Virus record (IMG/VR): IMGVR_UViG_2541047888_000009
Source: a virus
Lineage: Duplodnaviria; Heunggongvirae; Uroviricota; Caudoviricetes
Reading direction: 5' to 3' (one strand)
Length of the DNA: 40,155 nucleotides
The notes under the pieces: generated by a model
What the model saw: the letters and a program-made list of their open reading frames with translations, nothing else
Database searches by the model: none
What the model was told of the DNA's origin: nothing
Part shown: positions 1 through 40,155 of the stretch, piece after piece
Layout of the letters: the number at the start of each line of letters is the position of its first letter
Numbering within the stretch: position 1 is the first letter of the stretch
Position numbers and translations under genes: made by a program

Positions 1-516
1 ATGAAATTAAAAAAATGTCTTCTGCCTGTGGCAATGTTAGCGTCATTTACTCTGGCAGGATGCCAGTCAAATGCTGATGATCATGCCGCCGATGTTTATC
101 AAACCGATCAACTGAATACCAAACAAGAAACTAAAACCGTTAATATTATTTCCATTCTTCCCGCAAAAGTTGCCGTAGACAACGCCCAAAATAAACGGAA
201 CGCACAAGCCTTCGGCGCGCTTATTGGCGCTGTCGCTGGCGGTGTTATCGGCCACAACGTCGGGTCTGGCAGCAATTCCGGAACGACAGCAGGTGCAGTT
301 GGCGGCGGAGCTGTTGGCGCAGCAGCGGGTTCTATGGTGAATGATAAAACCTTAGTGGAAGGTGTTTCTTTAACATATAAGGAAGGCACCAAAGTGTATA
401 CCTCCACCCAGGTGGGTAAAGAGTGCCAGTTTACGACAGGTTTAGCCGTTGTTATTACCACGACGTATAACGAAACGCGTATTCAGCCAAATACCAAATG
501 TCCTGAAAAGAGCTAA
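1..516 (+). CDS. Outer-membrane lipoprotein with glycine-zipper domain (SlyB/Pcp-like); host flank or terminal moron
   Basis: Signal peptide ending in lipobox LAGC (MKLKKCLLPVAMLASFTLAGCQS); Gly/Ala-rich stretch GALIGAVAGGVIGHNVGSG...GGGAVGAAAGS typical of glycine-zipper lipoproteins. Family assignment from memory. Confidence 0.6.
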   Translation: MKLKKCLLPVAMLASFTLAGCQSNADDHAADVYQTDQLNTKQETKTVNIISILPAKVAVDNAQNKRNAQAFGALIGAVAGGVIGHNVGSGSNSGTTAGAVGGGAVGAAAGSMVNDKTLVEGVSLTYKEGTKVYTSTQVGKECQFTTGLAVVITTTYNETRIQPNTKCPEKS

Positions 517-531
517 TAATCAGGAGGAGTC

Positions 532-1072
532 ATGAAGAAAGTTTTTCTTTGCGCCATCTTAGCCTCCTTAAGCTATCCGGCTATCGCCTCATCATTGCAG
601 GATCAACTCTCGGCTGTCGCAGAAGCGGAACAGCAAGGTAAAAATGAAGAGCAAAGGCAGCATGACGAATGGGTCGCGGAGCGCAACAGGGAAATCCAGC
701 AAGAGAAGCAACGTCGCGCAAACGCCCAGGCCGCGGCTAATAAAAGAGCGGCAACGGCAGCAGCGAATAAGAAAGCTCGTCAGGATAAACTGGACGCCGA
801 AGCCACTGCGGACAAAAAAACGCGATCAAAGTTATGAAGATGAGCTACGTAGCTTAGAGATTCAGAAGCAAAAACTGGCGCTGGCGAAAGAAGAAGCCCG
901 CGTTAAGCGCGAAAACGAATTTATCGATCAGGAACTGAAGCACAAAGCTGCGCAAACCGATGTGGTGCAATCTGAAGCTGACGCAAACAGAAATATGACT
1001 GAAGGCGGTCGCGATCTGATGAAAAGCGTGGGTAAAGCAGAAGAGAACAAATCGGACAGCTGGTTTAACTAA
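532..1072 (+). pseudogene. Secreted coiled-coil protein split across two frames at an A7 homopolymer (814..820): frameshifted gene, sequencing error or slippage-prone tract
   Basis: ORF 532..837 has a strong RBS (AGGAGG at 521..526) and signal peptide (MKKVFLCAILASLSYPAIASS); the reading frame continues in the +1 frame ORF 644..1072. Removing one A from the A7 run joins them into one ~180-aa protein. Confidence 0.45.
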
Positions 1073-1110
1073 GCGATGTCAGTAACTTCAAGCCTATGAT
1101 TCGTGAGTAT

Positions 1111-1143
1111 AAAAAACCCTCTGTAGTAACAGAGGGTTTTGTT
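1111..1143. terminator. Bidirectional rho-independent terminator between the left-flank genes and the lysis operon
   Basis: AAAAAA-CCCTCTGT-AGTA-ACAGAGGG-TTTT: 8-bp GC-rich stem flanked by an A-run and a T-run, so it reads as hairpin plus U-tract on both strands. Confidence 0.6.
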
Positions 1144-1267
1144 CATTCATAGTACAGGGTTCAAATCATTCCCACTCAATTATTTACGACACACATAACC
1201 AATTGACTGATAACAACTTTCTGCAACCTGATTTTCGCCGTACCGTTTTATATACCGTCACCGGAAA

Positions 1268-1765
1268 TCAGTGCCACGATTTTTGTTTCTTCAGTGAATC
1301 GTATTGCTGTTCGCAGGATTCTCCTGCAATCCGATACTTTTCAGCCTCAGCTGCTGTTGCGTTGTAAACTCGGTTGCTTTCTTCAAGCATGTCGGCGAGC
1401 ACACCGATGACCTTGCTGGCTGACGTGCCAGTGGGGAAAGATCCGGTATAGTGTTCGGCGAGTCGCTTGGTTTTGTCAAGCTCGGCGCGCAGGCTGTCAG
1501 CAGCGGCATTAGCATGCTCAGCATCAACACGCGCCACATCGATACGGGATTGTGCTTCACGTTCAATTTGTGTTTTCTCCTGATCACGTTGTGACCTGGC
1601 CTTATCATCAGCCTGTTTCTGATCTTCCTGTGCCTGTGCATACCCGGCGTCGTACTGACGACTACCGTGTGCATTCCAGGCTACAACTCCTGATATGACC
1701 AGAACAGCAAGCATCGCCATGATAACCAACTGTTTCCAGTATGCTTTTGCGAATGCCCAGATCAT
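1268..1765 (-). CDS. Rz-like inner-membrane spanin (i-spanin)
   Basis: Last gene of the lysis cassette; N-terminal TM helix ([18 protein letters not shown]) followed by a charged coiled-coil region; start overlaps the endolysin stop. Confidence 0.6.
1291..1539 (-). CDS. Rz1-like outer-membrane lipoprotein spanin (o-spanin), embedded in the +1 frame of the Rz-like gene
   Basis: Alternate-frame ORF wholly inside 1268..1765 with signal-like [17 protein letters not shown], lipobox LTAC and a proline-rich mature region. Start codon choice uncertain. Confidence 0.4.
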   Translation of the reverse strand: MWRVLMLSMLMPLLTACAPSLTKPSDSPNTIPDLSPLARQPARSSVCSPTCLKKATEFTTQQQLRLKSIGLQENPANSNTIH

Positions 1766-2391
1766 ACCGCCAGCACCTTACTGGCAGTGATGTATCGCGC
1801 GCGCCGGTCATCAATGCCGTTCCGGCCACCATTGATAAGCAGAGTTACACGTGCAATATCTCCGGTATACTTCATGCAGCCTTTGCTGGAGAAGAACCAC
1901 GCCGCGCTACGAGCCGCGTATTCGTCCTGCGCCAACAGTTCAGGATTCTCCAGCAGGTCCACTTTCAGGCCGTTTCCGCAATCACGATAGTTATTCAAAC
2001 CGGTAATCTGGATAAGTCCGCGACCCCGGTAATTCCAGCCATCGCCGGGGGCATTGTTCCCCATGCGTTTGCTGTACACCAAATTTGCGATCGCACGCTG
2101 GCGCTCGAGTGGTAATGGCGGTTCACCAGCACGGCGACCCAGTGCGTTGGCCTGTCCCTGAGTGAGACGCCCAGCCCGAACAAAGTTAGCCAGTCCGCTG
2201 ACGCTGTAGTTGAAATTTTCCTGCAACCGGGTGAAACCTCCAGACTCATGCCCGACCTGAGCAATAAACATTGCCTGATCTTCTGGTTTGCTGATACCAA
2301 ACTCTTTCATCGCAGAAGTTATATGCGAGAACCAGCGTGCGGCCAGCGCCTCGCTAATACCAGCAGCTCGCTGGAATTGTTTAATCTCCAT
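1762..2391 (-). CDS. Endolysin, glycoside hydrolase family 19 (chitinase-like lysozyme)
   Basis: Start at internal ATG ([11 protein letters not shown]) preceded by a GAGG RBS; GH19-type motif [12 protein letters not shown]...[12 protein letters not shown]. The listed longer ORF (to 2556) is an upstream extension without RBS. Confidence 0.85.
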
Positions 2392-2689
2392 GTTTAGACC
2401 TCGATACTTTGAAAATTTGAACGACGTTACCGCGCGTTTTAATAACCGCAGCGAGCATGACAGCGTTGATAATGACCTCAGATAAATCCACAGCCATTGG
2501 CGTGCGGAACCAGATTGCATAGGCAACACGAACCGGAATACTGGCCGCAGCAACAATCAGGAAATAAGCAAGCCACCCCCCCCATCTTCGATGTTGAGAT
2601 CCGTTACGCCGGAATGTGACAACACGAATTGCTATGCCAGTACAAATAACTGCATTGGTGATAAGCAAAAAAAACTCATGCGTTACCAT
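2381..2689 (-). CDS. Small membrane protein in the lysis cassette (holin or antiholin candidate)
   Basis: 102 aa with 2-3 predicted TM segments; GGAG RBS 8 nt upstream; overlaps the endolysin start by 11 bp, suggesting translational coupling. Confidence 0.5.
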
Positions 2690-3080
2690 CGTCTTTTCTC
2701 CCCGGAATTAACTCGCGTGGATTATCGGAACGGTGGTAGAGCCATATACCAATACGCACAGCAACAATTGCTGACACGAATGCGCCAGCAGAGAAAACAA
2801 TCCCTTTTTCAAAAGAGTCCTGCGTGATAGTAGGGATCAGGCTGGCTATGCCGATAAGAATTGATGCTGCTGGTTTATAAAAAAGAAGGCCGCAGAGAAA
2901 GCTAAGCATCGACAAGAGTACACGACGACGAATGGGATACTCTACCGCAGAGGTAACAAAAATTACCGCTCCAGCCAAAGCCCCCAAAGCAACCTCAGGA
3001 GGAACTCCTGCTATCACCGCCGCCAGAGAACTCATGCTAAGCCACTGATTTAAAGTTTCACTGGTTAGTTGAGCTGACAT
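2676..3080 (-). CDS. Putative holin (multi-TM membrane protein)
   Basis: First gene of the lysis cassette; several hydrophobic helices (LAAVIAGVPPEVALGALAGAVIFV, ILIGIASLIP, FVSAIVAVRIGIWL); ATG at 3080 with GGTGGA RBS, alternative GTG at 3089. Confidence 0.5.
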   Translation of the reverse strand: MSAQLTSETLNQWLSMSSLAAVIAGVPPEVALGALAGAVIFVTSAVEYPIRRRVLLSMLSFLCGLLFYKPAASILIGIASLIPTITQDSFEKGIVFSAGAFVSAIVAVRIGIWLYHRSDNPRELIPGRKDDGNA

Positions 3081-3300
3081 GTTTTCCACCGTTTATATGC
3101 ATAACTACCTCCTGAACAGTAAAGCATTATGCATGATAAACCATTTATGGTTTTTTGTTACTTCAACATCGTCAATCCCCTGTTTTCATGCCGATAATAA
3201 GGCTCACCTTTTACATAACACTGAAGAAACAACAGTACAGAAATGATTCAAACTATGGAGATCGGGTTGAATACCGCGCCATTTGATGGCGCGGTAGCGG

Positions 3301-3585
3301 TCAAATAGAGAAATAAATACAAAAACAAAAAATGACAGGAACAGCAAAATCCAACAGACTTCCCACATCCCACACGCGTGGATCAAAACCTCCCCACCAT
3401 GGCATGTTGATACGTTTCCCTTTCCCAAACTTTTCTATCCAGCGATATTCTGCCTGGGTGTGTTCACGCGCAATGAAGAACGTACAACCGGCTATCGCAC
3501 CGTAAGCCCAGTTTCCGGTAGAAAGGCCAACCAGTATCTGCGCAATAACCGCGCATACTGCATGTGTTATTGGTGTTGTATCCAT
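3301..3585 (-). CDS. Small membrane protein of unknown function between tailspike and lysis genes
   Basis: ATG at 3585 with AAGGA RBS; 94 aa with N- and C-terminal hydrophobic segments (AVCAVIAQILVGL..., LLDFAVPVIFCFCIYF). The listed longer ORF begins at a non-ATG codon. Confidence 0.5.
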   Translation of the reverse strand: MDTTPITHAVCAVIAQILVGLSTGNWAYGAIAGCTFFIAREHTQAEYRWIEKFGKGKRINMPWWGGFDPRVWDVGSLLDFAVPVIFCFCIYFSI

Positions 3586-3621
3586 ATTTTTATCCTTTTT
3601 TAATTTAGCAAATTGATACAA

Positions 3622-6396
3622 TTACACTCCTGATACTTCAATAGATAGTTGAATCTTATTTGGCATCTTGTTGCTTAAATATATGGTTGCAAAGTCAAAC
3701 GAAATATTTAAGTTATTTTCATCACCATCATTATCTGAAAGAACTCCGGTTTTCAATACAACATTTTGCTTATTAATTTCTTTTAAAGGAGAAAAATCAA
3801 TTGCCTCACCACGATGAATAAGAACACCAACTGCAATTACCCCATGAATATCAAGTATGTCGTGCATATCAAGGCGAACACATGGGACATATCCACCAAC
3901 AAGGATACTTGTAGATTTGTTGGCTTCAAGTGTTATTAGATATTTTCCGTCTGGTTGAACTATTGTTCCTGCTATTCCATCTGGCGTGTTGAACATACCG
4001 CAGTATCTGTATCCTGCTCCAACAGGAACAATTCTGTTACCGCCAAGATCATGGAAATTTCGAACAATTATTGCACCAGGAACTGATGAATAAACCATTA
4101 CTGCCTCTGTTTGCCCTGATACAGAGTCTGATGTTTCTGGGTTCGCCATGCATAAATTACCACCAAAATAAATATTTTGGATTAGAGGGGTGAGGCCATC
4201 ATTAACCTCAAAACGTAAAAAGCCCTTGAGAACAGTCCTTGCGGTATTATTCTTAATAACAACAGGAAGTTCTTTATAGTAAGAGTTTCTGTCTGTCTGT
4301 GCCAGAGTTGTTTCAATAAAAACAAAAGGTCTGTGATTACGTTGAGTTGCATTCACAGGTTTGTACCTCAAGTTGTATGGCAAAGACATCTCAGTAAAAC
4401 CATCAATATAATTACAGTTCTGAATCGTGAACCCACCACCACTATATCTTACAAAAAAAGGAGCCGGGCCGCTAAATCCCCTGGCGTTCATTCCATCATA
4501 CACTTCATTTAATCCGCGTATTACACCAGCATAATACAAATTGACTGAATTGCCGCCTGTAAAAGTTGTTTCGTATGATGGGCCGTGTCCACCGCAACAT
4601 GAATTTCTTGTATCGCCATCAGGGAAAAATTTAACTCCATCATATGCAGTTCCACCACCCATCATCGTTGGATTTATAATGTTATTATACAGTGATACCA
4701 TTTGAGTCCCGCTTACATCAAGCCCCCTCCTGCAAGCAAATGCTATCATATCCACGACTGTGCAATAGCTGCTATTGTATATTTCAACACCATAACCAGT
4801 GCCGTTTGTTAAATCATATGCACGGTTTGAGTATTCAATATATGGCTCTATTATTTTCGTTCTGTAGCATGACTCAAGAAAAATTCCAGTTTCTGAAAAG
4901 CCGATTAGTTTTATTCCTTCTATATGCATATCAACAGCGCCATCTATCACAAGACCACGGAACCCCAAATCACCAGGAGATGCGTTCTGCGTGACAGGTC
5001 TTTCAAAATTGAAATCACCGACAATTCTGCCGTAGCATGGTTTTCTTTTATATATATTTGCCTTTCTTGTGATTTTAAACACGTCTCCAACAGATGGTTT
5101 AAACGGGAATGGTCCCTGAGCATATTCAAATTTTGCTGTTTTAGTGTCGTAATCCCAATGAGTTATGTATCTTGATATTCCGGCGTTAGCTCCGGTGACA
5201 CCTGTTACTTTTACCTGATTGTATTGTTTTGTTAATGTTGCATCATTACCAAATGAGAATTCACCTCCGGATACAGATGCTGTTACGGTCGTTGAGTAAT
5301 CATTGCTCGCAGAGTAGAAAAAATAAAATGCACCTGATATCTCCGCTTTTTTTGTTGCATTATCAAAAGCAGTAACAACATGCATTTCACCTTCACAAGC
5401 CTGTCCTCTATTATCTGTCTGAATTAAGCGATTACCATGAATCATAATTATATCGCCTGCATCAAAAGAATATGCTGAGTTAATTGATATTGATGTGTCA
5501 CCAGGATTTATTGTTGAATTATAGTCAATTGGCGTGGCATCTCCACCTTCGAGTCTTATGAAATAATCATCAATCCAGTTTGGACCAAGAGGCTCTTTTG
5601 CGGTTGACTTTAAGACAACCTTGCCATCAGCTACCCAGTCATAGTTATAATTATCCCCGCCGCATTTTATGCGGCTAATCAAATACACACCAGAATCCCA
5701 CTTCAGGCGTTTTCCGTTAGATGCGCAGTAAATGATGGCATTTGTTATTGCGTCTGTATCGTCAGTAATGCCATCCCCTTTTGCACCAAAATCGCGAACA
5801 TTGACGATATCCCGCATCTTATCCTGGAACGTTCGATATACTGCCCCAAAACCATACTGAATAAACCAACCAAAACCACCAACAACCCCGGCGATTGCAG
5901 CATCGACATAATTACGCATTGAGCGATTATTTACAGCATCCTGCTCAAGTGATGGATCTGCAAGGTTAGAAATTCTGTTTTGCTTTGCATCGTAATATTT
6001 TGCAAGCAAAGATGGTTTCATCAATGCACGTCTGAACCACCCAAAACATCGCTGGATCAGCATCGTCAGGTAGTCAAATGCATCCTCATGAACTTCGGGG
6101 AAAAATTTTCCCTGATTGCGAAGATCAGTCTCCTGCACCACATCAAGCACACGCTCTATCGTGATTTTCCAGCCAGCAGCAAGCGGCGACGGAAGAACAA
6201 CAGAACCGCCACTATAAGTGCCCGCCCCAGTTACCGTATAACCGGTATCCAGAACCAATTCTGTTACGTTACCGTTCAGGTCAGACACCTGAACAACCAG
6301 GTCTGTTTTTTTGAAAATGCGGAAGGTATACGGAAATGATGTCGTAACGCCGTTACCTGTGTATTCGTTGTGGTCAACTTCGGTTGAGACCGTCAT
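3622..6396 (-). CDS. Tailspike protein: T7 gp17-like N-terminal adaptor domain fused to a pectate-lyase-like beta-helix (polysaccharide depolymerase type)
   Basis: N-terminus EYTGNGVTTSFPYTFRIFKKTDLVV resembles the T7 tail-fibre N-terminal domain; internal motif NVRDFGAKGDGITDDTDAITNAI is typical of pectate-lyase superfamily beta-helix tailspikes; GGAG RBS. Confidence 0.8.
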   Translation of the reverse strand: MTVSTEVDHNEYTGNGVTTSFPYTFRIFKKTDLVVQVSDLNGNVTELVLDTGYTVTGAGTYSGGSVVLPSPLAAGWKITIERVLDVVQETDLRNQGKFFPEVHEDAFDYLTMLIQRCFGWFRRALMKPSLLAKYYDAKQNRISNLADPSLEQDAVNNRSMRNYVDAAIAGVVGGFGWFIQYGFGAVYRTFQDKMRDIVNVRDFGAKGDGITDDTDAITNAIIYCASNGKRLKWDSGVYLISRIKCGGDNYNYDWVADGKVVLKSTAKEPLGPNWIDDYFIRLEGGDATPIDYNSTINPGDTSISINSAYSFDAGDIIMIHGNRLIQTDNRGQACEGEMHVVTAFDNATKKAEISGAFYFFYSASNDYSTTVTASVSGGEFSFGNDATLTKQYNQVKVTGVTGANAGISRYITHWDYDTKTAKFEYAQGPFPFKPSVGDVFKITRKANIYKRKPCYGRIVGDFNFERPVTQNASPGDLGFRGLVIDGAVDMHIEGIKLIGFSETGIFLESCYRTKIIEPYIEYSNRAYDLTNGTGYGVEIYNSSYCTVVDMIAFACRRGLDVSGTQMVSLYNNIINPTMMGGGTAYDGVKFFPDGDTRNSCCGGHGPSYETTFTGGNSVNLYYAGVIRGLNEVYDGMNARGFSGPAPFFVRYSGGGFTIQNCNYIDGFTEMSLPYNLRYKPVNATQRNHRPFVFIETTLAQTDRNSYYKELPVVIKNNTARTVLKGFLRFEVNDGLTPLIQNIYFGGNLCMANPETSDSVSGQTEAVMVYSSVPGAIIVRNFHDLGGNRIVPVGAGYRYCGMFNTPDGIAGTIVQPDGKYLITLEANKSTSILVGGYVPCVRLDMHDILDIHGVIAVGVLIHRGEAIDFSPLKEINKQNVVLKTGVLSDNDGDENNLNISFDFATIYLSNKMPNKIQLSIEVSGV

Positions 6397-6500
6397 GTTA
6401 AATCTCCAGATAGTCGCAGCACCCGTTGCGCCGCATATCTGGTTATTCTATTACCTGAAAAACCACATATGGATAGAAATACTGTGAATATAAATAGATA

Positions 6501-6515
6501 TTACCTTTTAGGTAA
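6501..6515. promoter_or_regulatory. Copy of the operator palindrome TTACC-N5-GGTAA (TTACCTTTTAGGTAA) upstream of the LexA-controlled moron
   Basis: Exact match to the 15-bp inverted repeat that clusters in the immunity region. Confidence 0.5.
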
Positions 6516-6554
6516 TTTGCAAAACGTGCTGGATAGCAAACAAATTATTTGATA

Positions 6555-6570
6555 CTGTATAAATATACAG
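6555..6570 (+). promoter_or_regulatory. LexA (SOS) box CTGTATAAATATACAG
   Basis: Perfect CTGT-N8-ACAG palindrome with AT-rich centre, 22 bp upstream of the ATG at 6593 and overlapping the probable -10 region. Confidence 0.7.
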
Positions 6571-6592
6571 TTATTGCATGGAGAAGATTAAG

Positions 6593-6850
6593 ATGCAGCA
6601 GTATCACTATCCACTGGAAGACGGATTTACCGAAAGGATTCACACGCCGGGAGGCGTCAAGTCACTGGTGGAGGGATCGCACTTGATGAAATTACTCCGG
6701 GATCTAGATAAGGATGGATTTAATGTCGATGGCCCACTTGCCGAACTGACTGCACTGATTAACTACGTCACCAGCTCACAGATGTCTATGCAGGATCTGC
6801 AAACACATCTCGACTATTGTGCCGAACAATTACGAAAACAAACCACATAA
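6593..6850 (+). CDS. LexA-regulated small protein (85 aa), opposite strand to the virion genes; candidate antirepressor
   Basis: ATG at 6593 preceded by GGAG (6581..6584); LexA box immediately upstream; followed by a hairpin terminator. No family recognised. Confidence 0.6.
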   Translation: MQQYHYPLEDGFTERIHTPGGVKSLVEGSHLMKLLRDLDKDGFNVDGPLAELTALINYVTSSQMSMQDLQTHLDYCAEQLRKQTT

Positions 6851-6856
6851 AGAAAA

Positions 6857-6872
6857 GGCCGCGAAAGCGGCC
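6857..6872. terminator. Hairpin GGCCGC-GAAA-GCGGCC, terminator for the minus-strand membrane-protein gene and probably the plus-strand moron
   Basis: 6-bp GC stem; on the minus strand it is followed by TTTTCTTTAT; on the plus strand the T-run is displaced by the GTGACATGTCAC palindrome. Confidence 0.5.
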
Positions 6873-6873
6873 T

Positions 6874-6885
6874 GTGACATGTCAC
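6874..6885. repeat. 12-bp perfect palindrome GTGACATGTCAC, copy 1 of 3
   Basis: Exact 12-mer also at 24431..24442 and 26882..26893; all three in short intergenic gaps. Confidence 0.8.
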
Positions 6886-7178
6886 GTCCCTTTTCTGAAT
6901 GATAGCCATTCGAAAAATGATGACATTCCACCGCAGACAATAGCAAAGATGATCCCACCAAAGAAGAGAAGGCCAGCCTGCCACCACTCCCACCGCCATA
7001 CATCCACAGCGCCAACCATACCAACAATCGCTCCAACAAATGGAATATAGCTCACGATGAAAGCAATGGGGGCTGCAATTATCCAGTGCAATCCCCACCA
7101 TGATTCAAGCCCAGCCATAATTGCTGCCAACTGAAAAAGACCAACGACGATATAAACAATGAATCCTATAGCTTGCAT
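6882..7178 (-). CDS. Small integral membrane protein (98 aa), unknown function
   Basis: AGGTGA RBS; three hydrophobic helices and a Trp-rich loop (VDVWRWEWWQAG); lies between the last internal virion protein gene and the tailspike. Confidence 0.55.
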   Translation of the reverse strand: MQAIGFIVYIVVGLFQLAAIMAGLESWWGLHWIIAAPIAFIVSYIPFVGAIVGMVGAVDVWRWEWWQAGLLFFGGIIFAIVCGGMSSFFEWLSFRKGT

Positions 7179-7373
7179 GTAGTCACCTATTTACCCAGTA
7201 AAAATAAGAGGCCTCCCCTCAATAAGGCTTGCAACAAGAACTACTCCCTGCACAACAAAGATGAACCAGCAAATAGCTTGAGTCTGAGGGTTAAGAAAAT
7301 ATTTGTAGCGGTCAATAAATAACAATCCACCAGAAATTATCACACTCAAAATAATTAAAAACACAACACTTCC

Positions 7374-9848
7374 TTATTGCGGAGTGACATCCTGAGGTCG
7401 CCACCAGTATGTCTGGTTAAACTCTTTCTTCGAACGTTGCTCCATTTTACGCAAATAGCCTGGTGAAAAATACTCCTGCATCTGGTTAAAGATCATGTGA
7501 TCGAGAGCCGCCTTCAAGTACCAGAGATTCGCACCAGGCATCAAACCTTTCCCCAGCTTCACCAGATCACCACCAGTCTGCTCACTCTTCCCTTCCACAG
7601 CATTTAACGGTATGCCCTGAGCAATCTTCACTACGTCATCAACCAGACCAGCTACCGGGCCAAGCATCGACGCCAGCGCGCCGCTTCCGTACCTAGTGTG
7701 ATCTGACAATAAAAAGTCACCGTAAAGGCCAAGACCACCACCTTTCAGTAGAGCACCAAGCCAGAATTTTGCGGCATCTTCTCCTGTCATCTCTCGAGGA
7801 TTACGACCAGACGCAAGGTCGTTAAGTTGCTGCGACAAAGCGCCAAGAATGGTCGTACTGGCAATAAACGTCGCAATATATGCCGCACGCCCACCAGCAG
7901 ACGGCATACCCATAGCGCGTGACCAGTGACGCATAACAACCGAGATAGGGAACGATTTAAACAGGAAAACACTTCTCGTTAATTCACCTTTCCATGTTCC
8001 ACGCTGAATACCAGAACCGGTTATCAGTTGCTCACGTGCTCCCGGTGTAATAACAGCCATATCAACTTCTTCAGTTACGGCACCGAGCAGTTTACGCATT
8101 GCCTCAAATTTCACGCGTTCAGGCTCACCAAGATGTTTAACTGCTGAATCAGGGATACGCATAATGCTTTCCGGTGTCAGCATCGTATTATTACCGTTCC
8201 CCCAATCCTCCTGTTGCGCCAGCTTCCATACGCTCCAATCTGTGTCAGTAATCCCTTTGCTTTTCAGGATACGAAAATCAGAGTCATCGAGGCTACGAAG
8301 GTCTGGTGTCCGTGACACTACTTCTCCCAGGCTTCCCATCATGGTTACGCCATAGGCGCGCTTGTGCGCATCTGACCATGCTGTAAGCCCACTGGCACGC
8401 ATTACCGCCGTTGCCGCCCAACGAGACACTGACGGCCCCATATTATCCATCGCCCAGCGGTTAACGCTGCCAAGTAGAGATTCCATTGCCAGACCAGCGC
8501 GGCGCGCCCGCGCAAGTTCTGTACGGTTCGTTGGGTCCATAGCTTCAAGCTGGTTGCGGAATAACTGGTTCATTGGAAGGTTGGTAACCTTCGCAGACAG
8601 ATACATGGTTCCAAGATCAGAGAACGATGACAGCAACGCGGATCCGAGTCTGCTGGCAACCAGCCAGTTGCGGATATTGTCAGACCATCGCGCGATGTGC
8701 GGATTCGCTACAGGCTGTGTCTTTCCGGAAATAAAGTTGTACAGATTCTCTGTGTTGTTCGCCAGCCGCTCGACTTTACCGGTTTTACTCGGGTTAGCTG
8801 TTGCCGTTTCTGCCTTAACCTGATCAAGAAGGGAGCGGAAAACATGATCGGGGTTTGGACCATATGTTTCCACCAGAGCAATATCTTTACTGATACCTTC
8901 CAGGTGACCGACCATGATTTCCCATAGAGAGCGATCGCCATAAAGTTGTTGATATTGGAGATAGGAATCTGCATCTTTGAAATGTATCTGTCGTGATGCA
9001 TTACCACGGTTAGCACGTGCGCCGGAAATTCGCATTCCGGTATCAGTAAGCTTATTCAGCCCACCAGTAGCGATCGTGTTATAAGCCTCTCCAAGAAATG
9101 CAGACAACTCGGCATCGTTCATCAGTTGTCCATCGGCTCGGGTATAATATTTGCGATCCAGCTTACCTATAACATCGCTAACCCATTTATCTTTTGATAC
9201 CGCCCCAACCTTTTCCATAGAATGATGTTGAGGGATCCCCCAGTTTTCGAGATAGCCAATGTCCCCACCAGCATCATTAAACCGGCGGCGCAGTAGATCT
9301 GTCACTTCTCTCCACGCCTTAGCACCTTTTCTTGCTTTAGCATTGCCAGTATTTTGCCCTCGCATTTCATATACCAGGTCACGCACGCCCGCTTCATCTT
9401 CAAACAGGCCAAAAAAGCGAGGATCAACTGCTTCAAATGCCTCCTGCAATTGACTCAATGCATAATCACGAGTGGCTTTTGTTCTGGATTCAACAGAGAG
9501 GAAATTCGATTTACCGTCTGCATTAAAAGCAATAGTACGGTTAAGAGCGCCAAGTTTCCCATCAGCCCCTTGATAGCTATTGATAAATTTATCCAATCTC
9601 TGACGTGCGGCTATAGTGAGGGCCACACGACGTTTCTTTAATGCCGCTTCTCGCTGTAATTCTTCAGATGCCAATTGTGCTGCACGATACAACCGTTCTG
9701 ATTCGGAAAGTTGTCGCCACGACATAGGGTCATCACGAGCAATGGAGCGCATATTTCGATAAATGCGGTCTTCAATGTTCTGTATTTCTCGCGCCGTTAA
9801 CGTGCGCTGCGCCGCCTGCTGGACCGCTTGTATACATTCCTGTCTCAT
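7374..9848 (-). CDS. Large internal virion / DNA-ejection protein (824 aa)
   Basis: Position in the T7-like order after the gp15-like gene; GAGAGG RBS; Gly-rich hydrophobic C-terminal region. Function inferred from position and size only. Confidence 0.6.
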   Translation of the reverse strand: MRQECIQAVQQAAQRTLTAREIQNIEDRIYRNMRSIARDDPMSWRQLSESERLYRAAQLASEELQREAALKKRRVALTIAARQRLDKFINSYQGADGKLGALNRTIAFNADGKSNFLSVESRTKATRDYALSQLQEAFEAVDPRFFGLFEDEAGVRDLVYEMRGQNTGNAKARKGAKAWREVTDLLRRRFNDAGGDIGYLENWGIPQHHSMEKVGAVSKDKWVSDVIGKLDRKYYTRADGQLMNDAELSAFLGEAYNTIATGGLNKLTDTGMRISGARANRGNASRQIHFKDADSYLQYQQLYGDRSLWEIMVGHLEGISKDIALVETYGPNPDHVFRSLLDQVKAETATANPSKTGKVERLANNTENLYNFISGKTQPVANPHIARWSDNIRNWLVASRLGSALLSSFSDLGTMYLSAKVTNLPMNQLFRNQLEAMDPTNRTELARARRAGLAMESLLGSVNRWAMDNMGPSVSRWAATAVMRASGLTAWSDAHKRAYGVTMMGSLGEVVSRTPDLRSLDDSDFRILKSKGITDTDWSVWKLAQQEDWGNGNNTMLTPESIMRIPDSAVKHLGEPERVKFEAMRKLLGAVTEEVDMAVITPGAREQLITGSGIQRGTWKGELTRSVFLFKSFPISVVMRHWSRAMGMPSAGGRAAYIATFIASTTILGALSQQLNDLASGRNPREMTGEDAAKFWLGALLKGGGLGLYGDFLLSDHTRYGSGALASMLGPVAGLVDDVVKIAQGIPLNAVEGKSEQTGGDLVKLGKGLMPGANLWYLKAALDHMIFNQMQEYFSPGYLRKMEQRSKKEFNQTYWWRPQDVTPQ

Positions 9849-9853
9849 TTAAT

Positions 9854-11656
9854 TTAACCTCTCAAGAAACACGCCACAGCGACATCAAACAGGCTGGAAT
9901 CCTGTATTGCCTGCTCACTTTCCCTGTTCGCTTCATCCAGCACTTCACGCGCGCTGCGCGATTGTGGATTACCATCATCATCCAGCACGGTGATTATCAT
10001 GTCAGGTGATTCAAGCAGCGAGTCTTCAGCTATGCGCAGATCAATATCTCCTGCCTGATCCGCCATCATTTTTTGTTCTGCATGTTGCAATATTTTATCA
10101 GACTCAAAAGGAGCTACTTCGTCTGGCGTCCTGACCTCTGCTGTTTTATAGAATGAAACAGCCTGAGCATTAAGTTCACTTTCTGCCTGCTGTCTCCGAG
10201 CCAGTTCTGCTCGAGCTTCAAAAAACTGACCGCCAGGCTCATGCGGTGCCAACGCGTTACGGGAAAATTCCAGGCGTTCTTGTGCCTGCCGGATTCGTTG
10301 TTCAATATCGCGAATTCTGGCCTGTTTATCTGATCGAGCACGAGACAAAGCTTTACCGCTACCAGTTGGCTCTTCTGCAAGAATTTGTGCACGCTGTTCA
10401 GTGAGATTTTCAATAATTCGTTGGCTATTAGCGATTTCAGACTGGTAAACCTGTCTATCTCCACGCGGCAAAAGCTGCGCGGCCTGTTCTTCAAGCAACC
10501 GATTTTCTATAGCGCGCGCCGTTACTCCATCATCTACAGATGACAGAGCCTCATTAACTGCCTGAGACAGCAGACTCTTGCGCCCAGGAATTTCACTGAA
10601 AGATGCAGACTCAACAATGCTGGCAACGTCTACAGGTCTCCCCTGGCTAACATCAGACATAGCTTTTCGCAGAGCCTGAATGTGAGAATTGCGCGAAAGC
10701 ACGTTGATCGGCACGCCGGGCGCAATATCAATTTCAGCATGATGAGCGGCATTCGCCGCCAGTGCAGCATCAACATCAACTGGTGAAAAATTTGGTGCGC
10801 TTGTAGACTCGCCGCGAGAGTTAATAAATCTGCCGACTCCACCAAAAGCCACCCCAAGAACAGCATCAATAGCAATTGCCTGTCGATCCAACACATCATA
10901 CTGGTTAGCCATTTCGCTATAGCCACCATCACGAAGCGTTTTTGCAGTAAGCCCGCGCTGTGCCATACCGAACGCAATATTTGTACCTGCGGCATAGGCA
11001 ATATCTGGCGTTGCACGTACTGCTGTTGCCGCGGCGCGTCGCACTGAACTTTCACCCGTCCGCGCAAGCTGAGCCGCCACACCTTCCGCCAGCGCACCAC
11101 CAGCACGTAACCCGAGACTCATAGGGATCAGTGTTCCGGCACCAGCAGTAATACCCTGCACTAATCCCGCTTCCTGCGCCGTCCTGAAATCAACCCCCTG
11201 CGCTGTCAGTCGTTCAAACTCAGAAAAACCCTGTAGCGAAGTTACCGCCGCAGCACCTCCGACCGGACCACCGAGCGTTGTACCGACAACAGCCTGCCCG
11301 CCCATATCGAACAACCCATAAAGAACCTGCCCTGCGGTTCCGGTTGTCGCGGCATCAGGCGTCAGCCGCTTAACCTGCTGCTCTGCTAGTTTTCTCTGCT
11401 CGGCAATGTATGAAACTGAAGTGTCATTGAGCGAGGTGTTTTCGTTAACAAACTGAGCAATCGGGGATACGATTTTATCCATCCCTGCCCATAGCAACTG
11501 ATCTGGCTTTGCCACCAGCCCGGAGTACAAACCAGACAATGCCGCTCCTACAGCATTGTCGAAAAAACCAACATCGCTGTTAAAGCCAACTGGATTTGAT
11601 GCTGCTTCGTCAAGCTGCTGATTCTGGTTTACTGGATTAAGGCCAAAGTAACTCAT
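9854..11656 (-). CDS. Internal virion protein (600 aa)
   Basis: Tightly packed in the virion operon, Ala/Gly-rich, start overlaps the upstream gene stop. No motif recognised. Confidence 0.6.
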   Translation of the reverse strand: MSYFGLNPVNQNQQLDEAASNPVGFNSDVGFFDNAVGAALSGLYSGLVAKPDQLLWAGMDKIVSPIAQFVNENTSLNDTSVSYIAEQRKLAEQQVKRLTPDAATTGTAGQVLYGLFDMGGQAVVGTTLGGPVGGAAAVTSLQGFSEFERLTAQGVDFRTAQEAGLVQGITAGAGTLIPMSLGLRAGGALAEGVAAQLARTGESSVRRAAATAVRATPDIAYAAGTNIAFGMAQRGLTAKTLRDGGYSEMANQYDVLDRQAIAIDAVLGVAFGGVGRFINSRGESTSAPNFSPVDVDAALAANAAHHAEIDIAPGVPINVLSRNSHIQALRKAMSDVSQGRPVDVASIVESASFSEIPGRKSLLSQAVNEALSSVDDGVTARAIENRLLEEQAAQLLPRGDRQVYQSEIANSQRIIENLTEQRAQILAEEPTGSGKALSRARSDKQARIRDIEQRIRQAQERLEFSRNALAPHEPGGQFFEARAELARRQQAESELNAQAVSFYKTAEVRTPDEVAPFESDKILQHAEQKMMADQAGDIDLRIAEDSLLESPDMIITVLDDDGNPQSRSAREVLDEANRESEQAIQDSSLFDVAVACFLRG

Positions 11657-14166
11657 TGCGGAATATCTCCGGAGAATCTCTGACGCTTCTGTGTCAGATC
11701 AAGAACAACGGGAGAACCATCATCTTTTAGCAGATAACCAGTACCAAGTTTCACCAGGTACTGACTATCGCCGTAACTTTGCAAACCATACTGACCAGGC
11801 GGTGTTTTTATCCCTGTGCCAACAACTTGTTCATTCCAAGCCTGATTAACCTGCTTATCGAATTGCTCTGCAGACATTCCCCACGGCAAAAGAACATTCC
11901 CCATTCCGTTATAGTCATGCACGCCACCTGTAGCTACGTTAACAGCCTGTTTCCAGATATCATTGTCAATTTCGCCTGATACCACGCCTTTTTTCGCCAT
12001 CACACCAGCGTAATAGTCCTTTGCGATCTCGTATGCCATTGATGCCCCCTGAGCATCACCAGCAAATGCATCCTTCACCATGTCAGAAAACTCAAGGCGA
12101 AGATCAGCATCTTTAGGCATCGGAATACCTTTCGCGTCATCAGTACCTTTACGAGCCGCCGCGCCAGCAAGAATTGTCTGCGCAGCGGTTTCTGGAGACA
12201 CGGAAACATCCGGATTAAACCAGTTTTTTTCTGCCAAAATACCACCTGGCTTATCCATCAGTATCCCGGCAACGGCAGCAGATGGAGCGTTGGCACTGAT
12301 CTGCTGTAGTGCTGACATATACACCTGCCCACCACCAGTGCTCTGCCTGATGGTATCGAGATATGCTGCCTGTTGGGAAACGGGCGCATCACGAAAGAAA
12401 ACACCGATCTGATTGGCCTCGTCTTTGGAAAAGAACGTCAGTGGAGTGCCATATGACTTAGCAAGGTCACTGACCTGAGCAGCACGCAAGGCAACGCTCT
12501 GTCCAAAGTTATCCTTATTGCTCATGTCGATAGGCTTTGCCTGTCCGGCGGCAAGAGAGAACTGCACAGGATCCGATTGCCGCTGCTTTATCACCTGATT
12601 TGCAGCCGAAACAACGTTGTCATAAAGAGCTGCGCGTGCCGCATACCCCTCCCCTGTCTCACCAGTATCCGGGCGTAATTGCTCAACATATGCTGTAATG
12701 CTGCTTGTCGGCATGTTGCGGAAAGAGCCTATATACTGTCCGGCGATCTGCGTATTCTTAAACTCGGTATATCGCAGGTTTCCTTCTCTGACTCCATAAG
12801 CTGCAATAAAATCAGCCTCACCAGGTGGGTTAGGAAATTCAACTCCACGCATATACGCAGCTGTTGCATCTCGAACCTGGCTGTCAATCATCGTTTTATA
12901 TTCAGCCTGCTGCTGCCGACGCAGTTGACCAGCCTGTCGCATAAAACTTGCCTGCGCCTCAGGAGATGCCGCATCGAATGCTGCATTACCGGTATAGCGT
13001 TTGGTGTTGGTTGGAATTGTTGATAAACCAAGTGCTGCACTGACACCAGCAGTTAACTGCTGATCACTGTATGGCTGGCTACCGTTCTCATGATGGATAA
13101 TGGCTGCACAAAGCGCCTTCAGGGTATCAGGATTTGATGCATCGAGAGGCTCATCAGCAGAAACGCCAAGTTGTTCGCACACCGCTTTGATATACGACAT
13201 TGTGTCATTTTTATCAGTGGGCGGTGCCCAGCGATTAATTATCTCGCTGACGGTATCAATACCCTGCCGCTGATACGACATCAGGTTCCGCCCTAATGCA
13301 CGAATCCCGTGTTCAGGTGTTTCGAATTTAGCAAATCGACCATCATCACCGGTCTGGCCTACCCACGGATTAGTTTTGCTGTATTCGAGATTTCCTGGGT
13401 TATTGTTGCGTATGCCACGGGCACGCTCGGAAGAGTCACTATCTGCTACAGCACGGCGAGCTCCAGCAGCAGTATCACTTAACTCGCCATTACTTTGGAT
13501 GAATGCGGTCGCATTGTTTGCCGACCACTGGGACAATGCAGCATCAGCAACCTTCTCTTTAAACTCGATTTTCTTGGCCTGGATTTGCTCGTCACTCCAG
13601 CCATGTGCAATGCCGTAATCCTCAATTTGCTGGAAAGTTTGCTTATTAGCCAATACGTATGCGGCGTTGTCGCCATACAATGCTGCGGCATTTTTACCAT
13701 TGTTCAGCAGCGTAGCCTGAAACTGGCCTTCTTCGTAGGCATTTATTTGCCCTATCTCGTGCCGCCCTGCCTGCGTAGTGAACTGAATGCGCTGCTGCTG
13801 CGCCTGCTGCATGAAAGCATTACGAGCCTGTTCATCCGGCAGCGACATAGCCAGTTGTTCGACCTGAGCATCAAACTGCTGCGTATACTCATGGCCTTTT
13901 CCAATAGCATTTTTCCCTTTCAGGTTAAGCAATCCTGTTTCAGGATTATTCAGCAGATCACTGCTTATCTGACTGAGGTTAAGAGATGCCTCCTGAGCCA
14001 GAGCGATATTGGCACGCTGTTTTGCCTGACCAAAAACATCAATTGCCTCTGTCCCTGCCCGAACAAAAGCATCACCAATACCTGGCTGAGAAAACGTCTG
14101 CAAGCCTGCTGACTGAACTCCACGGCTCTGAACCTGACGGCCGGATACTGTTGGTACGACTGGCAT
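11653..14166 (-). CDS. Large internal virion protein (about 837 aa), possibly with a cell-wall hydrolase-like region
   Basis: Start placed at the ATG at 14166 (GGAGG RBS), not the listed upstream extension; region ARGIRNNNPGNLEY...W..QTGDDGRFAKF could be a muralytic-type domain (unverified). Confidence 0.6.
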   Translation of the reverse strand: MPVVPTVSGRQVQSRGVQSAGLQTFSQPGIGDAFVRAGTEAIDVFGQAKQRANIALAQEASLNLSQISSDLLNNPETGLLNLKGKNAIGKGHEYTQQFDAQVEQLAMSLPDEQARNAFMQQAQQQRIQFTTQAGRHEIGQINAYEEGQFQATLLNNGKNAAALYGDNAAYVLANKQTFQQIEDYGIAHGWSDEQIQAKKIEFKEKVADAALSQWSANNATAFIQSNGELSDTAAGARRAVADSDSSERARGIRNNNPGNLEYSKTNPWVGQTGDDGRFAKFETPEHGIRALGRNLMSYQRQGIDTVSEIINRWAPPTDKNDTMSYIKAVCEQLGVSADEPLDASNPDTLKALCAAIIHHENGSQPYSDQQLTAGVSAALGLSTIPTNTKRYTGNAAFDAASPEAQASFMRQAGQLRRQQQAEYKTMIDSQVRDATAAYMRGVEFPNPPGEADFIAAYGVREGNLRYTEFKNTQIAGQYIGSFRNMPTSSITAYVEQLRPDTGETGEGYAARAALYDNVVSAANQVIKQRQSDPVQFSLAAGQAKPIDMSNKDNFGQSVALRAAQVSDLAKSYGTPLTFFSKDEANQIGVFFRDAPVSQQAAYLDTIRQSTGGGQVYMSALQQISANAPSAAVAGILMDKPGGILAEKNWFNPDVSVSPETAAQTILAGAAARKGTDDAKGIPMPKDADLRLEFSDMVKDAFAGDAQGASMAYEIAKDYYAGVMAKKGVVSGEIDNDIWKQAVNVATGGVHDYNGMGNVLLPWGMSAEQFDKQVNQAWNEQVVGTGIKTPPGQYGLQSYGDSQYLVKLGTGYLLKDDGSPVVLDLTQKRQRFSGDIPQ

Positions 14167-14711
14167 TATAATCCTCCGGGTAATCTGGTTCCTGCTGCTG
14201 CCCCGATTGGCGCAGGGGTGCTTTGAGTAAACGGACTCCACGTCCCACCAAACATCTGGTACGCACCGTATGCCTTCAGAGGCGCAGTGAGCAATGTTGT
14301 TGCTGCTCCTACATTCCCCTGTTTACGGGCTGAACTGGCTTCTGCTTTATAGTTGGCAGCCTGAACCTGATAACCGTAAGCCTCGCGTTGCGCGTTATTC
14401 ACCGTCGTCAGAGAATCAAGAGCGCCAAACTGGGCAGTGTCGCCAAATATATCCAGCGCGTTACCTGTAGATAAATCAGCGCCGGTAGCCCCCATTGTCG
14501 CCGCCTGTGTACCAAGCCGCTGTCGGGTCTCTCTGCGCCGTTGCTCAGCTTCAGCGTTACCTCTGTTTATTGCATCATTTGCCTGAGCAGTGGCTATATC
14601 TGCGTTCGCTTCTGCAACCTTCGAGGCATACTTTCCCTGTTGGTACTGGGTGTATGCCTGAATGCCACTCATGGCGAGCATTGCGCCACCAGCAATAACC
14701 GGATCGCACAT
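14166..14711 (-). CDS. Internal virion protein (181 aa; T7 gp14-like by position)
   Basis: Synteny only; Ala/Gln-rich; stop overlaps the downstream start. Confidence 0.55.
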   Translation of the reverse strand: MCDPVIAGGAMLAMSGIQAYTQYQQGKYASKVAEANADIATAQANDAINRGNAEAEQRRRETRQRLGTQAATMGATGADLSTGNALDIFGDTAQFGALDSLTTVNNAQREAYGYQVQAANYKAEASSARKQGNVGAATTLLTAPLKAYGAYQMFGGTWSPFTQSTPAPIGAAAGTRLPGGL

Positions 14712-15175
14712 TATTTTCTCTCCATGTGAAATCTGTGGAAATTAAGACCAAGAGCACCATAAGGCGCGGCCTCTTCAAGCCTGAATCCAAGCCAGTGCAG
14801 CCATGCTTTGGCAACATGGTTTCGCTCGTCGACGTAGTTTTCCAGGCGCGGATAAACTGCCAGCATCTGCTGCAATAAAGGTCGGCAGTGGCGAAGAAAT
14901 GTCTTCTGATATTTTTCAATACGGCTGGTTCCGACCAGCCAGGGCGTACCATTGCCACCGATCATTGACGCCGGAGATACGCCAAACATGGTTACCAGTT
15001 CTCCGTTCGCAAATCCTGACCAGGCCATAGTCGCAGTACGCAGACCAACACGCAGCGCATCTTCGGTAGTCATCAGTGATACCGCATACAGTTCGTCAAT
15101 ATCAGCCTGACGAACATCCGGCAAAATCATCTGAAGATGCTCTTCGGTAGCGGGAATAATTCGAACATCGATCAT
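14711..15175 (-). CDS. Virion protein (154 aa; T7 gp13-like by position)
   Basis: Synteny only; coupled to neighbouring genes by overlapping stop/start. Confidence 0.55.
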   Translation of the reverse strand: MIDVRIIPATEEHLQMILPDVRQADIDELYAVSLMTTEDALRVGLRTATMAWSGFANGELVTMFGVSPASMIGGNGTPWLVGTSRIEKYQKTFLRHCRPLLQQMLAVYPRLENYVDERNHVAKAWLHWLGFRLEEAAPYGALGLNFHRFHMERK

Positions 15176-17646
15176 CAGAATCCCCCAACAGTAAGGCGAG
15201 GAATAACGGCAAGAACAGACAGCGGCAACGGGTCAAGCTGACGGATTTTTACACGTCCGTTTTTGCCCCAGTTACTGTCCAGTTTCACTTCTACTTTTCC
15301 GGTAGCGTCATCAACAGGATCATCGTAGAACTCGAATTCACGCTGTGGATATTCGTACCATTTACCGCCGGGCGTAGTCGCCCAGATGCCGCGACTGGCA
15401 TTCACAACCAGAGTAACGGAGGGGATCACCTGTTTTTTGTCCAGCAGCGTTTCCTGTCCGTTAATGTTGATATCCAGTGTTTCGAATTCAGCAGTTATTG
15501 GCAGGCCGATGTGCACTACAGCCCCCGGAGATTCCAGCGTGACGGCACCTCCGGAAACCACTTTCTGTGGTTCCACGTTCGCATCAGAGAGAATGTTTAC
15601 GGTCTGGCCTTCAAGATGAGACAGGCCTCCAAATGTCCGGCGCGCCATCTGCCAGTTCGTGGTGGCCACATTCCTGAGGGATGGCGGGACGTTCCTGTTA
15701 GCACGAACCACTACAGCGGTATTGCTGGTTACAGAAATAATGTCGCAACGTAATTCTTTTGACACTTCATCGCCAGTATCAGGAACAGTTCCGGTATAAG
15801 GGAACTGTAGTTGCGCACCGACATCACTACTGGTGAAGTACGCACCACCAGAAACACTGATTGTATATTCCGCGCGGTAATCCCATTCGCCAGAACCACC
15901 AGTGATTGTCATCGTTCTGTCAGACGTATTTCTTCCATCATAGCTAAGGCCAGAATCAACAAAGAAAGCGTCTTCATCGCTGGTAAATAAACGGCTGGAC
16001 AGCCGTTCGATGTATCTCACTGTTTGCCCGTTAACGGTTCGGTTAACGACGAAATACACCGCATCTTCATTGCCTTCGCTGATACTGCATGTGCTTTCAT
16101 ATTTTCCGGTACTGGATTGTGGTGCCCATGCAAAAACCTGCTGATCACGCAAATAGGTCATCACCAGTAATTTACCGTCATCACGAATGCAGAAGGCGCT
16201 GGAGTAAGGGACAATCGAGAAGCACCAGTCAACAATGCTGTGCTTCTGAAAAAGATGATTGGCAAGGATGGTCAGGTCGTTCCCCTGATAGCCGTCAACA
16301 TCGAATGAGTAGGCCAGATCACGGACAACACTGCCTTTCTCCTGGACGAACAGAGCAATATTCGCCACGGCAATTGGTGGGACATTGCTCGAGCCATTTG
16401 ATCCCTGAGAGCTGAATGCAAATGATGATGGGGTAAGCACTTTGTTCTGGTCGCCAGTGATGACGTACTCACCTCCGGAAGTCAGCGCCACCAGCGAACC
16501 AACATCAATCAGGTGACGGATCTCATTAACCTGACGCCCGGCATAGGTGTAGATAATTCTGTCGTCATCCTGCGTAGGATTGCTTTTGCCAAAATCCTTA
16601 TAATCCCCGGTACGGCTGGCCCAGATAGTCTGAGGGAACGCAGTCGATGCGGCGAAGTAAAGGCGTTGTTGATAATAAACAACAGTGCCAGGATAACCGT
16701 TAATACTGTTCCAGGCATATTTAGCCCATTTATAGCTGGCATTATCCTCGCCAACTACCTGCGAAGGGATATAGGAAATCACCTCGGCAGTTGCAGTAGT
16801 TCCATTTGCAGCAGAGATACGGGCAATGCCAAAACCACTGTGCAGATACTCCCACTCAATGCCGGTATCATCATCACCGGATCCGCCCCAGCCATCCCAT
16901 GATGTGCCTTCTGTATGCGAAGGGCGCAAAGTGCCTGTTTTGCCTGCTGTAACGGCGCGATAGTAGTTACTGTCTGCACGGCGAATATCGCCAATCGACG
17001 TACTCTTACTGGTTTCCCATACCGGCACAGAATCCACTGCAGGCTGTTCCAGATAGAACAATTTGCCTACCTGCTCCGCGCCAAAAATTGAGGCGCTTGC
17101 CGTTAACGTAATTGTCCCGGTGCTGGCGCTGGCATAAACCGTCACTGACTCGTCAATATTGATATCTTCAAATGGCCCGTTCTTCGTTACCACATCAACC
17201 AGTTGCCAGTTGTCATGCGCATAGCGGCGCAACTCTTTCGGCGGGTATGCCGGATGAACCAGCGTAAGCACGTCTGCGCTTTGCGTGAATTTAATTCGGA
17301 ACAGATCGGCTTCAGTATATGGCGTGGCAATTTCATAAATAACATTGCTGCTGTTCAGCACCAACGCACCATCTTTGATAACGCGCATGTACTGGTGTCC
17401 GAACTCCAGAGCATAAGTCTGAACCGTCGAGAACTGGAACGGGATCAGGCGGCATTTCCGATTTGGGTATTTGGCGGCACCGACAAAACGCGTACCAGGT
17501 CGATTCTCAACGCCGCCATACTGCCGCACGATAAAGTTATCGCACTTGCGCAATGCCACCTGGTACTTCGCCATGTCGATACGACCGTACAACGACGGTC
17601 CAATCTCACCACCGGCAAAGCTGGGCTGGATCCAACTGATAGCCAT
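15175..17646 (-). CDS. Tail tubular protein B-like (nozzle; T7 gp12-like)
   Basis: 823 aa directly downstream of the gp11-like gene; size and position match podovirus tail tubular protein B. Weak motif recall. Confidence 0.6.
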   Translation of the reverse strand: MAISWIQPSFAGGEIGPSLYGRIDMAKYQVALRKCDNFIVRQYGGVENRPGTRFVGAAKYPNRKCRLIPFQFSTVQTYALEFGHQYMRVIKDGALVLNSSNVIYEIATPYTEADLFRIKFTQSADVLTLVHPAYPPKELRRYAHDNWQLVDVVTKNGPFEDINIDESVTVYASASTGTITLTASASIFGAEQVGKLFYLEQPAVDSVPVWETSKSTSIGDIRRADSNYYRAVTAGKTGTLRPSHTEGTSWDGWGGSGDDDTGIEWEYLHSGFGIARISAANGTTATAEVISYIPSQVVGEDNASYKWAKYAWNSINGYPGTVVYYQQRLYFAASTAFPQTIWASRTGDYKDFGKSNPTQDDDRIIYTYAGRQVNEIRHLIDVGSLVALTSGGEYVITGDQNKVLTPSSFAFSSQGSNGSSNVPPIAVANIALFVQEKGSVVRDLAYSFDVDGYQGNDLTILANHLFQKHSIVDWCFSIVPYSSAFCIRDDGKLLVMTYLRDQQVFAWAPQSSTGKYESTCSISEGNEDAVYFVVNRTVNGQTVRYIERLSSRLFTSDEDAFFVDSGLSYDGRNTSDRTMTITGGSGEWDYRAEYTISVSGGAYFTSSDVGAQLQFPYTGTVPDTGDEVSKELRCDIISVTSNTAVVVRANRNVPPSLRNVATTNWQMARRTFGGLSHLEGQTVNILSDANVEPQKVVSGGAVTLESPGAVVHIGLPITAEFETLDININGQETLLDKKQVIPSVTLVVNASRGIWATTPGGKWYEYPQREFEFYDDPVDDATGKVEVKLDSNWGKNGRVKIRQLDPLPLSVLAVIPRLTVGGF

Positions 17647-18254
17647 CAGGACAACCTCGCAATGGTAAACTCGTCAACCGGTGGCTGTGGTTCCTGTGAT
17701 TCATTCTGGCTATGCGAGCCAGCACTAAGAATCACGCGATTGTACATATTGAGGGCAAACGTACCGAGGTCTGCATTCCCAGTCAGCGCCATGTTAATAG
17801 CTGCCGCAAGACGCCAGGCCAACGCCTCCATAAAAATGGCATCAAACATGTTCACATCTGAAACGCGAGAGACATACTTGAGCCATGCCTGCGGCTGGTC
17901 TGTGTAGATCAACTTTCCTGTTCCGTCGGTGTCTGCACCAACTTCGTACTGAACGCGCATTGCTGCTGTTGGATTGCGAACACCGGGAAGCATGATTTCA
18001 GTGATGCGCAGGCAATCAGACGGGTACTGATACGCATACGCCCAGTCAGGCGGTGGATTGCTCGTATCTGCAAGCGCCACGCGTTTGGTAGCAAAGTTCC
18101 AGTCAAAATCAGAAAGCACAGCATCACGACAGGCATCGAAATGCAGGGAACACTCCCCCGCCTCTTTGCTGGCCTCAGTCAGGCTATTGATGCTGCGACT
18201 GTTGCCGATATTCGACAGCGCGCGGTTGCAGATCTCGACAACAGAAGCCATCAC
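17646..18254 (-). CDS. Tail tubular protein A-like (adaptor; T7 gp11-like)
   Basis: 202 aa; N-terminal pattern NRALSNIGNSRSINSLTEA and C-terminal FDAIFMEALAWRL resemble T7 gp11; position ahead of the gp12-like gene. Confidence 0.6.
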   Translation of the reverse strand: MMASVVEICNRALSNIGNSRSINSLTEASKEAGECSLHFDACRDAVLSDFDWNFATKRVALADTSNPPPDWAYAYQYPSDCLRITEIMLPGVRNPTAAMRVQYEVGADTDGTGKLIYTDQPQAWLKYVSRVSDVNMFDAIFMEALAWRLAAAINMALTGNADLGTFALNMYNRVILSAGSHSQNESQEPQPPVDEFTIARLS

Positions 18255-18580
18255 TCACCCCCGTTACCGTAAAGGGTTTCAGCAGCGGATTTATCCGGCT
18301 CGCCGGTTGCAGGTGCGATCGCCATGTCGGTGATCTGCAGGTCTGCGCTACGGTTAACGCCGTCATCAGTTTCGCGGGCAGACAGTCCGCGAATTACCGC
18401 CTTAGCAGTAATCATCACTTCGGTTCCTACACCCTGCGGTTGCGCCTTGAGCTTATTCAGCGTGTCATTGTTCAACGTGATGCAAAGCCCCCATGGATAT
18501 TCGTCGCGGTTTTTGGTTTCTCCGCTCTCGTCCTGGTAGCTGTCGGTGCCGATTTTGAGGTTGACCAGTTCCATATACAC
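18251..18580 (-). CDS. Small virion-associated protein (109 aa)
   Basis: Open frame in the capsid-to-tail interval; function unknown. Confidence 0.5.
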   Translation of the reverse strand: MYMELVNLKIGTDSYQDESGETKNRDEYPWGLCITLNNDTLNKLKAQPQGVGTEVMITAKAVIRGLSARETDDGVNRSADLQITDMAIAPATGEPDKSAAETLYGNGGE

Positions 18581-18624
18581 TCCTGCAATAAAGGGGCCGA
18601 AGCCCCTTGTCTGATACGCGAGGC

Positions 18625-18960
18625 TTACACGCCCAGTTCTTTGCGCTTATCTGCGATTTTCTCGCGAAGCGTTTCGGCTTTGGCGTTATGGTGCGGCTTC
18701 TCGTTAAAGAGCAGTTCATACTCTTCGCGGATCTTATCCAGATCGCCATCTTCGGCTGCATCGTTGATGGGTTTGGCACTGGTTACGGTTTCTGCTGCTT
18801 TACCTGTAACCTTTGCTTTCGCCGCCTTCGCTGCATCGTTGATGGGCTCCAGTGCACTACCTGGCTCGCCGTCGTATTCAATTTCAGAGCCCTCCGGCCA
18901 CAGGTTATTGTGGATATGAGAGAGGCGCAGAACGCGGTACTTCGGTTTCTCACCTGACAT
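18625..18960 (-). CDS. Small capsid-associated protein (111 aa), possible decoration/staple protein
   Basis: Position just downstream of the capsid gene; Lys/Ala-rich repeated segment (PINDAAKAAKAK...PINDAAEDG). Confidence 0.5.
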   Translation of the reverse strand: MSGEKPKYRVLRLSHIHNNLWPEGSEIEYDGEPGSALEPINDAAKAAKAKVTGKAAETVTSAKPINDAAEDGDLDKIREEYELLFNEKPHHNAKAETLREKIADKRKELGV

Positions 18961-18970
18961 CGATATCCCC

Positions 18971-19408
18971 TTAGCCGGTTACTTTGGAGCGGATCGGATA
19001 CGGCGTATTTGCATCAACATCCAGGTTAATGCCGGAAGTGAATTTGCCGGCCGTTAGTGGGCCAGTTGCGACGGAGTAGTTAACACGCAGATATCGCTGA
19101 ACACCGGCAGGCACCTTTGCAGAAACAACTCGTTTACCTGCTGTCAGGGTAGCCTTTGCCAGTGCGCCACTATCATAAATAGTGGACCATGAGCTGTTAT
19201 TCTCACTCGTCTGCAACTGGATGTTTACAGTTGCCTCACCACTTGCCGTGGCGGCTTCGTTAACCAGCGCCCAAAACTCAAGCGGGTAACCCACGCCGAT
19301 ATCGCGACGATTTCCATCAATTGGACCGAGATCGATTACGTCAGTAGAAGCCGCGGTATCAGTTACCGCCTGTGCTTCGGAGAACATCAACAGTTTGTCG
19401 GTGATCAT
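18971..19408 (-). CDS. Capsid-associated protein (145 aa)
   Basis: Immediately downstream of the major capsid gene; beta-rich Thr/Ser/Val composition. Confidence 0.5.
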   Translation of the reverse strand: MITDKLLMFSEAQAVTDTAASTDVIDLGPIDGNRRDIGVGYPLEFWALVNEAATASGEATVNIQLQTSENNSSWSTIYDSGALAKATLTAGKRVVSAKVPAGVQRYLRVNYSVATGPLTAGKFTSGINLDVDANTPYPIRSKVTG

Positions 19409-19459
19409 CTTCTTTCTCCATTAGTGGGTCTGTTACGACCCACTGGTTAATAACAGGCG

Positions 19460-20452
19460 TTACACCACACGGGCTTCTGTTTCCAGAAGCGCATCAGTTT
19501 CACGGATTGGTACACCACGGAATGAAGTCCACCACTCGCCTTCTGTCTCTTTTACGCTGATCGCCAGAGATGTTTTCTCCAGAGATTGCAGATCAAGAGC
19601 CTGGCCTACAGTGCGGTTCATGTAGAACACCGGGCGACCCATTCCACGGTTTGGAATGCGATGCAGTGCTTTAACCATCAACTTCGCAATATTTGCGGCA
19701 GAGGAAGGTTCTGAAAGATTGCTGACATCGATGTTTGCAATGCGAACAACATAACGCCAGTCACGCAGAGCAAGTCCGTTGTCCCATTTGTAATGGGTGC
19801 GATAGCCTTCGTACTTGCCGCCATTAGCATCTTCCAGTGTCACCTGGCCTTTATCTTCCATCTGGATGCCAGCCTTCTGCCCTTTCGGGAAGATGCCATG
19901 CACGGTGTTTTCGCCCCACACCACTAACCAGATTGAGGTGTTATCTGTACCCGTGCCACCAGCATCAATGATGTTCTGAGCATTACCCGCAGACAGGCTG
20001 GAATAGCGGGAGGACAGTCCCATAAACTGCTGAGGGTTAACGCTGGAATCACCATAAAACAGTGTCTGCGCCATCTGCTGATTCATCGCTTCAATAAATG
20101 CGCGGTCTTCAGACAGGCGGAATTCGGCGGTATTACCGTTCAGATCAGCCAGTGACTTATCGACTTCAGCATAGGTTTCCAGCATGCCAACGTAATCGGT
20201 GACCTGCACTGTGGTTGATTTGCTTGGCTGTACGCCATAGTTCAGCAAACGCCAGGTAGCTGAAGGTAAACCAGAACGAATGGTGGTTCGGTGTCCGGTA
20301 GGAAGGTTCCCTTCGACAAAAGGCATATCCTGAAGGATCGGGTTAGTTTGACCGAGAAGCTCGATAATCTTATCGACTTTCCCGTTTGGATCGACGCGCT
20401 TACCCCAGTCAGCCAGCGTTAGCGCAGTTAAGCCTTTAACAGACATTGTCAT
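19460..20452 (-). CDS. Major capsid protein
   Basis: 330 aa, directly after the scaffold-like gene and before small head proteins; a hairpin follows the stop. Assignment by position and composition. Confidence 0.75.
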   Translation of the reverse strand: MTMSVKGLTALTLADWGKRVDPNGKVDKIIELLGQTNPILQDMPFVEGNLPTGHRTTIRSGLPSATWRLLNYGVQPSKSTTVQVTDYVGMLETYAEVDKSLADLNGNTAEFRLSEDRAFIEAMNQQMAQTLFYGDSSVNPQQFMGLSSRYSSLSAGNAQNIIDAGGTGTDNTSIWLVVWGENTVHGIFPKGQKAGIQMEDKGQVTLEDANGGKYEGYRTHYKWDNGLALRDWRYVVRIANIDVSNLSEPSSAANIAKLMVKALHRIPNRGMGRPVFYMNRTVGQALDLQSLEKTSLAISVKETEGEWWTSFRGVPIRETDALLETEARVV

Positions 20453-20460
20453 TTCCTCTC

Positions 20461-21162
20461 TTATTTGCCATAGAGCACTTCGGCCGCACTACGCTGGCCT
20501 TCATTACCACCGGTGACCATGCCATCTTCAGACATCGCCTTTCCGATTTTCACGAACGTTTTGACCAGATCAGGGTGATTACCCAGCCCGGTGGTGTTCA
20601 GATATTCTTTGAGTTCAGGTGTCCCGAACTGGTCAAGCGCACGCTGTGCGGCGCTAAGGTTAGAAATCAACTTGTCGCCACCGATTTCTTTGTCAGCTTT
20701 TACATCCGCAGCCCACTGCTCGGTTGTTTTCTGCCAGGCTTCTGCCTGGCGCTGCTGAACACCTGCCAGAATCTTCGGATAAGCATCAACCAGCTTTTGC
20801 GCTTGCTCGTTGGTCAGGTTTAGTTCTCGCGCCACCGGCTCGAATTCCTTCAACGCTTCTGTATCCAGCTCTACGCCTTCGGCAGCCTGAAACTCGTACT
20901 TCTCAGGCGCACCATCTGGTTTATCGCCGTCCTTTTTTTCATCCTGCTTATCGTTTTCAGGCTTTTTGTCATCAGCAGGTTTATCGCCATCAGCAACAGG
21001 TTGTGGCTTATCACCTTCCGGTTGTGATGGATCACCAACTGGAGCAGGGTTATCACCTGCAGGCGCTGACGGTTCTGACGCAGCCGGAGCTGCTCCACCA
21101 TCGACTGGTTGCTCATTGCAAAGACGGCGATACAGCAAACGCTCAAATAAATTCATGATCAC
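20461..21162 (-). CDS. Scaffolding-like protein (acidic, Pro/Asp/Lys-rich N-terminus)
   Basis: 233 aa between portal and capsid genes; low-complexity acidic N-terminal half (GDKPQPVADGDKPADDKKPENDKQDEKKDGDKPDG). Confidence 0.55.
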   Translation of the reverse strand: MIMNLFERLLYRRLCNEQPVDGGAAPAASEPSAPAGDNPAPVGDPSQPEGDKPQPVADGDKPADDKKPENDKQDEKKDGDKPDGAPEKYEFQAAEGVELDTEALKEFEPVARELNLTNEQAQKLVDAYPKILAGVQQRQAEAWQKTTEQWAADVKADKEIGGDKLISNLSAAQRALDQFGTPELKEYLNTTGLGNHPDLVKTFVKIGKAMSEDGMVTGGNEGQRSAAEVLYGK

Positions 21163-21455
21163 TCCTGTTCACTGGCCTCTTTGGCCATCTTCAAATACTG
21201 TTCAGGGCAATGCGCCATAACGCGCTGAAACAGTTCCAGCGCCAGATTGCGTTGCCCCTCATTAAATGCCATTGCCATAGCGTCCATCGGTGAGATAGCG
21301 GAAAACACACGGCCTTTCTCCAGCACCGACCAGACAACGCGACGCCCCTGTTCACTGCTCATGACAAAGCGAATGTCATCAATTTCACGCTGTGCCATGT
21401 CACGTTGCTTACGGGCGTTTTCTTCTTTCAGTTGATCATCTTCGTAATCTGTCAT
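21159..21455 (-). CDS. Small head-module protein (98 aa), unknown function
   Basis: Sits between portal and scaffold genes with overlapping stop/start. Confidence 0.5.
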   Translation of the reverse strand: MTDYEDDQLKEENARKQRDMAQREIDDIRFVMSSEQGRRVVWSVLEKGRVFSAISPMDAMAMAFNEGQRNLALELFQRVMAHCPEQYLKMAKEASEQE

Positions 21456-23131
21456 TGTGATTGCCCACCCTGACCACTAACTGCATTCGCCATAGCTGAC
21501 AAAACACTCGGATCCGAAGTTTTAGCTTCGCTTAGCGTCTTGGCGCCCTGTGCCGCCGCCATTCCCATCGCCATCATTTGTTGCTGCTGTTGCTGCTGTG
21601 CCCGTTGCTGGCGAGCCTGCTCAACCTGTTCCTGCGGAACAATGACGGTTGGAGACACTCCGGACATATCAGCGAATGCATCGATCGCCTGATCAACATT
21701 GAGTTTGTCGAGAGCTTCTGGTTTCGCTTGCGCAAGTTGACCAATGAAGTTGACCGTAGACGCCAGACTGGACAGGCCGATAGACTTCTGCGCCTGAGCC
21801 ATGACGGAAATGTATTCGACCTTCAGGGGCATACCTTCCATCGCGTCAGGCGGTGGCGGCAGCATGTTTTTACGCACCATCATCGAGAAAGCGCGGTCAA
21901 TGAGAGGATTAAGACATTCGTCGTTCAGACGCTCCAGAACCGGCCCCAACATCAGAAGTTTTTCTTCTTTCATTTCGATCACCGCTTCAACAGGCATCGA
22001 GCGGGTATTGATGTTCTGCAACATCATGAACAGATCGACAAAGTAGGCGCTGTTAATGATTTGACGAGTGTCCTGAATGTCTGCCACCAAATCTGCTGTA
22101 CTGGGGTTAACCAGATAAGCAGGCCTGAAGCCATCCTGACCAGTAATCTGATCGATATACGTGATGTCGCCAGGAAGAAGGGAGGCGCGCTGATTCTTGA
22201 GGGAAGTCGGAGCAACCATCGGCGGATTGGTGGCTTTATCAATCAACTGCGACTTGCGCTTCTGGAGAAGCTGCAATGCCTTAACAGGTCCAAGCGCCAG
22301 CATACCCGGGCATGATGATCCATAAACATCTTCGCCGTTAACTTCCCAGCGCGGAGCCATAATTGGAAACTCATCGAATCCGGACTCACGCAACAACTTG
22401 TCGTTATCTCCACCAACCTCGTAATAAACCGATTTGAATGGCTTGTTCTTGCTATCCAGCTTCGATGTATCGCGGTCAATGTTCGGGTAAACCGAATGCA
22501 TCACTTCGATCCACTTCTCGTAGGTGCCGCTTTCCCACATGCTTTTTACGGATTCGCTGACGTTATTTAGCCCGAACTCCTGAACAAGCTGACGAACAGT
22601 CATAGAGAACTTGCGAAAACAGGTGTCAACACTGCCACGAGGTGAGTTAGCCAGGTAGTAACTGCCTATCGGGAATGGCATTGTGCGAATGATGTCCTCG
22701 TCATCCTCCAGCACTGCCATTGCACCAGTGCTGTATGTGCCGAGGCTTCCGTATAACTGCGGAAGAGACTGGTAGAGATTCGACTTATTGAACATATCGT
22801 TCATGCGGTTCTGAACTGCCTCAAGCCACAACTTAACAGGGCCATAATCCATCATTTCAGGATCTGGCGTAGCCAGGCGAAACCACGGACGCGCAGGGCT
22901 TGTGATGCCTGACATCATGCCGCTGGCGAGAGTGCGCGCCGCCATAGTCCCGGTCGAATCAATAATGCGTGTATTGCGTCGATCGTTACGGTTGACCTCA
23001 GAAGTCAGAAAGCGGGAACCACGCGGGTTGATGTAATCACTCAACTCGCGCCAGTGCGGCTCGAACGACTGACGCTCGCTTTCAAGTTGTGCGAACTGTT
23101 TGTTCAATCGCTCTTTAGTTGTTTCCGCCAT
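21452..23131 (-). CDS. Portal protein
   Basis: 559 aa, first gene of the head module; poly-Gln C-terminal tail (QQRAQQQQQQQ). Confidence 0.8.
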   Translation of the reverse strand: MAETTKERLNKQFAQLESERQSFEPHWRELSDYINPRGSRFLTSEVNRNDRRNTRIIDSTGTMAARTLASGMMSGITSPARPWFRLATPDPEMMDYGPVKLWLEAVQNRMNDMFNKSNLYQSLPQLYGSLGTYSTGAMAVLEDDEDIIRTMPFPIGSYYLANSPRGSVDTCFRKFSMTVRQLVQEFGLNNVSESVKSMWESGTYEKWIEVMHSVYPNIDRDTSKLDSKNKPFKSVYYEVGGDNDKLLRESGFDEFPIMAPRWEVNGEDVYGSSCPGMLALGPVKALQLLQKRKSQLIDKATNPPMVAPTSLKNQRASLLPGDITYIDQITGQDGFRPAYLVNPSTADLVADIQDTRQIINSAYFVDLFMMLQNINTRSMPVEAVIEMKEEKLLMLGPVLERLNDECLNPLIDRAFSMMVRKNMLPPPPDAMEGMPLKVEYISVMAQAQKSIGLSSLASTVNFIGQLAQAKPEALDKLNVDQAIDAFADMSGVSPTVIVPQEQVEQARQQRAQQQQQQQMMAMGMAAAQGAKTLSEAKTSDPSVLSAMANAVSGQGGQSQ

Positions 23132-23145
23132 TTCAATGACTCCGG

Positions 23146-23352
23146 TTACTGACCAAGCAGCGTTTTACCGCTGGTATTAGCGGTTGATGTGTCGCCCTGA
23201 GAACCGGTAAGCAGCGTAGAACTACGACCAGCAGCAGCGCGACGGCGACGTGTTTCTTCGTCGCGGGCATCAACAACGGCGGCATCCTGCTCCTGTGGTG
23301 CTGCCTGAACTTCTGGTGTTGCAGGCACTGATGGTGAGCTACCCATGCACAT
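23146..23352 (-). CDS. Small Ser/Thr/Arg-rich protein upstream of portal
   Basis: ATG with GGAG RBS 8 nt upstream; 68 aa; low complexity. Confidence 0.4.
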   Translation of the reverse strand: MCMGSSPSVPATPEVQAAPQEQDAAVVDARDEETRRRRAAAGRSSTLLTGSQGDTSTANTSGKTLLGQ

Positions 23353-23420
23353 ATCAATGACTCCGTACGCAATTAAATCATTACCAATTTAACCACATAT
23401 GATTTATTTATCGTAGAATG

Positions 23421-23457
23421 TTGACATTTAACGCGTGAATTATTACCTTTCAGGTAA
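23421..23457 (+). promoter_or_regulatory. Candidate moron promoter: -35 TTGACA (23421..23426), 17-bp spacer, -10-like TACCTT inside an operator palindrome (23443..23457, TTACCTTTCAGGTAA)
   Basis: Consensus -35 hexamer; the -10 candidate coincides with the left half-site of the repressor operator motif. Confidence 0.4.
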
Positions 23458-23779
23458 CTAAAGAGCTCATTCTGGTTACTAACCTGACTGGCTTGTCGTT
23501 AAATTAAACAGGTGGAGTGAGCTTTTATTTTGAGCAGTACGGCGTATGGCACATGCGCCGATAGCGGTCTGGATACGTTTAAGGGGCACCCTCCCTTGCT
23601 CGGGCAAACGAACCAGGTAGCCGGAATGTGCAAGTCGAGCGGTTTTATTCCGCGCACGGGGATTCACCATCCCGGCGATTCGGTGTGACGCCTCGGAAGA
23701 GACGAGGGTACAACGATGAGAGCATTTATGGAGCCGCGACAAAGTGTGGCGCCTTAACAGGCTAAGTGCTCTCAGCGTT

Positions 23780-23856
23780 GTGGCATTAGCTCAGTCGGAC
23801 AGAGCAACCGCCTTCTAAGCGGTTGGTCGCAGGTTCGAATCCTGCATGCCACGCCA
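23780..23856 (+). tRNA. tRNA-Arg (anticodon UCU, reads AGA)
   Basis: Full cloverleaf folded by hand: acceptor GTGGCAT/ATGCCAC, D-arm GCTC-AGTCGGACA-GAGC, anticodon arm ACCGC-CTTCTAA-GCGGT, T-arm GCAGG-TTCGAAT-CCTGC, discriminator G, encoded CCA. Confidence 0.85.
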
Positions 23857-23899
23857 GAATCACGCCTAAGGACCGTGATGCCAGAAGTTCCAGGGGCTT

Positions 23900-23942
23900 G
23901 GCGGTGATGGTTTCCCTTGAAGGACTATCACCGCCCTTTTTA
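23900..23942 (+). terminator. Hairpin plus T-run downstream of the tRNA
   Basis: GGCGGTGAT ... ATCACCGCC (9-bp stem, long loop) followed by CTTTTTA. Confidence 0.45.
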
Positions 23943-24019
23943 CAGCAGGACGCCATTGCGATGACTTCATGCTGTAAACCCGTACAGCCACGGAAGGCAT
24001 AACTCATTGCTTCCAGTTC

Positions 24020-24043
24020 GCCCGGTTCGCCGGGCATTTTTTT
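24020..24043 (+). terminator. Strong intrinsic-terminator-like hairpin immediately upstream of the gp49-like gene RBS
   Basis: GCCCGG-TTCG-CCGGGC followed by ATTTTTTT; the AAGGTGA RBS and the ATG at 24055 follow directly. Confidence 0.5.
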
Positions 24044-24054
24044 AAGGTGAGATT

Positions 24055-24426
24055 ATGAACGACAAGCAAATCGAAAAAGAAATCGTTGAGAAAGGCAAAA
24101 CGGCACCGCGCGTTACGCCAGACCATATCGAAGGCATTATTGCTCAGGAGGCATATTTCACAGCAGAAGATGGTGCCTTTGGCAAAGCCATAAAAGCGAA
24201 ACATACTGGCGGAGAGGTAAACTACCAGCCGCACGAATCACTTTCTCTGCTGACGTTCTGCGTCCTGGTGCTGCGCAACGGCTTCACCGTCACCGGAGAG
24301 AGCGCCTGTGCAAGCCCGGAAAACTTTGATGCAGAAATTGGTCGGAAGATTGCCCGGCAGAATGCTGTAAACAAAATCTGGATGCTCGAAGGTTACTTGC
24401 TGAAGCAGAAGCTAAGCGAGCAATAA
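24055..24426 (+). CDS. Moron protein, probably of the phage gp49-like family (N4 Gp49 / Sf6 gene 66)
   Basis: 123 aa, opposite strand to the flanking terminase and portal genes; AAGGTGA RBS; segment TAEDGAFGKAIKAKHTGGEVNYQPHESLSLLTFCVLVLRNGFTVTGESACASPENFDAEIGRKIARQNA resembles that family. Family from memory. Confidence 0.6.
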   Translation: MNDKQIEKEIVEKGKTAPRVTPDHIEGIIAQEAYFTAEDGAFGKAIKAKHTGGEVNYQPHESLSLLTFCVLVLRNGFTVTGESACASPENFDAEIGRKIARQNAVNKIWMLEGYLLKQKLSEQ

Positions 24427-24430
24427 CACC

Positions 24431-24442
24431 GTGACATGTCAC
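24431..24442. repeat. 12-bp perfect palindrome GTGACATGTCAC, copy 2 of 3
   Basis: Exact repeat, 5 bp after the stop of the gp49-like gene and just before its terminator hairpin. Confidence 0.8.
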
Positions 24443-24446
24443 AAAC

Positions 24447-24474
24447 AGCCAGCCTATGAGCTGGCTTTGTTTTA
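24447..24474 (+). terminator. Rho-independent terminator of the tRNA/gp49-like moron
   Basis: AGCCAGC-CTATGA-GCTGGCT followed by TTGTTTT. Confidence 0.65.
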
Positions 24475-24516
24475 TCCTCATCAGAGGATATCAACGACAT
24501 TATCCCCACCAGCGGA

Positions 24517-25992
24517 TTAAGCATAGGGATCGTAATCTGTGATGGCCTTGCCTTGCTGGTTCTGCTGCCCGGGAATTCGCAGACGCTTCGACACAGGGAA
24601 CGCAAACGTCAGCAGTAGCGCATCGCCTTTACCAGGCGAACGCCCAAGCCGCTCCTTGATATCTTCCTTCGGTTCGATAACGATTTTACCGTCCACTCGA
24701 ACTTTGTACTCTGCCGCCGACAGATCGTCCGCTGTTTCCTGGTCATCCAGCATCCCTCCCAGCCTCAGCCATGTCTTGCATGAGTTGAACATCTCCCCAC
24801 GCTTGTTGAGCATCTGCTGGTCAGTAGACGCGCCACCGAACGGAACAAGTTGCCATGTACGACCCCAGCCGTCACCGATTGACTTCAAACCGGTTCCGTA
24901 ACCGAAGTCGATGAACACCGCGTCAGCCTGATACTGGTCTTCAAAGTCAGCGATACGCTTCGCCATAATCAGATCGTCGGTAGTCTTGTTGCCAGTCCAC
25001 AGCACCTTACTGTGTAGCCCCTGCCGCAGGTATATCACAGCGTCATCAACGCCGGAGTATGCCGGGTCAACGCCGATTATCACCGGAGCATGTGCAACCT
25101 GCGCAGCGGTGACCACCCGTTTCATTGCCTCGTCAGTAAGTCCGGTAGGGATAAACTGCAATTCAGATGCATCCGGGAATATGCCGCGCACACGGATTTT
25201 AACGAAGTCGCTGTCTTCCCCGTAGTCATCAACCCATTTCTGCAACTGCTGTTTGTTAGTGCCTTCCACCGTCCGGCTGTCAATCTGCGCAGTTTTCCAG
25301 CGGTGTTTATATTTGCGGAAACATTCGCGGAAACGCCCGGTGTTACGTGTAGGGTTTCCGAACGCCACCCAGATAATCTCAGTGTCTTCGTCCGTAAGCG
25401 CACCCTCAGCAACTTCCCACACCAGATCCGCAATGTTCGACGCTTCATCGAATACCACGATGATGCGTTTGCGCTCGTTGTGTAGTCCGGCGAATGCCTC
25501 AGTGTTGTGCTCAGACCAGGGGATTGCGTCAGCTCGCCACCGCTTGTCGTGCCCAGGATCATTGCTGTACATCGCGGTAGCGGTACAGGTAAACCAGTCT
25601 TTCGTGATAGCAAGGTTCGACCACTTGATAATTTCCGGCCAGGTCTTCGTTCGTAGCTGGTTGTCGGTGTTGGCGGTCACCACGACCTTACAATCCTCGC
25701 AAGTGGACATGCCCCAGTTGATCAGCATTGAGATGAATGCGGATTTACCAATACCGTGACCAGAAGCGCGTGCCAGCATAAGCGGCTGATAGCGCGTCGC
25801 TGGATTCTGCAGGTGATCACGTATCTCTCGGAACGCATCAGCCTGCCACTGACGTGGGCCGGTAGCATGTGCCAGTTCAGTCCCTTCTTCCCCCCACGGG
25901 AACGCATAGAGGGCATAGCCAAGCGGATCGTGAGTGAACCCTGCAATATCCTCGATCAACTGCTCTTCAGGAGATAACGCTGTATCTGTCAC
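24517..25992 (-). CDS. Terminase large subunit
   Basis: 491 aa; Walker A-like ARASGHGIGKS; acidic nuclease-type C-terminal half; start overlaps the small-subunit stop. Confidence 0.85.
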   Translation of the reverse strand: MTDTALSPEEQLIEDIAGFTHDPLGYALYAFPWGEEGTELAHATGPRQWQADAFREIRDHLQNPATRYQPLMLARASGHGIGKSAFISMLINWGMSTCEDCKVVVTANTDNQLRTKTWPEIIKWSNLAITKDWFTCTATAMYSNDPGHDKRWRADAIPWSEHNTEAFAGLHNERKRIIVVFDEASNIADLVWEVAEGALTDEDTEIIWVAFGNPTRNTGRFRECFRKYKHRWKTAQIDSRTVEGTNKQQLQKWVDDYGEDSDFVKIRVRGIFPDASELQFIPTGLTDEAMKRVVTAAQVAHAPVIIGVDPAYSGVDDAVIYLRQGLHSKVLWTGNKTTDDLIMAKRIADFEDQYQADAVFIDFGYGTGLKSIGDGWGRTWQLVPFGGASTDQQMLNKRGEMFNSCKTWLRLGGMLDDQETADDLSAAEYKVRVDGKIVIEPKEDIKERLGRSPGKGDALLLTFAFPVSKRLRIPGQQNQQGKAITDYDPYA

Positions 25993-26588
25993 TGATTGCC
26001 ATCCTGACGTTCTTTCAGTCTCTTCCTGGCTGCCGCTATGCGATCAGCAATTGTCACATTCACATTAACATCCAGGCGTTCTTTGAACGCGTTGACATCA
26101 ACATGCTTACCAATCAGCTCAAGGTTCTTCACCTTGTCAGGCCATTTAATTTTTTTGAGGATTGTCTCTATCGAATCCTCGTTCATGTTCATGATGGTCG
26201 ATGACAGATCAAAGCCGCTAAGCGTAGTGCGCCAGATTTTCGGCCACTCACGGATTGGTTTAAGGCTCCCATCGTCGTTGAGGATGTCGATCACGTCCAT
26301 CTGGTCGATCTCCACCAGGCGCATGAGAACGTAATCAGCACTGACGCGCATTCGTTTGTTGCGCTCCTCCATCAACTCGGCAATCCGTTTTTGAATGCGT
26401 TCATCGCGCATCATGACACTGGCTTTAACTGCCGCTGTATTTGGGGAGAATCCTGCGTTAATCGCTGCCTGAGTCTGGTTTTCAGGCGTTTTGATGTATG
26501 ACTGGCAATAAGCCTCCTGCATTGCTGTTAGTGGCTTAAATTGCGTTGATTTGCGTTTATAGGTTTTAGGTTCAGCAGGCATCATAAC
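25989..26588 (-). CDS. Terminase small subunit
   Basis: Immediately upstream of and overlapping the large subunit; segment LTAMQEAYCQSYIKTPENQTQAAINAGFSPNTAAVKASVMM matches the small-terminase pattern. Start at internal Met assumed. Confidence 0.7.
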   Translation of the reverse strand, partial: VMMPAEPKTYKRKSTQFKPLTAMQEAYCQSYIKTPENQTQAAINAGFSPNTAAVKASVMMRDERIQKRIAELMEERNKRMRVSADYVLMRLVEIDQMDVIDILNDDGSLKPIREWPKIWRTTLSGFDLSSTIMNMNEDSIETILKKIKWPDKVKNLELIGKHVDVNAFKERLDVNVNVTIADRIAAARKRLKERQDGNQ

Positions 26589-26659
26589 CACCGTGGTAAT
26601 AGTTACCGTTGTGGTAATAGTACCATGCAAAATAAAGCCGCCATAGTTGGCGGCAGTAT

Positions 26660-26872
26660 TCAAAGTCCATCAAATTCATCGTAAAAACTCTCGTCAAGAT
26701 ACCCTTCCCATTTACCGCGAATGAAAATTACATCCTCGCCGCAAGGGTGCTGACTGTCGATAACTATATCCCTCCTGGCGCAACCATACTTATGCATGAG
26801 AAATTTAACCTCTTTCGGAAAATTTGCTGAGTTATCTCTCATATCTTCAAGGTCGTAGCGTATTTTTGGCAT
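26660..26872 (-). CDS. Small hypothetical protein upstream of the terminase genes
   Basis: ATG at 26872 (MPKIRYDLEDM...); the listed ORF extends to a GTG inside the 12-bp palindrome, which is unlikely to be the true start. Confidence 0.45.
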   Translation of the reverse strand: MPKIRYDLEDMRDNSANFPKEVKFLMHKYGCARRDIVIDSQHPCGEDVIFIRGKWEGYLDESFYDEFDGL

Positions 26873-26881
26873 AACACCTTC

Positions 26882-26893
26882 GTGACATGTCAC
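26882..26893. repeat. 12-bp perfect palindrome GTGACATGTCAC, copy 3 of 3
   Basis: Exact repeat in the gap between the Zn-ribbon gene (stop 26890) and the small gene starting at 26872. Confidence 0.8.
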
Positions 26894-27237
26894 ACTATTA
26901 ATTTCGTTTCATGCCAGCCTTTAGTCACCCAGCATTGCGAGTCACCATTACACGGGCATGAATTAACGGGAACTCTCTCGCCGCACTTACCGCAAAGTTT
27001 TCTGCTGATCGATTTTATACGCCCGCGCACACGTGCATCATCCTGGCGGATCAGCAGCGCGATGTACTCGGCCATTTCATAGGGATCGCGACCAGGGCGC
27101 CGGGCGGCGCAGTTCCGCGCCAGCATTTCCTGCTCCTGCTTATCCAGCACCAGTTCAATTTTGCGCTCACCGGCGGCGGACTGCCGAGCGCGCTGCGCGG
27201 CTTTGCGTTCTGCGGGGGATTTAGCCACGAATCGCAC
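26890..27237 (-). CDS. Cys-rich (zinc-ribbon-like) basic protein; possible late-gene regulator
   Basis: 115 aa; basic N-terminus (KAAQRARQSAAGERK) and cluster CGKCGERVPVNSCPCNGDSQC; last sizeable gene before the terminase operon. Confidence 0.5.
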   Translation of the reverse strand: MRFVAKSPAERKAAQRARQSAAGERKIELVLDKQEQEMLARNCAARRPGRDPYEMAEYIALLIRQDDARVRGRIKSISRKLCGKCGERVPVNSCPCNGDSQCWVTKGWHETKLIV

Positions 27238-27343
27238 TCCACGCCAGATTGATTAATGACTCCCAGGCAATATAAACCCGGATACCAGCAGCCAGGCCGA
27301 AACCAATCACCATGGCATAAAGCAGAGCATTGCACTTGTTCAT
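27221..27343 (-). CDS. Possible 40-aa single-TM peptide
   Basis: ATG overlapping the upstream stop (ATGA); MNKCNALLYAMVIGFGLAAGIRVYIAW is hydrophobic. Short, so weakly supported. Confidence 0.3.
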   Translation of the reverse strand: MNKCNALLYAMVIGFGLAAGIRVYIAWESLINLAWSAIRG

Positions 27344-28101
27344 CACTTCACCTCCTGCGGCGGTTCCGGTAGCGGCATCCAGAACAAGGCGTTCCCTAAC
27401 CACGATAAAGTGCCGTCGCTCAACTCCACGTATTCCCCTTGTACCTGTCCTGCCATATACTCGCCGTGCTTTGAATAAATTAAAATCCAATCATCTTGAG
27501 CGGGCATTCGCTCACTACAGCTTATCCAACCATCCGGAGTTACCGGAGAGTTGCCAGCCTGAACAGTAGGCATATCAGGACCTTTGCGAATCGCCCTGGC
27601 AAGATCGATTGGGTCGTCGTACAACCAGTCACCTGTTTGCGGATGATTGGCTTCTGCCAATTGTGCAGCCCACTCCAGGCCGTCTTTGTGTCCTTGCAGA
27701 TAGTCCAGCGGTAACTCATCACTATTACTTACAGGTTCGGCCTGAAGCATGGCGGCGCGATAGGCGTTCCAGCCGACAGCTTTTCCGTGTTCAAACGCGC
27801 TGTCAAAGTCATCATCAATTTCCATCGCAGCGGGCACAGATACCGGCGCTGGCGGGGCGGTGTAAAGCGGCGTTACTTCTCGCAGCGGGTCGGCATAAGC
27901 ATTGCCACTATCGAAGCTGACGTTGTTTTTTGCCCCGCCTCCTGACAGCAACCACGCCACCGGCTCTGCTTCCAGCGATGTCAGCGCAATCCGCGCCAGT
28001 TCTTCCGCTTCTTCTGCTGGCAGTACAACGTTGCTACCAGGTCCGTATGTTTCGCGCCACTGCTTGATTGTCAGTAGTCGCTCTTTGGTAATAGTGATCA
28101 T
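27343..28101 (-). CDS. Hypothetical protein with DUF551-like C-terminal domain
   Basis: C-terminal segment DGWISCSERMPAQDDWILIY...WMPLPEPP resembles the DUF551 domain common in lambdoid early regions. Confidence 0.6.
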   Translation of the reverse strand: MITITKERLLTIKQWRETYGPGSNVVLPAEEAEELARIALTSLEAEPVAWLLSGGGAKNNVSFDSGNAYADPLREVTPLYTAPPAPVSVPAAMEIDDDFDSAFEHGKAVGWNAYRAAMLQAEPVSNSDELPLDYLQGHKDGLEWAAQLAEANHPQTGDWLYDDPIDLARAIRKGPDMPTVQAGNSPVTPDGWISCSERMPAQDDWILIYSKHGEYMAGQVQGEYVELSDGTLSWLGNALFWMPLPEPPQEVK

Positions 28102-28613
28102 GCCGCGTTTCCTTCTTTCTTATTAACAATTACACCGTCATATATTTCATTAAGGTGCCCTCTCAACTCCATGCGCCTTAATGCAGATAACATGTAATCG
28201 CATTCAACCTGCTTATTCCCAATAAAAGGTTTATCTTCAGGGTTACCCCAACAGCAATTCCCCTTGGGCCATCCATGTACTTTCCGTACTCTTCCGTTAA
28301 CAACGTGAAGTAATCCCCAGCCGGGAGGTAAATCCTCAACTGAAATAATTCCCGGCTCACTAATAAAGAATCGCCAGTCGCCCATTCCAAGAGATGGATT
28401 TTTACGAAAACGCTTTTTTCTATCTGCCAACAAGTCAGCACGAGAACACTTCGCCTCTATCAGGCATGATGCTGAATTTCTGAACCCCATAGCATCTGGC
28501 TGTTCTCCGGTACTGGTTACAGCTATAAAGCGGTCATGAAAACAAACCTTGAACCCGTTGCGCTTAAGGAACTTATACGCAATCTGACAGAGTTCGCGGT
28601 GTGTTAACGCCAT
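28098..28613 (-). CDS. Hypothetical protein with a possible PD-(D/E)xK nuclease-like motif
   Basis: Start at ATG 28613 with AAGGAG RBS; motif ...GEQPD...CLIEAKCS... fits a PD-ExK arrangement. Speculative. Confidence 0.5.
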   Translation of the reverse strand: MALTHRELCQIAYKFLKRNGFKVCFHDRFIAVTSTGEQPDAMGFRNSASCLIEAKCSRADLLADRKKRFRKNPSLGMGDWRFFISEPGIISVEDLPPGWGLLHVVNGRVRKVHGWPKGNCCWGNPEDKPFIGNKQVECDYMLSALRRMELRGHLNEIYDGVIVNKKEGNAA

Positions 28614-28614
28614 A

Positions 28615-28803
28615 TCACTCTCCTTTAGTGCGCAAGTGGTTTTTCCAGCGGTTTTGCGCCGCGCTGGGCTTTTTGCAAAAACCACAATCCATCATCCCGT
28701 AATATTTCATCAACCCCATCCGTCGGTTGCTGAGTCTCACCCACTGCCAGACGCCAGGAGCGTTTCTACGAACTAACAGAATCTTTGCTTTACGGTTTTT
28801 CAT
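28615..28803 (-). CDS. Small basic protein (62 aa), paralog B of a tandem pair
   Basis: Begins MKNRKAKILLVRR; start overlaps the upstream stop (ATGA); shares N-terminal heptapeptide and about 20 nt of start-region DNA with 28800..28976. Confidence 0.4.
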   Translation of the reverse strand: MKNRKAKILLVRRNAPGVWQWVRLSNRRMGLMKYYGMMDCGFCKKPSAAQNRWKNHLRTKGE

Positions 28804-28976
28804 CTTACAGCGTACCCTTTCTTCCGCCTGTTCTGTGACGCAGTAGGCTTACGCTTTGCGGCAAAAGCCACCTGACCAAATGGATGGAGTACCGCTATCT
28901 TATGGTTGCTAATAACCAGCTCCACCACACGCACAGGTCGCTGTAAAAAAAGTCGTTTTGCCTTACGGTTTTTCAT
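28800..28976 (-). CDS. Small basic protein (58 aa), paralog A of a tandem pair
   Basis: Hand translation: MKNRKAKRLFLQRPVRVVELVISNHKIAVLHPFGQVAFAAKRKPTASQNRRKKGYAVR; ATGA overlaps at both ends. Not in the supplied ORF track (under its length cutoff). Confidence 0.4.
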   Translation of the reverse strand: MKNRKAKRLFLQRPVRVVELVISNHKIAVLHPFGQVAFAAKRKPTASQNRRKKGYAVR

Positions 28977-29149
28977 CGCTTTGCTCTCCTGCGTCTCTTT
29001 GCTGCTCGTCGTGCCGCTGCAATACCGGTATGGCGGCGCTTTGGTGACGGGATGATGTTGTCAGCCATCAGTACATGTGGCTTTGCAATTAGCGCAGAAG
29101 CCCAAAAACGAGTCGGGTACGGTAACAAGCCGATACATGCCACACGCAT
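28973..29149 (-). CDS. Small protein (58 aa) with an extremely basic C-terminus
   Basis: Hand translation: MRVACIGLLPYPTRFWASALIAKPHVLMADNIIPSPKRRHTGIAAARRAAKRRRRAKR; GGAGG RBS; TAATG overlap with the upstream stop. Confidence 0.35.
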   Translation of the reverse strand: MRVACIGLLPYPTRFWASALIAKPHVLMADNIIPSPKRRHTGIAAARRAAKRRRRAKR

Positions 29150-29742
29150 TACTCACCTCCTTTGATGCGAATGCCAGCGGTGCGTGGCACATTAACTTCC
29201 ACGATGCGCACAGTTGGTTTGTACATCTCAATCGCTGTCAGCCAGTCAGCGCCAGTCATGCGCTTTTCTGCATCGCCATTAGTCCAATTAACCGGTACAC
29301 CAATAGCCTTCATCGCGATTTCTATTTCCCCGGCAATGGCGCTTTTTCCGCAACCAGTAAAACCAGATACAACGACCAGAACTTCACCTTTGGCTGGTTT
29401 TATTTCCCGCGCTTCCAGTTCTGCTATGCGCTTACTTCCATCCGAGATAACACCTTCGTAATACTCACGCTGCTCGTTGAGTTTTGATTTTGTCTCCTCA
29501 AGCTCAACTCTCAGCTTCCCTACCGTTAGCGCAATATCCTCGTTCTCCTGGTCGCGGCGTTTGATGTATTGCTGGTTTCTTTCCAGTTCATCCAGCAGTG
29601 CCAGCGCGATATCTGGCGAAAAGTGCTTCATAAAATCGTTAAGCGCATTAATTCGCTGATCGAAGGGCATTACAGGTGCTTCACCAGCAATTTTTGTTTT
29701 TTCAGCGATTTCACGAAGCTTTTGATAATCAATCTTGCTCAC
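29149..29742 (-). CDS. Ea22-like coiled-coil protein
   Basis: N-terminus MSKIDYQKLREIAEK and a long coiled-coil region, as in lambdoid ead/Ea22 proteins. Confidence 0.55.
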   Translation of the reverse strand: MSKIDYQKLREIAEKTKIAGEAPVMPFDQRINALNDFMKHFSPDIALALLDELERNQQYIKRRDQENEDIALTVGKLRVELEETKSKLNEQREYYEGVISDGSKRIAELEAREIKPAKGEVLVVVSGFTGCGKSAIAGEIEIAMKAIGVPVNWTNGDAEKRMTGADWLTAIEMYKPTVRIVEVNVPRTAGIRIKGGE

Positions 29743-30494
29743 TGGTTGCCTCCTTTGCGAAGCTGGGCAGCAAAGTCAACTAACCACTCAGTCATTTCAA
29801 CCTTCCCTACCAGGTCTGAACCAGGGTGCATACAGCAATCACTCTGCGCCGCTTTGAAATCCTTATACTCATATTCTTGGGCCACCAGATTTTTTGCAGC
29901 TTCTATAGCAGCATCCACGCCCTGCGCCCGCACTTCAGCCAGGAAAGCATCGGTGGCTGGGATTTCGACATTAGGTCGAAGCTCATAATCACAAACTCTT
30001 TCAATCCATGGTGATACTCTGTCGCATTTCCTCTTCTTGCGTTCACCGACCTTGGTTGCCTGCTGAATAATTACCCCCCAGCAAATGCTTTCGACCTCTT
30101 CGCTCCATCCATCGCAAGCATCGCCTCTATAGTCGTCAATTGCAGCCTCAGCAGCAGCGATAGCCTCCTCAGCAGTTTTGTGACACTCGAAACTAAATTC
30201 AGAGCCATATGAGAAATACATAGCCCCGGCCTTCAGCGCCGCATTCTCAGCCGCCAGCGCCGAAAACTTCTCGTGTGCCAACTTAACAGCCGAATCAGCC
30301 TGCTTAATTGACTCAATCGCTTTCTGCTGGTCTTCGGCCAGCGCATTAGCACGCGCCAGTTGCACTTCCAGTTGCGTTGCCAAATCGCTGATCAGCTTTG
30401 CCACACTACGCATATCAACGGCACCACATTCTGCTTTCAGTTCCGAAGCCATCTCATGCCCGGCGGCAACTAACCCTTTGATATTACTTTCCAT
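29739..30494 (-). CDS. Ea22-like protein
   Basis: Coiled-coil N-terminal half plus Cys-containing C-terminal half; tandem with the preceding Ea22-like gene. Confidence 0.55.
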   Translation of the reverse strand: MESNIKGLVAAGHEMASELKAECGAVDMRSVAKLISDLATQLEVQLARANALAEDQQKAIESIKQADSAVKLAHEKFSALAAENAALKAGAMYFSYGSEFSFECHKTAEEAIAAAEAAIDDYRGDACDGWSEEVESICWGVIIQQATKVGERKKRKCDRVSPWIERVCDYELRPNVEIPATDAFLAEVRAQGVDAAIEAAKNLVAQEYEYKDFKAAQSDCCMHPGSDLVGKVEMTEWLVDFAAQLRKGGNQ

Positions 30495-30555
30495 CTTTAC
30501 CCTCGCTTATCCACATAACTTATTGATTACATTGATAACTAAAAAGATCGTCGAT

Positions 30556-30900
30556 TCAGAACTCTTCGATGTTCCAGCCACCACCTGCTTTCTTTGGTTT
30601 AACCGTTACCCCGATGATTCGGAACGGATACTGATCTGCGGCGACTTTGGTTTTCACCCTGGCGTCGTCGGTCCAGAAACCTTTCACTTCGTGCAGTTCC
30701 ATCTCTCCGGTGGCGAGCATCACAGCGAAATCGGGCGTATAGAACGTGTTGTCAGCTAACCGCAACTTGATACCCTCGAATCGATACCAGGCGATTTCCC
30801 CTGCACGTTTACGCTGCTCAAGGTGCTGGCAATACGCAGATTCTGTTTTGTTCATCTGGCCTGTTTTGAGTCGACCAAGAGCCTGTATCTGTTTTCTCAT
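30556..30900 (-). CDS. DUF1064-like phage protein
   Basis: 114 aa; pattern SKxEAxYxxxLE...GEIxxWxFE...YTPDFxV...ExHEVKG matches recalled DUF1064 sequences. Confidence 0.55.
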   Translation of the reverse strand: MRKQIQALGRLKTGQMNKTESAYCQHLEQRKRAGEIAWYRFEGIKLRLADNTFYTPDFAVMLATGEMELHEVKGFWTDDARVKTKVAADQYPFRIIGVTVKPKKAGGGWNIEEF

Positions 30901-30903
30901 GAT

Positions 30904-30980
30904 TTACCTCTAAGGTAATTAAAAACCACATAAGACACGAAATCAATAGAGTTTAGAATGTTTTGTTACCTGATAGGTAA
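30904..30980 (-). promoter_or_regulatory. Internal promoter flanked by two operator palindromes (30904..30918 TTACCTCTAAGGTAA; 30966..30980 TTACCTGATAGGTAA)
   Basis: On the minus strand: -35 TTGATT, 17-bp spacer, -10 TTTAAT, with one operator over the -10/+1 and one upstream of the -35. Confidence 0.5.
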
Positions 30981-30992
30981 TTATTGAGACGT

Positions 30993-31012
30993 AAAAAAAT
31001 GCGCTATCGCGC
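30993..31012 (-). terminator. Terminator-like hairpin after the P-like gene
   Basis: Minus strand GCGCGATAGCGC hairpin followed by TTTTTTT. Confidence 0.45.
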
Positions 31013-31017
31013 TGGTA

Positions 31018-31818
31018 TTACTTGATAAATCCTGCCGCCTTTCCCCGCCTGTATTCCTCCATCAGCCACTGCGCCGGTGTTATTCCCCCCAGGGTAGCGG
31101 CGTTAGGCATACACCCGAAACTTCGCCCTGGTGGATGGTAAACGTCTCTCCCTGTGTCCGGAGGCGTACTCATGGGCTCTGGCTTTGCCTGTATGCTGAT
31201 CACCGGATCGGGTATCTGCTGTCCGGAAGCCACCTTTTTCGCCCAATCATCGAGCAGCCTGCGTGCGTGTTTCTCAACCTCAATCTCGCTAAGCTGGCGC
31301 TGATACATTGCACGGCGGGTATCACATACGACCCAGTACATAACCGGATGTCGCCACGGGAATCTTTCGGGACCACCAGGATATAAACTTTTTTCCTTGC
31401 TGTACCGGTGAAACTCCGCCATCACATCGTCAATGGTGACGCCAAGAACCATCTTGCTGTCTTTACACCACTTGATAAATTGCCCTGGAGACGGCCAGAA
31501 CGGAGATTCACTGGCGCGGGCGTGGCGCATACCAGCAGAAACCTGTTCACGGGTTCGGATCCCCCCTTCGGCAAACGCAGCAATCCACTGCTGTTTTGCA
31601 GCAACTTCCTGCTCTGGCGTCTTCAGGTTGGTTACCACTGCCGCCGGAAACAGTTGTTTCAACTGTTTGAAAAGGGCATCAACAAGCCTCTCTGCTGACA
31701 TGTTCACTACGTTGTCATTGTTGGTGTACTGATGCTCATAACCTGACATGCGAGAAAGGGCTTCTCCGTCACGGTTTTGTATCGCGGTAAAAACGTTGTT
31801 CACAAGAAATCCTCCCAT
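31018..31818 (-). CDS. Replication protein P-like (helicase loader)
   Basis: Segment QQWIAAFAEGGIRTREQVSAGMRHARASESPFWPSPGQFIKWCK aligns by eye with lambda P (RRQWVLAFRENGITTMEQVNAGMRVARRQNRPFLPSPGQFVAWCR). Confidence 0.8.
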   Translation of the reverse strand: MGGFLVNNVFTAIQNRDGEALSRMSGYEHQYTNNDNVVNMSAERLVDALFKQLKQLFPAAVVTNLKTPEQEVAAKQQWIAAFAEGGIRTREQVSAGMRHARASESPFWPSPGQFIKWCKDSKMVLGVTIDDVMAEFHRYSKEKSLYPGGPERFPWRHPVMYWVVCDTRRAMYQRQLSEIEVEKHARRLLDDWAKKVASGQQIPDPVISIQAKPEPMSTPPDTGRDVYHPPGRSFGCMPNAATLGGITPAQWLMEEYRRGKAAGFIK

Positions 31819-32615
31819 GCTTCAGGGCTGTTCCAGTGCGGAACGTTGTTATCAGGTAATGTTGATTGCTTCTGTCTGCTAATCTGCAGCCGCCTTGCCA
31901 GCTTCTGCTCCCACTGTGCCTGATGGTATGCCTTACCCTCAGCCATCCAGTAAATTCTGAACTCTGCAAGTTCCTGTGCCGTTGGCAGACTGTCCAGGTA
32001 GATCCCCTGCAATGAGCTTTTCCGAAGAAAGTCATCTGATGGTTGCCATTGTTCATGCATGACAAATTTGCCTAATTGCCCTGGCCCACCAGGAGGAACA
32101 AAGTTATTCATCACGGCGTTGTTTGCGCCGGGGTCATGAGGCACAGAATCCCCGCTTTTTGTCCTGCTCTCCCTCTCTTGGTTAAATGACTGGTTATATG
32201 ACTGGTTCTGGATCCCGTTTTTGGGATCATTCAACATCCCGTTTTTGGGATCATTCAACATCCCGTTTTTGGGTATATTCCCGTTTTCGGTAACATTACC
32301 GTTTTCGGGTTCATTACCCCCTTCCCGGTTGCCTTTAATGTTCCCGTTTTTGGTTATATTAAGAGAGAAAACCCGCACTCTTTTCGTCGCTCCCTTTCTC
32401 TCTCCGGTATCTGAAATAAGCCCCATTTTCATGAGCGATATAAGCCCGGCCTGCACGGTTTTTTTATTCAGGCAAGTGTCTTTAACGAGGCGTTCTATGC
32501 TGGGGTAGCAGAGGTTATATTCATCGGCTCTGTCAGCCATCGAGAGCAGTATGAGCTTTAATGACGAGCTACCTGGATCTGTCTCCCAGGCCCAATCTGT
32601 TGCATGTCTGCTCAT
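31800..32615 (-). CDS. Replication initiator, O-like (N-terminal winged-helix domain, repeat-encoded linker, DnaT-like C-terminus)
   Basis: GGAG RBS; N-terminal LKLILLSMADRADEYNLCYPSIERLVKDT...; internal Asn/Gly repeats encoded by the iteron DNA; immediately upstream of and overlapping the P-like gene. Confidence 0.7.
   Translation of the reverse strand: MSRHATDWAWETDPGSSSLKLILLSMADRADEYNLCYPSIERLVKDTCLNKKTVQAGLISLMKMGLISDTGERKGATKRVRVFSLNITKNGNIKGNREGGNEPENGNVTENGNIPKNGMLNDPKNGMLNDPKNGIQNQSYNQSFNQERESRTKSGDSVPHDPGANNAVMNNFVPPGGPGQLGKFVMHEQWQPSDDFLRKSSLQGIYLDSLPTAQELAEFRIYWMAEGKAYHQAQWEQKLARRLQISRQKQSTLPDNNVPHWNSPEAWEDFL
32212..32360. repeat. Iteron-like direct repeats (candidate replication origin) inside the O-like gene
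   Basis: ATCCCGTTTTTGGGATCATTCAAC appears twice exactly in tandem, followed by degenerate copies (CCCGTTTTTGGGTATATTC, CCGTTTTCGGTAACATTAC, CGTTTTCGGGTTCATTACC, CCCGTTTTTGGTTATATT). Confidence 0.6.
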
Positions 32616-32630
32616 GATTAATCTCCGCTA

Positions 32631-32831
32631 TCAGCTTGAATGTTGTGGGGAGGAATTAATCATGATCTGCTTAATCTCTGCCCTGATACGACGGTTTGAT
32701 TCCATGGTGCACTCAACACAGTGTCCGTTGTAAACCCAGCGTTCACTGTCATGTCCGTGCTTACATGTTTTTCCGGTGTAGTAGCGTTTAAGTCCGCGCT
32801 TTGCGGCATCAATACGTGTAATGATTTCCAT
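32631..32831 (-). CDS. Small Cys/His-rich protein (about 66 aa) after the Cro-like gene
   Basis: ATG at 32831 (MEIITRIDAAKRGLKRYYTGKTCKHGHDSERWVYNGHCVEC...); weak RBS; function unknown. Confidence 0.4.
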   Translation of the reverse strand: MEIITRIDAAKRGLKRYYTGKTCKHGHDSERWVYNGHCVECTMESNRRIRAEIKQIMINSSPQHSS

Positions 32832-32911
32832 GGTAAGCCCTGTTATTAGTATTGGGATTACGGTTATTTTGTGCTGACACAAAAAAAAGATCAACCATAT
32901 TTGGTTTTTTA

Positions 32912-32926
32912 TTACCTTTGAGGTAC
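32912..32926. promoter_or_regulatory. Operator palindrome copy (TTACCTTTGAGGTAC) downstream of the Cro-like gene
   Basis: 14/15 match to the operator consensus, next to the terminator-like hairpin. Confidence 0.45.
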
Positions 32927-32934
32927 GAATAGAT

Positions 32935-32960
32935 ATGAAAAGACCGCCGGATGGCGGTCT
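32935..32960 (-). terminator. tR1-like terminator hairpin downstream of the Cro-like gene
   Basis: AGACCGCC-GGAT-GGCGGTCT stem-loop followed on the minus strand by TTTTCA (short U-tract). Confidence 0.4.
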
Positions 32961-32981
32961 ACAGAGGGTTGTGGCTGGATA

Positions 32982-33212
32982 TCATGAGTAGAAGAAGTAT
33001 GCCAGTTCTGCTTTTGAGCGCAGCCATTGTCTTGATTTACAGGCTTTAAAAAGCCCATCCATCAATACCTTACCTGGCATTTTGCGCTTACCTGTTAAGT
33101 GAGTCTGGATATAGTGACTCGTCGTTCCGGCTTCCTGTGCGAAGGCTTCACGCTCATCCGGAGTAAGTGCAAGCCAGTGCTTTTTGAAATCGAAATGTCC
33201 GTTATCGCTCAT
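32982..33212 (-). CDS. Cro-like HTH regulator
   Basis: 76 aa, divergent from the repressor gene across the operator cluster; HTH-like segment REAFAQEAGTTSHYIQTHLTGKRK. Confidence 0.55.
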   Translation of the reverse strand: MSDNGHFDFKKHWLALTPDEREAFAQEAGTTSHYIQTHLTGKRKMPGKVLMDGLFKACKSRQWLRSKAELAYFFYS

Positions 33213-33237
33213 AGCTATTGCCTGATATTTATTTCAG

Positions 33238-33311
33238 ATAATAAATATTCACCTATAAGGTAACAAAAATCAAGGATAGTTACCCATGAGGTGCATTTAC
33301 CTGTTGGGTAA
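33238..33311. promoter_or_regulatory. OR-like region: three operator palindromes (33249..33263, 33280..33294, 33297..33311) and a PR-like promoter reading leftward
   Basis: Sites TCACCTATAAGGTAA, TTACCCATGAGGTGC, TTACCTGTTGGGTAA; on the minus strand -35 TTGTTA (33261..33266), 17-bp spacer, -10 TATTAT (33238..33243), about 25 bp before the Cro-like ATG. Confidence 0.65.
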
Positions 33312-33366
33312 TATTGCTTTAAATTGAATCATCTACTGATTCATATATGAGGCGATTTTCCAGAAA

Positions 33367-33951
33367 ATGAAAAGTATCCAGGACGTCCGCAGGCAAAATC
33401 TCAACGACTTGATCGACCGTGAATTCAATGGTGTTCAGACGCGGATGGCCGAAAAACTTGGAACTCAGGCAAATCTGGTAAACCGCTGGGCTCTTGGTAA
33501 GAAGGTTATCGGCGATCAGGTTGCGCGAAAAATTGAAGCTGCCGCCAATAAACCCCGTAACTGGCTTGATATCGATCGCTCGCTTTCTCAGGAAGGTTTT
33601 CAGCCTGTCGGCCCAAGCGACATTGGCCAGCTGGCGGCTCACAACCTGGAACGCTGGATGAGCGAAAGCCGCGACCTTTCAACACAGGGAAAACTTCACC
33701 GCGCATCCGGCGTAGCCCAGGTGACAATCAGCCGCCTGTTAAACAATGAGGTCAGCGTTTCCATTTCCACCCTGGAGAATGTTGCATCTGCATTCGGGCG
33801 TCACGGATATGAACTACTGATTCACCCGCACGACCCTGCAACTATCAACTATGACCGCTCGCGCTACGCATTGTTACCTGAAACAGAGAAAGCAAAGATC
33901 GAAAGTTACATTGAATTTGTCATCAACCAGAACGAAAAAAGCAAACAATAA
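33367..33951 (+). CDS. Prophage repressor (CI-like), tandem XRE-type HTH domains, no recognisable S24 peptidase domain
   Basis: Two HTH-like segments (QTRMAEKLGTQANLVNRWALGKK and ASGVAQVTISRLLNNEVSVSISTLENVASAFG); sits between operator clusters, divergent from the Cro-like gene; terminator follows; no SD before the ATG. Confidence 0.65.
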   Translation: MKSIQDVRRQNLNDLIDREFNGVQTRMAEKLGTQANLVNRWALGKKVIGDQVARKIEAAANKPRNWLDIDRSLSQEGFQPVGPSDIGQLAAHNLERWMSESRDLSTQGKLHRASGVAQVTISRLLNNEVSVSISTLENVASAFGRHGYELLIHPHDPATINYDRSRYALLPETEKAKIESYIEFVINQNEKSKQ

Positions 33952-33971
33952 AACTATAGTTTTCAGCAAGT

Positions 33972-33997
33972 AAGCCGCCTCATGGCGGCTTTTTTAT
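33972..33997 (+). terminator. Rho-independent terminator after the repressor gene
   Basis: AAGCCGCC-TCAT-GGCGGCTT followed by TTTTTATT. Confidence 0.7.
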
Positions 33998-34008
33998 TGC
34001 CAGATAGA

Positions 34009-34085
34009 TTACCTTACGGGTAATTTTTTTAACTCATATCTATTGACACCAAACCAAATAAGCATAATTATTACCTCAACGGTAA
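34009..34085 (+). promoter_or_regulatory. OL/PL-like region: operators at 34009..34023 (TTACCTTACGGGTAA) and 34071..34085 (TTACCTCAACGGTAA) flanking a -35 TTGACA (34043..34048)
   Basis: Consensus -35, AT-rich -10 region (CATAATTAT) about 16 bp downstream, operator over the +1 region; heads the rightward early operon. Confidence 0.6.
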
Positions 34086-34104
34086 CAGACCGAGGTAACA
34101 AGTT

Positions 34105-34254
34105 ATGCAGTGGAAAATCATCAACGGTTGGTACTGCGTTACTGCATGCGGATTCATGAGCTGGAAGTTCCGCACCTTACAGGAAGGCATCAAGTGGGCT
34201 TTCATCAGCAAAGAAGCTCGCGATGTGGCAAACGATAACGAGATATGGGAGTAG
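34105..34254 (+). CDS. First small gene of the early-left operon (49 aa)
   Basis: GAGGTAA RBS; hand translation MQWKIINGWYCVTACGFMSWKFRTLQEGIKWAFISKEARDVANDNEIWE; below the ORF-track cutoff. Confidence 0.4.
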   Translation: MQWKIINGWYCVTACGFMSWKFRTLQEGIKWAFISKEARDVANDNEIWE

Positions 34255-34262
34255 GTTAGCAA

Positions 34263-35297
34263 ATGAGTGAATTATCAATCATCGAAATCACACCAGACAT
34301 GGCACCAAGAATTTACGTTGAAAAAGGGCTGGAAAAGTTTCTCGAGCAGATCCGTGAAGGTGTTAATGAAGTGCCTGACATTAGCACAGACAAAGGCAGA
34401 AAGCGCATTGCATCTCTGGCTGCGAAGGTTTCAAGAAGTAAAACAGCGGTAGAAAAACCAGGACGTGATTATCTGAAACGCCTGAAAGAACAGCCGAAAG
34501 TAGTTGAAGCAGAGTTACGACGCTTCGTAACCGAATGCGATCGGCTTCGTGATGAAGTACGCCGCCCACTCACCGAGTGGGAAAATGCTGAGAAATTACG
34601 CACTGAAGCACTGCAACAACGCCTGACAAATTTGCGAGCACTAGCTGACGTGATCGATCTCTCCGGAAACTATTTGCCATCATCTGATATTCAGGAACGA
34701 ATTCAAGAGGCTAAATCAGTAGCACTTGATGAAAGTTGGCAGGAGTACGCAGCAGAAGCTGGAGTAGCCAAGGATTCAACCATCCAGAAACTGGAAGAAT
34801 CACTCGCAGTAGCTCAAAAACGCGAGCATGAAGCCGCTGAGCTGGAGCGACTTCGCAAAGAAGCGGAGGAAAAAGCGCGCATTGAGCGAGAAGAGAATAT
34901 CCGACGGGAAGCTGCTGAACAGGCCAGGCTCGAAGCTGAACAAAAAGCGAAAGCTGAAATTGAGGCTGCGGCACGCCTGGCGGCGGAAGAAAAAGCACGT
35001 GCTGAAGTAGCAGAACGTCAGCGAATTGAAGCAGAGCAGCGTGCACGACGCGAAAAAGAAGAAGCCGTTGCCGAGGAACGCCGACGCCAAGAGGCGGCAG
35101 AAAAAGCCCGCCTTGACGAACAGAAGCGTATCGCCGACGAAGAAGCGCGCCGAGCTGCAGATAAAGAGCATCGCCGTACCGTTAACCGCAGAGTAATCGC
35201 AGATCTGATAGCCCAAGGCATTCACGAAGAATTCGCGCAGAAAGCAATGTTGGCTATCGCTGGCGGCAAAGTGCAGGACGCGTATATCAAATATTGA
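34263..35297 (+). CDS. Coiled-coil protein with a TolA-like Glu/Arg/Lys/Ala-rich helical repeat region
   Basis: 344 aa; central low-complexity region (ERLRKEAEEKARIEREENIRREAAEQARLEAEQKAKAEIEAAARLAAEEKARAE...). Confidence 0.6.
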   Translation: MSELSIIEITPDMAPRIYVEKGLEKFLEQIREGVNEVPDISTDKGRKRIASLAAKVSRSKTAVEKPGRDYLKRLKEQPKVVEAELRRFVTECDRLRDEVRRPLTEWENAEKLRTEALQQRLTNLRALADVIDLSGNYLPSSDIQERIQEAKSVALDESWQEYAAEAGVAKDSTIQKLEESLAVAQKREHEAAELERLRKEAEEKARIEREENIRREAAEQARLEAEQKAKAEIEAAARLAAEEKARAEVAERQRIEAEQRARREKEEAVAEERRRQEAAEKARLDEQKRIADEEARRAADKEHRRTVNRRVIADLIAQGIHEEFAQKAMLAIAGGKVQDAYIKY

Positions 35298-35298
35298 G

Positions 35299-35604
35299 GT
35301 GGGTATGAACGTTAATCAGCAGAAAAATCTTCAAAAAATCATGCTGGCATTCGACAAGGACTACCGCCTGTCAGAACAGCTATATGACCGACAAGTTGAA
35401 CTGATCGATAGCATCCGGCTTCATCAACTGGCCTCAACTTTTGACGCTGTAACAGGCAAAGGAGTTCGCCAGGAAGTACTGGAGGCTGCTAAAGACAGCC
35501 CTGAGTTCGAAGAACTGATGGATGCCTACCGGCGAGAGGCAATGGCAATTATCGCCCGCTGGGATCTGGCGGATCGGATTGATGGGCAGAGGGAAGCGGC
35601 ATGA
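35299..35604 (+). CDS. Small protein, possibly Gam-like (RecBCD inhibitor) by position and weak resemblance
   Basis: 101 aa directly upstream of the exonuclease gene; C-terminal SPEFEELMDAYRREAMAIIARW loosely resembles lambda Gam ([22 protein letters not shown]). Confidence 0.35.
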   Translation: MGMNVNQQKNLQKIMLAFDKDYRLSEQLYDRQVELIDSIRLHQLASTFDAVTGKGVRQEVLEAAKDSPEFEELMDAYRREAMAIIARWDLADRIDGQREAA

Positions 35605-36422
35605 AACCGGGAATTTATTTCGACATCAGCAATGAGGACTACCACGCCGGTGACGGCGTGAGTAAGTCGCAACTGGACATGGTTGCCAAGAATCCGGCGC
35701 TTCTTAAATGGGTTCAGGCAGCACCAGAAGACGAAGAGAAAAAGTCTGCACTGGATATGGGAACCGCATTGCACTGTCTGCTTCTGGAGCCTGGAGAGTT
35801 CGACAAACGCTTCATTGTTTCACCGAAATTCGATCGTCGGACGAAACAAGGTAAAGCTGACGAAGAGGCATTTCTTCGTGATGTGGCGGATATGGGGATT
35901 ACGGTACTTGATGCCGAGCAGTGGCGGAAACTGGAGCTGATGCGTGATAGCGCAATGGCTCACCCGGCGGCACGCTGGATGCTGGAAGCCCCTGGTTACT
36001 GCGAAGCATCAATGTACTGGAACGATGAAGAGACGGGGGAGTTGTGCCGAATTCGTCCAGACAAATGGCTGAACGAGCACAACGTGATCGTCGACGTGAA
36101 AAAGGTTGCAGATATGGACCGTTTTGCACGCCACATCGAGGAATTCCGCTACCACGTGCAGGACGCAATGTACCGCGAAGGCGCAATGAGGGTTACTGGT
36201 CAGCCGCATGGTTTTTTCTTTCTTGCCGTGAGCGAAAGCATTGATTGTGGTCGGTATCCGGTACGCGTGTTCGAGCTGGATGCGCAGGATGTCGATGCCG
36301 GGCACGCTCTGTTCCGCCGGGATCTGAATACCTATCACGAATGCCGCATCAATGATGAATGGGGCGGTGTGGAAATCATTAAACGCCCTGAGTGGGCACG
36401 CAAACAGGATATGTACATATGA
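35601..36422 (+). CDS. Recombination exonuclease (RecE/YqaJ-like PD-(D/E)xK nuclease)
   Basis: 273 aa immediately upstream of and overlapping the RecT-like gene; motif region IVDVKKVADMDRFARHIEEFRYHVQDAMY consistent with a D..E.K nuclease core. Confidence 0.6.
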   Translation: MKPGIYFDISNEDYHAGDGVSKSQLDMVAKNPALLKWVQAAPEDEEKKSALDMGTALHCLLLEPGEFDKRFIVSPKFDRRTKQGKADEEAFLRDVADMGITVLDAEQWRKLELMRDSAMAHPAARWMLEAPGYCEASMYWNDEETGELCRIRPDKWLNEHNVIVDVKKVADMDRFARHIEEFRYHVQDAMYREGAMRVTGQPHGFFFLAVSESIDCGRYPVRVFELDAQDVDAGHALFRRDLNTYHECRINDEWGGVEIIKRPEWARKQDMYI

Positions 36423-37360
36423 GCAACGACATCGCAAACATCAACGCACCAGTAGACACAGCAATCGCTGGAACTGCTGCAACTATTTTCAGCCCAGACG
36501 GCTTGAACCAACTGATGAAATTCGCCGAGGTAATGGCGCAAAGCCGCGTAACGGTACCGGCGCACCTCGCCGGGAAACCAGCTGATTGCATGGCCGTGGC
36601 AATGCAGGCTGCGCAGTGGGGAATGAACCCGTTTGCCGTGGCTCAGAAAACCCATGTTGTGAACGGCACGCTAGGTTATGAAGCCCAATTAGTAAACGCA
36701 GTTATCTCAACGATGTCGCCAACAAAAGATCGCATCAACTACGAGTGGTTCGGGCCGTGGGAACGCGTGATCGGTAAGTTTGTTGAGAAAACATCCAAAA
36801 ACGGCAATCCATATATCGCACCAGGCTGGACTCTAAAAGACGAAGAAGGCTGCGGTGTTCGCGTATGGGCAACCATGAAGGGCGAGGATCAACCTCGAGT
36901 GCTTGAGTTAATGCTGTCTCAAGCACAGGTAAGAAACTCCACACTTTGGGCCAGTGATCCGAAACAACAACTCGCATACCTTGCGACAAAACGCTGGTCT
37001 CGCCTGCACTGTCCTGACGTAATCATGGGCGTCTACACCCCAGACGAATTACAGGAAACGGCACCGCGCGTTGAGCGAGACATTACTCCGCAAACGACCA
37101 CTGCTGCGGGAATGAACAGTCTGATCAACGCTAAACCAGCGAAAAAGCCTGATGAGCAAACGCGTAAAGCGGATAGCCGTGATCCAGAAGAAATGCTGAT
37201 GGCCTTTACCAGCGCAGCGATGAATTACAGCACTGTCTCCGAACTGGATAAGGCTTACAAATACATTGCACAAAAACTTTCAGATGATGACGAACTGCTG
37301 GCAAAAGCCACCGACGTTTACAGCGTTCGTCGGGCAGAATTAAACGAAACATCTATGTAA
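36419..37360 (+). CDS. RecT-like single-strand annealing protein
   Basis: Start at ATG 36419 (MSNDIANI..., ATGA overlap with the exonuclease stop); C-terminal pattern W..DPKQQLAYLATKRWSRL..P resembles RecT family proteins. Confidence 0.6.
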   Translation: MSNDIANINAPVDTAIAGTAATIFSPDGLNQLMKFAEVMAQSRVTVPAHLAGKPADCMAVAMQAAQWGMNPFAVAQKTHVVNGTLGYEAQLVNAVISTMSPTKDRINYEWFGPWERVIGKFVEKTSKNGNPYIAPGWTLKDEEGCGVRVWATMKGEDQPRVLELMLSQAQVRNSTLWASDPKQQLAYLATKRWSRLHCPDVIMGVYTPDELQETAPRVERDITPQTTTAAGMNSLINAKPAKKPDEQTRKADSRDPEEMLMAFTSAAMNYSTVSELDKAYKYIAQKLSDDDELLAKATDVYSVRRAELNETSM

Positions 37361-37409
37361 CCACCACCGCGGCGCCACGCGCGCCGCACTGCAACCAAGA
37401 GAGGTATTT

Positions 37410-37658
37410 ATGAAAGGTGCATTAGGTAAGAAGGAACTCCTGGCGGTGGTGCCACTGTCATGGAGCACTATCGACCGTATGGAGCGCGCAGGGGAATTTC
37501 CTAAACGCTGGTATATCACCGATAAACGCTGCGCATGGAACCGTGATGAAGTTGAGCGTTGGCTTGATGAACGTCAGGCAGCAAGCCCGGCAGAGTTCCA
37601 GGGTAAAAAACCTCCTGTTCAGCAACGTGTATATCGTCCTGTGAGCAACGCTGCATGA
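37410..37658 (+). CDS. AlpA-family excisionase / transcriptional regulator
   Basis: 82 aa; LLAVVPLSWSTIDRMERAGEFPKRWYITDKRCAWNRDEVERWLDE matches the AlpA/Xis-type MerR-like HTH usually paired with P4-type integrases. Confidence 0.7.
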   Translation: MKGALGKKELLAVVPLSWSTIDRMERAGEFPKRWYITDKRCAWNRDEVERWLDERQAASPAEFQGKKPPVQQRVYRPVSNAA

Positions 37659-37767
37659 GTGCGCTGCTAAGGCACTGGAGCAAATGGTCAGGATGGTACT
37701 TATTCCTGGCCTCTGTTTCAGCATGGCTTTATCTGCTGGCATTAATTTTCAGAGAGGGTTGGATTAA

Positions 37768-38067
37768 GTGAGAAAGTTAAGCCGACTTGAAAAATATCAC
37801 ATGAACAAGGTTTCAATGCGCAGCCATTCAAAGGTTGTTGCCGTTACTCCTGCGGCGATAGAGATCGAAAAACGCGCGATTGAAAGAGAGAAAAAAGGGC
37901 AGTTCCGCATTGCCGCCCACCTTTGGCTTCAGTGTATGGATGTTGCTTCTGGTGATGTTGAGCGTGCAAGGATCGCGGTTCGCAGGGACCAATGTATCAC
38001 AAAAGGTAACGGCCTTCGCCGTGGCGACTATAGCGGCATAGGATGTTGTGGGGTGGTTTATGACTAA
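37768..38067 (+). CDS. Hypothetical small protein (possible regulator)
   Basis: 99-aa ORF overlapping the methyltransferase start; start codon ambiguous; no motif recognised. Confidence 0.4.
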   Translation: MRKLSRLEKYHMNKVSMRSHSKVVAVTPAAIEIEKRAIEREKKGQFRIAAHLWLQCMDVASGDVERARIAVRRDQCITKGNGLRRGDYSGIGCCGVVYD

Positions 38068-38710
38068 GAAATACACACTAATCTATGCAGATCCACCCTG
38101 GGTATACCGGGACAAAGCCGCAGATGGTAATCGCGGTGCCGGTTTTAAATATCCGGTTATGAGTGTGCTGGATATCTGCCGCCTTCCTGTGTGGGATTTG
38201 GCCGGTGAAAACTGTCTGTTGGCCATGTGGTGGGTGCCAACACAACCACTCGAAGCACTAAAAGTTGTTGAAGCCTGGGGATTCCGTCTGATGACCATGA
38301 AGGGCTTCACGTGGATAAAATGTGGTAGTCGACAACCAGATAAACTTGTTATGGGTATGGGACACATGACTCGCGCCAATAGTGAAGATTGCCTGTTTGC
38401 GGTAAAGGGAAAACTACCTACGCGCATTAATGCAGGGATCGTTCAGTCATTTACCGCACCGCGGCTTGAGCATTCAAGAAAGCCAGATATCGTTCGTGAA
38501 AAACTTGTGCAATTATTAGGCGATGTTTCTCGCATTGAACTGTTCGCCCGCCAGACGTCTCATGGCTTCGATGTTTGGGGTAATCAGTGCGAAGACCCGG
38601 CAGTGCAACTACACCCTGGATACGCGTTGGATATTGGCGGATTAACAAATGCATTCAGCAATGCTCCGCTGTCACCAACAGACAACCAGGGGCGGGAGCG
38701 TGCAGCATGA
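38060..38710 (+). CDS. DNA N6-adenine methyltransferase, MT-A70 family
   Basis: Start at ATG 38060 (MTKKYTLIYADPPW...); catalytic DPPW motif in an MT-A70-like context. Confidence 0.8.
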   Translation: MTKKYTLIYADPPWVYRDKAADGNRGAGFKYPVMSVLDICRLPVWDLAGENCLLAMWWVPTQPLEALKVVEAWGFRLMTMKGFTWIKCGSRQPDKLVMGMGHMTRANSEDCLFAVKGKLPTRINAGIVQSFTAPRLEHSRKPDIVREKLVQLLGDVSRIELFARQTSHGFDVWGNQCEDPAVQLHPGYALDIGGLTNAFSNAPLSPTDNQGRERAA

Positions 38711-38901
38711 ACAGGGCATCACCAGCAGATTTAAGGAAATGCCTTGAAACTGCAAACATGCTTGCACACAGCGGGATCAGGTTTGTTCCAATTCCCGCTG
38801 TCACTGATGCTGAATTTGCAACGCTGTCAGCAATATTCGCAGACAAAATTGAATCACTGGCAGCAGAAGCCGAGATGGAAGAAAATCAGCAGAACTATTA
38901 A
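38707..38901 (+). CDS. Small hypothetical protein (64 aa)
   Basis: ATG overlapping the methyltransferase stop (ATGA); ends 4 bp before the convergent integrase stop. Confidence 0.4.
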   Translation: MNRASPADLRKCLETANMLAHSGIRFVPIPAVTDAEFATLSAIFADKIESLAAEAEMEENQQNY

Positions 38902-38904
38902 ACG

Positions 38905-40155
38905 TTATTCTCCCGCCATCCACTTCTCAAACTTCGACGGGGAGAACGGAATCAGATCCGTATGCTCCCCGTCAATCCAGGAATCAATCATATCGGCCCA
39001 CTGCTGCAACATGTAGGCGCGCTGTCTGGCGTATTCCGCTTTGTTATATACGGCGCGCACACCTTTCTGCTCATGTGCCAGAGCCTTTTCAATCCAGTCT
39101 GAAGGATAACCAGCCTCATGCAACAACGTACTGGCTGTACGGCGCATATCATGTACGGTGAAGTCCTGAATATGCTCACCATCTTCATTTATTATTTTCA
39201 CCGTTCTGTCGATCAGAGAGTTCAGCGCGGCATTAGATAATGGCTTCCGGAAATTGTAACGCCCAGGAACAAGATATTCACTTCCACCAGCGCACATCTG
39301 CAACCCAACCAATATATCCTGTGCCTGTTTAGGCAGGTAAATAACGTGCGCCCGGCTTCCCTTCATGCGGTATGAAGGAATTGTCCATGTCCATTTTTTA
39401 AAATCTATTTCATCCCACGTTGCATTGGTGAATTCGCCTTTACGAACCATAGTGATAAGCACCAGCTTTAAAGCCATTTTCATAGTGCCCATAGCACCAA
39501 TGGCATCCAGCGTGCGGAAGAACAGGCCAATTTCTTCTGGTGTCAGTGTTCGCTCTCGTGGTTTAAATATGGCGATAGACGAAGGTTTAATGTCAGCCGC
39601 AGGATTAAACAAACCATGACCACGGTCATTGGCGTGACGGTATACGCTGCTGATGATCTCCCTGGCCTGTACTGCTGTTGCCCGACCACCACGTTCGACA
39701 ATCCGGTCACACAAATCACGAACCATCGATGTGGTAATTTCAGCCATCATTTTGTTGCCAAGAACCGGAAGTATGTCACGGTCGATCACCGCCTGCTTCA
39801 TTGCGCGGGTACTGTCAGCCAGGATGACGTGTTTCATATAACTGTCGGTATGTACCGCAAACGTCTCGGCACCACGAATCTTTTTGATACCGTCACGTTT
39901 AGCCGCAGCCGGTGACTGGCCTGCTTTAAGCAGCTTCTTTGCAGCAATCAGTTCTTCTCGCGCTTCTGCCAGGCTGATACCGTCACGCCCATACTGCCCG
40001 ATTACCAGTGTTTCGCGGCGACCGTTGATACGGTAGTCATAGCGAAACGAGACCGTGCCTGACGTAAGCACAGCTACATACAGCCCGTCACGATCGGAGA
40101 CCTTGTACAGTTTGTCCTGCGGCTTGAGGTTTTTTAATTTTGTATCGGTAAGCAC
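38905..40155 (-). CDS. int: Tyrosine integrase, P4-type; N-terminus at or beyond the window edge
   Basis: N-terminal LTDTKLKNLKPQDKLYKVSDRDGLYVAV and C-terminal HDMRRTASTLLHEAGYPSDWIEKALAHE with RAVYNKAEY (catalytic Tyr region); the first codon in the window is GTG at 40153..40155, so the true start may lie outside. Confidence 0.85.
   Translation of the reverse strand: MLTDTKLKNLKPQDKLYKVSDRDGLYVAVLTSGTVSFRYDYRINGRRETLVIGQYGRDGISLAEAREELIAAKKLLKAGQSPAAAKRDGIKKIRGAETFAVHTDSYMKHVILADSTRAMKQAVIDRDILPVLGNKMMAEITTSMVRDLCDRIVERGGRATAVQAREIISSVYRHANDRGHGLFNPAADIKPSSIAIFKPRERTLTPEEIGLFFRTLDAIGAMGTMKMALKLVLITMVRKGEFTNATWDEIDFKKWTWTIPSYRMKGSRAHVIYLPKQAQDILVGLQMCAGGSEYLVPGRYNFRKPLSNAALNSLIDRTVKIINEDGEHIQDFTVHDMRRTASTLLHEAGYPSDWIEKALAHEQKGVRAVYNKAEYARQRAYMLQQWADMIDSWIDGEHTDLIPFSPSKFEKWMAGE

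Follow-up and report, generated by a model that had tools for sequence, protein, structure and literature searches.

The gene at positions 532 to 1072 of the window (the whole stretch of 40,155 nt analyzed here) is yfgI of Escherichia coli, and it very probably represents a real, rare and heritable frameshift pseudogene, created by slipped-strand mispairing. A single A has been inserted into a run of six (A6). In the resulting run of seven (A7) the reading frame is shifted, and the conserved C-terminal half of the protein is left behind in another frame. A sequence-only reading of this DNA had described the gene of one secreted helical protein, broken by a one-base change in the length of an A run. 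This description agrees with the present analysis, in which a single domain, DUF5384, is found split between the two frames. That reading had also left three explanations side by side: sequencing error, pseudogene and phase-variable tract. The pseudogene is supported by the presence of the same allele in many independent assemblies, with three different downstream arrangements and on two chromosomal backgrounds. Events of this kind are ordinary, and the gene concerned is known but poorly characterized.

The yfgI locus and its features

According to the annotation of matching genomes, the left end of the window is E. coli chromosome, with the gene order pdeF-yfgG-yfgH-yfgI-guaA. The broken gene occupies the orthologous position of yfgI, downstream of yfgH and convergent with guaA; here, however, a prophage separates yfgI from guaA. 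The features of the window are as follows.

1..516, plus strand: yfgH, glycine-zipper outer-membrane lipoprotein, first gene of the yfgHI operon; intact (from the ORF and the annotation of matches)
522..527, plus strand: Shine-Dalgarno sequence AGGAGG of yfgI, read from the sequence, 4 nt before the ATG at 532
532..1072, plus strand: entire yfgI pseudogene (DUF5384), 179 aa with one A taken out
532..588, plus strand: predicted Sec signal peptide, MKKVFLCAILASLSYPAIA, judged by eye, with an A-I-A cleavage motif and without a lipobox
532..837, plus strand: ORF open in this strain, 101 aa (signal peptide, native residues 20-96, foreign TRSKL, TGA)
814..820, plus strand: A7 run, the site of the mutation; the ancestral A6 is Lys-Lys (AAA AAA)
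821..1072, plus strand: C-terminal part of yfgI, stranded in the +1 frame; 83 codons and TAA, beginning RDQSYEDELR
1113..1140, plus strand: predicted intrinsic terminator hairpin 3′ of yfgI (fold -22.8 kcal/mol, z = -6.8)
1166..1180, minus strand: last guaA codons (IEWE and stop), then the prophage junction; the CFT073 alignment ends 15 nt inside the guaA 3′ end
1268-3089, minus strand: prophage lysis genes
23780-23856, plus strand: prophage tRNA-Arg (anticodon TCT), present as well in the annotation of the near-identical 1517k prophage
38905-40155, minus strand: prophage integrase

The strong ribosome-binding site and the signal peptide noticed in the sequence-only reading are both present: AGGAGG lies at 522-527, and the N-terminus, MKKVFLCAILASLSYPAIA followed by SS, is judged by eye to be of the Sec type. 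In the family profile scan, the yfgH region gave weak matches to glycine-zipper families. The terminator hairpin is preceded by an A-run and followed by a U-run, and it is probably bidirectional, serving both yfgI and the convergent guaA. It was found by folding; a simple consensus terminator scan did not pick up a hairpin after yfgI. Since yfgI is the last gene of the operon, the frameshift has no targets for a polar effect.

The frame break lies within one conserved domain

In the zero frame the sequence around the run reads GAC AAA AAA ACG CGA TCA AAG TTA TGA. Translation thus enters five foreign codons (T R S K L) before a stop, as had been noticed from the sequence; the stop is at 835-837, after 101 codons in all. 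The +1 frame is open from position 821 for 83 codons (about 80 had been claimed) and ends with TAA at 1070-1072. When one A is taken out, a protein of 179 aa is obtained, close to the 180 aa estimated previously, and it is identical to WP_000755178.1, the protein of strains CFT073 and 1517k. The A7 run by itself is not unusual, given that 17 such runs are observed in the window versus 12.0 ± 4.4 expected. What goes beyond chance is the coincidence of the run with a break in one Pfam domain.

The domain is Pfam PF17358 (DUF5384). Profile positions 1-64 are matched by the N-terminal piece (46 bits) and positions 64-145 by the C-terminal piece (152 bits), and with the corrected protein the score reaches 209 bits over positions 1-145, so that the family match is full-length. 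A scan of both fragments against NCBIfam returned no family; the identification of DUF5384 comes from Pfam. The C-terminal half is the most conserved part of the family, its motif being kept from Escherichia to Pseudomonas. In a single-sequence AlphaFold2 model, intact YfgI forms one continuous helix over residues 16-178 (mean pLDDT 88), and the signal-peptide residues are non-helical with low pLDDT. Judging from this model, it is reasonable, if unproven, to regard YfgI as an elongated, possibly coiled-coil periplasmic protein. No further lesions were seen in the stranded C-terminal frame, which suggests either that the mutation is recent or that the frame is still of some use.

Ancestral state and orthologues

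With a 661-nt query, 5,419 of the 5,426 complete E. coli genomes gave a match to the locus, the best ones being those of the ST73-type strains CFT073, Nissle 1917, ABU 83972 and ATCC 25922, each with a single gap. Over window positions 1-1180 the extra A (A7 versus A6) is the sole difference from CFT073. In both CFT073 and 1517k, yfgI is annotated as intact, a 'DUF5384 family protein' of 179 aa. A6 is present in these two strains and in other Escherichia species, where it encodes Lys95-Lys96. By this comparison of sequences, A6 is the ancestral state and the lesion is one inserted A.

Among species-representative genomes, yfgI is a single ORF in Escherichia ruysiae, E. whittamii, E. albertii, Citrobacter, Xenorhabdus, Pantoea and Pseudomonas duriflava. 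In the orthologues the motif DKKRDQSYEDELR straddles the position of the break, and the two-frame layout was seen in no orthologue examined, three error-rich assemblies apart. The comparison of orthologous loci, which had been proposed together with the sequence-only reading, therefore yielded one gene and not two separate ones. The codons of the Lys-Lys pair vary across genera: AAA AAA, AAA AAG, AAG AAA and AAG AAG are all found, and E. albertii has AAA CAG. Since these codons drift between AAA and AAG, the homopolymer is incidental and not maintained.

The three exceptional assemblies (CP178302.1, CP182557.1 and CP178306.1) are 'complete' E. coli/Shigella genomes listed as species representatives. 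Their yfgI copies carry many frameshifts and substitutions, with 59-81% identity and multiple stops. This looks like error-rich assembly, not biology, and may also be the reason why these genomes stand as separate 'species'. Two other hits, in assemblies of the Gram-positive bacteria Fredinandcohnia humi (274 bp) and Brevibacterium sp. (336 bp), are fragments 99-100% identical to E. coli yfgI, located on tiny contigs with coverage below 1x; they are almost certainly contamination. A few other rare yfgI variants were also noticed. One metagenome contig (L130) reads ...GATGAGAAACAAAAACTG, which would fit an in-frame loss of about 21 nt (LRSLEIQ) immediately past the tract, and two more (L041 and L086) differ upstream of the tract.

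Rarity of the A7 allele

The frequency of A7 was estimated in three collections. First, each of the three main local haplotypes was used in its A7 form as a 75-nt query, and exact matches were counted per haplotype. There was no exact match to any of them in about 5,200-5,400 complete E. coli genomes. Second, metagenome contigs were scanned with a pattern allowing A5 to A8, which gave at least 120 matches; of the 120 listed, about 97% have one of the three main haplotypes. All 120 carry A6, and A5, A7 and A8 were found in none. Third, exact copies of the truncated 101-aa product occur in 209 index blocks of a public gene-position collection, versus 74,581 blocks for the intact protein of identical amino-acid sequence. 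This corresponds to roughly 0.3%, an approximate ratio only, as index blocks are not equivalent to genomes. The zero count in complete genomes for the three main haplotypes is somewhat below what a frequency of 0.3% suggests, and clonal sampling can explain the shortfall. The same 101-aa product is absent from the clustered protein collection; evidently, this collection and the gene-position index differ in content. A handful of relevant papers on yfgI contain no mention of the A7 allele.

Carriers, backgrounds and number of origins

Of the 209 blocks, 24 were read, and they contain NCBI isolate drafts and ENA gut-metagenome assemblies from different samples. All nine loci whose DNA was returned carry A7. 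Eight of the nine have a CFT073-like haplotype, with 0-1 SNP over 3.6 kb, and for one of them (GCA_000460215.1, scaffold KE701595.1) a comparison over 3,837 nt gives 100% identity to the window. Downstream of yfgI, these CFT073-like loci have guaA directly, the prophage of the window, or a second type of prophage, whose lysis genes are about 93% identical to those of the window. Two of the loci, one with a prophage (L003) and one without (L004), have an extra SNP in common besides A7. Given their different prophage content, A7 has thus been carried through some diversification. Among complete genomes, none combines the chromosomal haplotype of the window with either type of prophage.

In the ninth locus, A7 is found on another haplotype, which differs from the window by about 45 SNPs and a 9-bp indel. 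This haplotype is that of complete genomes such as SK1144, SA186 and AR_0089 but for one base of length, these genomes having the 74-nt A6 form. As the background is otherwise identical to that of A6 genomes, the insertion appears to have arisen at least twice; the formal alternative would be the transfer of A7 on a recombination patch of less than 460 bp. All nine A7 loci share the B2-type local 75-nt haplotype, which accounts for about 43% of the listed metagenome contigs whose 74-nt region has the same ACT (Thr) codon.

The adjoining prophage

Positions 1181-40155 of the window represent a phiV10/epsilon15-like, podovirus-type prophage inserted at the 3′ end of guaA, with the IEWE and stop codon of guaA retained at the junction. 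The phages most closely related to it are Escherichia phage phiv142-3, at 89% coverage and 96.9% identity, and phiV10. In otherwise near-identical strains, the guaA site is empty or occupied by a different, related prophage. A phage insertion between yfgI and guaA has been noted before (PMC10050402). Besides the A7 run, the only other indel relative to 1517k is at position 1162, where the spacer that separates the yfgI terminator from the guaA stop shows A3 versus A4. At this position CFT073 agrees with the window in length, and the difference is therefore ordinary background variation.

Origin of the pseudogene and alternative explanations

In the proposed scenario, slipped-strand mispairing at replication within A6 (Lys95-Lys96) would have added one A and produced A7. 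It was reported that indel rates in E. coli climb exponentially with homopolymer length (PMC8510543). From the normal start, the A7 allele would give the 101-aa product and, after export, a fragment of about 82 aa that would lack the conserved C-terminal half of DUF5384. The 83 C-terminal codons would be left in the +1 frame, where they lack a signal peptide. We infer both the origin by replication slippage and the absence of appreciable read-through; on these grounds the periplasmic function of YfgI is most probably lost, and the allele can be regarded as a putative yfgI null. The allele is stably inherited in a small sub-lineage with the CFT073/ST73-like local haplotype. A second origin on another background would be expected of a mildly indel-prone run present in an enormous number of genomes.

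Two independent origins and an undamaged downstream frame are also compatible with less conventional possibilities, namely that A6 and A7 form a low-frequency reversible switch, or that full-length YfgI is made from A7 through +1 slippage of tRNA-Lys. The probability of this is slight, and both phase variation and recoding are unlikely. If either were true, an extraintestinal E. coli sub-lineage would adjust how much of a periplasmic envelope-stress protein it makes, which is different from simply losing the protein.

There is a small chance that the A run is a true contingency locus, a phase-variable tract with frequent, reversible switching of YfgI between on (A6) and off (A7). The change is indeed located in a mononucleotide run, seems to have occurred at least two times independently, and left the downstream frame undamaged; moreover, both states exist among very close relatives. 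However, the run is only 6-7 nt long. Homopolymer phase variation in bacteria with proficient repair typically involves runs of at least 8 nt and is not known to be common in E. coli. The off state is also very rare (none in about 5,400 complete genomes, 0 of the 120 listed contigs, about 0.3% of the blocks), and neither A5 nor A8 is seen among the 120 listed metagenome contigs. Furthermore, the AAA/AAG drift of the orthologous Lys codons indicates that the repeat is not maintained, and A7 has persisted in strains with different prophage content and a SNP difference, which points to stability. The phase-variable tract of the sequence-only reading is thus disfavored by the shortness of the run, by A6 in essentially all genomes sampled and by orthologues in which the homopolymer is not kept.

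It is very improbable that the strain truly has A6 and that the extra A is a homopolymer miscall made in sequencing or assembly. Homopolymer length errors are a classic artefact on several sequencing platforms, and A7 occurs in none of about 5,400 complete genomes, which might be taken as a hint in this direction. Nevertheless, the identical truncated product in 209 index blocks comes from unrelated projects and metagenomes. All nine A7 loci have the B2-type haplotype, found in only about 43% of the listed comparable metagenome contigs, a concentration not to be expected of random miscalls. In addition, window positions 1163-26680 (25.5 kb) align to 1517k with 11 SNPs and no indels. This near-identical alignment of the prophage without indels indicates that the assembly is not indel-prone. 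For the same two reasons, the truncated product in 209 blocks and the indel-free adjoining prophage, the option of a sequencing error raised from the sequence does not find favor.

Recoding of A7, whereby full-length YfgI would be made at a reduced, regulated level by tRNA-Lys +1 slippage or by slippage of RNA polymerase, is hardly to be expected. As read from the sequence, a tRNA-Lys on the AAA at 817-819 could re-pair perfectly with 818-820, and the product would be exactly the wild-type protein; non-programmed frameshift suppression in the per-cent range has been documented for E. coli (PMC10861913). On the other hand, the two-frame arrangement is conserved in no orthologue, and a stimulator is not seen, as the next zero-frame codon, ACG, is not rare and does not stop translation. 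Transcriptional slippage is visibly selected against from runs of about 9 nt (PMC1088944), versus 7 nt here. Transcription indels in runs in E. coli are single insertions, with deletions being rare (PMC5574713). Since restoration of the frame requires -1 or +2, this common error would not restore it. Finally, two genuine adjacent genes, with the 101-aa ORF and the downstream ORF both functional, have next to no probability: gene callers do call a separate downstream ORF of 88-110 aa in some assemblies, but one Pfam domain spans both pieces, the orthologues are single ORFs with DKKRDQSYEDELR across the break (apart from the three error-rich assemblies), and a signal peptide is missing from the downstream piece.

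Implications of the yfgI pseudogene

The frameshift pseudogene described above has some practical implications. First, the locus is better labeled as a yfgI pseudogene (frameshifted) than as two hypothetical ORFs. Second, the A7 allele could help to mark a lineage among ST73-like E. coli. Third, A7 strains are candidate natural yfgI nulls for studying nalidixic acid sensitivity and the role of yfgHI, an operon that is poorly understood. In this respect, it was reported that the survival of a yfgI deletion mutant in nalidixic acid is 7% of that of the wild type (PMC3536626), and the orthologues of yfgHI in S. Typhi, srgIL, are regulated by SdiA (PMC11619404). More generally, a homopolymer frameshift in a draft genome is not necessarily a sequencing error.

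Comparison with known systems

The window copy has the same locus and synteny as E. coli K-12 yfgI (b2506, PF17358), the second gene of yfgHI. It differs from the K-12 gene by the +1A frameshift after codon 96, and the conserved C-terminal half should not be made from it.

Genes that depend on slippage or programmed frameshifting, such as Thermus dnaX (A9), Shigella mxiE (T9) and prfB (+1), resemble the present case in having overlapping frames joined at a slippery run. In contrast to them, the yfgI run is below about 9 nt (PMC1088944), is not accompanied by a stimulatory element, and its two-frame layout is absent from orthologues. The direction of slippage that yfgI requires also mismatches the usual transcription error of E. 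coli (PMC5574713). The contingency loci of Neisseria, Haemophilus and Campylobacter share with yfgI a frame switch by one unit of run length in the gene of an envelope protein. However, yfgI has a short run of 6-7 nt, which orthologues do not conserve as a repeat, which almost always has the on length and which has been seen in no other lengths.

There is also a likeness to the lineage-specific frameshift pseudogenes found at short homopolymers in enterobacteria. As in those cases, a single-base indel is located in a run, intact orthologues exist everywhere else, and inheritance is clonal with an otherwise undecayed locus. There is no difference of note between them and yfgI, and the two apparently independent origins are the only modest addition to this pattern.

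Follow-up and report, generated by a model that had tools for sequence, protein, structure and literature searches.

The stretch of DNA analysed here, the window (40,155 nucleotides), carries from 1164 to 40155 a Uetakevirus prophage, that is, one of the epsilon15/phiV10 group of temperate podoviruses, at guaA of Escherichia coli. The probability of this reading is put at about 96%, and no evidence contradicting the Uetakevirus assignment was found. The element is of an already known kind, a phiV10/epsilon15-type short-tailed phage at the usual guaA spot, and its sole distinctive trait is a receptor-binding tailspike taken from a P22-like phage.

In whole-genome alignment by megablast, Escherichia phage phiv142-3, HEMP4, phiV10 and other Uetakevirus phages matched at ~97% identity across 79-86% of the window, and epsilon15 at ~76%. 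Coverage was 84-86% at ~97% for phiv142-3 and about 79%/50% at 96-97% for phiV10. As a share of 1164-40155, ~87% aligns to phiv142-3 and 83% to phiV10, mostly at 97% identity, and 46% to epsilon15 at 74-91% (mostly ~75-78%); by blastn, the aligned window bases number 33,964, 32,295 and 17,975, respectively. Gene by gene, 47 of the 55 phiV10 proteins have counterparts in the window. For the 19 that run from the small terminase to p20, the last of the large virion proteins, every counterpart is full length, at 82-100% identity, and the packaging, capsid, tail, ejection and lysis genes form a full-length set colinear with phiV10. Of 5,426 complete E. coli genomes, 311 contain 80% or more of the right-hand 25 kb. 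The epsilon15/phiV10 affinity, which the first-pass annotation had proposed, is borne out by the megablast matches and by a published att core that these phages share. That annotation had also called the prophage near-complete, which holds good, as ~190 bp and the second att copy are missing at the right end.

The ends and the integration site comprise:
1-516, plus strand: host yfgH (megablast to 5,351 E. coli genomes, annotated yfgH)
532-1072, plus strand: host yfgI, frameshifted (same megablast)
1164-1180, unstranded: att core AATCATTCCCACTCAAT, reverse complement of ATTGAGTGGGAATGATT, at the prophage/host junction on the yfgI side
38905-40155, minus strand: P4-type tyrosine integrase, 416 aa, full length (PF13356, PF22022, PF00589)

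Phage homology begins at 1164, close to the left boundary proposed earlier (1150). In strain 1517k, a related genome, the 17-bp core ATTGAGTGGGAATGATT occurs both at the guaA 3' end and at the junction beside yfgI; the second copy lies ~190 bp past the window end, and that junction was seen only in strain 1517k. The prophage sits between guaA and yfgI, in this core at the guaA 3' end. The same core has been published as the attP/attB core of phiV10, epsilon15 and ZX5 (PMC9782041). The integrase, whose start codon falls at the very end of the window (40155), is 98.6% identical to that of phiV10 and integrates the prophage at the guaA core. The phiv142-3 record has a split integrase; the one in the window is intact. 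The yfgI frameshift is one extra A at about 814, relative to strain 1517k.

The packaging, head and tail region comprises:
25989-26663, minus strand: TerS, small terminase subunit (PF03592 / phrog_2 for the terminase pair)
24517-25992, minus strand: TerL, large terminase subunit (same matches)
24055-24426, plus strand: N4 gp49 / Sf6 gp66 family gene (PF13876, E 9e-35)
23780-23856, plus strand: tRNA-Arg, anticodon UCU (ARAGORN; Rfam RF00005, 73.3 bits; PGAP in strain 1517k)
23146-23352, minus strand: small ORF upstream of the portal (phrog_831 for this ORF and portal pair)
21452-23131, minus strand: portal (PF12236, E 1.6e-187)
21159-21455, minus strand: Bbp19-like protein (PF25181)
20461-21162, minus strand: 233-aa protein at the scaffold/protease position (phrog_458, 'protease')
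19460-20452, minus strand: major capsid protein, epsilon15 gp7 family (PF20911, E 5.5e-149)
18971-19408, minus strand: Bbp16-like cement protein (accessory genes: PF21628 E 1e-48, PF21190 E 1e-47, phrog_590)
18625-18960, minus strand: ORF without assigned role in the capsid accessory block, between the cement and staple genes
18251-18580, minus strand: gp10-like staple (accessory matches as for the cement protein)
17646-18254, minus strand: head-to-tail adaptor, T7 gp11 fold (8ck1_E connector, E 5.6e-27)
15175-17646, minus strand: tail nozzle, T7 gp12 position and role (PDB 8ck1_A 'Tail Nozzle', E 1.6e-217, full length)
14711-15175, minus strand: epsilon15 gp13-like small internal virion protein (phrog_418/phrog_308 for the two small proteins)
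14166-14711, minus strand: small internal virion protein of the T7 gp14 family (PF24072, 31.2 bits, cutoff 27)
11653-14166, minus strand: epsilon15 gp15-like virion protein, 837 aa (phrog_992)
9854-11656, minus strand: epsilon15 gp16 homologue, 600 aa (phrog_684/phrog_1145 for the two large proteins)
7374-9848, minus strand: epsilon15 gp17 homologue, 824 aa (same matches)

The terminase genes are 99% identical to those of phiV10, as is the major capsid protein to phiV10p10; by type, the capsid proteins belong with those of epsilon15 and BPP-1. The order terminase, portal, scaffold, capsid on the minus strand, as described earlier, stands with its coordinates, except that the PHROGs label for the supposed scaffold is protease; this 233-aa protein matched nothing in Pfam, NCBIfam or PDB. 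The gp11-like gene does follow the capsid, but the cement gene, the ORF at 18625-18960 and the staple gene, three small capsid-associated genes lying in between, had been omitted. Between the TerL and portal genes, on the strand opposite to the late operon, are the tRNA-Arg(UCU) and the Sf6 gp66-like gene.

Five ORFs (7374-15175) answer to the 'five internal virion proteins' of the first-pass annotation. Both PHROGs of the two small ones (14166-15175) are labelled 'internal virion protein', and PGAP in strain 1517k names a 'virion core protein, T7 gp14 family'. The 837-aa protein contains a lysozyme-like domain at residues 249-399 (PDB 9vvp Gp29, E 3.5e-38; 7q47 endolysin, E 2.6e-17), functionally analogous to the domain by which T7 gp16 degrades the wall. 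The two largest, 7374-9848 and 9854-11656, are 99% and 98% identical to phiV10p20 and p19 and gave no PDB sequence match. The literature places epsilon15 gp16/17 in the tail hub; the two proteins are either internal/ejection or tail-hub components.

The virion module had been described as T7-like, and this is true only at the level of profiles and folds. The portal falls in PF12236, the family that T7 gp8 also matches; one internal protein weakly matches the T7 gp14 family; the adaptor and the tailspike N-terminus have gp11 and gp17 folds; and the nozzle is homologous to that of Carin-1, with a further match to the LME-1 nozzle (9efk orf18, E 2e-15). The AlphaFold model of the adaptor (pLDDT 85.7) was matched by Foldseek to 8ck1_E (7e-16), 9efk (2e-9) and T7 gp11 (7box, 7e-6, TM about 0.6). 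As the run of genes from portal through capsid, adaptor, nozzle and internal proteins to fibre also parallels T7 genes 8-17, a true T7-family (Autographiviridae) derivative with acquired lysogeny genes could be imagined. It is, however, highly improbable. BLASTP and phmmer against 14 T7 virion and packaging proteins (gp8-gp19) gave no significant pairwise match, and only two T7 Pfam families are common to the window, those for gp9, gp10, gp11, gp12 (PF25675, the nozzle family), gp13 and the gp17 N-terminus being unmatched. The hhalign comparisons were likewise negative, with a probability of 0.1% for the adaptor against gp11 and 1.5% for the tailspike against gp17. Further, genes for a phage RNA polymerase or DNA polymerase are absent from the window, the terminase genes, which are of the Terminase_2 type, lie ahead of the portal, and the closest structures, Carin-1 and LME-1, are themselves T7-like in structure only. 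For the Uetakevirus prophage, the virion would be short-tailed, its capsid of the epsilon15 type (gp7 with the gp10 staple) and its portal-adaptor-nozzle tail of T7 architecture. Six trimeric tailspikes would attach to it through their gp17-like N-terminal domain, and the internal proteins, including the gp14-family and lysozyme-bearing ones, would be ejected to cross the envelope.

The tailspike and its neighbours are:
6882-7178, minus strand: moron region ORF (same arrangement in strain 1517k)
6578-6850, plus strand: moron region ORF, phiV10p24-like (same arrangement in strain 1517k)
3622-6396, minus strand: chimeric tailspike, 924 aa (Pfam PF12708)
3301-3585, minus strand: small membrane ORF, 94 aa (phrog_1443)

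Residues 1 to ~190 of the tailspike are the Uetakevirus particle-binding domain, 94% identical to phiv142-3 and 71% to epsilon15 gp20, and residues 184-924 form a pectate-lyase-like receptor-binding body that shares 99% identity with a tailspike of P22 type from strain YP3. The T7 gp17-like N-terminus claimed earlier is upheld at the fold level: the domain matches the 8ck1 fibre N-terminus (E 7e-33) and, by Foldseek, that of T7 gp17 (7boz, E 3e-4), in a model with a mean pLDDT of 68 that reaches ~90 in the beta-sandwich core. The GC content of the tailspike region is 0.40, against about 0.50 elsewhere. The 94-aa membrane ORF also follows the tailspike gene in P22-like phages and prophages; it and the tailspike body appear to have arrived together from a P22-like (Lederbergvirus) phage. 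The swapped-in body would set the host range.

Taking the whole element for a lambdoid siphovirus, or for a prophage of the P22-like (Lederbergvirus) kind, is scarcely credible. Besides the tailspike body and downstream ORF, at 99% identity to a P22-type prophage, such a reading could draw on early accessory genes common to Stx, lambdoid and P1-like phages and on one PHROG match labelled 'tape measure'. The last, however, is confined to the region of the lysozyme-like domain in the 837-aa protein (residues 211-448), the tailspike N-terminus is not the P22 head-binding domain, and the capsid, portal, adaptor, nozzle and terminase are all of the phiV10 type. The window contains no tape-measure, tail-tube or sheath gene, in keeping with the podovirus tail type first proposed, nor the P22 gp4/gp10/gp26 set.

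The Uetakevirus prophage carries its lysis cassette (1268-3080) after the tailspike:
2676-3080, minus strand: second holin-like membrane protein (PF16931), 94% identical to phiV10p27
2381-2689, minus strand: holin (PF05449), 81% to phiV10p28
1762-2391, minus strand: endolysin, GH19/chitinase-like (phrog_181, E 1e-91), 96% to phiV10p29; GH19 by PGAP in strain 1517k
1268-1765, minus strand: Rz-like i-spanin (phrog_312, E 2e-52), only 52% to phiV10 Rz
1291-1539, minus strand: Rz1 o-spanin lipoprotein, embedded in the Rz-like gene (lipobox LLTAC)

The early region comprises:
38707-38901, plus strand: DUF1382
38048-38710, plus strand: MT-A70 methylase
37768-38067, plus strand: PerC-like ORF
37410-37658, plus strand: AlpA-type regulator/excisionase
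36392-37360, plus strand: RecT
35601-36422, plus strand: RecE-like PD-(D/E)XK nuclease
34263-35297, plus strand: 344-aa ORF without assigned role
34105-38901, plus strand: the early operon holding the above, which starts with a small ORF
33367-33951, plus strand: prophage repressor, HTH_3 (Pfam; 99.5% identical to phiV10p40)
32982-33212, minus strand: cro-like early regulator (phrog_35, E 9e-13)
31800-32615, minus strand: HTH_36 and DnaT-domain initiator (PF17948, PF13730)
31018-31818, minus strand: lambda P family helicase loader (PF06992, E 1.5e-56)
26660-30900, minus strand: mosaic accessory block (ea/Ea22/DUF551/DUF1064 genes, by family matches) plus a regulator
26890-27237, minus strand: the regulator (phrog_536)

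The divergent CI/Cro pair of the first-pass annotation corresponds to the repressor and the cro-like gene (97% identical to phiV10p41), and its RecET and P4-type integrase were likewise recovered. For O/P, the lambda P homologue is present, but the initiator is the DnaT/HTH_36 protein and no lambda O family was found. The term lambdoid suits the layout, the P protein and the mosaic accessory genes (segments at 92-98% identity to TL-2011b, P1-like records and Stx phages), and not the initiator or the repressor, in which no S24 peptidase (autocleavage) domain is recognisable. No N or Q homologues were detected in the window. According to the ZX5 paper (PMC9782041), the phiV10 repressor is the same in sequence as that of ZX5, which was experimentally shown to block the lytic cycle.

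The palindrome TTACC-N5-GGTAA occurs in 11 intergenic copies, with 2 one-mismatch matches inside genes (13 sites observed against 0.47 expected). It coincides with the annotated repressor sites of epsilon15 and recurs in phiV10. The sites, all unstranded, are:
34009-34085: OL-like operators on either side of TTGACA-17-AATTAT, a promoter-like site for the rightward early operon
33249-33311: OR-like cluster between the cro-like and repressor genes (motif scan)
30904-30980: two palindromes between the P gene and the DUF1064 gene (motif scan); equivalents at 35907 and 35969 in epsilon15, 35070 and 35132 in phiV10
26585-26617: palindromes at the terminase genes (motif scan)
23443-23457: palindrome upstream of the portal operon; annotated epsilon15 equivalent 2931-2947
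6501-6515: TTACCTTTTAGGTAA, where the tailspike gene and the ORF at 6578-6850 diverge; epsilon15 equivalent 19895-19911, annotated as repressor-binding

Besides those in the repressor/cro-like interval, operators stand ahead of the rightward early operon and of the transcription units for the replication-distal genes, the terminase, the portal and the tailspike. In a lysogen, the repressor would hold all these units off directly. On derepression, nearly the whole lytic programme would be read one way, on the minus strand, in the order cro-like gene, replication, accessory, terminase, head, tail, tailspike and lysis.

Some features might suggest a defective (cryptic) Uetakevirus remnant, past induction or infective-particle formation. 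phiV10 and phiv142-3 carry a Bro-N antirepressor, which promotes the lytic cycle in ZX5; it is absent here, the moron region (6578-7178) included, as are oac and several small ORFs of phiV10. The operator that phiV10 and epsilon15 have ahead of the lysis cassette was not found in this prophage, the repressor is without S24, and the frameshift in the neighbouring yfgI hints at some decay or a sequencing error. Nevertheless, such a remnant is unlikely. The absent genes fall in regions variable among viable members and the integrase is intact, although it is split in phiv142-3. All the structural, packaging, lysis, replication and integration genes compared have their full length and share 82-100% identity with phiV10, a viable phage, the exceptions in identity being the exchanged tailspike body and the divergent Rz allele (52%).

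The closest relative of the prophage among 50,697 phage records is Escherichia phage phiv142-3 (MN187550), which by megablast covers 84% of window positions 1-25000 at 96.8% identity and 86% of positions 20000-40155 at 97.2% identity. It is followed in the ranking by HEMP4, phiV10 (NC_007804), the O157 typing phages 9 and 10, PAS61, ZX5 and TL-2011b, while Enterobacter phage Tyrion (~81%) and Salmonella phage epsilon15 (~76%) are farther away. All of these are classified within or beside the genus Uetakevirus. The window bases aligned by blastn number 33,964 for phiv142-3, 32,295 for phiV10 and 17,975 for epsilon15. The ICTV demarcates genera at about 70% nucleotide similarity. Most of the prophage exceeds this against a recognised member, via both phiv142-3 and phiV10; of its 38,992 bases, the 33,964 that align to phiv142-3 do so mostly at ~97% identity. 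The affinity to epsilon15 and phiV10, which the first-pass annotation had proposed, is borne out by both kinds of alignment. The gene content tells the same story: 47 of the 55 annotated phiV10 proteins were found in the window by tblastn, all of them colinear, and from TerS through phiV10p20 every protein is full length and 82-100% identical to its phiV10 counterpart. The order is that of Uetakevirus, namely TerS, TerL, portal, capsid, adaptor, nozzle, large virion proteins, tailspike, lysis genes, att site, integrase and early genes. The prophage is an ordinary member of a described genus and, as such, is already known.

Both phiv142-3 and phiV10 show ~97% nucleotide identity across ~83-87% of the prophage and have in common with it the arrangement of genes, the repressor, the operator palindrome (a putative repressor site), the tRNA-Arg(UCU) locus, the tail genes of T7 architecture and the att core at the 3' end of guaA. 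They differ from it in the tailspike body (residues ~190-924), downstream of which the prophage adds a small membrane ORF, in the Rz/Rz1 allele (52% identity) and in the ea-type accessory genes at 27.2-30.3 kb. The type member, epsilon15 (NC_004775), for which cryo-EM structures exist, has the same genome architecture, capsid families (gp7 and the gp10 staple), att core, operator motif and set of adaptor, nozzle and internal proteins, but only ~46% of the prophage aligns to it, at 74-91% identity (mostly ~75-78%). Unlike the prophage, it carries serotype-conversion genes and an endorhamnosidase tailspike, and in the place of the prophage's lambda P homologue it encodes a RuvC-like resolvase plus a cytosine methylase. 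At least 80% of the right-hand 25 kb is contained in 311 of 5,426 complete E. coli genomes (~6%), and none in this collection covers more than ~90% of it. E. coli strain 1517k has a closely related prophage inserted between guaA and yfgI; the tailspike region is matched there at 100%, and the early region is shorter. This mosaic is new only in the trivial sense that is true of every such prophage. Beyond annotation its importance is slight: a 39-kb stretch of E. coli chromosome is assigned to a well-described prophage genus, with exact boundaries and gene assignments.

Window positions 1-1163 are E. coli chromosome, and phage DNA extends from 1164 to the last base. The genes at the two ends are as follows.

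Genes at the ends of the window
1-516, host gene yfgH
532-1072, host gene yfgI
38905-40155, minus strand, integrase with Arm-DNA-bind_3, Phage_int_M and Phage_integrase domains, its start codon being the exact window end

The yfgH/yfgI pair is found in 5,351 of the 5,426 complete E. coli genomes. Adjoining yfgI, at 1164-1180, lies the 17-mer AATCATTCCCACTCAAT, the reverse complement of ATTGAGTGGGAATGATT. In strain 1517k, this 17-mer makes up the last codons and stop of guaA, and a second copy lies at the yfgI-side junction. In ZX5 it was verified by experiment as the attP/attB core, and according to the ZX5 paper its role has also been proved in phiV10 and epsilon15; it is located 190 bp upstream of the integrase gene (PMC9782041). 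The prophage accordingly has the integration features of Uetakevirus (the 17-bp core attgagtgggaatgatt, the guaA 3' end and a P4-type integrase), with the second junction falling outside the window. With the window ending at the integrase start codon, the guaA-side core and ~190 bp of phage sequence fall outside it. The earlier description of the prophage as near-complete was thus accurate, and the full element would be ~39.2 kb. This element encodes an unbroken integrase of 416 aa, with 98.6% identity to the phiV10 enzyme, whereas in the phiv142-3 record the gene is split into two 'integrase-like' CDSs.

On the host side, yfgI has one extra A in an A-run (~814) relative to strain 1517k and is split into two ORFs, 532-837 and 644-1072; either the gene is truly a pseudogene or the extra base is a sequencing artefact of the homopolymer. 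A host terminator hairpin at 1113-1141 (AACCCTCTGT...ACAGAGGGTT) adjoins the att core. Its 10-bp stem is identical to that of a phage-carried hairpin located directly downstream of the guaA-side core (L005 7598-7628), and the prophage thus appears to supply a replacement guaA terminator upon integration.

The virion, packaging and lysis genes were assigned by family searches.

Virion, packaging and lysis proteins of the prophage
TerS, PF03592
TerL, phrog_2
portal, PF12236
Bbp19-like protein, PF25181
233-aa protein in the scaffold position, PHROGs family label 'protease'
major capsid protein of the epsilon15 gp7 family, PF20911 (E 5.5e-149)
Bbp16-like cement protein, PF21190
gp10-like staple protein, PF21628 (E 1.3e-48)
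two small 'internal virion' proteins, one of them above the Pfam T7_gp14 threshold (31.2 bits vs 27)
adaptor, nozzle, three large virion proteins and tailspike, which complete the virion set
two holin-type proteins, GH19 endolysin and Rz/Rz1, for lysis

With its gp7-type major capsid protein, gp10 staple and Bbp16-like cement protein, the capsid is of the epsilon15/BPP-1 type. Siphovirus and myovirus tail parts, such as a tape measure or sheath, were looked for as evidence against a podovirus virion, and no tape-measure, tail-tube or sheath gene was found in the prophage. A tape-measure reading of a phrog_2276 match was dropped, as the match is restricted to the lysozyme-like domain (residues 211-448) of the 837-aa virion protein; this domain resembles Gp29 of PDB 9vvp (E 3.5e-38) and the endolysin 7q47 (E 2.6e-17). 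The 233-aa protein has no match in Pfam, NCBIfam or PDB, a search of NCBIfam with 10 proteins lacking a Pfam match gave nothing useful, and sequence searches of PDB found no homologue of the 824-aa, 600-aa or 233-aa protein. The terms 'scaffold' and 'internal' thus stay assignments by position. On that basis the proposed five internal virion proteins are reasonable, and a review credits epsilon15 with a T7-like core stack and with syntenic ejection proteins that resemble gp14, gp15 and gp16 (PMC8954989); the epsilon15 literature, however, puts gp15 in the core and gp16/gp17 in the tail hub (PMC12391199). In the lysis cassette, Rz1 is present with a lipobox despite the divergent allele. A tRNA-Arg(UCU) at 23780-23856 on the plus strand lies antisense to the late operon, its strand being agreed upon by ARAGORN, Rfam and PGAP (strain 1517k), while the GenBank record of phiv142-3 places it on the opposite strand. 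It is the only Rfam match at gathering thresholds. The ORF at 23786-24037 on the minus strand, annotated as phiV10p04, overlaps it and may not be a real gene.

How far this module is T7-like depends on the level at which it is compared. When 27 window proteins were compared with 14 T7 proteins (gp6.7-gp19) by BLASTP and phmmer, no significant match was obtained; in sequence the module is hardly T7-like. Among the Pfam families of T7 gp8-gp17, only PF12236 (portal) and PF24072 (gp14) are shared, and those of gp9, gp10, gp11 (Tube), gp12 (Phage_nozzle), gp13 and the gp17 N-terminus (PF03906) are unmatched. With shallow family profiles (Neff ~2), hhalign gave probabilities of 0.1% for gp11 and 1.5% for gp17, the latter alignment being colinear across gp17 residues 11-155, including the DA..N.I.NL......DAV motif. 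It is fold comparison, and not hhalign, that shows the relationship to gp11 and gp17.

The closest solved structures for the nozzle, adaptor and fibre N-terminal domain are those of the Cobetia marina phage Carin-1 (8ck1) and the Legionella phage LME-1 (9efk), which infect other hosts and have unrelated distal fibre/depolymerase domains. The nozzle is a full-length homologue of the Carin-1 'Tail Nozzle' (8ck1_A, E 1.6e-217) and of the LME-1 nozzle, and its link to T7 gp12 runs via these two. Matches to chains of 8ck1 were likewise obtained for the adaptor and for the N-terminus of the tailspike. The tails of Carin-1 and LME-1 are described as T7-like in structure without sequence similarity to T7, and Carin-1 is called a T7-like virus (PMC12407071). 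An AlphaFold model of the adaptor (pLDDT 85.7) gave Carin-1 and LME-1 as its top Foldseek matches and also matched T7 gp11 (7box; E 7e-6, probability 1.0, TM 0.57-0.60, 12-13% identity) and the KP32 tail tubular protein A. The model of tailspike residues 1-190 has a mean pLDDT of 68, rising to ~90 in the beta-sandwich of residues 9-82. It matched the fibres of Carin-1, LME-1 and PhiM1 as well as the N-terminal domain of T7 gp17 (7boz E 3e-4; 7boz, 7ey9 and 8dsp E 1e-4 to 3e-4, probability 1.0), and its core superposes on 7ey9_b and 7ey7_a at ~2 Å over 83 columns. Homology to T7 is thus found at the level of fold for the tail adaptor and fibre N-terminal domain, and not at the level of sequence for gp8-gp17.

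T7 and the prophage have in common the portal and gp14 families, the folds of gp11 and of the gp17 N-terminus, and a gene order that runs from portal and capsid through adaptor, nozzle and internal proteins to the fibre. The T7 capsid, scaffold and terminase, in contrast, belong to other families, and the prophage has decoration proteins, five ORFs between nozzle and tailspike where T7 has four, and a different protein context for the wall-degrading domain. Unlike T7, it is temperate and has no RNA polymerase of its own: neither a single-subunit RNA polymerase nor a T7-type DNA polymerase/primase-helicase was found among the prophage ORFs, which outside the virion module were covered as ORFs >60 aa in the direction of transcription by Pfam and/or PHROGs, or as phiV10 homologues. 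The label 'T7-like' holds for architecture and for deep homology; as family membership it is wrong. The capsid type is that of epsilon15/BPP-1, the terminase genes come before the portal gene, and the phage encodes no RNA polymerase. For the epsilon15 group, then, 'T7-like' means a common tail architecture and common folds, not kinship at the sequence level.

The control region had been called lambdoid. Its central genes are these.

Divergent control genes
32982-33212, minus strand, cro-like gene
33367-33951, plus strand, HTH repressor

Operators lie between the two genes (33249-33311), and a second pair (34009 and 34071; 34009-34085) brackets a promoter-like TTGACA-17-AATTAT before the recombination/excision operon. 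This is the lambdoid layout, with a divergent repressor/cro pair, multiple operators and a further set by the second early promoter. Where 0.47 copies of the palindrome TTACC-N5-GGTAA would be expected, the window has 13; they coincide with the 'repressor' sites annotated in the epsilon15 record. In phiV10 there are 14 copies, and the placing of the motif is conserved.

Sites of the operator palindrome
6501, 23443, 26585, 26603, 30904, 30966, 32912, 33249, 33297, 34009 and 34071, intergenic
2942 and 6269, within genes

As in other Uetakevirus genomes, the operators precede several operons: the terminase genes (26585, 26603), the portal operon (23443) and the tailspike (6501), with two more between P and the accessory genes (30904, 30966). 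Lambda, in contrast, has no such operators before its late units. The most likely logic would be direct repression of several transcription units by the repressor. Overexpression of the ZX5 repressor, identical in sequence to that of phiV10, abolished free-phage production (PMC9782041), and the prophage repressor is 99.5% identical to that of phiV10. An operator found before the lysis cassette in phiV10 and epsilon15 is lost here along with the swap of the tailspike module.

The lambdoid description stands for the layout, for the lambda P homologue (PF06992, E 1.5e-56) and for the mosaic accessory genes, and otherwise it needs qualifying. The initiator upstream of P is a protein with HTH_36 and DnaT domains and no match to the lambda O family. 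The repressor matched only HTH families, with no Peptidase_S24 match and hence no S24 (LexA-like) autocleavage domain. No homologue of the N and Q antiterminators was found in the Pfam and PHROGs scans, in which short and rapidly diverging N-like proteins might be missed.

The 924-aa tailspike (3622-6396) is chimeric. It shares 94% identity with the phiv142-3 tailspike over residues 1-221 and 71% with epsilon15 gp20 over residues 1-165, whereas over residues 184-924 it is 99% identical to the tailspike of a P22-like prophage in E. coli strain YP3 (WP_021556114). The YP3 protein has a P22-type head-binding N-terminus, in contrast to the Uetakevirus/gp17-like N-terminus here. The match to P22-type tailspikes is limited to residues 184-924, no P22 head-binding N-terminus or P22 gp4/gp10/gp26 tail was found, and the tail genes are of the adaptor/nozzle type. 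The two parts meet within the conserved VRDFGAKGDGITDD motif, where the pectate-lyase-like domain (PF12708) begins, and GC falls to 0.40 over the swapped segment. At megablast level no phage record holds this tailspike body, the best covering 26% of 3100-6000. Eight complete E. coli genomes contain at least 80% of 3100-7400, with strain 1517k at 100% identity. Downstream of the tailspike lies a small ORF.

ORF downstream of the tailspike
3301-3585, minus strand, 94-aa predicted membrane ORF (phrog_1443), followed by a terminator-like hairpin

This ORF is just downstream of different tailspikes in the P22-like Gally, vB_EcoP-611R6 and the YP3 prophage, and in Lederbergvirus phages it stands beside the integrase gene. 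The P22-like (Lederbergvirus) prophages thus share both the body and the downstream ORF with this element and differ in the N-terminal particle-binding domain. The ORF came in together with the tailspike body, and it occupies the slot used by phiV10 and epsilon15 for O-antigen-modifying genes. The chimeric tailspike is a concrete case in which two podovirus genera have exchanged a tailspike body across the conserved beta-helix start, which bears on predicting phage host range and on tailspike engineering.

A tblastn search with the 55 phiV10 proteins showed that the Bro-N antirepressor, oac and several small phiV10 ORFs are absent. Beside the tailspike no O-antigen modification (serotype-conversion) gene in the form of an oac homologue was found; such a gene is typical of Uetakevirus members, not universal, and phiv142-3 likewise has no annotated oac. 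The Bro-N antirepressor, which has been shown to drive relatives into the lytic cycle, is found in phiV10, phiv142-3 and ZX5. It is missing at window 6400-7374, where a phiV10p24-like ORF (6578-6850) and an ORF at 6882-7178 are left; the former has weak similarity to the antirepressor C-terminus (phrog_1760, E 3.5e-7). As there is neither this antirepressor nor an autocleavable repressor, the prophage may use an undescribed induction route. The wider proposal joins such a route, for instance via the phiV10p24-like protein or trans-induction by another prophage, to the movement of tailspike body and 94-aa ORF as one specificity/exclusion cassette between P22-like and epsilon15-like podoviruses; taken together, we consider this improbable. 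The tailspike chimera, the 94-aa ORF, the missing genes and the Rz allele are all within the known variability of the genus.

The early operon contains an AlpA-type regulator and an MT-A70 methylase in addition to the following.

Genes between the repressor and the integrase
34263-35297, plus strand, 344-aa ORF (phrog_1376) with weak low-complexity TolA-like similarity only
35601-37360, plus strand, RecE-like PD-(D/E)XK nuclease and RecT

The 344-aa ORF, which lies between the repressor and recombination genes, occurs in phiv142-3 as well, but neither phiV10 nor strain 1517k has it. The genes for the RecE-like nuclease and RecT occupy separate reading frames, an arrangement also seen in phiv142-3 and strain 1517k; phiV10 is annotated with one fused RecET of 586 aa, possibly owing to a frameshift in its record. 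A PADLOC scan of 10 accessory ORFs found no defence-system protein. The earlier term 'mosaic' is supported by the accessory ea/Ea22/DUF551 block, which is itself mosaic and has counterparts at 92-98% identity in TL-2011b, Stx phages and P1-like records. Within it, the segment 27340-29770 (a DUF551 protein, a 195-aa ORF and an Ea22-like protein) has 97-98% identity to segments of P1-like (Punavirus) records and of Stx2c-converting phages, and this level of identity indicates that ea-type genes are exchanged across unrelated phage groups.

Follow-up and report, generated by a model that had tools for sequence, protein, structure and literature searches.

The whole stretch of DNA that was analysed (the window; 40,155 nucleotides) is a Uetakevirus (epsilon15/phiV10-like) E. 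coli prophage. Two small genes, orf94 (3301..3585) and orf98 (6882..7178), both lie on its minus strand at the positions given in an earlier note; both are genuine genes that are conserved and optional. orf94 runs from an ATG at 3585 to a stop at 3301, is preceded at 7 nt by an AGGA ribosome-binding site and starts 36 nt beyond the stop of the tailspike gene (3622). Its product, a small inner-membrane protein of 94 residues with an RExxQAEYR motif, belongs to PHROG 1443 (phrog_1443 profile, E = 4.2e-54, residues 1–94 on 97 profile positions). Hydropathy gives two strongly hydrophobic segments and one weaker one, and the AlphaFold2 model (pLDDT 97.6) has three helices (4–23, 26–53 and 74–93); a membrane protein is thus encoded just downstream of the tailspike, as had been proposed, but two to three predicted transmembrane (TM) segments fit better than two. 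The dN/dS is 0.18–0.19, and residues H8, R40, E41, Q44, A45, E46, R48, R58, W72 and P83 are nearly invariant in the family. A putative juxtamembrane face (RExxQAEYRW with H8, R58, W72, D79 and P83) shows almost no variation from Enterobacteria through to Sphingomonadales, and by the positive-inside rule it would be cytoplasmic. No relative of orf94 was found in Pfam, NCBIfam, PADLOC, the PDB or BFVD, and a Pfam scan of 124 family members gave no match to Acyl_transf_3, GtrA/B/C or Wzy. UniRef labels the alphaproteobacterial homologue P0354 as DUF2809; this label was rejected, as PF10990 was unmatched and no Pfam family matched at E ≤ 10, and the same threshold gave no match for nine further family members. 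A GC-rich hairpin (3272..3296, minus strand; 11-bp stem, fold energy −19.4 kcal/mol, z = −4.4) lies 5 nt past the orf94 stop; it lacks a T-run and was not called as a terminator by a consensus scan, and is possibly a weak terminator or an RNA-stabilizing or processing hairpin. The lysis cassette begins beyond it (2381..3089, minus strand) with a Phage_holin_8-like gene (2676–3089) and a Phage_holin_3_7 holin (2381–2689), with Pfam E values of 4e-12 and 4e-27, respectively; both are also PHROG holins.

orf98 runs from an ATG at 7178, behind an AGGTGA ribosome-binding site, to a stop at 6882 and encodes a polytopic inner-membrane protein of 98 residues from PHROG 3075 (phrog_3075 profile, E = 1.6e-54, residues 1–98 on 98 positions), a family of 52 clusters. 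It has three hydrophobic segments, the middle one kinked at the invariant P46 in the AlphaFold2 model (pLDDT 90.8), and a Trp-rich loop (WxWxWWQ; DVWRWEWWQ at residues 58–66) in which W61, W63, W65 and W66 are invariant or nearly so; dN/dS against Klebsiella phage BUCT711 is 0.017. The segments and the loop are as described previously, but other elements separate the gene from the tailspike. Between the two lie an intrinsic terminator (6856..6873, minus strand; a 7-bp stem with six GC pairs, then a T-run), the plus-strand orf90 (6578..6850; phrog_450, E = 1e-47), which is divergent from the tailspike and 83–96% identical to epsilon15 gp19/phiV10 p24, and an AT-rich divergent region. The terminator ends the ejection-protein/orf57/orf98 unit, and hairpins equivalent to it are also found behind the orf98 homologues of BUCT711, Cronobacter and Yersinia.

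The partner of orf98, orf57 (7191..7364, minus strand), was missed by the earlier note. It encodes a 57-residue two-TM protein from a GTG start 10 nt past the stop of the gene for an 824-residue internal virion/ejection protein (7374..9848, minus strand; 99.4% identical to the phiV10 virion structural protein p20), so that it lies between this gene and orf98. Of 80 viral loci with orf98, 66 also have orf57, and BUCT711 keeps its reading frame through compensating indels, with a dN/dS of ∼0.1 in the C-terminal part. A perfect 12-bp palindrome, GTGACATGTCAC (6874..6885, no strand assigned), overlaps the orf98 stop codon; the window holds three exact copies and one near copy versus 0.13 expected. 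It is kept at the equivalent place in BUCT711 and Cronobacter and retained in phiV10, which has no orf98, and it marks the right-hand boundary of an exchangeable orf57+orf98 cassette. In podophage prophages of Klebsiella, Cronobacter, Salmonella and Yersinia, orf98 is invariably placed directly behind the last large ejection-protein gene; its distribution is linked to the ejection-protein operon rather than to the tailspike, and ejection proteins that are only 24–27% identical carry orf98 homologues that are 54–61% identical. phiV10 has a 46-residue two-TM gene (p21) instead of orf57+orf98, and epsilon15 has an unrelated small TM ORF, gp18, at the orf98 position; orf57+orf98 is a two-gene cassette swappable for other small TM genes. 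orf94 is missing from 31 orf98-bearing prophages, and the optional cassettes are sharply bounded when compared with phiV10 and phiv142-3.

The tailspike itself (3622..6396, minus strand; 924 residues; phrog_14558, E = 0; Pect-lyase-like Pfam match) has a conserved N-terminal adaptor (residues 1–221) and an exchangeable receptor-binding part of low GC content (0.39); the phiv142-3 fibre is 94% identical to it over residues 1–221 only. In phiV10, oac and another fibre replace orf94 and the tailspike C-terminus, with flanks that are 81–98% identical. The orf94 slot is also that of epsilon15 gp21 (Wzy-like) and gp22 (polymerase inhibitor), and in sister prophages it holds an Acyl_transf_3 (AT3) gene, AT3 plus SGNH, a Tat-exported SASA esterase or nothing; the interval from tailspike to holin is a hot spot for genes that modify the receptor. 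Pseudomonas phage D3 Iap is grouped with the epsilon15 gp21/gp22 serotype-conversion genes as a close known system. Like orf94, gp21 (O-antigen polymerase-like) and gp22 are encoded between the tailspike and the lysis cassette, and gp22, a 66-residue two-TM inhibitor of the host α-polymerase, is also a tiny inner-membrane protein, one that acts on O-antigen assembly. They are, however, on the opposite strand, whereas orf94 is co-transcribed with the tailspike; there is no sequence similarity between them (nor between orf94 and epsilon15 gp28), and orf94 belongs to a family that has a much wider distribution and is conserved across bacterial classes. The O-antigen acetyltransferases in this slot, phiV10 Oac (annotated as functioning in superinfection immunity) and the Acyl_transf_3 proteins of sister prophages L182 and L217, are ten-TM enzymes of 330–620 residues encoded on the opposite strand, unlike the 94-residue orf94 with no Pfam match. 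T5 Llp and phi80/N15 Cor are outer-membrane lipoproteins that are encoded adjoining the receptor-binding gene, each target a single protein receptor and guard against superinfection or progeny loss. orf94 is likewise encoded beside a receptor-binding gene, but it is polytopic, lacks a lipobox and is independent of fibre type.

Taken together, the orf94 and orf98 families have motifs that are near-invariant across several classes of Proteobacteria and in Desulfuromonadaceae/Trichlorobacter genomes. The orf94 family, a large one of three-helix membrane proteins of ∼100 residues, comprises 577 clusters when grouped at 90% identity, or 318 when grouped at 50%. Of complete E. coli genomes, 35% carry it; up to seven copies occur in one genome, which would be more than a host-level function calls for. 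In prophages, the homologues always come behind the final receptor-binding gene, irrespective of fibre type: the family follows at least seven unrelated podoviral tailspike receptor-binding domains, lambdoid Stf, S74-chaperone fibres, a Comamonas GpJ, an Aeromonas P2-like fibre and the phiHAP-1 fibre-assembly gene. The homologues abut or overlap the fibre gene in Aeromonas prophages, Comamonas prophages and phage 21, and in lambdoid and P2-like phages they are far from the lysis genes. A Comamonas prophage has two multi-TM ORFs and a soluble ORF after its homologue, none of them similar to the holins of the window. The family also occurs in virulent phages, among early/middle genes, and remote homologues exist in Aeromonas jumbo phages and, surrounded by genes for DNA metabolism, on a T7-like contig. 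The database names for both the orf94 and the orf98 family are all 'hypothetical protein'.

Chromosomal orf94 homologues of Sphingomonadales, which share the invariant residues of the family, lie inside kps-type (ABC-transporter-dependent, Kdo-linker) capsule loci, adjoining kpsMT, kpsS or kpsD. In one arrangement kpsE-like, ABC2_membrane and ABC_tran genes precede the homologue; in others it follows Capsule_synth or Poly_export, and KdsA, KpsF and KpsU are encoded nearby. Kps/Kds genes are found within 5 kb in 21 of 52 non-enterobacterial species loci versus none of 28 gamma/beta-proteobacterial loci, those checked among the latter being prophage contexts; about eight Novosphingobium loci adjoin housekeeping genes instead. 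Family members thus share operon-like arrangements with KpsM/KpsT-, KpsS/KpsC- and KpsD-like genes, and also with KpsF-, KpsU- and KdsA-like genes, although this association is seen in Alphaproteobacteria and not in E. coli, the kps loci of which, to our knowledge, have no orf94-like gene. We also know of no described role for a membrane protein of ∼100 residues in kps-type systems, and literature searches for one found none. The occurrence of the family in capsule-export clusters suggests a role in envelope-polysaccharide assembly and therefore that orf94 probably acts on cell-surface sugars, by what is guilt by association from another bacterial class.

The earlier note had called both genes morons, and phiV10, which carries none of orf94, orf57 and orf98, bears out the presence/absence side of this claim between near-identical phages. 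All three genes, however, are co-oriented with the late structural genes, with gaps of 10–36 nt to the upstream late gene, and a consensus scan, which is weak evidence, found no σ70-like promoter immediately upstream of any of them, so the genes seem not to fit the classic moron pattern; a terminator does follow orf98, and a hairpin orf94. From the same strand, gaps and promoter scan, their expression in the lysogen is doubtful; the phiv142-3 homologues, orf5 and orf12, are not listed in the one expression table found, for phiv142-3 in serum versus LB. Each cassette lies at the distal end of a late transcription unit. The known exclusion and conversion genes at these positions differ from this pattern: P22 sieA and gtrABC, epsilon15 gp21/22 and phiV10 oac are on the opposite strand, the P22 genes with annotated promoters of their own, and neither orf94 nor orf98 shows homology to a characterized exclusion, conversion, defence, holin or virion protein. 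PADLOC-DB models likewise gave no family at E ≤ 1 for orf94, orf98, orf57 or orf90. P22 sieA directly follows the last ejection-protein gene (gene 16), the relative position of orf57/orf98, and precedes the immI/antirepressor region and the tailspike, but SieA has 164 residues and its gene has the opposite strand and its own promoter; orf98 as a SieA homologue was rejected (hhalign probability 0.2% for the orf98 family profile). The proposal that both genes lie outside the conserved virion and lysis sets holds at curated thresholds, where neither protein matched a virion or lysis family. Both are absent from epsilon15 and phiV10, so that neither is a conserved Uetakevirus virion protein, and among Pfam holins orf94 has no match and orf98 matches Phage_holin_5_2 below the cutoff (E = 0.027, 15.2 bits versus 29.2). 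The proposed exclusion or surface modification is partly supported: it gains from the optional cassettes, the receptor-modifying hot spot and the capsule-locus link, and loses from the strand and promoter pattern and from the lack of homology to known genes.

The functions that we infer for orf94 and orf98 have to be weighed against a late-cycle role, in which both, as small membrane proteins produced along with the tailspike or the ejection proteins, would have their effect in the producing cell rather than serve lysogenic conversion; examples would be holin/antiholin-type accessories of lysis timing, or membrane 'immunity' against premature insertion of membrane-active ejection proteins. T7 gp17.5 is an example of a holin placed after a tail-fibre gene, and it and the Pfam holins resemble the two proteins in being small TM proteins at the end of the structural genes. 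The shared strand, the tight coupling to late genes, the apparent lack of separate promoters and a terminator found only behind the cassette speak for such a role, as do the homologues that abut or overlap fibre genes, the position of orf94 directly upstream of the lysis cassette, the Comamonas homologue before two multi-TM ORFs and the sub-threshold Phage_holin_5_2 match of orf98; many copies per genome would also fit a function that each phage needs for itself. A full lysis cassette is already present, however (two bona fide holin-family genes, endolysin and spanins), close relatives manage without orf94/orf98, orf94 homologues are distant from the lysis genes in lambdoid and P2-like phages, the ORFs downstream in Comamonas do not resemble the holins of the window, and the chromosomal homologues are in capsule operons and not in phages. 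We consider a late-cycle role for both genes rather unlikely.

That orf94, like orf98, is a superinfection-exclusion protein which blocks genome entry at the inner membrane and has nothing to do with polysaccharide is unlikely. T4 Imm, P22 SieA and HK97 gp15 would be the models. In favour of it, orf94 and orf98 are predicted to be small polytopic inner-membrane proteins; the end of the tail-fibre module, where the family sits, corresponds in phiHAP-1 to the P2 Z/fun position, a moron/defence hot spot, and in virulent phages it is among early/middle genes like T4 imm. Yet orf94 has no similarity to SieA and no PADLOC match, its expression in the lysogen is doubtful and exclusion would hardly account for its homologues in kps operons, which are chromosomal and not part of prophages. 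A further reading, that both ORFs are mis-called or are unimportant hitch-hikers carried along by tailspike/ejection-gene recombination, could appeal to their loss from close relatives with no obvious consequence and to the uninformative database names, but it is very improbable and is effectively refuted by the conservation data: dN/dS values of 0.02–0.19, motifs that persist across bacterial classes, very confident fold predictions for orf94 and orf98, and an orf57 frame kept by compensating indels.

Our tentative preference, held with somewhat less than even confidence, is for two unrelated small inner-membrane cassettes, orf94 directed at envelope polysaccharide and orf57+orf98 at the entry of DNA or ejection proteins. 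The latter pair would most likely act at the inner membrane, either excluding related phages or shielding the producing cell. The most likely target of orf94, to be bound or acted on, would be a conserved component that takes part in envelope-polysaccharide assembly at the inner membrane; candidates are the export machinery and a lipid-linked glycan intermediate. The surface glycan layer, which the phage's own receptor-binding protein reads, would be altered as a result. More specifically, though we regard this as a fairly doubtful proposal, the orf94 family may be an unrecognized, broadly conserved inner-membrane component or modulator of kps-type, Kdo-linked polysaccharide assembly that phages captured to remodel the host glycan coat; the captors would be tailed phages of many morphotypes, which would keep it at the end of the receptor-binding module. 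On this reading, phage-borne copies of an uncharacterized polysaccharide-pathway factor would be present in about a third of E. coli genomes.

The window carries a nearly complete Uetakevirus prophage (epsilon15/phiV10-like); phiv142-3, HEMP4 and phiV10 are the phage records nearest to it, and the integrase is at the far end of the window. The genes in the region of interest are on the minus strand, except for orf90 (6578–6850, plus strand). Gene calls and profile scans place an Rz spanin (1268–1765), a GH19 endolysin (1762–2391), a Phage_holin_3_7 holin (2381–2689) and a Phage_holin_8-like protein (2676–3089) before the 94-residue membrane-protein gene orf94 (3301–3585) and the gene for the 924-residue tailspike (3622–6396). 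After orf90 come the 98-residue membrane-protein gene orf98 (6882–7178) and its 57-residue partner orf57 (7191–7364), and beyond these lie the genes for three large internal virion/ejection proteins of 824, 600 and 862 residues, in that order. Positions 1–1072, at the left edge, precede the prophage and are host DNA encoding a 171-residue glycine-rich lipoprotein and a 101-residue secreted Gln/Ala/Lys-rich protein; homology to phage genomes begins at about 1164. The orf94 stretch is 100% identical to Escherichia coli strain 201609 (NZ_CP048107.1). A tRNA-Arg gene (anticodon TCT; 23780–23856, plus strand) occupies an intergenic gap among the structural and packaging genes and is oriented against its neighbours.

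Both membrane-protein ORFs were found at exactly the coordinates reported in the earlier note, each with a plausible ribosome-binding site upstream. The dN/dS ratio is 0.18–0.19 for orf94 (against phiv142-3 and phage 21) and 0.017 for orf98 (against Klebsiella phage BUCT711, with 82% nucleotide and 94% protein identity); judged by their sequences, the two are real genes. The earlier note had overlooked orf57, which has a GTG start (TTG in BUCT711), encodes two transmembrane segments and is conserved in frame, although neither the phiv142-3 nor the BUCT711 record annotates it; in BUCT711 the frame is preserved by a compensating insertion and deletion. AlphaFold2 models built from family alignments gave a pLDDT of 97.6 for the orf94 protein (helices 4–23, 26–53 and 74–93) and of 90.8 for the orf98 protein (helices 2–28, 32–42/46–59 and 65–97, with a kink at the invariant Pro46). 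From these helices, orf98 is predicted to have three transmembrane segments and a Trp-rich loop, as had been proposed, and orf94 to have two or three rather than the two first assigned. The WxWxWWQ core of the Trp-rich loop is nearly invariant.

Scans of orf94, orf98, orf57 and orf90 against Pfam, NCBIfam and PADLOC returned only sub-threshold noise, the best profile score being 15 bits for orf98 against Phage_holin_5_2 (cut-off 29). The view that orf94 and orf98 stand outside the known lysis and virion families therefore holds, as neither has a curated-family match above noise; they match PHROGs 1443 and 3075, respectively, both of unknown function. BLASTP of the small membrane proteins showed no similarity to epsilon15 gp18, gp22, gp28 or gp32 or to phiV10 p21, and hhalign showed none to P22 SieA. 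For one alphaproteobacterial orf94 homologue, the UniRef label 'DUF2809' could not be reproduced. In the literature searched we found no mention of the motif or the orf94 family, nor of a link between this family and kps loci; the orf94 and orf98 homologues are absent from the phiv142-3 expression table, and a paper on a Gifsy defence gene mentions phiv142-3 in passing only (PMC12724215).

Homology between phiV10 and the window runs from the prophage end across the lysis genes to 3152 and resumes at 5962, within the N-terminal adaptor of the tailspike. Between these points phiV10 has a different fibre and, on the opposite strand, oac, an O-antigen acetyltransferase gene annotated with a superinfection-immunity function, which thus shares its slot with orf94. 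The equal slot of epsilon15 holds gp21 (Wzy-like) and gp22 (a two-transmembrane polymerase inhibitor). Across 31 sister prophages the spacer between tailspike and holin varies from 90 to 2395 nt, and filled spacers encode Acyl_transf_3, AT3+SGNH or Tat-signal SASA carbohydrate esterase proteins, which makes the slot a true hot spot of genes that modify surface glycans. The 88% homology to phiv142-3 spans orf94 and ends at its start codon, with a different receptor-binding part in the tailspike, so that orf94 forms a module of its own.

The tailspike itself is of mixed composition: the GC content is 0.39 in the receptor-binding part (3622–5899) and 0.46 in the N-terminal adaptor (5900–6396), against ∼0.50 for the phage. 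The receptor-binding part recurs on a different adaptor in the viral contig L018 (98.8% identity over 741 residues), which shows domain shuffling, and the protein has a weak Pfam match to the endosialidase N-terminal extension (E = 0.004). On the other side of orf94, a 211 nt AT-rich spacer (3090–3300) separates it from the holin-like gene and contains a hairpin and TTGACG/TATCAT-like hexamers. It may supply the lysis cassette with a promoter or processing site of its own; epsilon15 has an annotated RNase III site at the equivalent position.

The orf94 family is large, with 577 clusters at 90% identity and 318 at 50%, and orf94-like genes are present in 1926 of 5426 complete E. coli genomes (median two copies, maximum seven); all of the E. 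coli copies listed are annotated 'hypothetical protein'. In prophages the homologues lie immediately 3' of the last gene of the receptor-binding module, on the same strand and often abutting or overlapping it. In some cases the preceding gene is for a podoviral tailspike, and these tailspikes have no fewer than seven unrelated receptor-binding domains on two kinds of N-terminal adaptor; in phage 21 and many 'Lambda_ev' phages it is a lambdoid side tail fibre plus a 92-residue ORF. Elsewhere it is a short fibre with a Peptidase_S74 chaperone domain, a 2520-residue GpJ (Comamonas), a P2/HP1-like fibre (Aeromonas) or a fibre-assembly gene (Halomonas phage phiHAP-1). The family is thus linked to the fibre module independently of fibre type. 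A tie to one receptor-binding domain is ruled out by the range of tailspike domains and fibre classes that precede it; a single domain occurring both with and without orf94 was not found. The 92-residue acidic soluble ORF is conserved in the lambdoid loci (5710–5988 in L003, the phage 21 locus, where it is CPT_21_23; also L031, L040 and others), always between the side tail fibre and the orf94 homologue. It overlaps the fibre stop codon, has no Pfam match and may be a fibre chaperone.

Distant homologues also occur outside fibre modules, in Aeromonas jumbo phages and in a T7-like contig between DNA-polymerase and exonuclease genes. This metagenomic contig (L098) has a 34%-identical homologue at 308–604, with a 91-residue ORF on one side and a split DNA polymerase A on the other, and also carries exonuclease, endonuclease I, ThyX and MazG genes; the family therefore extends beyond temperate phages and tail-fibre modules. 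Linkage to the lysis cassette, considered from a Comamonas prophage, was rejected, as its downstream ORFs lack homology to the holins of the window; a 183-residue ORF in this prophage had no PDB match.

Near-invariant residues of the family are His8, Arg40, Glu41, Gln44, Ala45, Glu46, Arg48, Arg58, Trp72 and Pro83, and Gln16, Gly24, Gly29, Tyr47, Trp49, Gly54, Gly56, Pro62 and Asp79 are strongly conserved. The RExxQAEYRW residues fall on one face of helix 2, just past its hydrophobic core. Lys and Arg average 0.08 in the turn between helices 1 and 2 and 5.4 in the 40–73 loop, a distribution that, under the positive-inside rule, would put the conserved loop and the N-terminus in the cytoplasm. 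Basic C-terminal tails in some homologues and the two-transmembrane prediction in the phage 21 annotation make this topology tentative.

Outside the Enterobacteria, ∼50 copies of orf94 turned up when one genome per species was scanned, mostly in Sphingomonadales, with others in Devosia, Aureimonas, Chelativorans, Porticoccaceae and Desulfuromonadaceae and Trichlorobacter MAGs. The invariant motif is retained in both of the examples that were translated (n = 2). Kps/Kds genes lie within 5 kb of 21 of 52 non-enterobacterial loci versus none of the 28 gamma/beta-proteobacterial loci; of the latter, the ones with upstream genes checked are prophage contexts. The kps-linked loci are chromosomal and not in a prophage context, and the immediate neighbours of orf94 in them are Capsule_synth (KpsS/KpsC-like; 13 loci), KdsA-like (11), Poly_export+SLBB (KpsD-like; 10), KpsU-like CMP-Kdo synthetase (10) and KpsF-like SIS+CBS isomerase (nine) genes. 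According to the gene calls, the order in Aurantiacibacter suaedae is a 402-residue ORF (KpsE-like by position, with no Pfam match), ABC2_membrane (KpsM-like), ABC_tran (KpsT-like) and then the orf94 homologue, with KdsA, KpsF, KpsU, KpsC and KpsD around it; in Croceibacterium the homologue follows Capsule_synth after a 12 nt gap. About eight Novosphingobium loci adjoin cyclophilin, MgtE and GltX genes instead. Two independent lines, the glycan-modification slot in this phage group and the kps operons in another bacterial class, point to envelope-polysaccharide assembly as the process in which orf94 would act. The Sphingomonadales loci (L180 and L181, from Aurantiacibacter and Croceibacterium, and L128–L179) combine Kdo-pathway and KpsS/C/D/M/T-like genes with, repeatedly, a Sulfatase-family (EptA/LtaS-like) protein, a fatty-acid hydroxylase, an SDR and a histidine phosphatase, a mix that is unusual for a capsule locus.

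The setting of orf98 is different. It had been placed just upstream of the tailspike gene; it is upstream but not adjacent, as a terminator, orf90 and an AT-rich divergent region intervene. The orf57/orf98 cassette starts 10 nt past the stop codon of the 824-residue ejection protein and ends with a 12 bp palindrome overlapping the orf98 stop codon, past which lies a strong intrinsic terminator. In all 80 viral contigs compared (66 of which also have orf57) orf98 keeps a constant distance from the ejection-protein gene, whereas its distance to orf90 ranges from ∼40 nt here to ∼3 kb in relatives (including L001, L002, L092 and L182–L261). The spacer between the orf98 terminator and orf90 (6850–6882) is the real insertion hot spot of the phage group, holding the anti-repressor in phiV10 and phiv142-3, HicAB plus Bro-N in Cronobacter and, among the relatives, Bro-N anti-repressors, small ORFs and a HicA/DUF1902 pair. 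Cronobacter, Salmonella and Yersinia prophages carry more distant orf98 homologues (54–61% identity), and here too the preceding gene is that of the last large ejection-type protein; the Salmonella element has no tailspike nearby; orf98 therefore belongs to the ejection operon and not to the tailspike. In phiV10 a 99.4%-identical ejection protein is followed by an unrelated 46-residue two-transmembrane gene, while orf98 homologues stand behind ejection proteins that are just 24–27% identical. By these comparisons the cassette is exchangeable, and its exchange across ejection proteins rules out co-evolution of orf98 with the ejection protein. The family is a small one of 52 clusters, its named members all from Enterobacterales; it is present in 216 of 5426 E. 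coli genomes and, within the phage collection, in temperate Uetakevirus records only.

The earlier note had described both membrane genes as morons and candidates for superinfection exclusion or surface modification. The conversion and exclusion genes already characterized in these slots, P22 sieA and gtrABC, epsilon15 gp21/22 and phiV10 oac, are transcribed against the late genes, and the P22 genes have their own annotated promoters. By comparison, orf94, orf57 and orf98 are co-oriented with the late genes and tightly spaced, and a consensus scan found no promoter-like sites immediately upstream of them; they are therefore optional cassettes outside the classic moron pattern. The default expectation from this arrangement would be late expression alongside the tailspike or ejection proteins, and a late-cycle function is conceivable but rather unlikely. 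Pure entry exclusion by both genes seems a little less likely still. P22 sieA occupies a place equivalent to that of orf57/orf98, but it lies on the other strand, has a promoter of its own and shows no homology. That the genes are junk is highly improbable in view of the dN/dS ratios. We tentatively favour, at somewhat under an even chance, a joint reading in which the target of orf94 would be the inner-membrane steps of surface-polysaccharide assembly and that of orf57/orf98 the entry of the genome or of ejection proteins at the inner membrane.

The original observation is thus confirmed and its interpretation partly supported. Accessory membrane proteins do occupy slots for receptor modification or exclusion, without homology to known exclusion or conversion proteins; surface modification by orf94 gains independent support from the capsule-locus association, and the supposed link of orf98 to the tailspike gives way to one with the ejection operon. 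The genes are of a familiar kind, phage accessory membrane genes affecting the envelope, in families that are themselves uncharacterized. Prophage genes that remodel the cell surface or keep incoming phages out influence serotype, host range in phage therapy and vaccine targets. The tracking of receptor-binding modules in phages, together with the Sphingomonadales kps operons, gives a concrete and testable handle on orf94, a very common unknown gene; both may also hint at a small membrane component still missing from the ABC-transporter-dependent capsule pathways. Further candidate exclusion proteins, linked to podovirus ejection proteins, come from the orf57/orf98 slot.

The perfect 12 bp palindrome at the end of the orf98 cassette, GTGACATGTCAC, occurs four times in the window (0.13 expected), exactly at 6874–6885, 24431–24442 and 26882–26893 and with one mismatch at 21392–21403. 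The 6874 copy precedes the orf98 terminator, that at 24431 follows a terminator-like hairpin and that at 26882 precedes a ribosome-binding site and ATG by ∼10 nt. The BUCT711 and Cronobacter loci have the palindrome at the orf98 stop codon too, and phiV10 retains it, making it a candidate operator or module-boundary element.

Follow-up and report, generated by a model that had tools for sequence, protein, structure and literature searches.

A predicted SPC32H-type antirepression switch in a phiV10-like prophage of Escherichia coli

How can a temperate phage couple its induction to DNA damage when its repressor lacks a self-cleavage module, and why should a small gene lying among the virion genes be read in the opposite direction and be preceded by an SOS box? 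Both questions are raised by a viral sequence of 40,155 nucleotides (IMG/VR record IMGVR_UViG_2541047888_000009; the whole stretch is called the window hereafter). A sequence-only reading had proposed that the gene, which encodes 85 amino acids (aa), specifies a small LexA-repressed antirepressor directed against a repressor that does not cleave itself. This proposal is supported by the homology of the two proteins to Ant and Rep of Salmonella phage SPC32H and by the shared gene order. By the comparisons described here, the window is a phiV10-like temperate podovirus prophage of the genus Uetakevirus, and its regulatory system is one already known, namely an E. coli copy of the LexA-controlled antirepressor Ant of SPC32H.

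The small gene and its neighbours

The gene, here called ant, and its surroundings are laid out as follows.

3622-6396, minus strand: tailspike gene (924 aa), neighbour of ant
6593-6850, plus strand: ant, 85-aa antirepressor, orthologue of SPC32H Ant by homology and gene order
6856-6873, strand not applicable: G+C-rich hairpin between the convergent ant and 98-aa membrane-protein genes
6882-7178, minus strand: membrane protein (98 aa), convergent with ant; phrog_3075, with a weak holin-like Pfam match (E = 0.027)
7374-9848, minus strand: virion protein (824 aa), beyond the membrane-protein gene

The single Protein Data Bank entry matched by the 85-aa protein was 5D50, the Rep-Ant complex of Salmonella phage SPC32H, in which chain E ('Anti-repressor protein') is 87% identical to it (E = 3.8e-47, residues 2-85 against 3-86). 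The protein also matches phrog_450 (E = 3.8e-47), a group labelled 'unknown function', while Pfam and NCBIfam scans returned sub-threshold noise (DUF724, UpsF) and no family model. Pfam gave no match to the P22-type antirepressor family, nor to the Bro-N, ANT or KilAC domains. The SPC32H Rep/Ant antirepression system was described by Kim and Ryu in 2013 (J Virol 87:11775) and by Kim et al. in 2016 (PNAS 113:E2480; structures PDB 5D50 and 5D4Z). The earlier suggestion that the protein could represent a new family is thus wrong, because the family already has a crystal structure, a PHROG and a published mechanism. On each feature of the SPC32H-type Ant family that can be examined in a sequence, the 85-aa protein agrees with that family.

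For the program-made reading frame the start is placed farther upstream, at ATG 6578, giving 90 aa, and this in-frame codon overlaps the Shine-Dalgarno sequence. In the alignment with the solved SPC32H chain, residue 3 of the chain is paired with query residue 2, and the chain thus begins at the position equivalent to 6593, which supports a start there. The two proteins are of nearly equal length (85 aa in the window, 86 aa in SPC32H). Between the two ant genes we counted 34 synonymous and 11 non-synonymous codon differences, which indicates that ant is under purifying selection.

As the sequence-only reading had noted, the small gene is opposite in strand to the virion genes; ant is on the plus strand and its neighbours on both sides are on the minus strand. 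A comparison with the records of relatives shows that SPC32H-type ant genes keep to this location, with the tailspike gene on one side, virion-protein genes on the other and both read from the opposite strand. The order of tailspike (minus), ant (plus), small membrane protein (minus) and large virion protein (minus) is shared with SPC32H, in whose record the gene is annotated 'ant: anti-repressor protein' (KC911856). The neighbouring membrane protein differs, with one of 98 aa in the window and one of 46 aa downstream of ant in both SPC32H and phiV10. The hairpin between the convergent genes (-16.4 kcal/mol, z = -4.9) is terminator-like on the minus strand, the T-run being found on the minus-strand side only, and an equivalent stem-loop is annotated in epsilon15.

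The stretch from 6400 to 6900 is 95-98% identical to phiV10, TL-2011b, vB_EcoP_ZX5 and others, and 100% identical to a prophage in the chromosome of E. coli 1517k (ant at L015:3194-3451). SPC32H belongs to the same genus, Uetakevirus; it differs from the window, whose host is E. coli, in its host and in its repressor (Rep 42% identical).

The LexA box, the candidate promoter and the repressor

The elements upstream of ant, together with the repressor gene and its divergent neighbour, are the following.

6530-6558, plus strand: candidate ant promoter (-35 TGGATA at 6530-6535, 17-bp spacer, -10 TACTGT at 6553-6558)
6553-6572, strand not applicable: LexA (SOS) box TACTGTATAAATATACAGTT, core CTGT-N8-ACAG at 6555-6570
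6580-6583, plus strand: Shine-Dalgarno sequence GGAG, 9 nt 5' of the ATG, kept in 8 of 9 aligned phages
32982-33212, minus strand: Cro-like regulator (76 aa), divergent from rep; phrog_35 'transcriptional repressor', E = 8.7e-13
33367-33951, plus strand: rep, 194-aa repressor, SPC32H Rep homologue in which no autocleavage module was found

A pattern search of the window located the core CTGTATAAATATACAG at 6555-6570, exactly where the sequence-only reading had placed an SOS box. The 20-mer TACTGTATAAATATACAGTT differs from the E. coli consensus TACTGTATATATATACAGTA at 2 of 20 positions, and it is the sole site within three mismatches of that consensus in the whole window; none of 100 dinucleotide-preserving shuffles of the window yielded any such site. 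The bare pattern CTGT-N8-ACAG is not significant alone, with 2 matches in the window against 0.56 expected and 2 matches reached in 12 of the 100 shuffles. Its second match, CTGTAAACCCGTACAG at 23972-23987, was rejected as a LexA box in view of its G+C-rich spacer and more than three mismatches from the 20-mer consensus, and is probably a chance occurrence. This match lies near a tRNA gene, tRNA-Arg(TCT) at 23780-23856 on the plus strand, which was found by both Rfam and ARAGORN. An Rfam scan of the window returned nothing besides a tRNA; a tRNA-Arg is found at the equivalent place in SPC32H, and a tRNA is also reported for the ZX5 genome.

We examined 14 related loci, made up of nine Uetakevirus phages from an alignment of the tailspike-ant intergenic region (this window, phiV10, SPC32H, SPC32N, epsilon15, Tyrion, BUCT554, BUCT711 and 65FD, from the hosts E. 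coli, Salmonella, Enterobacter and Klebsiella) and five enterobacterial prophages from a species-level genome scan. The scan covered one genome per bacterial species with a limited set of sequence patterns and returned six loci, of which the sixth, in a Clostridiaceae metagenome-assembled genome, was dropped as too weak (38% identity over 32 aa). The box is found at the same position in all 14 loci, its left half-site being variant in three. Among the nine aligned phages the half-sites TACTGT and ACAGT are essentially invariant, while the spacer is variable and A+T-rich, which is the pattern expected for a LexA site under selection. The window shares with SPC32H the distance between box and start codon, the box ending 20 nt 5' of the ant ATG (6593), and the two boxes differ in their spacer (TATAAATAT versus TATGTTTAT).

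The perfect box is kept in prophages of Citrobacter braakii, C. werkmanii and Candidatus Erwinia dacicola. Prophages of Superficieibacter and Klebsiella and the Klebsiella phage BUCT711 instead carry ATGT-N8-ACAG (for example TATATGTATATATATACAGTA), at these places:

L007:1459-1653 (BUCT711): ATGT-type box, ATGT replacing CTGT in the left half-site
L020 and L021, around 1450-1480: ATGT-type boxes, with the same replacement

LexA may bind less strongly where the half-site is ATGT, in which case ant might be expressed more leakily in Klebsiella and Superficieibacter hosts.

A natural variant falls within the box itself. Across a 205-bp region, SPC32H and SPC32N show a single difference, a C-to-A change that turns the ACAG half-site into AAAG. 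Kim and Ryu reportedly found in 2013 that one LexA-box mutation renders Ant constitutive in SPC32N and the phage effectively lytic.

Our best guess for the ant promoter is the pair TGGATA/TACTGT, in which the putative -10 hexamer is formed by the first six nucleotides of the LexA box, so that the box would overlap the promoter. It was chosen because both hexamers are invariant in the nine-phage alignment (CTGGA.A and TACTGT) and because the layout resembles that of p95, the annotated SOS promoter of phage 186, where the LexA box likewise starts at a -10 TACTGT about 20 nt before the start codon. A scan for consensus sigma-70 promoters on the plus strand upstream of ant gave none over threshold, the pair TGGATA/TACTGT included. 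Two other pairs were set aside, namely TTGCAA (6517-6522) with ACAAAT, whose -10 is not conserved, and TTGATA (6549-6554) with TATTGC, whose -35 is not conserved.

The product of rep matches chain A of 5D50 ('Repressor') over residues 1-190 (E = 3.5e-42) as well as the truncated 5D4Z. It is homologous to SPC32H Rep along its full length, with its domains in the same order and 42-43% identity (BLASTP), and is 99.5% identical to the phiV10 repressor; the SPC32H GenBank record annotates its homologue as 'rep'. Pfam detected HTH families only: HTH_3 covers residues 106-147, and another HTH-like stretch spans residues 21-61. The repressor had earlier been described as two HTH domains with no S24 module, and this description holds, as a profile search for a cryptic Peptidase_S24 domain (Pfam, E up to 1) found none and the alignment with 5D50 chain A accounts for the whole length. 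By its domain content, Rep is outside the class of self-cleaving S24 repressors of the LexA and lambda-CI type. Its C-terminal part retains a series of invariant positions (Y162, D163, Y167, L170, P171, E174, K175, K177, I178, F184, Q188 and N189), and six Reps share without change the N-terminal HTH segment NLVNRW, presumed to be the DNA-recognition segment. The divergence of the two proteins from their SPC32H counterparts is unequal.

The proposed switch, its analogues and its rivals

We propose that the locus is very probably the antirepression induction switch of a phiV10-like E. coli prophage, orthologous to the Rep/Ant/LexA system of SPC32H. In the lysogen, host LexA would occupy 6553-6572, overlapping the probable ant promoter and keeping ant silent, while Rep would sit on ATTACC-N5-GGTAAT operators and hold the lytic genes off. 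Rep would consist of an N-terminal HTH DNA-binding domain, an HTH-like middle part and a C-terminal domain for tetramerisation and Ant binding, without an S24 protease. Upon DNA damage, activated RecA would bring about LexA self-cleavage and Ant would be made. Ant would then bind the C-terminal domains of Rep and convert the DNA-binding tetramer into dimers, freeing the operators for lytic growth.

These steps have been demonstrated for SPC32H and likely apply to the present phage as well. According to PMC7380047, which cites the SPC32H work, the SOS response leads to LexA cleavage, production of Ant and inhibition of the repressor. PMC9638917 describes an Ant tetramer that binds two Rep dimers and breaks the Rep tetramer, and PMC9986798 assigns both tetramerisation and Ant binding to the C-terminal domain of Rep. 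In the published accounts Rep is released from its operator and is itself uncleaved; a 2025 preprint also covers the mechanism.

Comparable logic is found in unrelated phages. In phage 186, too, a LexA-repressed antirepressor encoded outside the immunity region (Tum) inactivates a non-cleavable repressor (CI), but 186 is a P2-like myovirus, its Tum is 146 aa long with no detectable sequence similarity to Ant, and its CI is unrelated to Rep. The antirepressors GfoA and GfhA of Gifsy-1 and Gifsy-3 (Lemire et al. 2011, PMC3121763) are likewise small, stand under LexA control and have their genes outside the immunity region; they bind uncleaved repressors and free them from DNA. The Gifsy phages differ from the window in being lambdoid siphoviruses, and no homology to their antirepressors appeared in the PHROG and Pfam results for Ant; a dimeric interaction is reported for the Gifsy proteins (PMC3121763), in contrast to the tetrameric Ant of SPC32H (PMC9638917). 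Tum and the Gifsy antirepressors are therefore functional analogues of Ant, not relatives. P22 Ant, encoded in immI, is similar in position: it too is an antirepressor of a temperate podovirus, and its gene lies in the late region beside the tailspike gene. P22 Ant has about 300 aa, is controlled by Mnt and Arc and not by LexA, and is dispensable for SOS induction because the P22 repressor C2 is cleavable. A P22 ant mutant is still SOS-inducible, according to PMC7380047.

The sequence-only reading had named a DinI-like role as an alternative, and a small, acidic protein under LexA control, like dinI, might indeed be an SOS modulator of the DinI or Tum type that acts on RecA or LexA. The C-terminal half of 186 Tum is DinI-like. 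Yet the 85-aa protein showed no match to the DinI family in Pfam at E up to 1 and no relevant match in NCBIfam, and a one-to-one BLASTP against 186 Tum gave E = 0.069 over a gapped stretch of 46 aa, which is not significant. Its identity to a protein crystallised with a phage repressor effectively refutes this role, which we hold to be extremely improbable. We give just as little credit to a fortuitous LexA-box match in front of a gene that is constitutive or driven by another signal. The bare core pattern is not rare, but the 20-mer is unique in the window and absent from the shuffles, its position and half-sites are conserved in the 14 loci while the spacer varies, and the natural mutation of SPC32N falls inside it.

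The box and the gene could instead be a moron or a remnant with no role in the induction of their own phage; Ant might, for instance, have lost its recognition of the diverged Rep and work only on other prophages, in trans, or have no target at all. Gifsy antirepressors are documented to act across prophages (PMC3121763), and Rep (42% identity to its SPC32H counterpart) has diverged far more than Ant (87%), for which reason contact between Ant and Rep in this phage is assumed here. Against this reading stands the distribution of the two proteins, with Ant in 35 and Rep in 37 phage records that form essentially the same set, almost entirely made up of Uetakevirus phages and relatives of these from E. 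coli, Salmonella, Enterobacter and Klebsiella; across the genus the two essentially always co-occur. The purifying selection on ant also speaks against it, as do the many invariant positions in the C-terminal part of Rep, the Ant-binding domain according to the literature. Furthermore, a tblastn search of the window found no second Ant-like domain, and there is no Bro-N gene either, so that the small Ant is the only visible induction route of the window; with Rep devoid of S24 and no other antirepressor-like gene at hand, taking Ant away would leave no visible route for SOS induction. We judge the moron or remnant reading very improbable and retain the antirepression switch as the explanation of the locus.

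Operator-like palindromes, Bro-N fusions and annotation

The antirepression switch presupposes sites for Rep, and the intergenic region between ant and the tailspike gene holds a candidate. Copies of its motif in the window include these:

6500-6516, strand not applicable: perfect palindrome ATTACC-N5-GGTAAT, ATTACCTTTTAGGTAAT, presumed Rep operator, in the ant/tailspike intergenic region
33248-33264 (3 mismatches) and 33296-33312 (1 mismatch): operator-like palindromes in the rep/cro intergenic region
34008-34024 (perfect) and 34070-34086 (1 mismatch): operator-like palindromes downstream of rep
Other palindrome positions: 23442, 26584, 26602, 30903, 30965 and 32911

Allowing up to two mismatches, the 17-bp motif occurs 12 times in the window against 1.07 expected, an approximately 11-fold excess. 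Besides the copy near ant, good copies precede the terminase and head operons, fall in the early region (30903 and 30965), follow rep and lie between rep and cro. The half-sites of the palindrome at 6500-6516, which sits 36 bp upstream of the LexA box, are invariant in all nine aligned phages, and SPC32H has the same operator-like palindrome upstream of its ant. In the epsilon15 record the equivalent site is annotated 'protein_bind: repressor', and the sites matching those downstream of rep are also annotated 'repressor'. ATTACC-N5-GGTAAT is presumably the Rep operator. Since both NLVNRW and the operator half-sites are kept, Uetakeviruses of E. coli and Salmonella may share operator specificity and Ant cross-reactivity.

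With this palindrome invariant beside the LexA box in nine phages, ant may answer to two regulators, LexA and Rep. Under such dual control, Rep bound at 6500-6516 might damp ant, or the divergent tailspike promoter; the first Ant molecules would release Rep, and more ant transcription would follow in a positive feedback. A perfect site 36 bp from the box, the excess of the motif and its other occurrences, which fall within the immunity region and ahead of the terminase and head operons, favour this idea, as do the invariant half-sites, the repressor-site annotation in epsilon15 and the invariance of the presumed recognition segment NLVNRW. However, the palindrome lies at about -50 to -66 of the inferred promoter, outside the core promoter, and it might just as well act on the divergent tailspike promoter or do no more than anchor a Rep tetramer. 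We regard dual control as a tentative and rather unlikely addition, one that would elaborate the LexA-controlled antirepression switch and would not contradict it.

A further conserved block in the same intergenic region, ATTCTATTACC at 6445-6455, has A.T.TATTACC invariant in the nine phages and reads GGTAATAGAAT on the minus strand. The hexamer TAGAAT is a candidate -10 for the tailspike gene, about 50 nt upstream of its ATG and with no recognisable -35.

The Ant sequence also recurs as part of larger proteins. Ant matches phrog_1760, a group of Bro-N 'anti-repressor' proteins (E = 4e-7), and the C-terminal ~75 residues of two such proteins align with the entire Ant sequence at 38-42% identity.

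L014:2574-3266: vB_EcoP_ZX5 ORF4, Bro-N 'anti-repressor', directly downstream of the small ant
L005:2226-2927: Tyrion gp20, Bro-N 'anti-repressor', directly downstream of the small ant

Unlike Ant, these proteins possess an N-terminal Bro-N domain, and their gene is absent from the window. Pfam detects only Bro-N in ZX5 ORF4 and Tyrion gp20, having no model for the Ant-like C-terminal domain. For phiV10p23, tblastn gave no Ant-like match (the phiV10 record has one place of similarity) and Pfam gave Bro-N only. Taken at the level of sequence, the fusions indicate that the Ant fold is modular. In 2022, a study of vB_EcoP_ZX5, an E. coli phage nearly identical to the present one, tested the Bro-N protein ORF4 as 'the' anti-repressor, leaving the small ant as hypothetical, and found that overexpression of ORF4 lowered lysogeny (PMC9782041). 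As ORF4 carries an Ant-like domain, this result may work through that domain. With still greater reserve than for dual control itself, we speculate that control of ant, and perhaps of the tailspike promoter, by Rep and LexA together would create an Ant-Rep-ant feedback and all-or-none induction, with the Ant fold serving as a mobile repressor-binding module.

For another phage of this genus the mechanism, the family and the three-dimensional structure of the complex are already in the literature, so the window holds no discovery in this respect, and the practical value of the present analysis is in annotation; some residual value also attaches to the arrangement of presumed Rep operator and LexA box next to ant. 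Recognising ant explains the SOS coupling of these common prophages and, through it, their induction by quinolones or mitomycin C. In O157 and other pathogenic strains, some prophages of this kind have genes for O-antigen modification. The records of phiV10, epsilon15 and most relatives list ant as 'hypothetical protein', and an orthologue is present in 544 of 5,426 complete E. coli genomes (~10%), where PGAP names it 'hypothetical protein' as well.

Follow-up and report, generated by a model that had tools for sequence, protein, structure and literature searches.

Among the described systems closest to the locus presented here is the pair of MatP and matS. The matS consensus is GTGAC-RNY-GTCAC, 13 bp in length with a 3-bp centre; the prophages of E. 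coli and Salmonella are reported to contain no matS at all and to avoid it (PMC3603311). The palindrome considered here, GTGACATGTCAC, has the same half-sites but is 12 bp long. It was found in a stretch of viral DNA of 40,155 nucleotides (the window), which is a phiV10/epsilon15-like podophage. The matS sites are located in the chromosomal Ter macrodomain of E. coli and its relatives, while the 12-mer sites are phage-borne, one of them lies in the stop codon of a phage gene of the gp49 family, and a clade of Pseudomonas phages has GTTAC as the half-site. The proteins are also different: MatP has a four-helix bundle and a coiled coil, both of which are absent from the phage protein, which carries a predicted Cys4 zinc module.

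The predicted fold of the phage protein is like that of the ribbon-helix-helix repressors (P22 Arc and Mnt, CopG, omega, antitoxins of the ParD, MazE and TacA types, and NikR). These are likewise small proteins with short symmetric targets, and autoregulation of the gp49-family gene is likely. However, the conserved putative operator of this gene is located at its 3' end and not over the promoter, further copies occur at operon ends or within genes, and a zinc module is appended. The one ribbon-helix-helix paper in which TGACATGTCA appears, on ArtA of pSK41, deals with a different site.

Antitermination systems (lambda N/nut, Q/qut and RfaH/ops) likewise employ short cis elements in transcribed paths before terminators. 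In epsilon15-like phages, ZF40 and K308 the gp49-family gene closes the early operon, directly ahead of the late genes, a position like that of lambda Q, and the immunity region of ZF40-like phages is flanked by two sites in the manner of nutL and nutR. However, the gp49-family proteins have no homology to N, Q or the NusG-family proteins, and their putative element, a perfect palindrome in DNA, is neither an RNA stem-loop nor embedded in a promoter. A Q-like gene is present separately in N15 and AH07.

Other palindromes to which dimeric proteins bind are the 12-bp SlmA site, GTGAGTACTCAC, and the CRP site, TGTGA-N6-TCACA, with its GTGA and TCAC elements. The 12-mer differs from the SlmA site in 4 of 12 positions. 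Its centre is 2 bp and not 6, in agreement with an earlier sequence-only reading of the window, according to which CRP spacing is lacking. Neither system accounts for the linkage to a phage gene. Finally, the CxxCGxxLP motif of the DksA/TraR-type C4 zinc proteins is likewise found in the C-terminal half of the gp49-family protein. A PDB-sequence profile search gave YbiI and TraR at E ~0.02, and hhalign against TraR gave a probability of 65%.

The 12-mer and its neighbours in the window

Three exact copies of GTGACATGTCAC are present in the window, at the positions reported by the sequence-only reading (6874-6885, 24431-24442 and 26882-26893), and none elsewhere. The copies and their neighbours are as follows.

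26890..27228, minus strand: gp49-family gene, encoding the candidate binding protein (112 aa; PHROG 536)
26882..26893, no strand: site A, GTGACATGTCAC; includes the TGA (26890-26892) of the gp49-family gene
26660..26872, minus strand: variable accessory ORF (70 aa, PHROG 1541); starts 9 nt past site A
26637..26654, minus strand: intrinsic terminator hairpin downstream of site A; ends the early-right unit
24447..24466, plus strand: terminator hairpin, 4 nt from site B
24431..24442, no strand: site B, GTGACATGTCAC; flanked by the terL stop (24517) with its hairpin on one side and by the end of the convergent accessory gene on the other
24055..24426, plus strand: accessory (moron) gene (Pfam Phage_gp49_66, Sf6 gene 66-like); its TAA-CACC stands directly before site B
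21392..21403, no strand: one-mismatch copy GTGCCATGTCAC, inside the coding region of a p08-like ORF
6882..7178, minus strand: ORF with its stop in site C (98 aa, PHROG 3075); the product is probably a membrane protein
6874..6885, no strand: site C, GTGACATGTCAC, at the end of the structural-gene unit; includes the TGA of ORF 6882..7178
6856..6873, minus strand: terminator hairpin adjoining site C; as late transcription runs, TTTTCTTT comes next

This number of copies is beyond chance, as had been claimed. The expectation from composition is 0.0024 copies, with P(>=3) ~2e-9, and the 12-mer appeared in 0 of 100 dinucleotide-preserving shuffles of the window. Scanning the whole window for GTGAC-N0-6-GTCAC gave nothing beyond the three copies. 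Their flanks are unrelated, with 8-17 of 40 bases identical per side, and the identity reaches only one base beyond the 12-mer, so that all three copies share the 14-mer CGTGACATGTCACA in a single orientation. The 12-mer is thus not a fragment of a longer common repeat, and a longer dispersed repeat or the end of a mobile element was rejected on the same grounds. The one-mismatch copy at 21392 is kept as GTGACATGGCAC in many phiV10-like loci and is absent from epsilon15; it is uncertain whether it is a functional site.

The three copies mark the 3' ends of successive co-directional units: the early-right operon (site A), terS-terL (site B) and portal-to-tail (site C). Each copy adjoins an intrinsic terminator and a slot for variable accessory genes, and each following unit opens with a prophage-repressor operator (at 26603, 23443 and 6501). 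Site A is upstream of terS; past the hairpin at 26637..26654 come the Rep operator at 26603-26617 and then terS. The accessory ORF at 26660..26872 is missing or replaced in many relatives, and in relatives without an inserted ORF the hairpin is found 22-44 nt past site A. The terminators of sites B and C lie 0-4 nt away: the stem starting at 6873 abuts site C with a gap of 0 nt, while the hairpin at 24447..24466 has a T-run that is good on the plus (accessory-gene) strand and weak on the minus strand. The 12-mer was rejected as part of an intrinsic terminator, since it adjoins the hairpins at 6856-6873 and 24447-24466 and belongs to neither. It also differs in sequence from the epsilon15-like Rep operator (ATTACC-N4/5-GGTAAT), as the sequence-only reading had stated for the operator motif; eight of these prophage-repressor operators (TTACC-N5-GGTAA) are located at other positions of the window.

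Two positional claims made earlier hold in part. The copies were described as lying always in short intergenic gaps, and this is loosely so in the window. However, the copies at 26882 and 6874 include the TGA stops of minus-strand ORFs and are therefore not purely intergenic, and the description fails in relatives. Two copies were also said to stand directly after the stops of the two opposite-strand moron genes. The copy at 24431 is indeed 4 nt past the stop of 24055..24426, but between the stop of the plus-strand gene 6578..6850 and the copy at 6874 the terminator hairpin 6856-6873 intervenes.

The gp49-family protein and the associated sites in other phages

The protein encoded at 26890..27228 is a homologue of epsilon15 gp49, phiV10 p55 and N15 gp46. 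Its predicted layout starts with a basic helix at the N-terminus, followed by a core resembling a ribbon-helix-helix and, at the C-terminus, a Cys4 zinc module; the N-terminal helix is conserved and rich in arginine. A first model, based on a shallow alignment, was of poor quality (pLDDT 63), and nothing useful came from a Foldseek search with it. The later, confident model resembles ribbon-helix-helix DNA binders including MatP, and a Foldseek search with it gave nothing significant. Homology to MatP was rejected (hhalign probability 0.3%), and searches of Pfam, NCBIfam, PADLOC and PDB sequences with the protein gave no significant match.

The family comprises 211 representatives (library clustered at 50% identity, E <= 0.001), named in databases only 'hypothetical protein' or 'transcriptional regulator'. 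It is found in epsilon15/phiV10-like podophages, N15-like linear-plasmid phages, ZF40-like, P2-like and T7-like temperate phages, and also in phages of Vibrio and Pseudomonas. That the gene and the ORF downstream of it form a conserved pair, such as toxin and antitoxin, was rejected since these ORFs are unrelated between the window and N15. Searching the literature for the 12-mer and its variants gave nothing relevant, and the gp49-family gene is not dealt with in the paper on vB_EcoP_ZX5.

The sequence-only reading had proposed to look for the 12-mer at equivalent junctions of related phages, and it is conserved there. phiV10, epsilon15 (DNA ~76% identical to that of the window) and SPN1S each keep all three sites at the corresponding places, with adjoining sequence that varies. 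The equivalents of site C are located at 19493, 19517 and 19662, respectively, and that of site A is present also in epsilon15 and SPN1S. In 77 of 80 IMG/VR loci with a homologue, the site begins on the last base of the gene and includes its TGA stop; the upstream early-region DNA of those loci has 1 site only in 551 kb. Of 77 loci that could be evaluated, 52 have a second site 1.5-3.5 kb downstream of gp49, and this copy (site B) is followed by at least six different cargo genes across relatives. In SPN1S the N-terminus of the homologue is replaced, so that the conserved basic helix is missing, and yet all three sites are intact, which counts against the pairing of protein and site; this phage is therefore uninformative as a natural loss-of-function test.

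The unrelated carriers of homologues (ZF40, N15, phiKO2, AH07 and K308) all bear GTGAC-NN-GTCAC sites. Myovirus ZF40, whose protein is 68% identical, has three exact copies, one of them 2 nt past the stop of the gene. N15 and phiKO2 (protein 39%) share the positions of their three copies of GTGACTGGTCAC, and one copy in each overlaps the stop. Pantoea phage AH07 has two sites, one on the stop of the gene, and Vibrio phage K308 (protein 37%) has three 12-mers and one 13-mer, which is matS-like. In the Vibrio-type clade (representative P0207, 34%) the site is on or beside the stop. The reverse search read partial stretches: 20 of 80 viral stretches chosen by the 14-mer TGTGACATGTCACA alone encode a family member within the part that was read. 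No site was present in an Aeromonas phage with a weak partial homologue, which also counts against the pairing, and no viral loci were recovered for the divergent family member P0226.

In the Pseudomonas-type clade (P0282) the site is GT[G/T]AC-NN-GT[A/C]AC, with 86 sites in 270 kb. These include a copy at the stop codon of the family gene itself and another at codons 3-10, and this is the only clade with a site at the gene's 5' end. The form GTTAC-NN-GTAAC gave 0 matches in 1.59 Mb of enterobacterial-type loci. With GTTAC-NN-GTAAC in place of GTGAC-NN-GTCAC in this distant clade, the site changes with the protein. In the cII-like gene of ZF40-like phages the coding-embedded site is perfectly conserved while the flanking codons diverge, so that selection acts on the nucleotides themselves.

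Proposed function of the sites and competing explanations

The above allows us to propose that the 12-mer is the DNA recognition site of the gp49-family protein, acting as a boundary element; we give this a probability of roughly 0.55. The site has the properties of a symmetric operator specific to the protein, namely a perfect palindrome, co-occurrence with the gene across lineages and a half-site co-varying with the protein clade. A site for another dimeric regulator had been suggested earlier; the comparative evidence favours it, and the candidate is the gp49-family ribbon-helix-helix/zinc protein as the putative binder. The copy statistics, the conservation, the linkage of gene and site, the co-variation with the protein and the predicted fold are shown here; from these we infer that the protein binds the site, that it does so as a dimer and that transcription is affected. 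Proteins of the ribbon-helix-helix fold bind DNA as dimers, so that one subunit of the gp49-family dimer would read each GTGAC half-site, and the 2-bp centre between them would be free in sequence. The gene and the site would form a module, with one copy in the gene's own stop codon and more elsewhere in the phage genome. The bound protein would set how much transcription crosses the unit junctions, including the read-out of the gp49-family operon into the late genes, and would not be a classical promoter-bound repressor. Such a role is supported by the repressor operators at which the following units open and by the terminators close to sites B and C. In the window the sites are at 3' ends of genes, and no convincing overlap of the operator with a promoter was found. 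The sites are probably operators of the phage's own regulator, through which, we infer, transcription across unit boundaries would be controlled.

The close association of sites with terminators is strong only in the Uetakeviruses and locus L057. In ZF40-like, N15-like and Pseudomonas-type phages many sites are inside genes, and this suggests that the general function of the family may be architectural and not transcriptional. It is conceivable, although doubtful, that the gp49 family and GTGAC-NN-GTCAC are a phage-private counterpart of MatP/matS serving DNA organisation instead of acting at promoters, or a DNA-tethered gate for RNA polymerase at inter-operon terminators. As a counterpart, the protein could bridge the three sites, insulate modules or keep host SMC/MukBEF-type complexes off the phage DNA, and the spacer shorter by 1 bp would keep the phage pair apart from the host system. 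Either form, if true, would represent a new class of cis/trans phage module with the operator in the stop codon of its regulator.

A recombination site, an RNA hairpin and a host MatP site are each less likely than operators of a phage regulator. The earlier suggestion of a recombination site at module junctions, either a site-specific target or a microhomology hotspot swapping accessory cassettes, appears improbable. It fits the Uetakevirus data superficially because the motif is located exactly where conserved DNA meets variable cargo: at least three different cargos come after site A, and at least six unrelated reverse-strand ORFs, all ending TAA/TAG-CRCC-motif, after site B. In L057 two copies flank an ORF of 190 aa that stands between the genes for scaffold and capsid. 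However, homologues of the accessory gene in lambdoid phages (97.6% and 74% protein identity) end without the motif, which therefore belongs to the backbone; this rules out the motif as a component of the cassette. In ZF40-like, N15/phiKO2 and Pseudomonas-type phages the sites are within conserved genes with conserved flanks and not at junctions, and no recombinase co-varies with the motif. If the motif is just the part that cannot be dispensed with, borders would fall at its edge in any case.

It is quite improbable that the 12-mer acts in RNA, as a small hairpin at the 3' end of transcripts that is nut-like or Com-like, or that aids terminators or mRNA stability. Transcription passes through all copies, which often stand immediately 5' of a terminator hairpin, and the small hairpin of the 12-mer could perhaps be bound by the arginine-rich N-terminus of gp49. 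However, pairing can yield no more than a 4-bp stem with a 4-nt loop, which the minimum-energy fold at site A does not contain. The half-sites do not co-vary but are invariant, and the non-palindromic centres of N15 and phiKO2 occur in both orientations relative to transcription. An RNA hairpin has no need of perfect two-fold symmetry, and the fold predicted for the protein is one that binds double-stranded DNA. A nut/boxB-type element was rejected for want of a stable stem-loop, compensatory changes and a fixed orientation.

It is very unlikely that the 12-mer is the target of a conserved protein of the host, with MatP as the obvious candidate, which the phage would exploit. The half-sites are identical to those of matS, most hosts of the motif-carrying phages (Enterobacterales, Vibrio and Aeromonas) encode MatP, and K308 has one true 13-bp matS-like copy. 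However, the centre is 2 bp and not 3 in all window copies and nearly all copies of relatives, several unrelated lineages of phages have the site in physical linkage with the gp49-family gene, and in Pseudomonas phages the half-site shifts to GTTAC together with the phage protein. Pseudomonas, the host of these GTTAC-type phages, is not known to have MatP. In addition, the 12-mer sites are carried by phages, and prophages are reported to be without matS (PMC3603311).

Least credible is the palindrome as a bidirectional -35-like hexamer (GTGACA compared with TTGACA) for promoters of accessory genes or short late leaders: GTGACA has 5 of 6 bases of the -35 consensus, site A of epsilon15 has by inspection TAAATT 17 bp downstream and then the terminator, and a scan gives GTGACA-18-AATGAT at site C, but no -10 is conserved at the proper distance in the window or in phiV10-type relatives, promoter-like matches are no commoner than in shuffles, and the coding-region sites of other phages do not fit.

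If the gp49-family protein does recognise the 12-mer, a defined DNA target is gained for a family without matches in Pfam or NCBIfam, and the site within the stop codon of the gene makes the module easy to spot. The three slots for accessory and lysogenic-conversion genes in Uetakeviruses are where the sites lie, so the protein may govern the insulation or coupling of accessory genes and late operons. The shared half-sites, together with the reported avoidance of true matS by prophages (PMC3603311), point to a possible phage system that parallels MatP without cross-talk.

The palindrome and its setting

The 12-mer GTGACATGTCAC, a palindrome of the form GTGAC-NN-GTCAC, occurs exactly three times in the window, at 6874-6885, 24431-24442 and 26882-26893, and no further GTGAC-N0-6-GTCAC site is found there. 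The expectation from base composition is 0.0024 copies, with P(>=3) of about 2e-9, and not one copy was seen in any dinucleotide-preserving shuffle. Chance is thereby excluded, and the statement of the sequence-only reading that three copies are far beyond it holds. The 40 bases on each side are unrelated among the copies and the identity runs on for only one base. This excludes that the copies are fragments of a more extended repeat, which that reading had named as a finding that would speak against it. The 14-mer CGTGACATGTCACA is common to all three, in a single orientation. A one-mismatch copy, GTGCCATGTCAC, is located at 21392-21403 within the p08-like ORF 21159..21455. It is kept as GTGACATGGCAC in many phiV10-like loci and is missing from epsilon15, and could be either a weak fourth site or merely conserved coding sequence.

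The window belongs to a phiV10/epsilon15-like temperate podophage (Uetakevirus) and has 97% identity with phiv142-3 and phiV10 in the structural region; the minus strand carries the late genes. The prophage-repressor operator TTACC-N5-GGTAA is present in eight copies.

Features at the palindromes, and operators, in the window
26890-27228, minus strand, last early-right gene, encoding the 112-aa gp49-family protein
26882-26893, site A, including the TGA stop of that gene
26660-26872, 70-aa accessory ORF downstream of site A
26637-26654, terminator following that ORF
26603, operator just upstream of terS
24447-24466, hairpin of terL
24431-24442, site B, past terL and its hairpin
24055-24426, convergent accessory gene (Pfam Phage_gp49_66), stop 4 nt from site B
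23443, operator just upstream of the gp3-like gene with the portal
6874-6885, site C, including the stop of ORF 6882-7178
6856-6873, terminator directly abutting site C
6501, operator just upstream of the tailspike
30904, 30966, 33297, 34009 and 34071, further operators

The operators before terS, the portal unit and the tailspike indicate that the late region is a series of co-directional units with an operator at each start. Repressor operators are annotated likewise in the epsilon15 record, and the late units appear to be directly controlled by the prophage repressor, as annotated there. Each of the three palindromes is found at the 3' end of a unit that precedes an operator-led one. At site C, the product of ORF 6882-7178 (PHROG 3075) is small, probably a membrane protein, and weakly matches a holin family, and the convergent ORF 6578-6850 has a weak likeness to an antirepressor C-terminus (PHROG 1760); both are accessory genes in a variable slot. 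Elsewhere, five direct copies of TCCCGTTTTTGG (32213, 32237, 32261, 32279 with one mismatch, and 32342, spanning 32213-32353) lie inside the minus-strand ORF 31800..32615, the positional counterpart of the phiV10 replication-initiation gene p43, and look like lambda-O-type origin iterons.

Conservation and linkage to the gp49-family gene

The 12-mer is present at the equivalent places in related phages. Epsilon15 and SPN1S carry exact copies at the same three positions. In phiV10 the copies at B and C are exact, and position A, which spans the ends of the record, has a one-mismatch copy, GTGACATGTTAC. A search with the protein encoded at 26890-27228 gave 80 IMG/VR loci. In 77 of these the last base of the gene is the first base of a site, and one of the three exceptions is ended by the locus edge. 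A second site follows terL in 52 of 77 evaluable loci, and the early-region DNA upstream of the gene holds only one site in 551 kb. The SPN1S homologue (L231, 38348-38656) has a different N-terminus, MATTTTRRQNLLELELVL..., without the conserved basic helix; all three palindromes are intact in this phage despite that.

The DNA just past the motif is highly variable among these relatives, so that the motif forms an invariant island bordering variable DNA. Past site A comes the accessory ORF of the window, a promoter with a LexA box or just a short remnant; past site B come at least six unrelated reverse-strand ORFs, each ending TAA/TAG-CRCC-motif. In five loci (L051, L055, L075, L080 and L081) a TTGACT -35 element and a perfect LexA box, TACTGTTTAAATATACAGTA, are located no more than 6 nt past site A, probably as part of an SOS-controlled antirepressor cassette in the slot of the window ORF 26660-26872. 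Mosaic borders of this kind fit the earlier suggestion of a recombination site at module junctions. However, the same accessory gene occurs in lambdoid phages without the motif, and elsewhere the sites are not at junctions, which makes this explanation unlikely.

Phages of quite different kinds encode homologues of the gp49-family protein (epsilon15 gp49, phiV10 p55, N15 gp46; PHROG 536), and sites are found in those genomes as well, where about 0.04 such sites would be expected by chance in each.

Homologues of the gp49-family protein, with protein identity, and sites in the same genomes
Pectobacterium myovirus ZF40, protein 68%, three exact copies, one 2 nt past the gene stop
Pantoea phage AH07, protein 64%, two sites, one on the stop, beside xis
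N15 and phiKO2, protein 39%, three copies of GTGACTGGTCAC at the same three positions, one of them overlapping the stop
P2-like Yersinia phage, protein 38%, one exact copy
Vibrio phage K308, protein 37%, three 12-mers and one 13-mer
Vibrio-type clade around P0207, protein 34%, site on or adjoining the stop

In the reverse direction, 80 viral DNA stretches were chosen solely by containing TGTGACATGTCACA; a gp49-family member is encoded in 20 of these partial stretches, and the others include several ZF40-like loci in which two copies are present. In AH07 (L209) an exact GTGACATGTCAC at 34430 is located inside a Q-like antitermination gene, where it encodes V-T-C-H from a CxxC motif; the overlap may be coincidental or point to a regulatory link. 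In L057 (15501-16126), from a temperate phage whose structural genes are T7-like, two exact copies flank a 190-aa ORF that is located between the genes for scaffold and major capsid. A terminator comes after the second copy, and the stop of the gp49 homologue in this phage carries no site.

The family is small, with 211 representatives (library clustered at 50% identity, E <= 0.001), nearly all of about 105-135 aa. Its members share an N-terminal basic helix (R8, R13), a strand-like segment G-x4-E-(V/I)-x-L, a pair of helices and a C-x2-C ... C ... C module, all of them conserved. This zinc module is weakly like TraR/YbiI, a likeness that fold comparison does not confirm. The protein gave no match to Pfam, NCBIfam, PADLOC or PDB sequences.

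The putative binding protein

What argues most strongly for a reading of the site by the phage protein itself, and not by a conserved host factor, is the clade of P0282, the most distant one examined, found in Pseudomonas genomes. In these phages GTGAC is not required on each side. Their site is GT[G/T]AC-NN-GT[A/C]AC, with 86 occurrences in 270 kb (18 loci); one is again at the stop codon of the gene and another within its codons 3-10. The form GTTAC-NN-GTAAC is absent from 1.59 Mb of enterobacterial-type loci. The earlier alternative of a binding site for a dimeric regulator is thus favoured by the sequence comparisons, with the gp49-family protein as the candidate, since the site is linked to its gene and changes with it. 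By inspection, the Pseudomonas-type loci L213-L230 also have a conserved TTGGCAC-N4/5-T(G/C)(T/C)A about 60-75 nt downstream of the gene, resembling the -24 part of a sigma-54 promoter.

ZF40-like phages have a copy on either side of the immunity region, both of them within genes, and the 13 bases xGTGACATGTCAC are 100% conserved over lineages with diverged neighbouring codons. This points to selection on the DNA sequence of the motif. As RNA, the palindrome forms a stem of 4 bp at most, which is missing from the minimum-energy fold at site A. The half-sites are invariant and do not co-vary, and non-palindromic centres are found facing either way with respect to transcription. A dimeric binder of double-stranded DNA would fit these observations better, and an RNA hairpin is distinctly unlikely.

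The motif can be compared with matS, the 13-bp site of the host protein MatP, GTGAC-RNY-GTCAC (PMC3603311). The half-sites are identical, whereas matS has one more central base, and no matS motif was reported in any prophage examined among 69 Escherichia and Salmonella genomes, where it is avoided (PMC3603311). The phage motif is therefore not matS. The wrong spacing, this avoidance, the linkage to a phage gene and the changed half-sites of the Pseudomonas clade leave a host MatP site very doubtful. Finally, a -35 element is a weak reading and hardly credible.

Sequence homology between MatP and the gp49-family protein is not detectable. We infer that the phage motif is read by a protein predicted to be of the MatP fold class, ribbon-helix-helix; the 1-bp difference in spacer would keep the two systems apart.

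Proposed role at unit boundaries

The best reading, in which control of transcription across units is inferred, is that the palindrome with a bound gp49-family dimer would be a boundary element between transcription units. The dimer would set the amount of transcription crossing into the next unit or accessory genes, and would feed back on the operon of its own gene. The copy at the 3' end of the gene is kept across lineages. In Uetakeviruses successive transcription units end at copies, which are 0-4 nt away from terminator hairpins. The order stop-site-terminator recurs at a single copy in L057, with a gap of 4 nt, and at a single copy in one Pseudomonas-type locus, where it is looser (about 22 nt). 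As lambda Q does, the gene stands at the end of the early operon, ahead of late or lysis genes, in epsilon15-like phages and in ZF40 and K308. A weakness of the boundary reading is that in other lineages many sites are inside essential genes, for example N15 repA and a terminase gene, where a permanent roadblock is unlikely. An architectural, MatP-like role of the protein is also possible.

No description of the protein-site pair was found in the literature searched, an absence which is not proof, and the pair appears to be undescribed so far. A ribbon-helix-helix protein with a palindromic operator, as predicted here, is of a known kind. What is unusual in the pair is the operator that takes in the stop codon of its putative regulator, the matS-like half-sites and the location at operon and accessory-gene boundaries.

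Follow-up and report, generated by a model that had tools for sequence, protein, structure and literature searches.

The roughly 360 nt upstream of the tRNA in an opposite-strand island of a phiV10/epsilon15-like (Uetakevirus) prophage are not spacer: they contain a structured RNA of ~175 nt, here called the core, which is what is new at this locus and ranks with the most frequent conserved noncoding elements in E. coli prophages. The core and the neighbouring D2 helix are real, covarying RNA structures on the plus strand, and the core is a mobile module common to Uetakeviruses, P1-like phage-plasmids and lambdoid prophages. The prophage was analysed as one stretch of 40,155 nt (the window). 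The island (Table 1) shares 95% identity with phiV10 and 99.9% with an E. coli chromosome in whose record the tRNA and the Gp49 protein are annotated. The tRNA and the Gp49 gene alone would be ordinary, because both are already annotated in the phiV10-like records that match the island.

The original prediction described a self-contained moron inserted between portal and terminase, and every part that it listed is found in the sequence: the flanks on both sides are minus-strand, and the island unit on the plus strand carries a complete tRNA-Arg(UCU), a 123-aa gp49-like protein, its own promoter upstream of the tRNA and three terminator-like hairpins, the hairpins being recovered by the terminator scan. 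Its interpretation held in part. The tRNA, gene, promoter and terminators stand, whereas the empty spacer does not and expression as a moron is improbable; the interval 23457-23779 that it took as empty holds a conserved structured RNA family, with the tRNA lying within its modular architecture.

We propose that this phiV10-like prophage uses the island as its early transcription unit for accessory (counter-defence) functions. Taken whole, with a cis-antitermination step included, this account is tentative and falls just short of an even chance; without that step, the remaining parts are highly probable. The promoter and operator would be followed by a ~600-nt structured untranslated leader, then the Acb4-family gene and the third terminator, and the leader would run in the order M0, core RNA, D2, tRNA-Arg(UCU) in the D3 slot, small hairpin, T1 and T2. 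As a whole the leader has a folding z-score of -4.84.

Table 1. Features of the island and its flanks (positions in the window)
Feature	Position	Strand	Basis or remark
Portal	21452-23131	-	flank of island
68-aa ORF	23146-23352	-	flank of island
Sigma70-type promoter	23421..23449	+	-35 TTGACA 23421-23426, 17-nt spacer, -10 TACCTT 23444-23449; read from sequence
Palindromic operator TTACCTTTCAGGTAA	23443..23457		overlaps -10/+1; presumed prophage repressor site
M0 long hairpin AAAGAGCUCA ... UGAGCUUUU	23460..23526	+	sequence; MFE fold pairs both arms
Core structured RNA, ~175 nt	23538..23711	+	alignment A1 covariation; covariance model R1
Core P1	23540-23560	+	
Core P2	23564-23621	+	
Core invariant junction GGUAGCCGGAAUGUGCAAG, 19 nt	23617-23635	+	
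Core P3	23639-23653	+	
Core P4	23659-23673	+	
Core pseudoknot	23665-23668 with 23682-23685	+	
Core P5 hairpin, loop GAAGAGA	23691-23707	+	
D2, 16-bp helix CAACGAUGAGAGCAUU / AGUGCUCUCAGCGUUG	23711..23780	+	covariation; encloses variable insert, 35 nt here
tRNA-Arg(UCU), encoded CCA	23780..23856	+	ARAGORN; Rfam tRNA model; occupies exchangeable D3 slot
Conserved hairpin AUCACG-CCUAAGGAC-CGUGAU	23859..23879	+	Uetakevirus-type loci read
T1, 14-bp hairpin GGCGGUGAUGG...CUAUCACCGCC, then CUUUUUAC	23900..23945	+	terminator scan
T2, GC hairpin GCCCGGUUCGCCGGGC, then AUUUUUUU	24020..24045	+	terminator scan; abuts Shine-Dalgarno
Shine-Dalgarno AAGGTGAG / AAGGUGAG	24044-24051	+	adjoins T2 T-run; ATG at 24055
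Acb4-family (PF13876, 'Gp49') protein, 123 aa	24055..24426	+	Pfam; profile search; AF2; Foldseek
T3, hairpin AGCCAGCC...GGCUGGCU, then UUGUUUUAU	24447..24476	+	terminator scan; convergent junction with TerL
TerL	24517-25992	-	flank of island
TerS	25989-26663	-	flank of island

Covariation defines a structured RNA upstream of the tRNA

Alignment A1 of the core comprises 54 sequences, each less than 97% identical. Pairing holds in 95.1% of its cells, both sides have changed in 13 of 30 pairs, and 128 double-change cells were counted against 36 in shuffles (0/500); slid controls reached 25-47% pairing. D2 behaves similarly over 33 distinct arm pairs, with 92.8% of cells paired, changes on both sides in 6 of 16 pairs and 33 double-change cells against 13 in shuffles (0/500). 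Covariance model R1 scores 141.5 bits at the core, its sole copy in the window, and the core was placed on the plus strand because of its conserved G-U pairs.

The open reading frames of 23457-23779, of 52 aa on the plus and 87 aa on the minus strand, are not conserved, and neither is a short peptide beginning ATG-AGA-GCA, whose ATG is missing from BUCT554 and whose stop position differs between phages. We favour an RNA over a coding reading of this interval because of the compensatory changes and the conserved G-U pairs. An ordinary self-contained moron, with a meaningless spacer and no functional parts beyond the tRNA and the gp49 gene, is a very improbable description: promoter, tRNA, gene and terminators are indeed all present, but what would be spacer is a covarying RNA that unrelated phages conserve, and a probable phage operator overlaps the promoter. 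Covariation and distribution both contradict it, and the G-U pairs and lost short ORFs oppose coding or DNA-level constraint.

Rfam 15, which includes GOLLD, ROOL, EAR, C4 and the riboswitches, gave no match to 23457-23779; in a gathering-threshold scan of the window the tRNA alone passes, and matches at E up to 10 within 23457-23779 are at chance level. Nothing in Rfam matched the core element in ten related loci either, strings from its invariant motif did not occur in the literature searched, and the core carried no annotation in any record examined. GOLLD and ROOL, reportedly described by Weinberg et al. in 2009 and 2017, are phage-borne structured noncoding RNAs beside, and sometimes enclosing, tRNA genes. 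The core is likewise phage-borne, highly structured and near a tRNA; it differs in matching neither Rfam model, in its smaller size, in its restriction to Enterobacterales phages, in its fixed place behind early promoters and in its modular build with exchangeable inserts.

The tRNA occupies an exchangeable slot of a modular leader

The tRNA-Arg(UCU) is bona fide. ARAGORN called it as the single tRNA of the whole window (anticodon tct at position 35), and Rfam model RF00005 gives it 73.3 bits (gathering score 29) over model positions 1-71, so that by these measures it is no pseudogene; the 7-nt anticodon loop CUUCUAA and the encoded GCCA end can be read directly from the sequence. A CDS annotated in phiV10 (p04) runs antisense to the tRNA and is probably spurious. 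AGA and AGG occur at 6.5 and 4.6 per 1000 codons in the prophage ORFs, and one tailspike-like ORF of 924 aa has 16 AGA codons. This use is about three times the E. coli average, and a codon-supply role for the tRNA is plausible on these counts. RNase P together with double-strand-specific processing would free the tRNA, which would then supplement AGA/AGG decoding.

In Tyrion, BUCT554, 2H10 and others, the D3 slot holds a non-tRNA, tRNA-shaped RNA closed by GUUGUGGUG/CACCACAAC, and the tRNA is thus one occupant of an exchangeable slot within the modular leader. Such tRNA-shaped RNAs elsewhere bear CCA ends. The island tRNA resembles other phage-borne tRNAs (argN/argO of Stx phages, the P1 tRNAs, the T4/T5 clusters) in being a rare-codon tRNA on a phage, and differs from them in being embedded in a conserved structured leader and in being replaced by a non-tRNA, tRNA-shaped RNA in sister phages. 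Because it sits in an anti-defence cassette, it may also serve as a backup against tRNA-cleaving defences.

The remaining modules vary in their own ways. M0 corresponds to what the epsilon15 record annotates as an RNase III site; other Uetakeviruses have homologous modules (AAAGCGCAC...GUGCGCUUUCAGGUGUG), and one Stenotrophomonas phage record has such a module 3' of the core. The last pair of D2 uses G1 of the tRNA. The AUCACG/CGUGAU hairpin stands 3' of the D3 slot in those of the Uetakevirus-type loci read that keep the slot, whether or not a tRNA fills it, and is absent from epsilon15, where the slot is deleted.

The core is shared by three unrelated phage types

The core RNA is present in 1,839 of 5,426 complete E. 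coli genomes (34%), unannotated among the matches listed, in more than 120 IMG/VR contigs and in 23 species genomes; it is commoner than either the tRNA or the gp49 gene. A search of genomes with the invariant 19-mer gave 24 matches, of which 23 are full-length; the other, in an Oscillospiraceae MAG (L140), is a chance match. In P1 the core lies between trnI and ban, upstream of ban. Copies consisting of the core only are plain mRNA leaders, as at P1 ban and at L071, where a Shine-Dalgarno sequence and ATG directly follow P5.

In the lambdoid loci examined, a same-strand cI-type repressor gene precedes the core by ~70-400 nt; of six such repressors tested, five have HTH and Peptidase_S24 domains. 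The 2H10 copy is placed behind a promoter with operator-like palindromes that are found again in OR, and this promoter is the only sigma70-like one in positions 3850-5000. A conserved terminator-like hairpin follows the core ahead of the first gene. The first ORFs after the core in 2H10, L156 and four other loci show neither N-like features nor a Pfam match. Each lambdoid locus has one core copy, with the exception of L028, which has two in tandem, and none of those searched has a second copy on the PR side.

A probable repressor operator overlaps the promoter

The promoter has a consensus -35 and a weak -10, which is why the consensus promoter scan did not list it. Its -35 hexamer is kept in epsilon15, SPN1S, BUCT554, BUCT711 and Tyrion, and the adjoining palindrome is likewise conserved in the related Uetakevirus loci read. 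The window has 13 copies of this palindrome, TTACC-N5-GGTAA, where 0.47 would be expected (0/100 shuffles); the copies cluster around a candidate HTH repressor, with pairs flanking the HTH_3 protein at 33367-33951. Over-representation, together with the annotation of the homologous site in the epsilon15 record as a repressor site, indicates that it is probably a repressor operator; operator data are absent from the ZX5 Uetakevirus paper. Because the palindrome lies over the -10/+1 of the promoter and is one of these 13 sites, lysogens probably keep the unit repressed. The term moron thus fits in that the gene is flanked by its own promoter and by T3, but probably not in the prophage expression that it implies. 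Early-lytic expression is likelier than expression from the prophage, and the unit would be silent in the lysogen and fire on infection or induction.

Terminator-like hairpins stand between the core and the gene

The terminator scan found 4 terminator-like sites on both strands against 1.7 expected, and at the sequence level T1-T3 each combine the GC-rich hairpin and U-tract of an intrinsic terminator. T1 homologues occur in 95 of 154 loci as 38 variants, whose inner stem varies yet stays complementary (judged by eye and uncounted), and a loop motif, YCCUU, is common to T1 and the P2 loop. T1 is terminator-like and is also a conserved member of the RNA unit. T3 may be bidirectional, and phiV10 has a rho-independent terminator annotated at the homologous site.

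The hairpin predicted directly before the ribosome-binding site is T2, whose T-run abuts the Shine-Dalgarno sequence, and the T2-SD-ATG junction is conserved while the gene downstream varies. A scan for sigma70-like promoters between T1 and the gene found none, and a match picked out by eye, TTTACA-N17-TGACTT, is too weak to count as one; the suggestion of regulated read-through is reasonable in that the gene has no such promoter between it and the terminators. Terminators are modestly enriched downstream of the core, at 1.32 per 1.2 kb versus 0.76 upstream and 0.93 antisense.

The leader precedes a swap site for predicted anti-defence genes

The 123-aa protein has the domain and the modelled fold of Acb4. 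It matches PF13876 (Phage_gp49_66) over all 82 profile positions (1-82/82), with 119.5 bits where the cut-off is 27 (E 8.9e-35), in keeping with its original description as gp49-like; that family has been equated with the Acb4 anti-CBASS sponges (bioRxiv 10.1101/2024.12.30.630793). A profile of its homologues matches PDB 9e4w (E 6e-6). A single-sequence AF2 model (pLDDT 39) was set aside for a run with an alignment (pLDDT 81.8), which places strands at 29-36, 67-73 and 78-83 and a helix at 93-122. The model shows the Acb4 fold of three antiparallel strands, N-terminal helices and a long C-terminal helix, and in a Foldseek search of the PDB its top 13 matches are all chains of 9e4w (probability 1.00, TM 0.57-0.68).

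Like Acb4 of Bacillus phage SPO1, the protein is small and phage-borne, with a PF13876 domain and the Acb4 fold; it is just 22-24% identical to the solved Acb4 protein and has a longer N-terminal region. The Acb4 class forms homotetramers that bind cyclic di-/oligonucleotides and rescue phages from CBASS, an activity that is putative for this protein. It is probably, by prediction, a cyclic-oligonucleotide sponge that would sequester CBASS signals. PADLOC returned no match for the two small proteins.

Across 41 Uetakevirus-type loci, the cargo at the T2-SD-ATG junction comprises Acb4-like genes (12 variants), Tad2-like genes (PF11195; 6 variants, E 4e-26), HNH genes and genes for unknown proteins. 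The gene slot behind the leader is thus a swap site, and we regard it as an anti-defence hotspot because the same slot holds Tad2-like and other genes in related phages. Acb4-Tad2 fusions have been reported (bioRxiv 10.1101/2025.07.12.664507), and the alternation of Acb4-like and Tad2-like genes in one slot echoes them. In epsilon15 the core, D2, the tRNA and half of T1 are deleted while T2 and the Acb4-like gene are kept; the core is therefore not indispensable for the Acb4-like gene. Two relatives (L069 and L105) have the RNA unit without protein cargo behind it.

Possible modes of action of the core

We tentatively read the core as a cis-acting antiterminator unrelated to HK022 put, a possibility that we place somewhat below an even chance. 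The core would act in cis on the transcribing RNA polymerase, in a put- or nut-like manner and with host factors only, and the polymerase would thereby pass T1, T2 and Rho along the untranslated leader and reach promoterless genes. In its favour are the position in the PL leader, as for nutL and putL, the terminators downstream, boxA in three loci and the core-only mRNA leaders. We counted the dissimilarity to the put RNAs, the single core copy of lambdoid loci, the epsilon15 deletion, the cargo-less L069 and L105 and the conserved T1 against cis-antitermination. The weakness of the promoter -10, the modest terminator enrichment and the basis of the operator assignment (over-representation and the annotation of another record) count against the proposed account of the island.

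The put sites of HK022 are cis-encoded folded RNAs that need only host RNA polymerase (PMC9378689). HK022 putL/putR and the HK639 putL-like RNA share with the core a place just downstream of PL in lambdoids that show no N-like gene there, a folded structure and terminators downstream: lambdoid copies of the core lie behind a PL-like promoter after cI, and the window's core behind a promoter probably under repressor control. HK022 put, however, is ~70 nt with two stem-loops, whereas the core, at ~175 nt with five helices and a pseudoknot, is twice the size; put occurs as putL and putR, whereas there is one core copy per phage and none seen in the PR operon; and the core is also found in podoviruses and P1. 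Suppression of intrinsic and Rho-dependent termination through the RNA polymerase beta-prime zinc-binding domain, as by HK022-type put, is by analogy a putative activity of the core. Homology between the two was rejected: BLAST against the HK022 immunity region found nothing, the covariance model gave 0 matches in HK022 and HK639, and the annotated HK639 putL-like RNA differs from the core.

Nearly as likely as the cis-acting antiterminator is a trans-acting RNA product, in which the core and its modules form a stable noncoding RNA that ends at T1 and serves host takeover or anti-defence. RNase P and double-strand-specific cleavage would excise this RNA, the tRNA or tRNA-like RNAs in D3 would be co-products or decoys, a conserved host protein or RNA would be bound, and the Acb4 gene would be expressed by leaky read-through only. 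RNA-only units do exist, and T1, with its conserved base and loop motif, is part of the unit in the 95 loci counted above; the cargo-less loci and the conservation of T1 within the family fit an RNA product ending there. The 19 invariant junction nucleotides suggest a conserved binding partner; processing signals flank the unit (the tRNA 5' end abutting D2, the 16-bp helices and, by the epsilon15 annotation, the RNase III site in M0); the unit lies in an anti-defence hotspot; and GOLLD/ROOL RNAs near prophage tRNAs offer an analogy. Yet the P1 and L071 cores lack a terminator and are just the 5' leaders of mRNAs, in lambdoids the core stands between the sole early-left promoter and the early-left genes, in three lineages a canonical boxA directly follows it, and no candidate partner was found.

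A broader proposal, which we consider doubtful, treats the leader as a polycistronic anti-defence or host-takeover RNA operon in which the core neutralises or reprogrammes a host machine, D2 and D3 provide spare parts or decoys, and sponges are co-delivered. The machine, conserved in the host, would be either RNA polymerase or an immune or decay factor that targets RNA, the D2/D3 modules would guard against tRNA-cleaving defences, and the Acb4/Tad2 sponges would share the early promoter.

The loop of the lambda nutL boxB is GAAGA. In the island leader, as in lambda nut and rrn leaders, a hairpin with a GAAGA-containing loop precedes UGCUCUY and the GU-rich GUUGUGG, and three relatives of the core have a perfect or near-perfect rrn boxA at the same place. 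RNase III stems enclose structured RNAs in rrn operons, as long helices do here. A leader that is a nut-like site, with the P5 hairpin and the boxA-like UGCUCUC recruiting a phage N-like protein and NusA/NusB/NusE/NusG, is nevertheless improbable. It would account for a P5 loop that is conserved while its stem covaries, for the recurrence of hairpins with GGAAAGA/GGAAGA loops in one Stenotrophomonas phage leader, for the boxA-like motif and for the PL-leader position, but the loci tested have no N-like ORF after the element, and Uetakeviruses, P1 and lambdoids share no obvious antiterminator protein. The boxA of lambda nut (CGCUCUUA or UGCUCUUUAACAA) is single-stranded beside boxB, whereas the boxA-like sequence of the window forms the 3' side of the covarying D2 helix and is therefore double-stranded once the RNA is folded. 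Lambda nut also comes with an N gene, whereas the window unit encodes an Acb4-like protein only, and neither nut nor rrn leaders have a counterpart of the large core. The reading would leave 150 nt of conserved pseudoknotted RNA unexplained. In 3 of 145 unique loci a canonical boxA (at most 1 mismatch to GCTCTTTAACAA) comes immediately after the core, against a background of 2 in 1.14 Mb, and with just these three carriers boxA was rejected as a general feature of core loci.

More improbable still is a riboswitch-like attenuator, in which a cellular or immune signal sets read-through of T1 and T2 so that the sponge is made when needed. The complex pseudoknotted fold, the invariant junctions, the terminator-like hairpin downstream and cargo families that bind immune nucleotides would suit it. 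The 200-300 nt of variable RNA, a whole tRNA included, between the core and T1 are a misfit with an aptamer and expression platform, however; the same core precedes unrelated genes (P1 ban, lambdoid early-left genes), and no known riboswitch class matched.

Implications

The core is common to three unrelated phage types, the classic phage P1 included. Should it prove to be an antiterminator, early-operon read-through would have a third independent solution beside lambda N/nut and HK022 put, and early-left expression would be explained in lambdoids without an N-like gene behind PL, some of them Shiga-toxin carriers. If it is instead a trans-acting RNA, it would represent a new phage-host interaction, and if the RNA-operon proposal is true, a new class of phage counter-defence RNA would be present in a third of complete E. 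coli genomes. The locus marks an anti-defence hotspot in Uetakeviruses, and the uncharacterised cargo families found there beside the Acb4-like and Tad2-like genes are good candidates for new inhibitors.

A widespread structured RNA in the leader of the island

The window prophage is of the phiV10/epsilon15 type (genus Uetakevirus); its island shares 95% identity with phiV10 and 99.9% with part of an E. coli chromosome. The original prediction had described a plus-strand unit set among minus-strand genes, comprising a complete tRNA-Arg(UCU), a 123-aa gp49-like protein, its own promoter and three hairpin terminators, one of them just before the RBS. All of these parts were recovered: the genes around the island run on the minus strand; the tRNA, the only one that ARAGORN finds in the window, scores 73.3 bits against the Rfam tRNA model (threshold 29); the protein matches the whole PF13876 profile; and the second terminator-like hairpin (T2) abuts the Shine-Dalgarno sequence of its ORF. 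The -35 of the promoter is kept in every relative read, while its -10 is weak. The description holds as written but is unremarkable, since phiV10-like genomes already carry annotations for both the tRNA and the Gp49 gene.

What had passed for spacer in the window is an undescribed and very widespread structured RNA family. At about 83% identity, window 23539-23786 recurs as DNA without annotation in hundreds of E. coli genomes, in lambdoid phages, and in P1 and P1-like plasmids. Its core carries an invariant 19-mer, GGTAGCCGGAATGTGCAAG, present in more than 120 IMG/VR contigs among the matches listed and in 24 species-representative genomes, 23 of which hold full-length matches to the covariance model and one a chance match. 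Searched for on its own, the core turned up 2,470 times (554 of them on plasmids) in 1,839 of the 5,426 complete E. coli genomes, with no annotated feature beneath it among the matches listed. Rfam gave no match at the core in the window or ten related loci, and its invariant strings did not occur in the literature searched.

Alignment of 54 core sequences (<97% identical) resolved a 9-bp hairpin (P1), a long hairpin whose loop keeps a CCUU motif (P2), an invariant junction, a variable hairpin (P3), a hairpin whose CACC loop pairs with GGUG downstream to form a pseudoknot (P4), and a hairpin with the loop GAAGAGA (P5). Standard pairs occupy 95.1% of cells, 13 of the 30 pairs show changes on both sides, and the alignment has 128 double-change cells where shuffles give 36 (none of the 500 reaches 128), whereas sliding the partners by 1-3 columns leaves only 25-47% paired. 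Pseudoknot C-G becomes A-U in six sequences, with no break at all. G-U pairs are near-invariant and would read as A-C on the opposite strand, so the plus strand is the folded one. A protein-coding reading of the region was rejected, its short ORFs not being conserved. In several other records the core is overlaid by annotated hypothetical proteins.

Coordinates of features in the window and in related loci
Feature	Position	Strand	Remarks
Portal, 68-aa ORF, TerL, TerS		-	flanks of island
Island promoter	-35 at 23421-23426	+	TTGACA, 17 nt, TACCTT
Operator-like palindromes	2942, 6269, 6501, 23443, 26585, 26603, 30904, 30966, 32912, 33249, 33297, 34009, 34071		island copy 23443-23457
Core RNA	23538-23711	+	P1-P5
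tRNA-Arg(UCU)	23780-23856	+	ARAGORN
Small hairpin	23859-23879		between tRNA and T1
T1, T2, T3	23900-23945, 24020-24045, 24447-24476	+	hairpin plus T-run; terminator scan
ORF, 123 aa	24055-24426	+	PF13876 (N4 Gp49 / Sf6 gene 66), E 8.9e-35
Tailspike-like ORF, 924 aa	3622-6396	-
HTH protein gene, 194 aa	33367-33951
D2 inserts	SPN1S (L005) 1680-1775; BUCT554 (L006) 1700-1765; L105
D3 alternative RNA	Tyrion (L009) ~1670-1810; BUCT554 ~1780-1920; 2H10 (L002) 4234-4345; L069, L105, L136
Leader deletion	epsilon15 (L004) 2540-2600
Core with extra hairpins	BUCT708 (L008) 1380-1900
PhiV10p04	phiV10 (L001, DQ126339) 4434-4685	-	antisense CDS
P1 core	P1 (L003, NC_005856) 71023-71191
Tandem cores	lambdoid contig L028, 3996-4154 and 4803-4959	-	~800 nt apart
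C4 antisense RNA and isrK	2H10 1775-1963	-	Rfam
int-alpA RNA	Tyrion 2598-2662		Rfam

A modular leader with the tRNA as an exchangeable element

After P5, the D2 module forms a 16-bp helix (CAACGAUGAGAGCAUU / AGUGCUCUCAGCGUUG) around an insert of 28-94 nt; across 33 different pairs of arms, pairing holds in 92.8% of cells, and 6 of 16 base pairs show changes on both sides. The first nucleotide of the tRNA takes part in the last D2 pair. The slot that follows (D3) contains, in Tyrion, BUCT554, several metagenomic relatives and lambdoids, a non-tRNA RNA of about 85-170 nt instead of the tRNA, closed by the helix GUUGUGGU(G)/(C)ACCACAAC. Most of the Uetakevirus-type copies read have CCA or CCC next, with conserved small hairpins (GAAUGCGCAGGCUGAUGCGC, plus GCCGGAGAUCAGCGCCGGC or a variant) flanking both strands of the closing helix, which gives a tRNA-like layout. 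Neither an Rfam match nor an ARAGORN call was obtained for this RNA. The leader is modular, and the tRNA is one of its exchangeable units.

The T1 hairpin is likewise conserved, as GGCGGU..loop with YCCUU..ACCGCC-CUUUUUACA, in 95 of 154 loci (38 variants), and by eye its inner stem varies between variants yet stays complementary. In epsilon15 a single deletion has removed the core, D2 and the tRNA together with the 5' arm of T1. It fuses the TTCCCTTGATGCT loop of P2 with that same motif in the loop of T1, a natural loss through recombination between the two similar loops. The leader as a whole folds much more stably than shuffled sequence (z -4.84).

D2 inserts of SPN1S, BUCT554 and contig L105 contain T-arm-like pieces (GGTTCGAATCC, GGTTCGATTCC) and may be decayed or unconventional tRNA-like elements. 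In the Stenotrophomonas phage BUCT708 record, several extra hairpins with GGAAAGA/GGAAGA loops lie on both sides of the core, and a module of the M0 type, M0 being the first hairpin module of the window leader, stands after the core instead of ahead of it, in what looks like a permuted arrangement. The host given in this record may be worth checking, given that every other host belongs to Enterobacterales.

The tRNA gene encodes its CCA end, and codon usage makes it plausible that the tRNA supplies AGA/AGG decoding: the prophage ORFs use AGA and AGG at 6.5 and 4.6 per 1000 codons, E. coli averages being about 2 and 1. The largest demand for it in the window comes from the tailspike-like ORF, which has a pectate-lyase-like repeat and 16 AGA and 5 AGG codons. 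Over 65 nt the tRNA shares 92% identity with the tRNA-Arg of Synechococcus cyanophage S-RIM2, and it is 84-88% identical to tRNA-Arg genes from numerous unrelated phages, argO of Stx phages among them; a phage-type tRNA-Arg(UCU) sequence seems to be in wide circulation. In phiV10, the CDS PhiV10p04 runs antisense over the tRNA gene and its following hairpins and is probably a spurious gene call.

An Acb4-family protein in a candidate anti-defence slot

A PDB sequence search with the 123-aa protein yielded one relevant match, 9e4w, which is anti-CBASS 4 (Acb4) of Bacillus phage SPO1, and a profile of 29 homologues matched the same entry (E 6e-6). The describing paper assigns Acb4 to PF13876 and treats the 1,331 members of that family as Acb4 homologues, tetrameric sponges of the cyclic nucleotides used as immune signals (bioRxiv 10.1101/2024.12.30.630793). 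In Foldseek against PDB, the best 13 matches of an AlphaFold model built from the homologue alignment (pLDDT 81.8) were all 9e4w chains (probability 1.00, TM 0.57-0.68). The protein now has a family function, that of a predicted Acb4-family cyclic-nucleotide sponge, with ligand binding and activity in its own clade putative.

Across 41 Uetakevirus-type loci with the common leader and a convergent TerL gene, the gene at the conserved T2-SD-ATG junction differs: we found Acb4-like proteins (12 variants), Tad2-like proteins of the Thoeris anti-defence sponge family (6 variants; PF11195, E 4e-26), HNH endonuclease, and several families without annotation. This repertoire suggests that the slot behind the leader is an anti-defence hotspot. 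Two contigs of Uetakevirus relatives keep the whole RNA unit and have lost the protein cargo: L069 has an 8-codon ORF after T2, and in L105, whose leader holds two D2/D3 sets, T2 runs directly into the TerL end.

A probable early unit under repressor control

A palindrome, TTACCTTTCAGGTAA, spans the -10 and start site of the island promoter. With at most one mismatch allowed, the window holds 13 copies of TTACC-N5-GGTAA where 0.47 would be expected; pairs of copies lie on both sides of the HTH protein gene, two stand just upstream of the likely true TerS start, several overlap promoter-like sequences, and the homologous site is labelled a repressor site in the epsilon15 GenBank record. The scatter resembles the dispersed operator set of P1. 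In the lysogen, repression of the unit is probable: the putative operator over the promoter favours an early lytic unit over a classical lysogen-expressed moron, and early lytic timing fits a counter-defence role. The moron call of the original prediction stands for the unit itself and probably not for its expression in lysogens, and the interpretation needs updating to a predicted Acb4-family sponge in a putative repressor-controlled early unit.

Placement and possible role of the core RNA

In the lambdoid loci examined, the core is preceded, at a distance of about 70-400 nt, by a same-strand gene for a cI-type repressor (HTH plus Peptidase_S24 in five of six tested). In 2H10 and a Stx2c phage the order runs cI, terminator, near-consensus promoter, core, D2, D3, T1 and early-left genes; the palindromes at this promoter resemble those between cI and cro, 2H10 positions 3850-5000 hold no further sigma70-like promoter, and no N-like ORF follows the element. 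This is the position of nutL in lambda and putL in HK022. In P1, the ban operon controlled by C1 carries the core, unannotated and with P5 only, between trnI and ban, and PLSDB holds about 550 P1-like plasmids with the core. In one locus (L071) an SD and ATG follow P5 immediately, and three lineages have a hairpin plus a canonical rrn boxA after the core (background, 2 matches in 1.14 Mb). One lambdoid contig has two tandem cores; 2H10 carries C4 antisense RNA and isrK in its rightward operon, and Tyrion an int-alpA RNA after the cargo gene.

We tentatively favour a role in cis, in which the core RNA would act on the elongating polymerase, because it always follows an early promoter, conserved terminators and promoterless genes come after it, core-only copies are plain mRNA leaders, boxA co-occurs with it, and it holds the nutL/putL position in lambdoid prophages in which no N-like gene is seen there. 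Membership of the put family is ruled out by negative put comparisons with HK022 and HK639. Almost as likely, the RNA would be a product acting in trans, as suggested by the existence of RNA-only units, the conservation of T1 as part of the RNA family, the resemblance of the flanking helices and tRNA to processing signals, and the Acb4-like gene that epsilon15 keeps without the core. A sensing attenuator, or a nut-like site for some protein, is less probable than either. The valuable result adjoins the focus of the original prediction: an RNA family that leads this cassette, lambdoid early-left operons and P1 ban.
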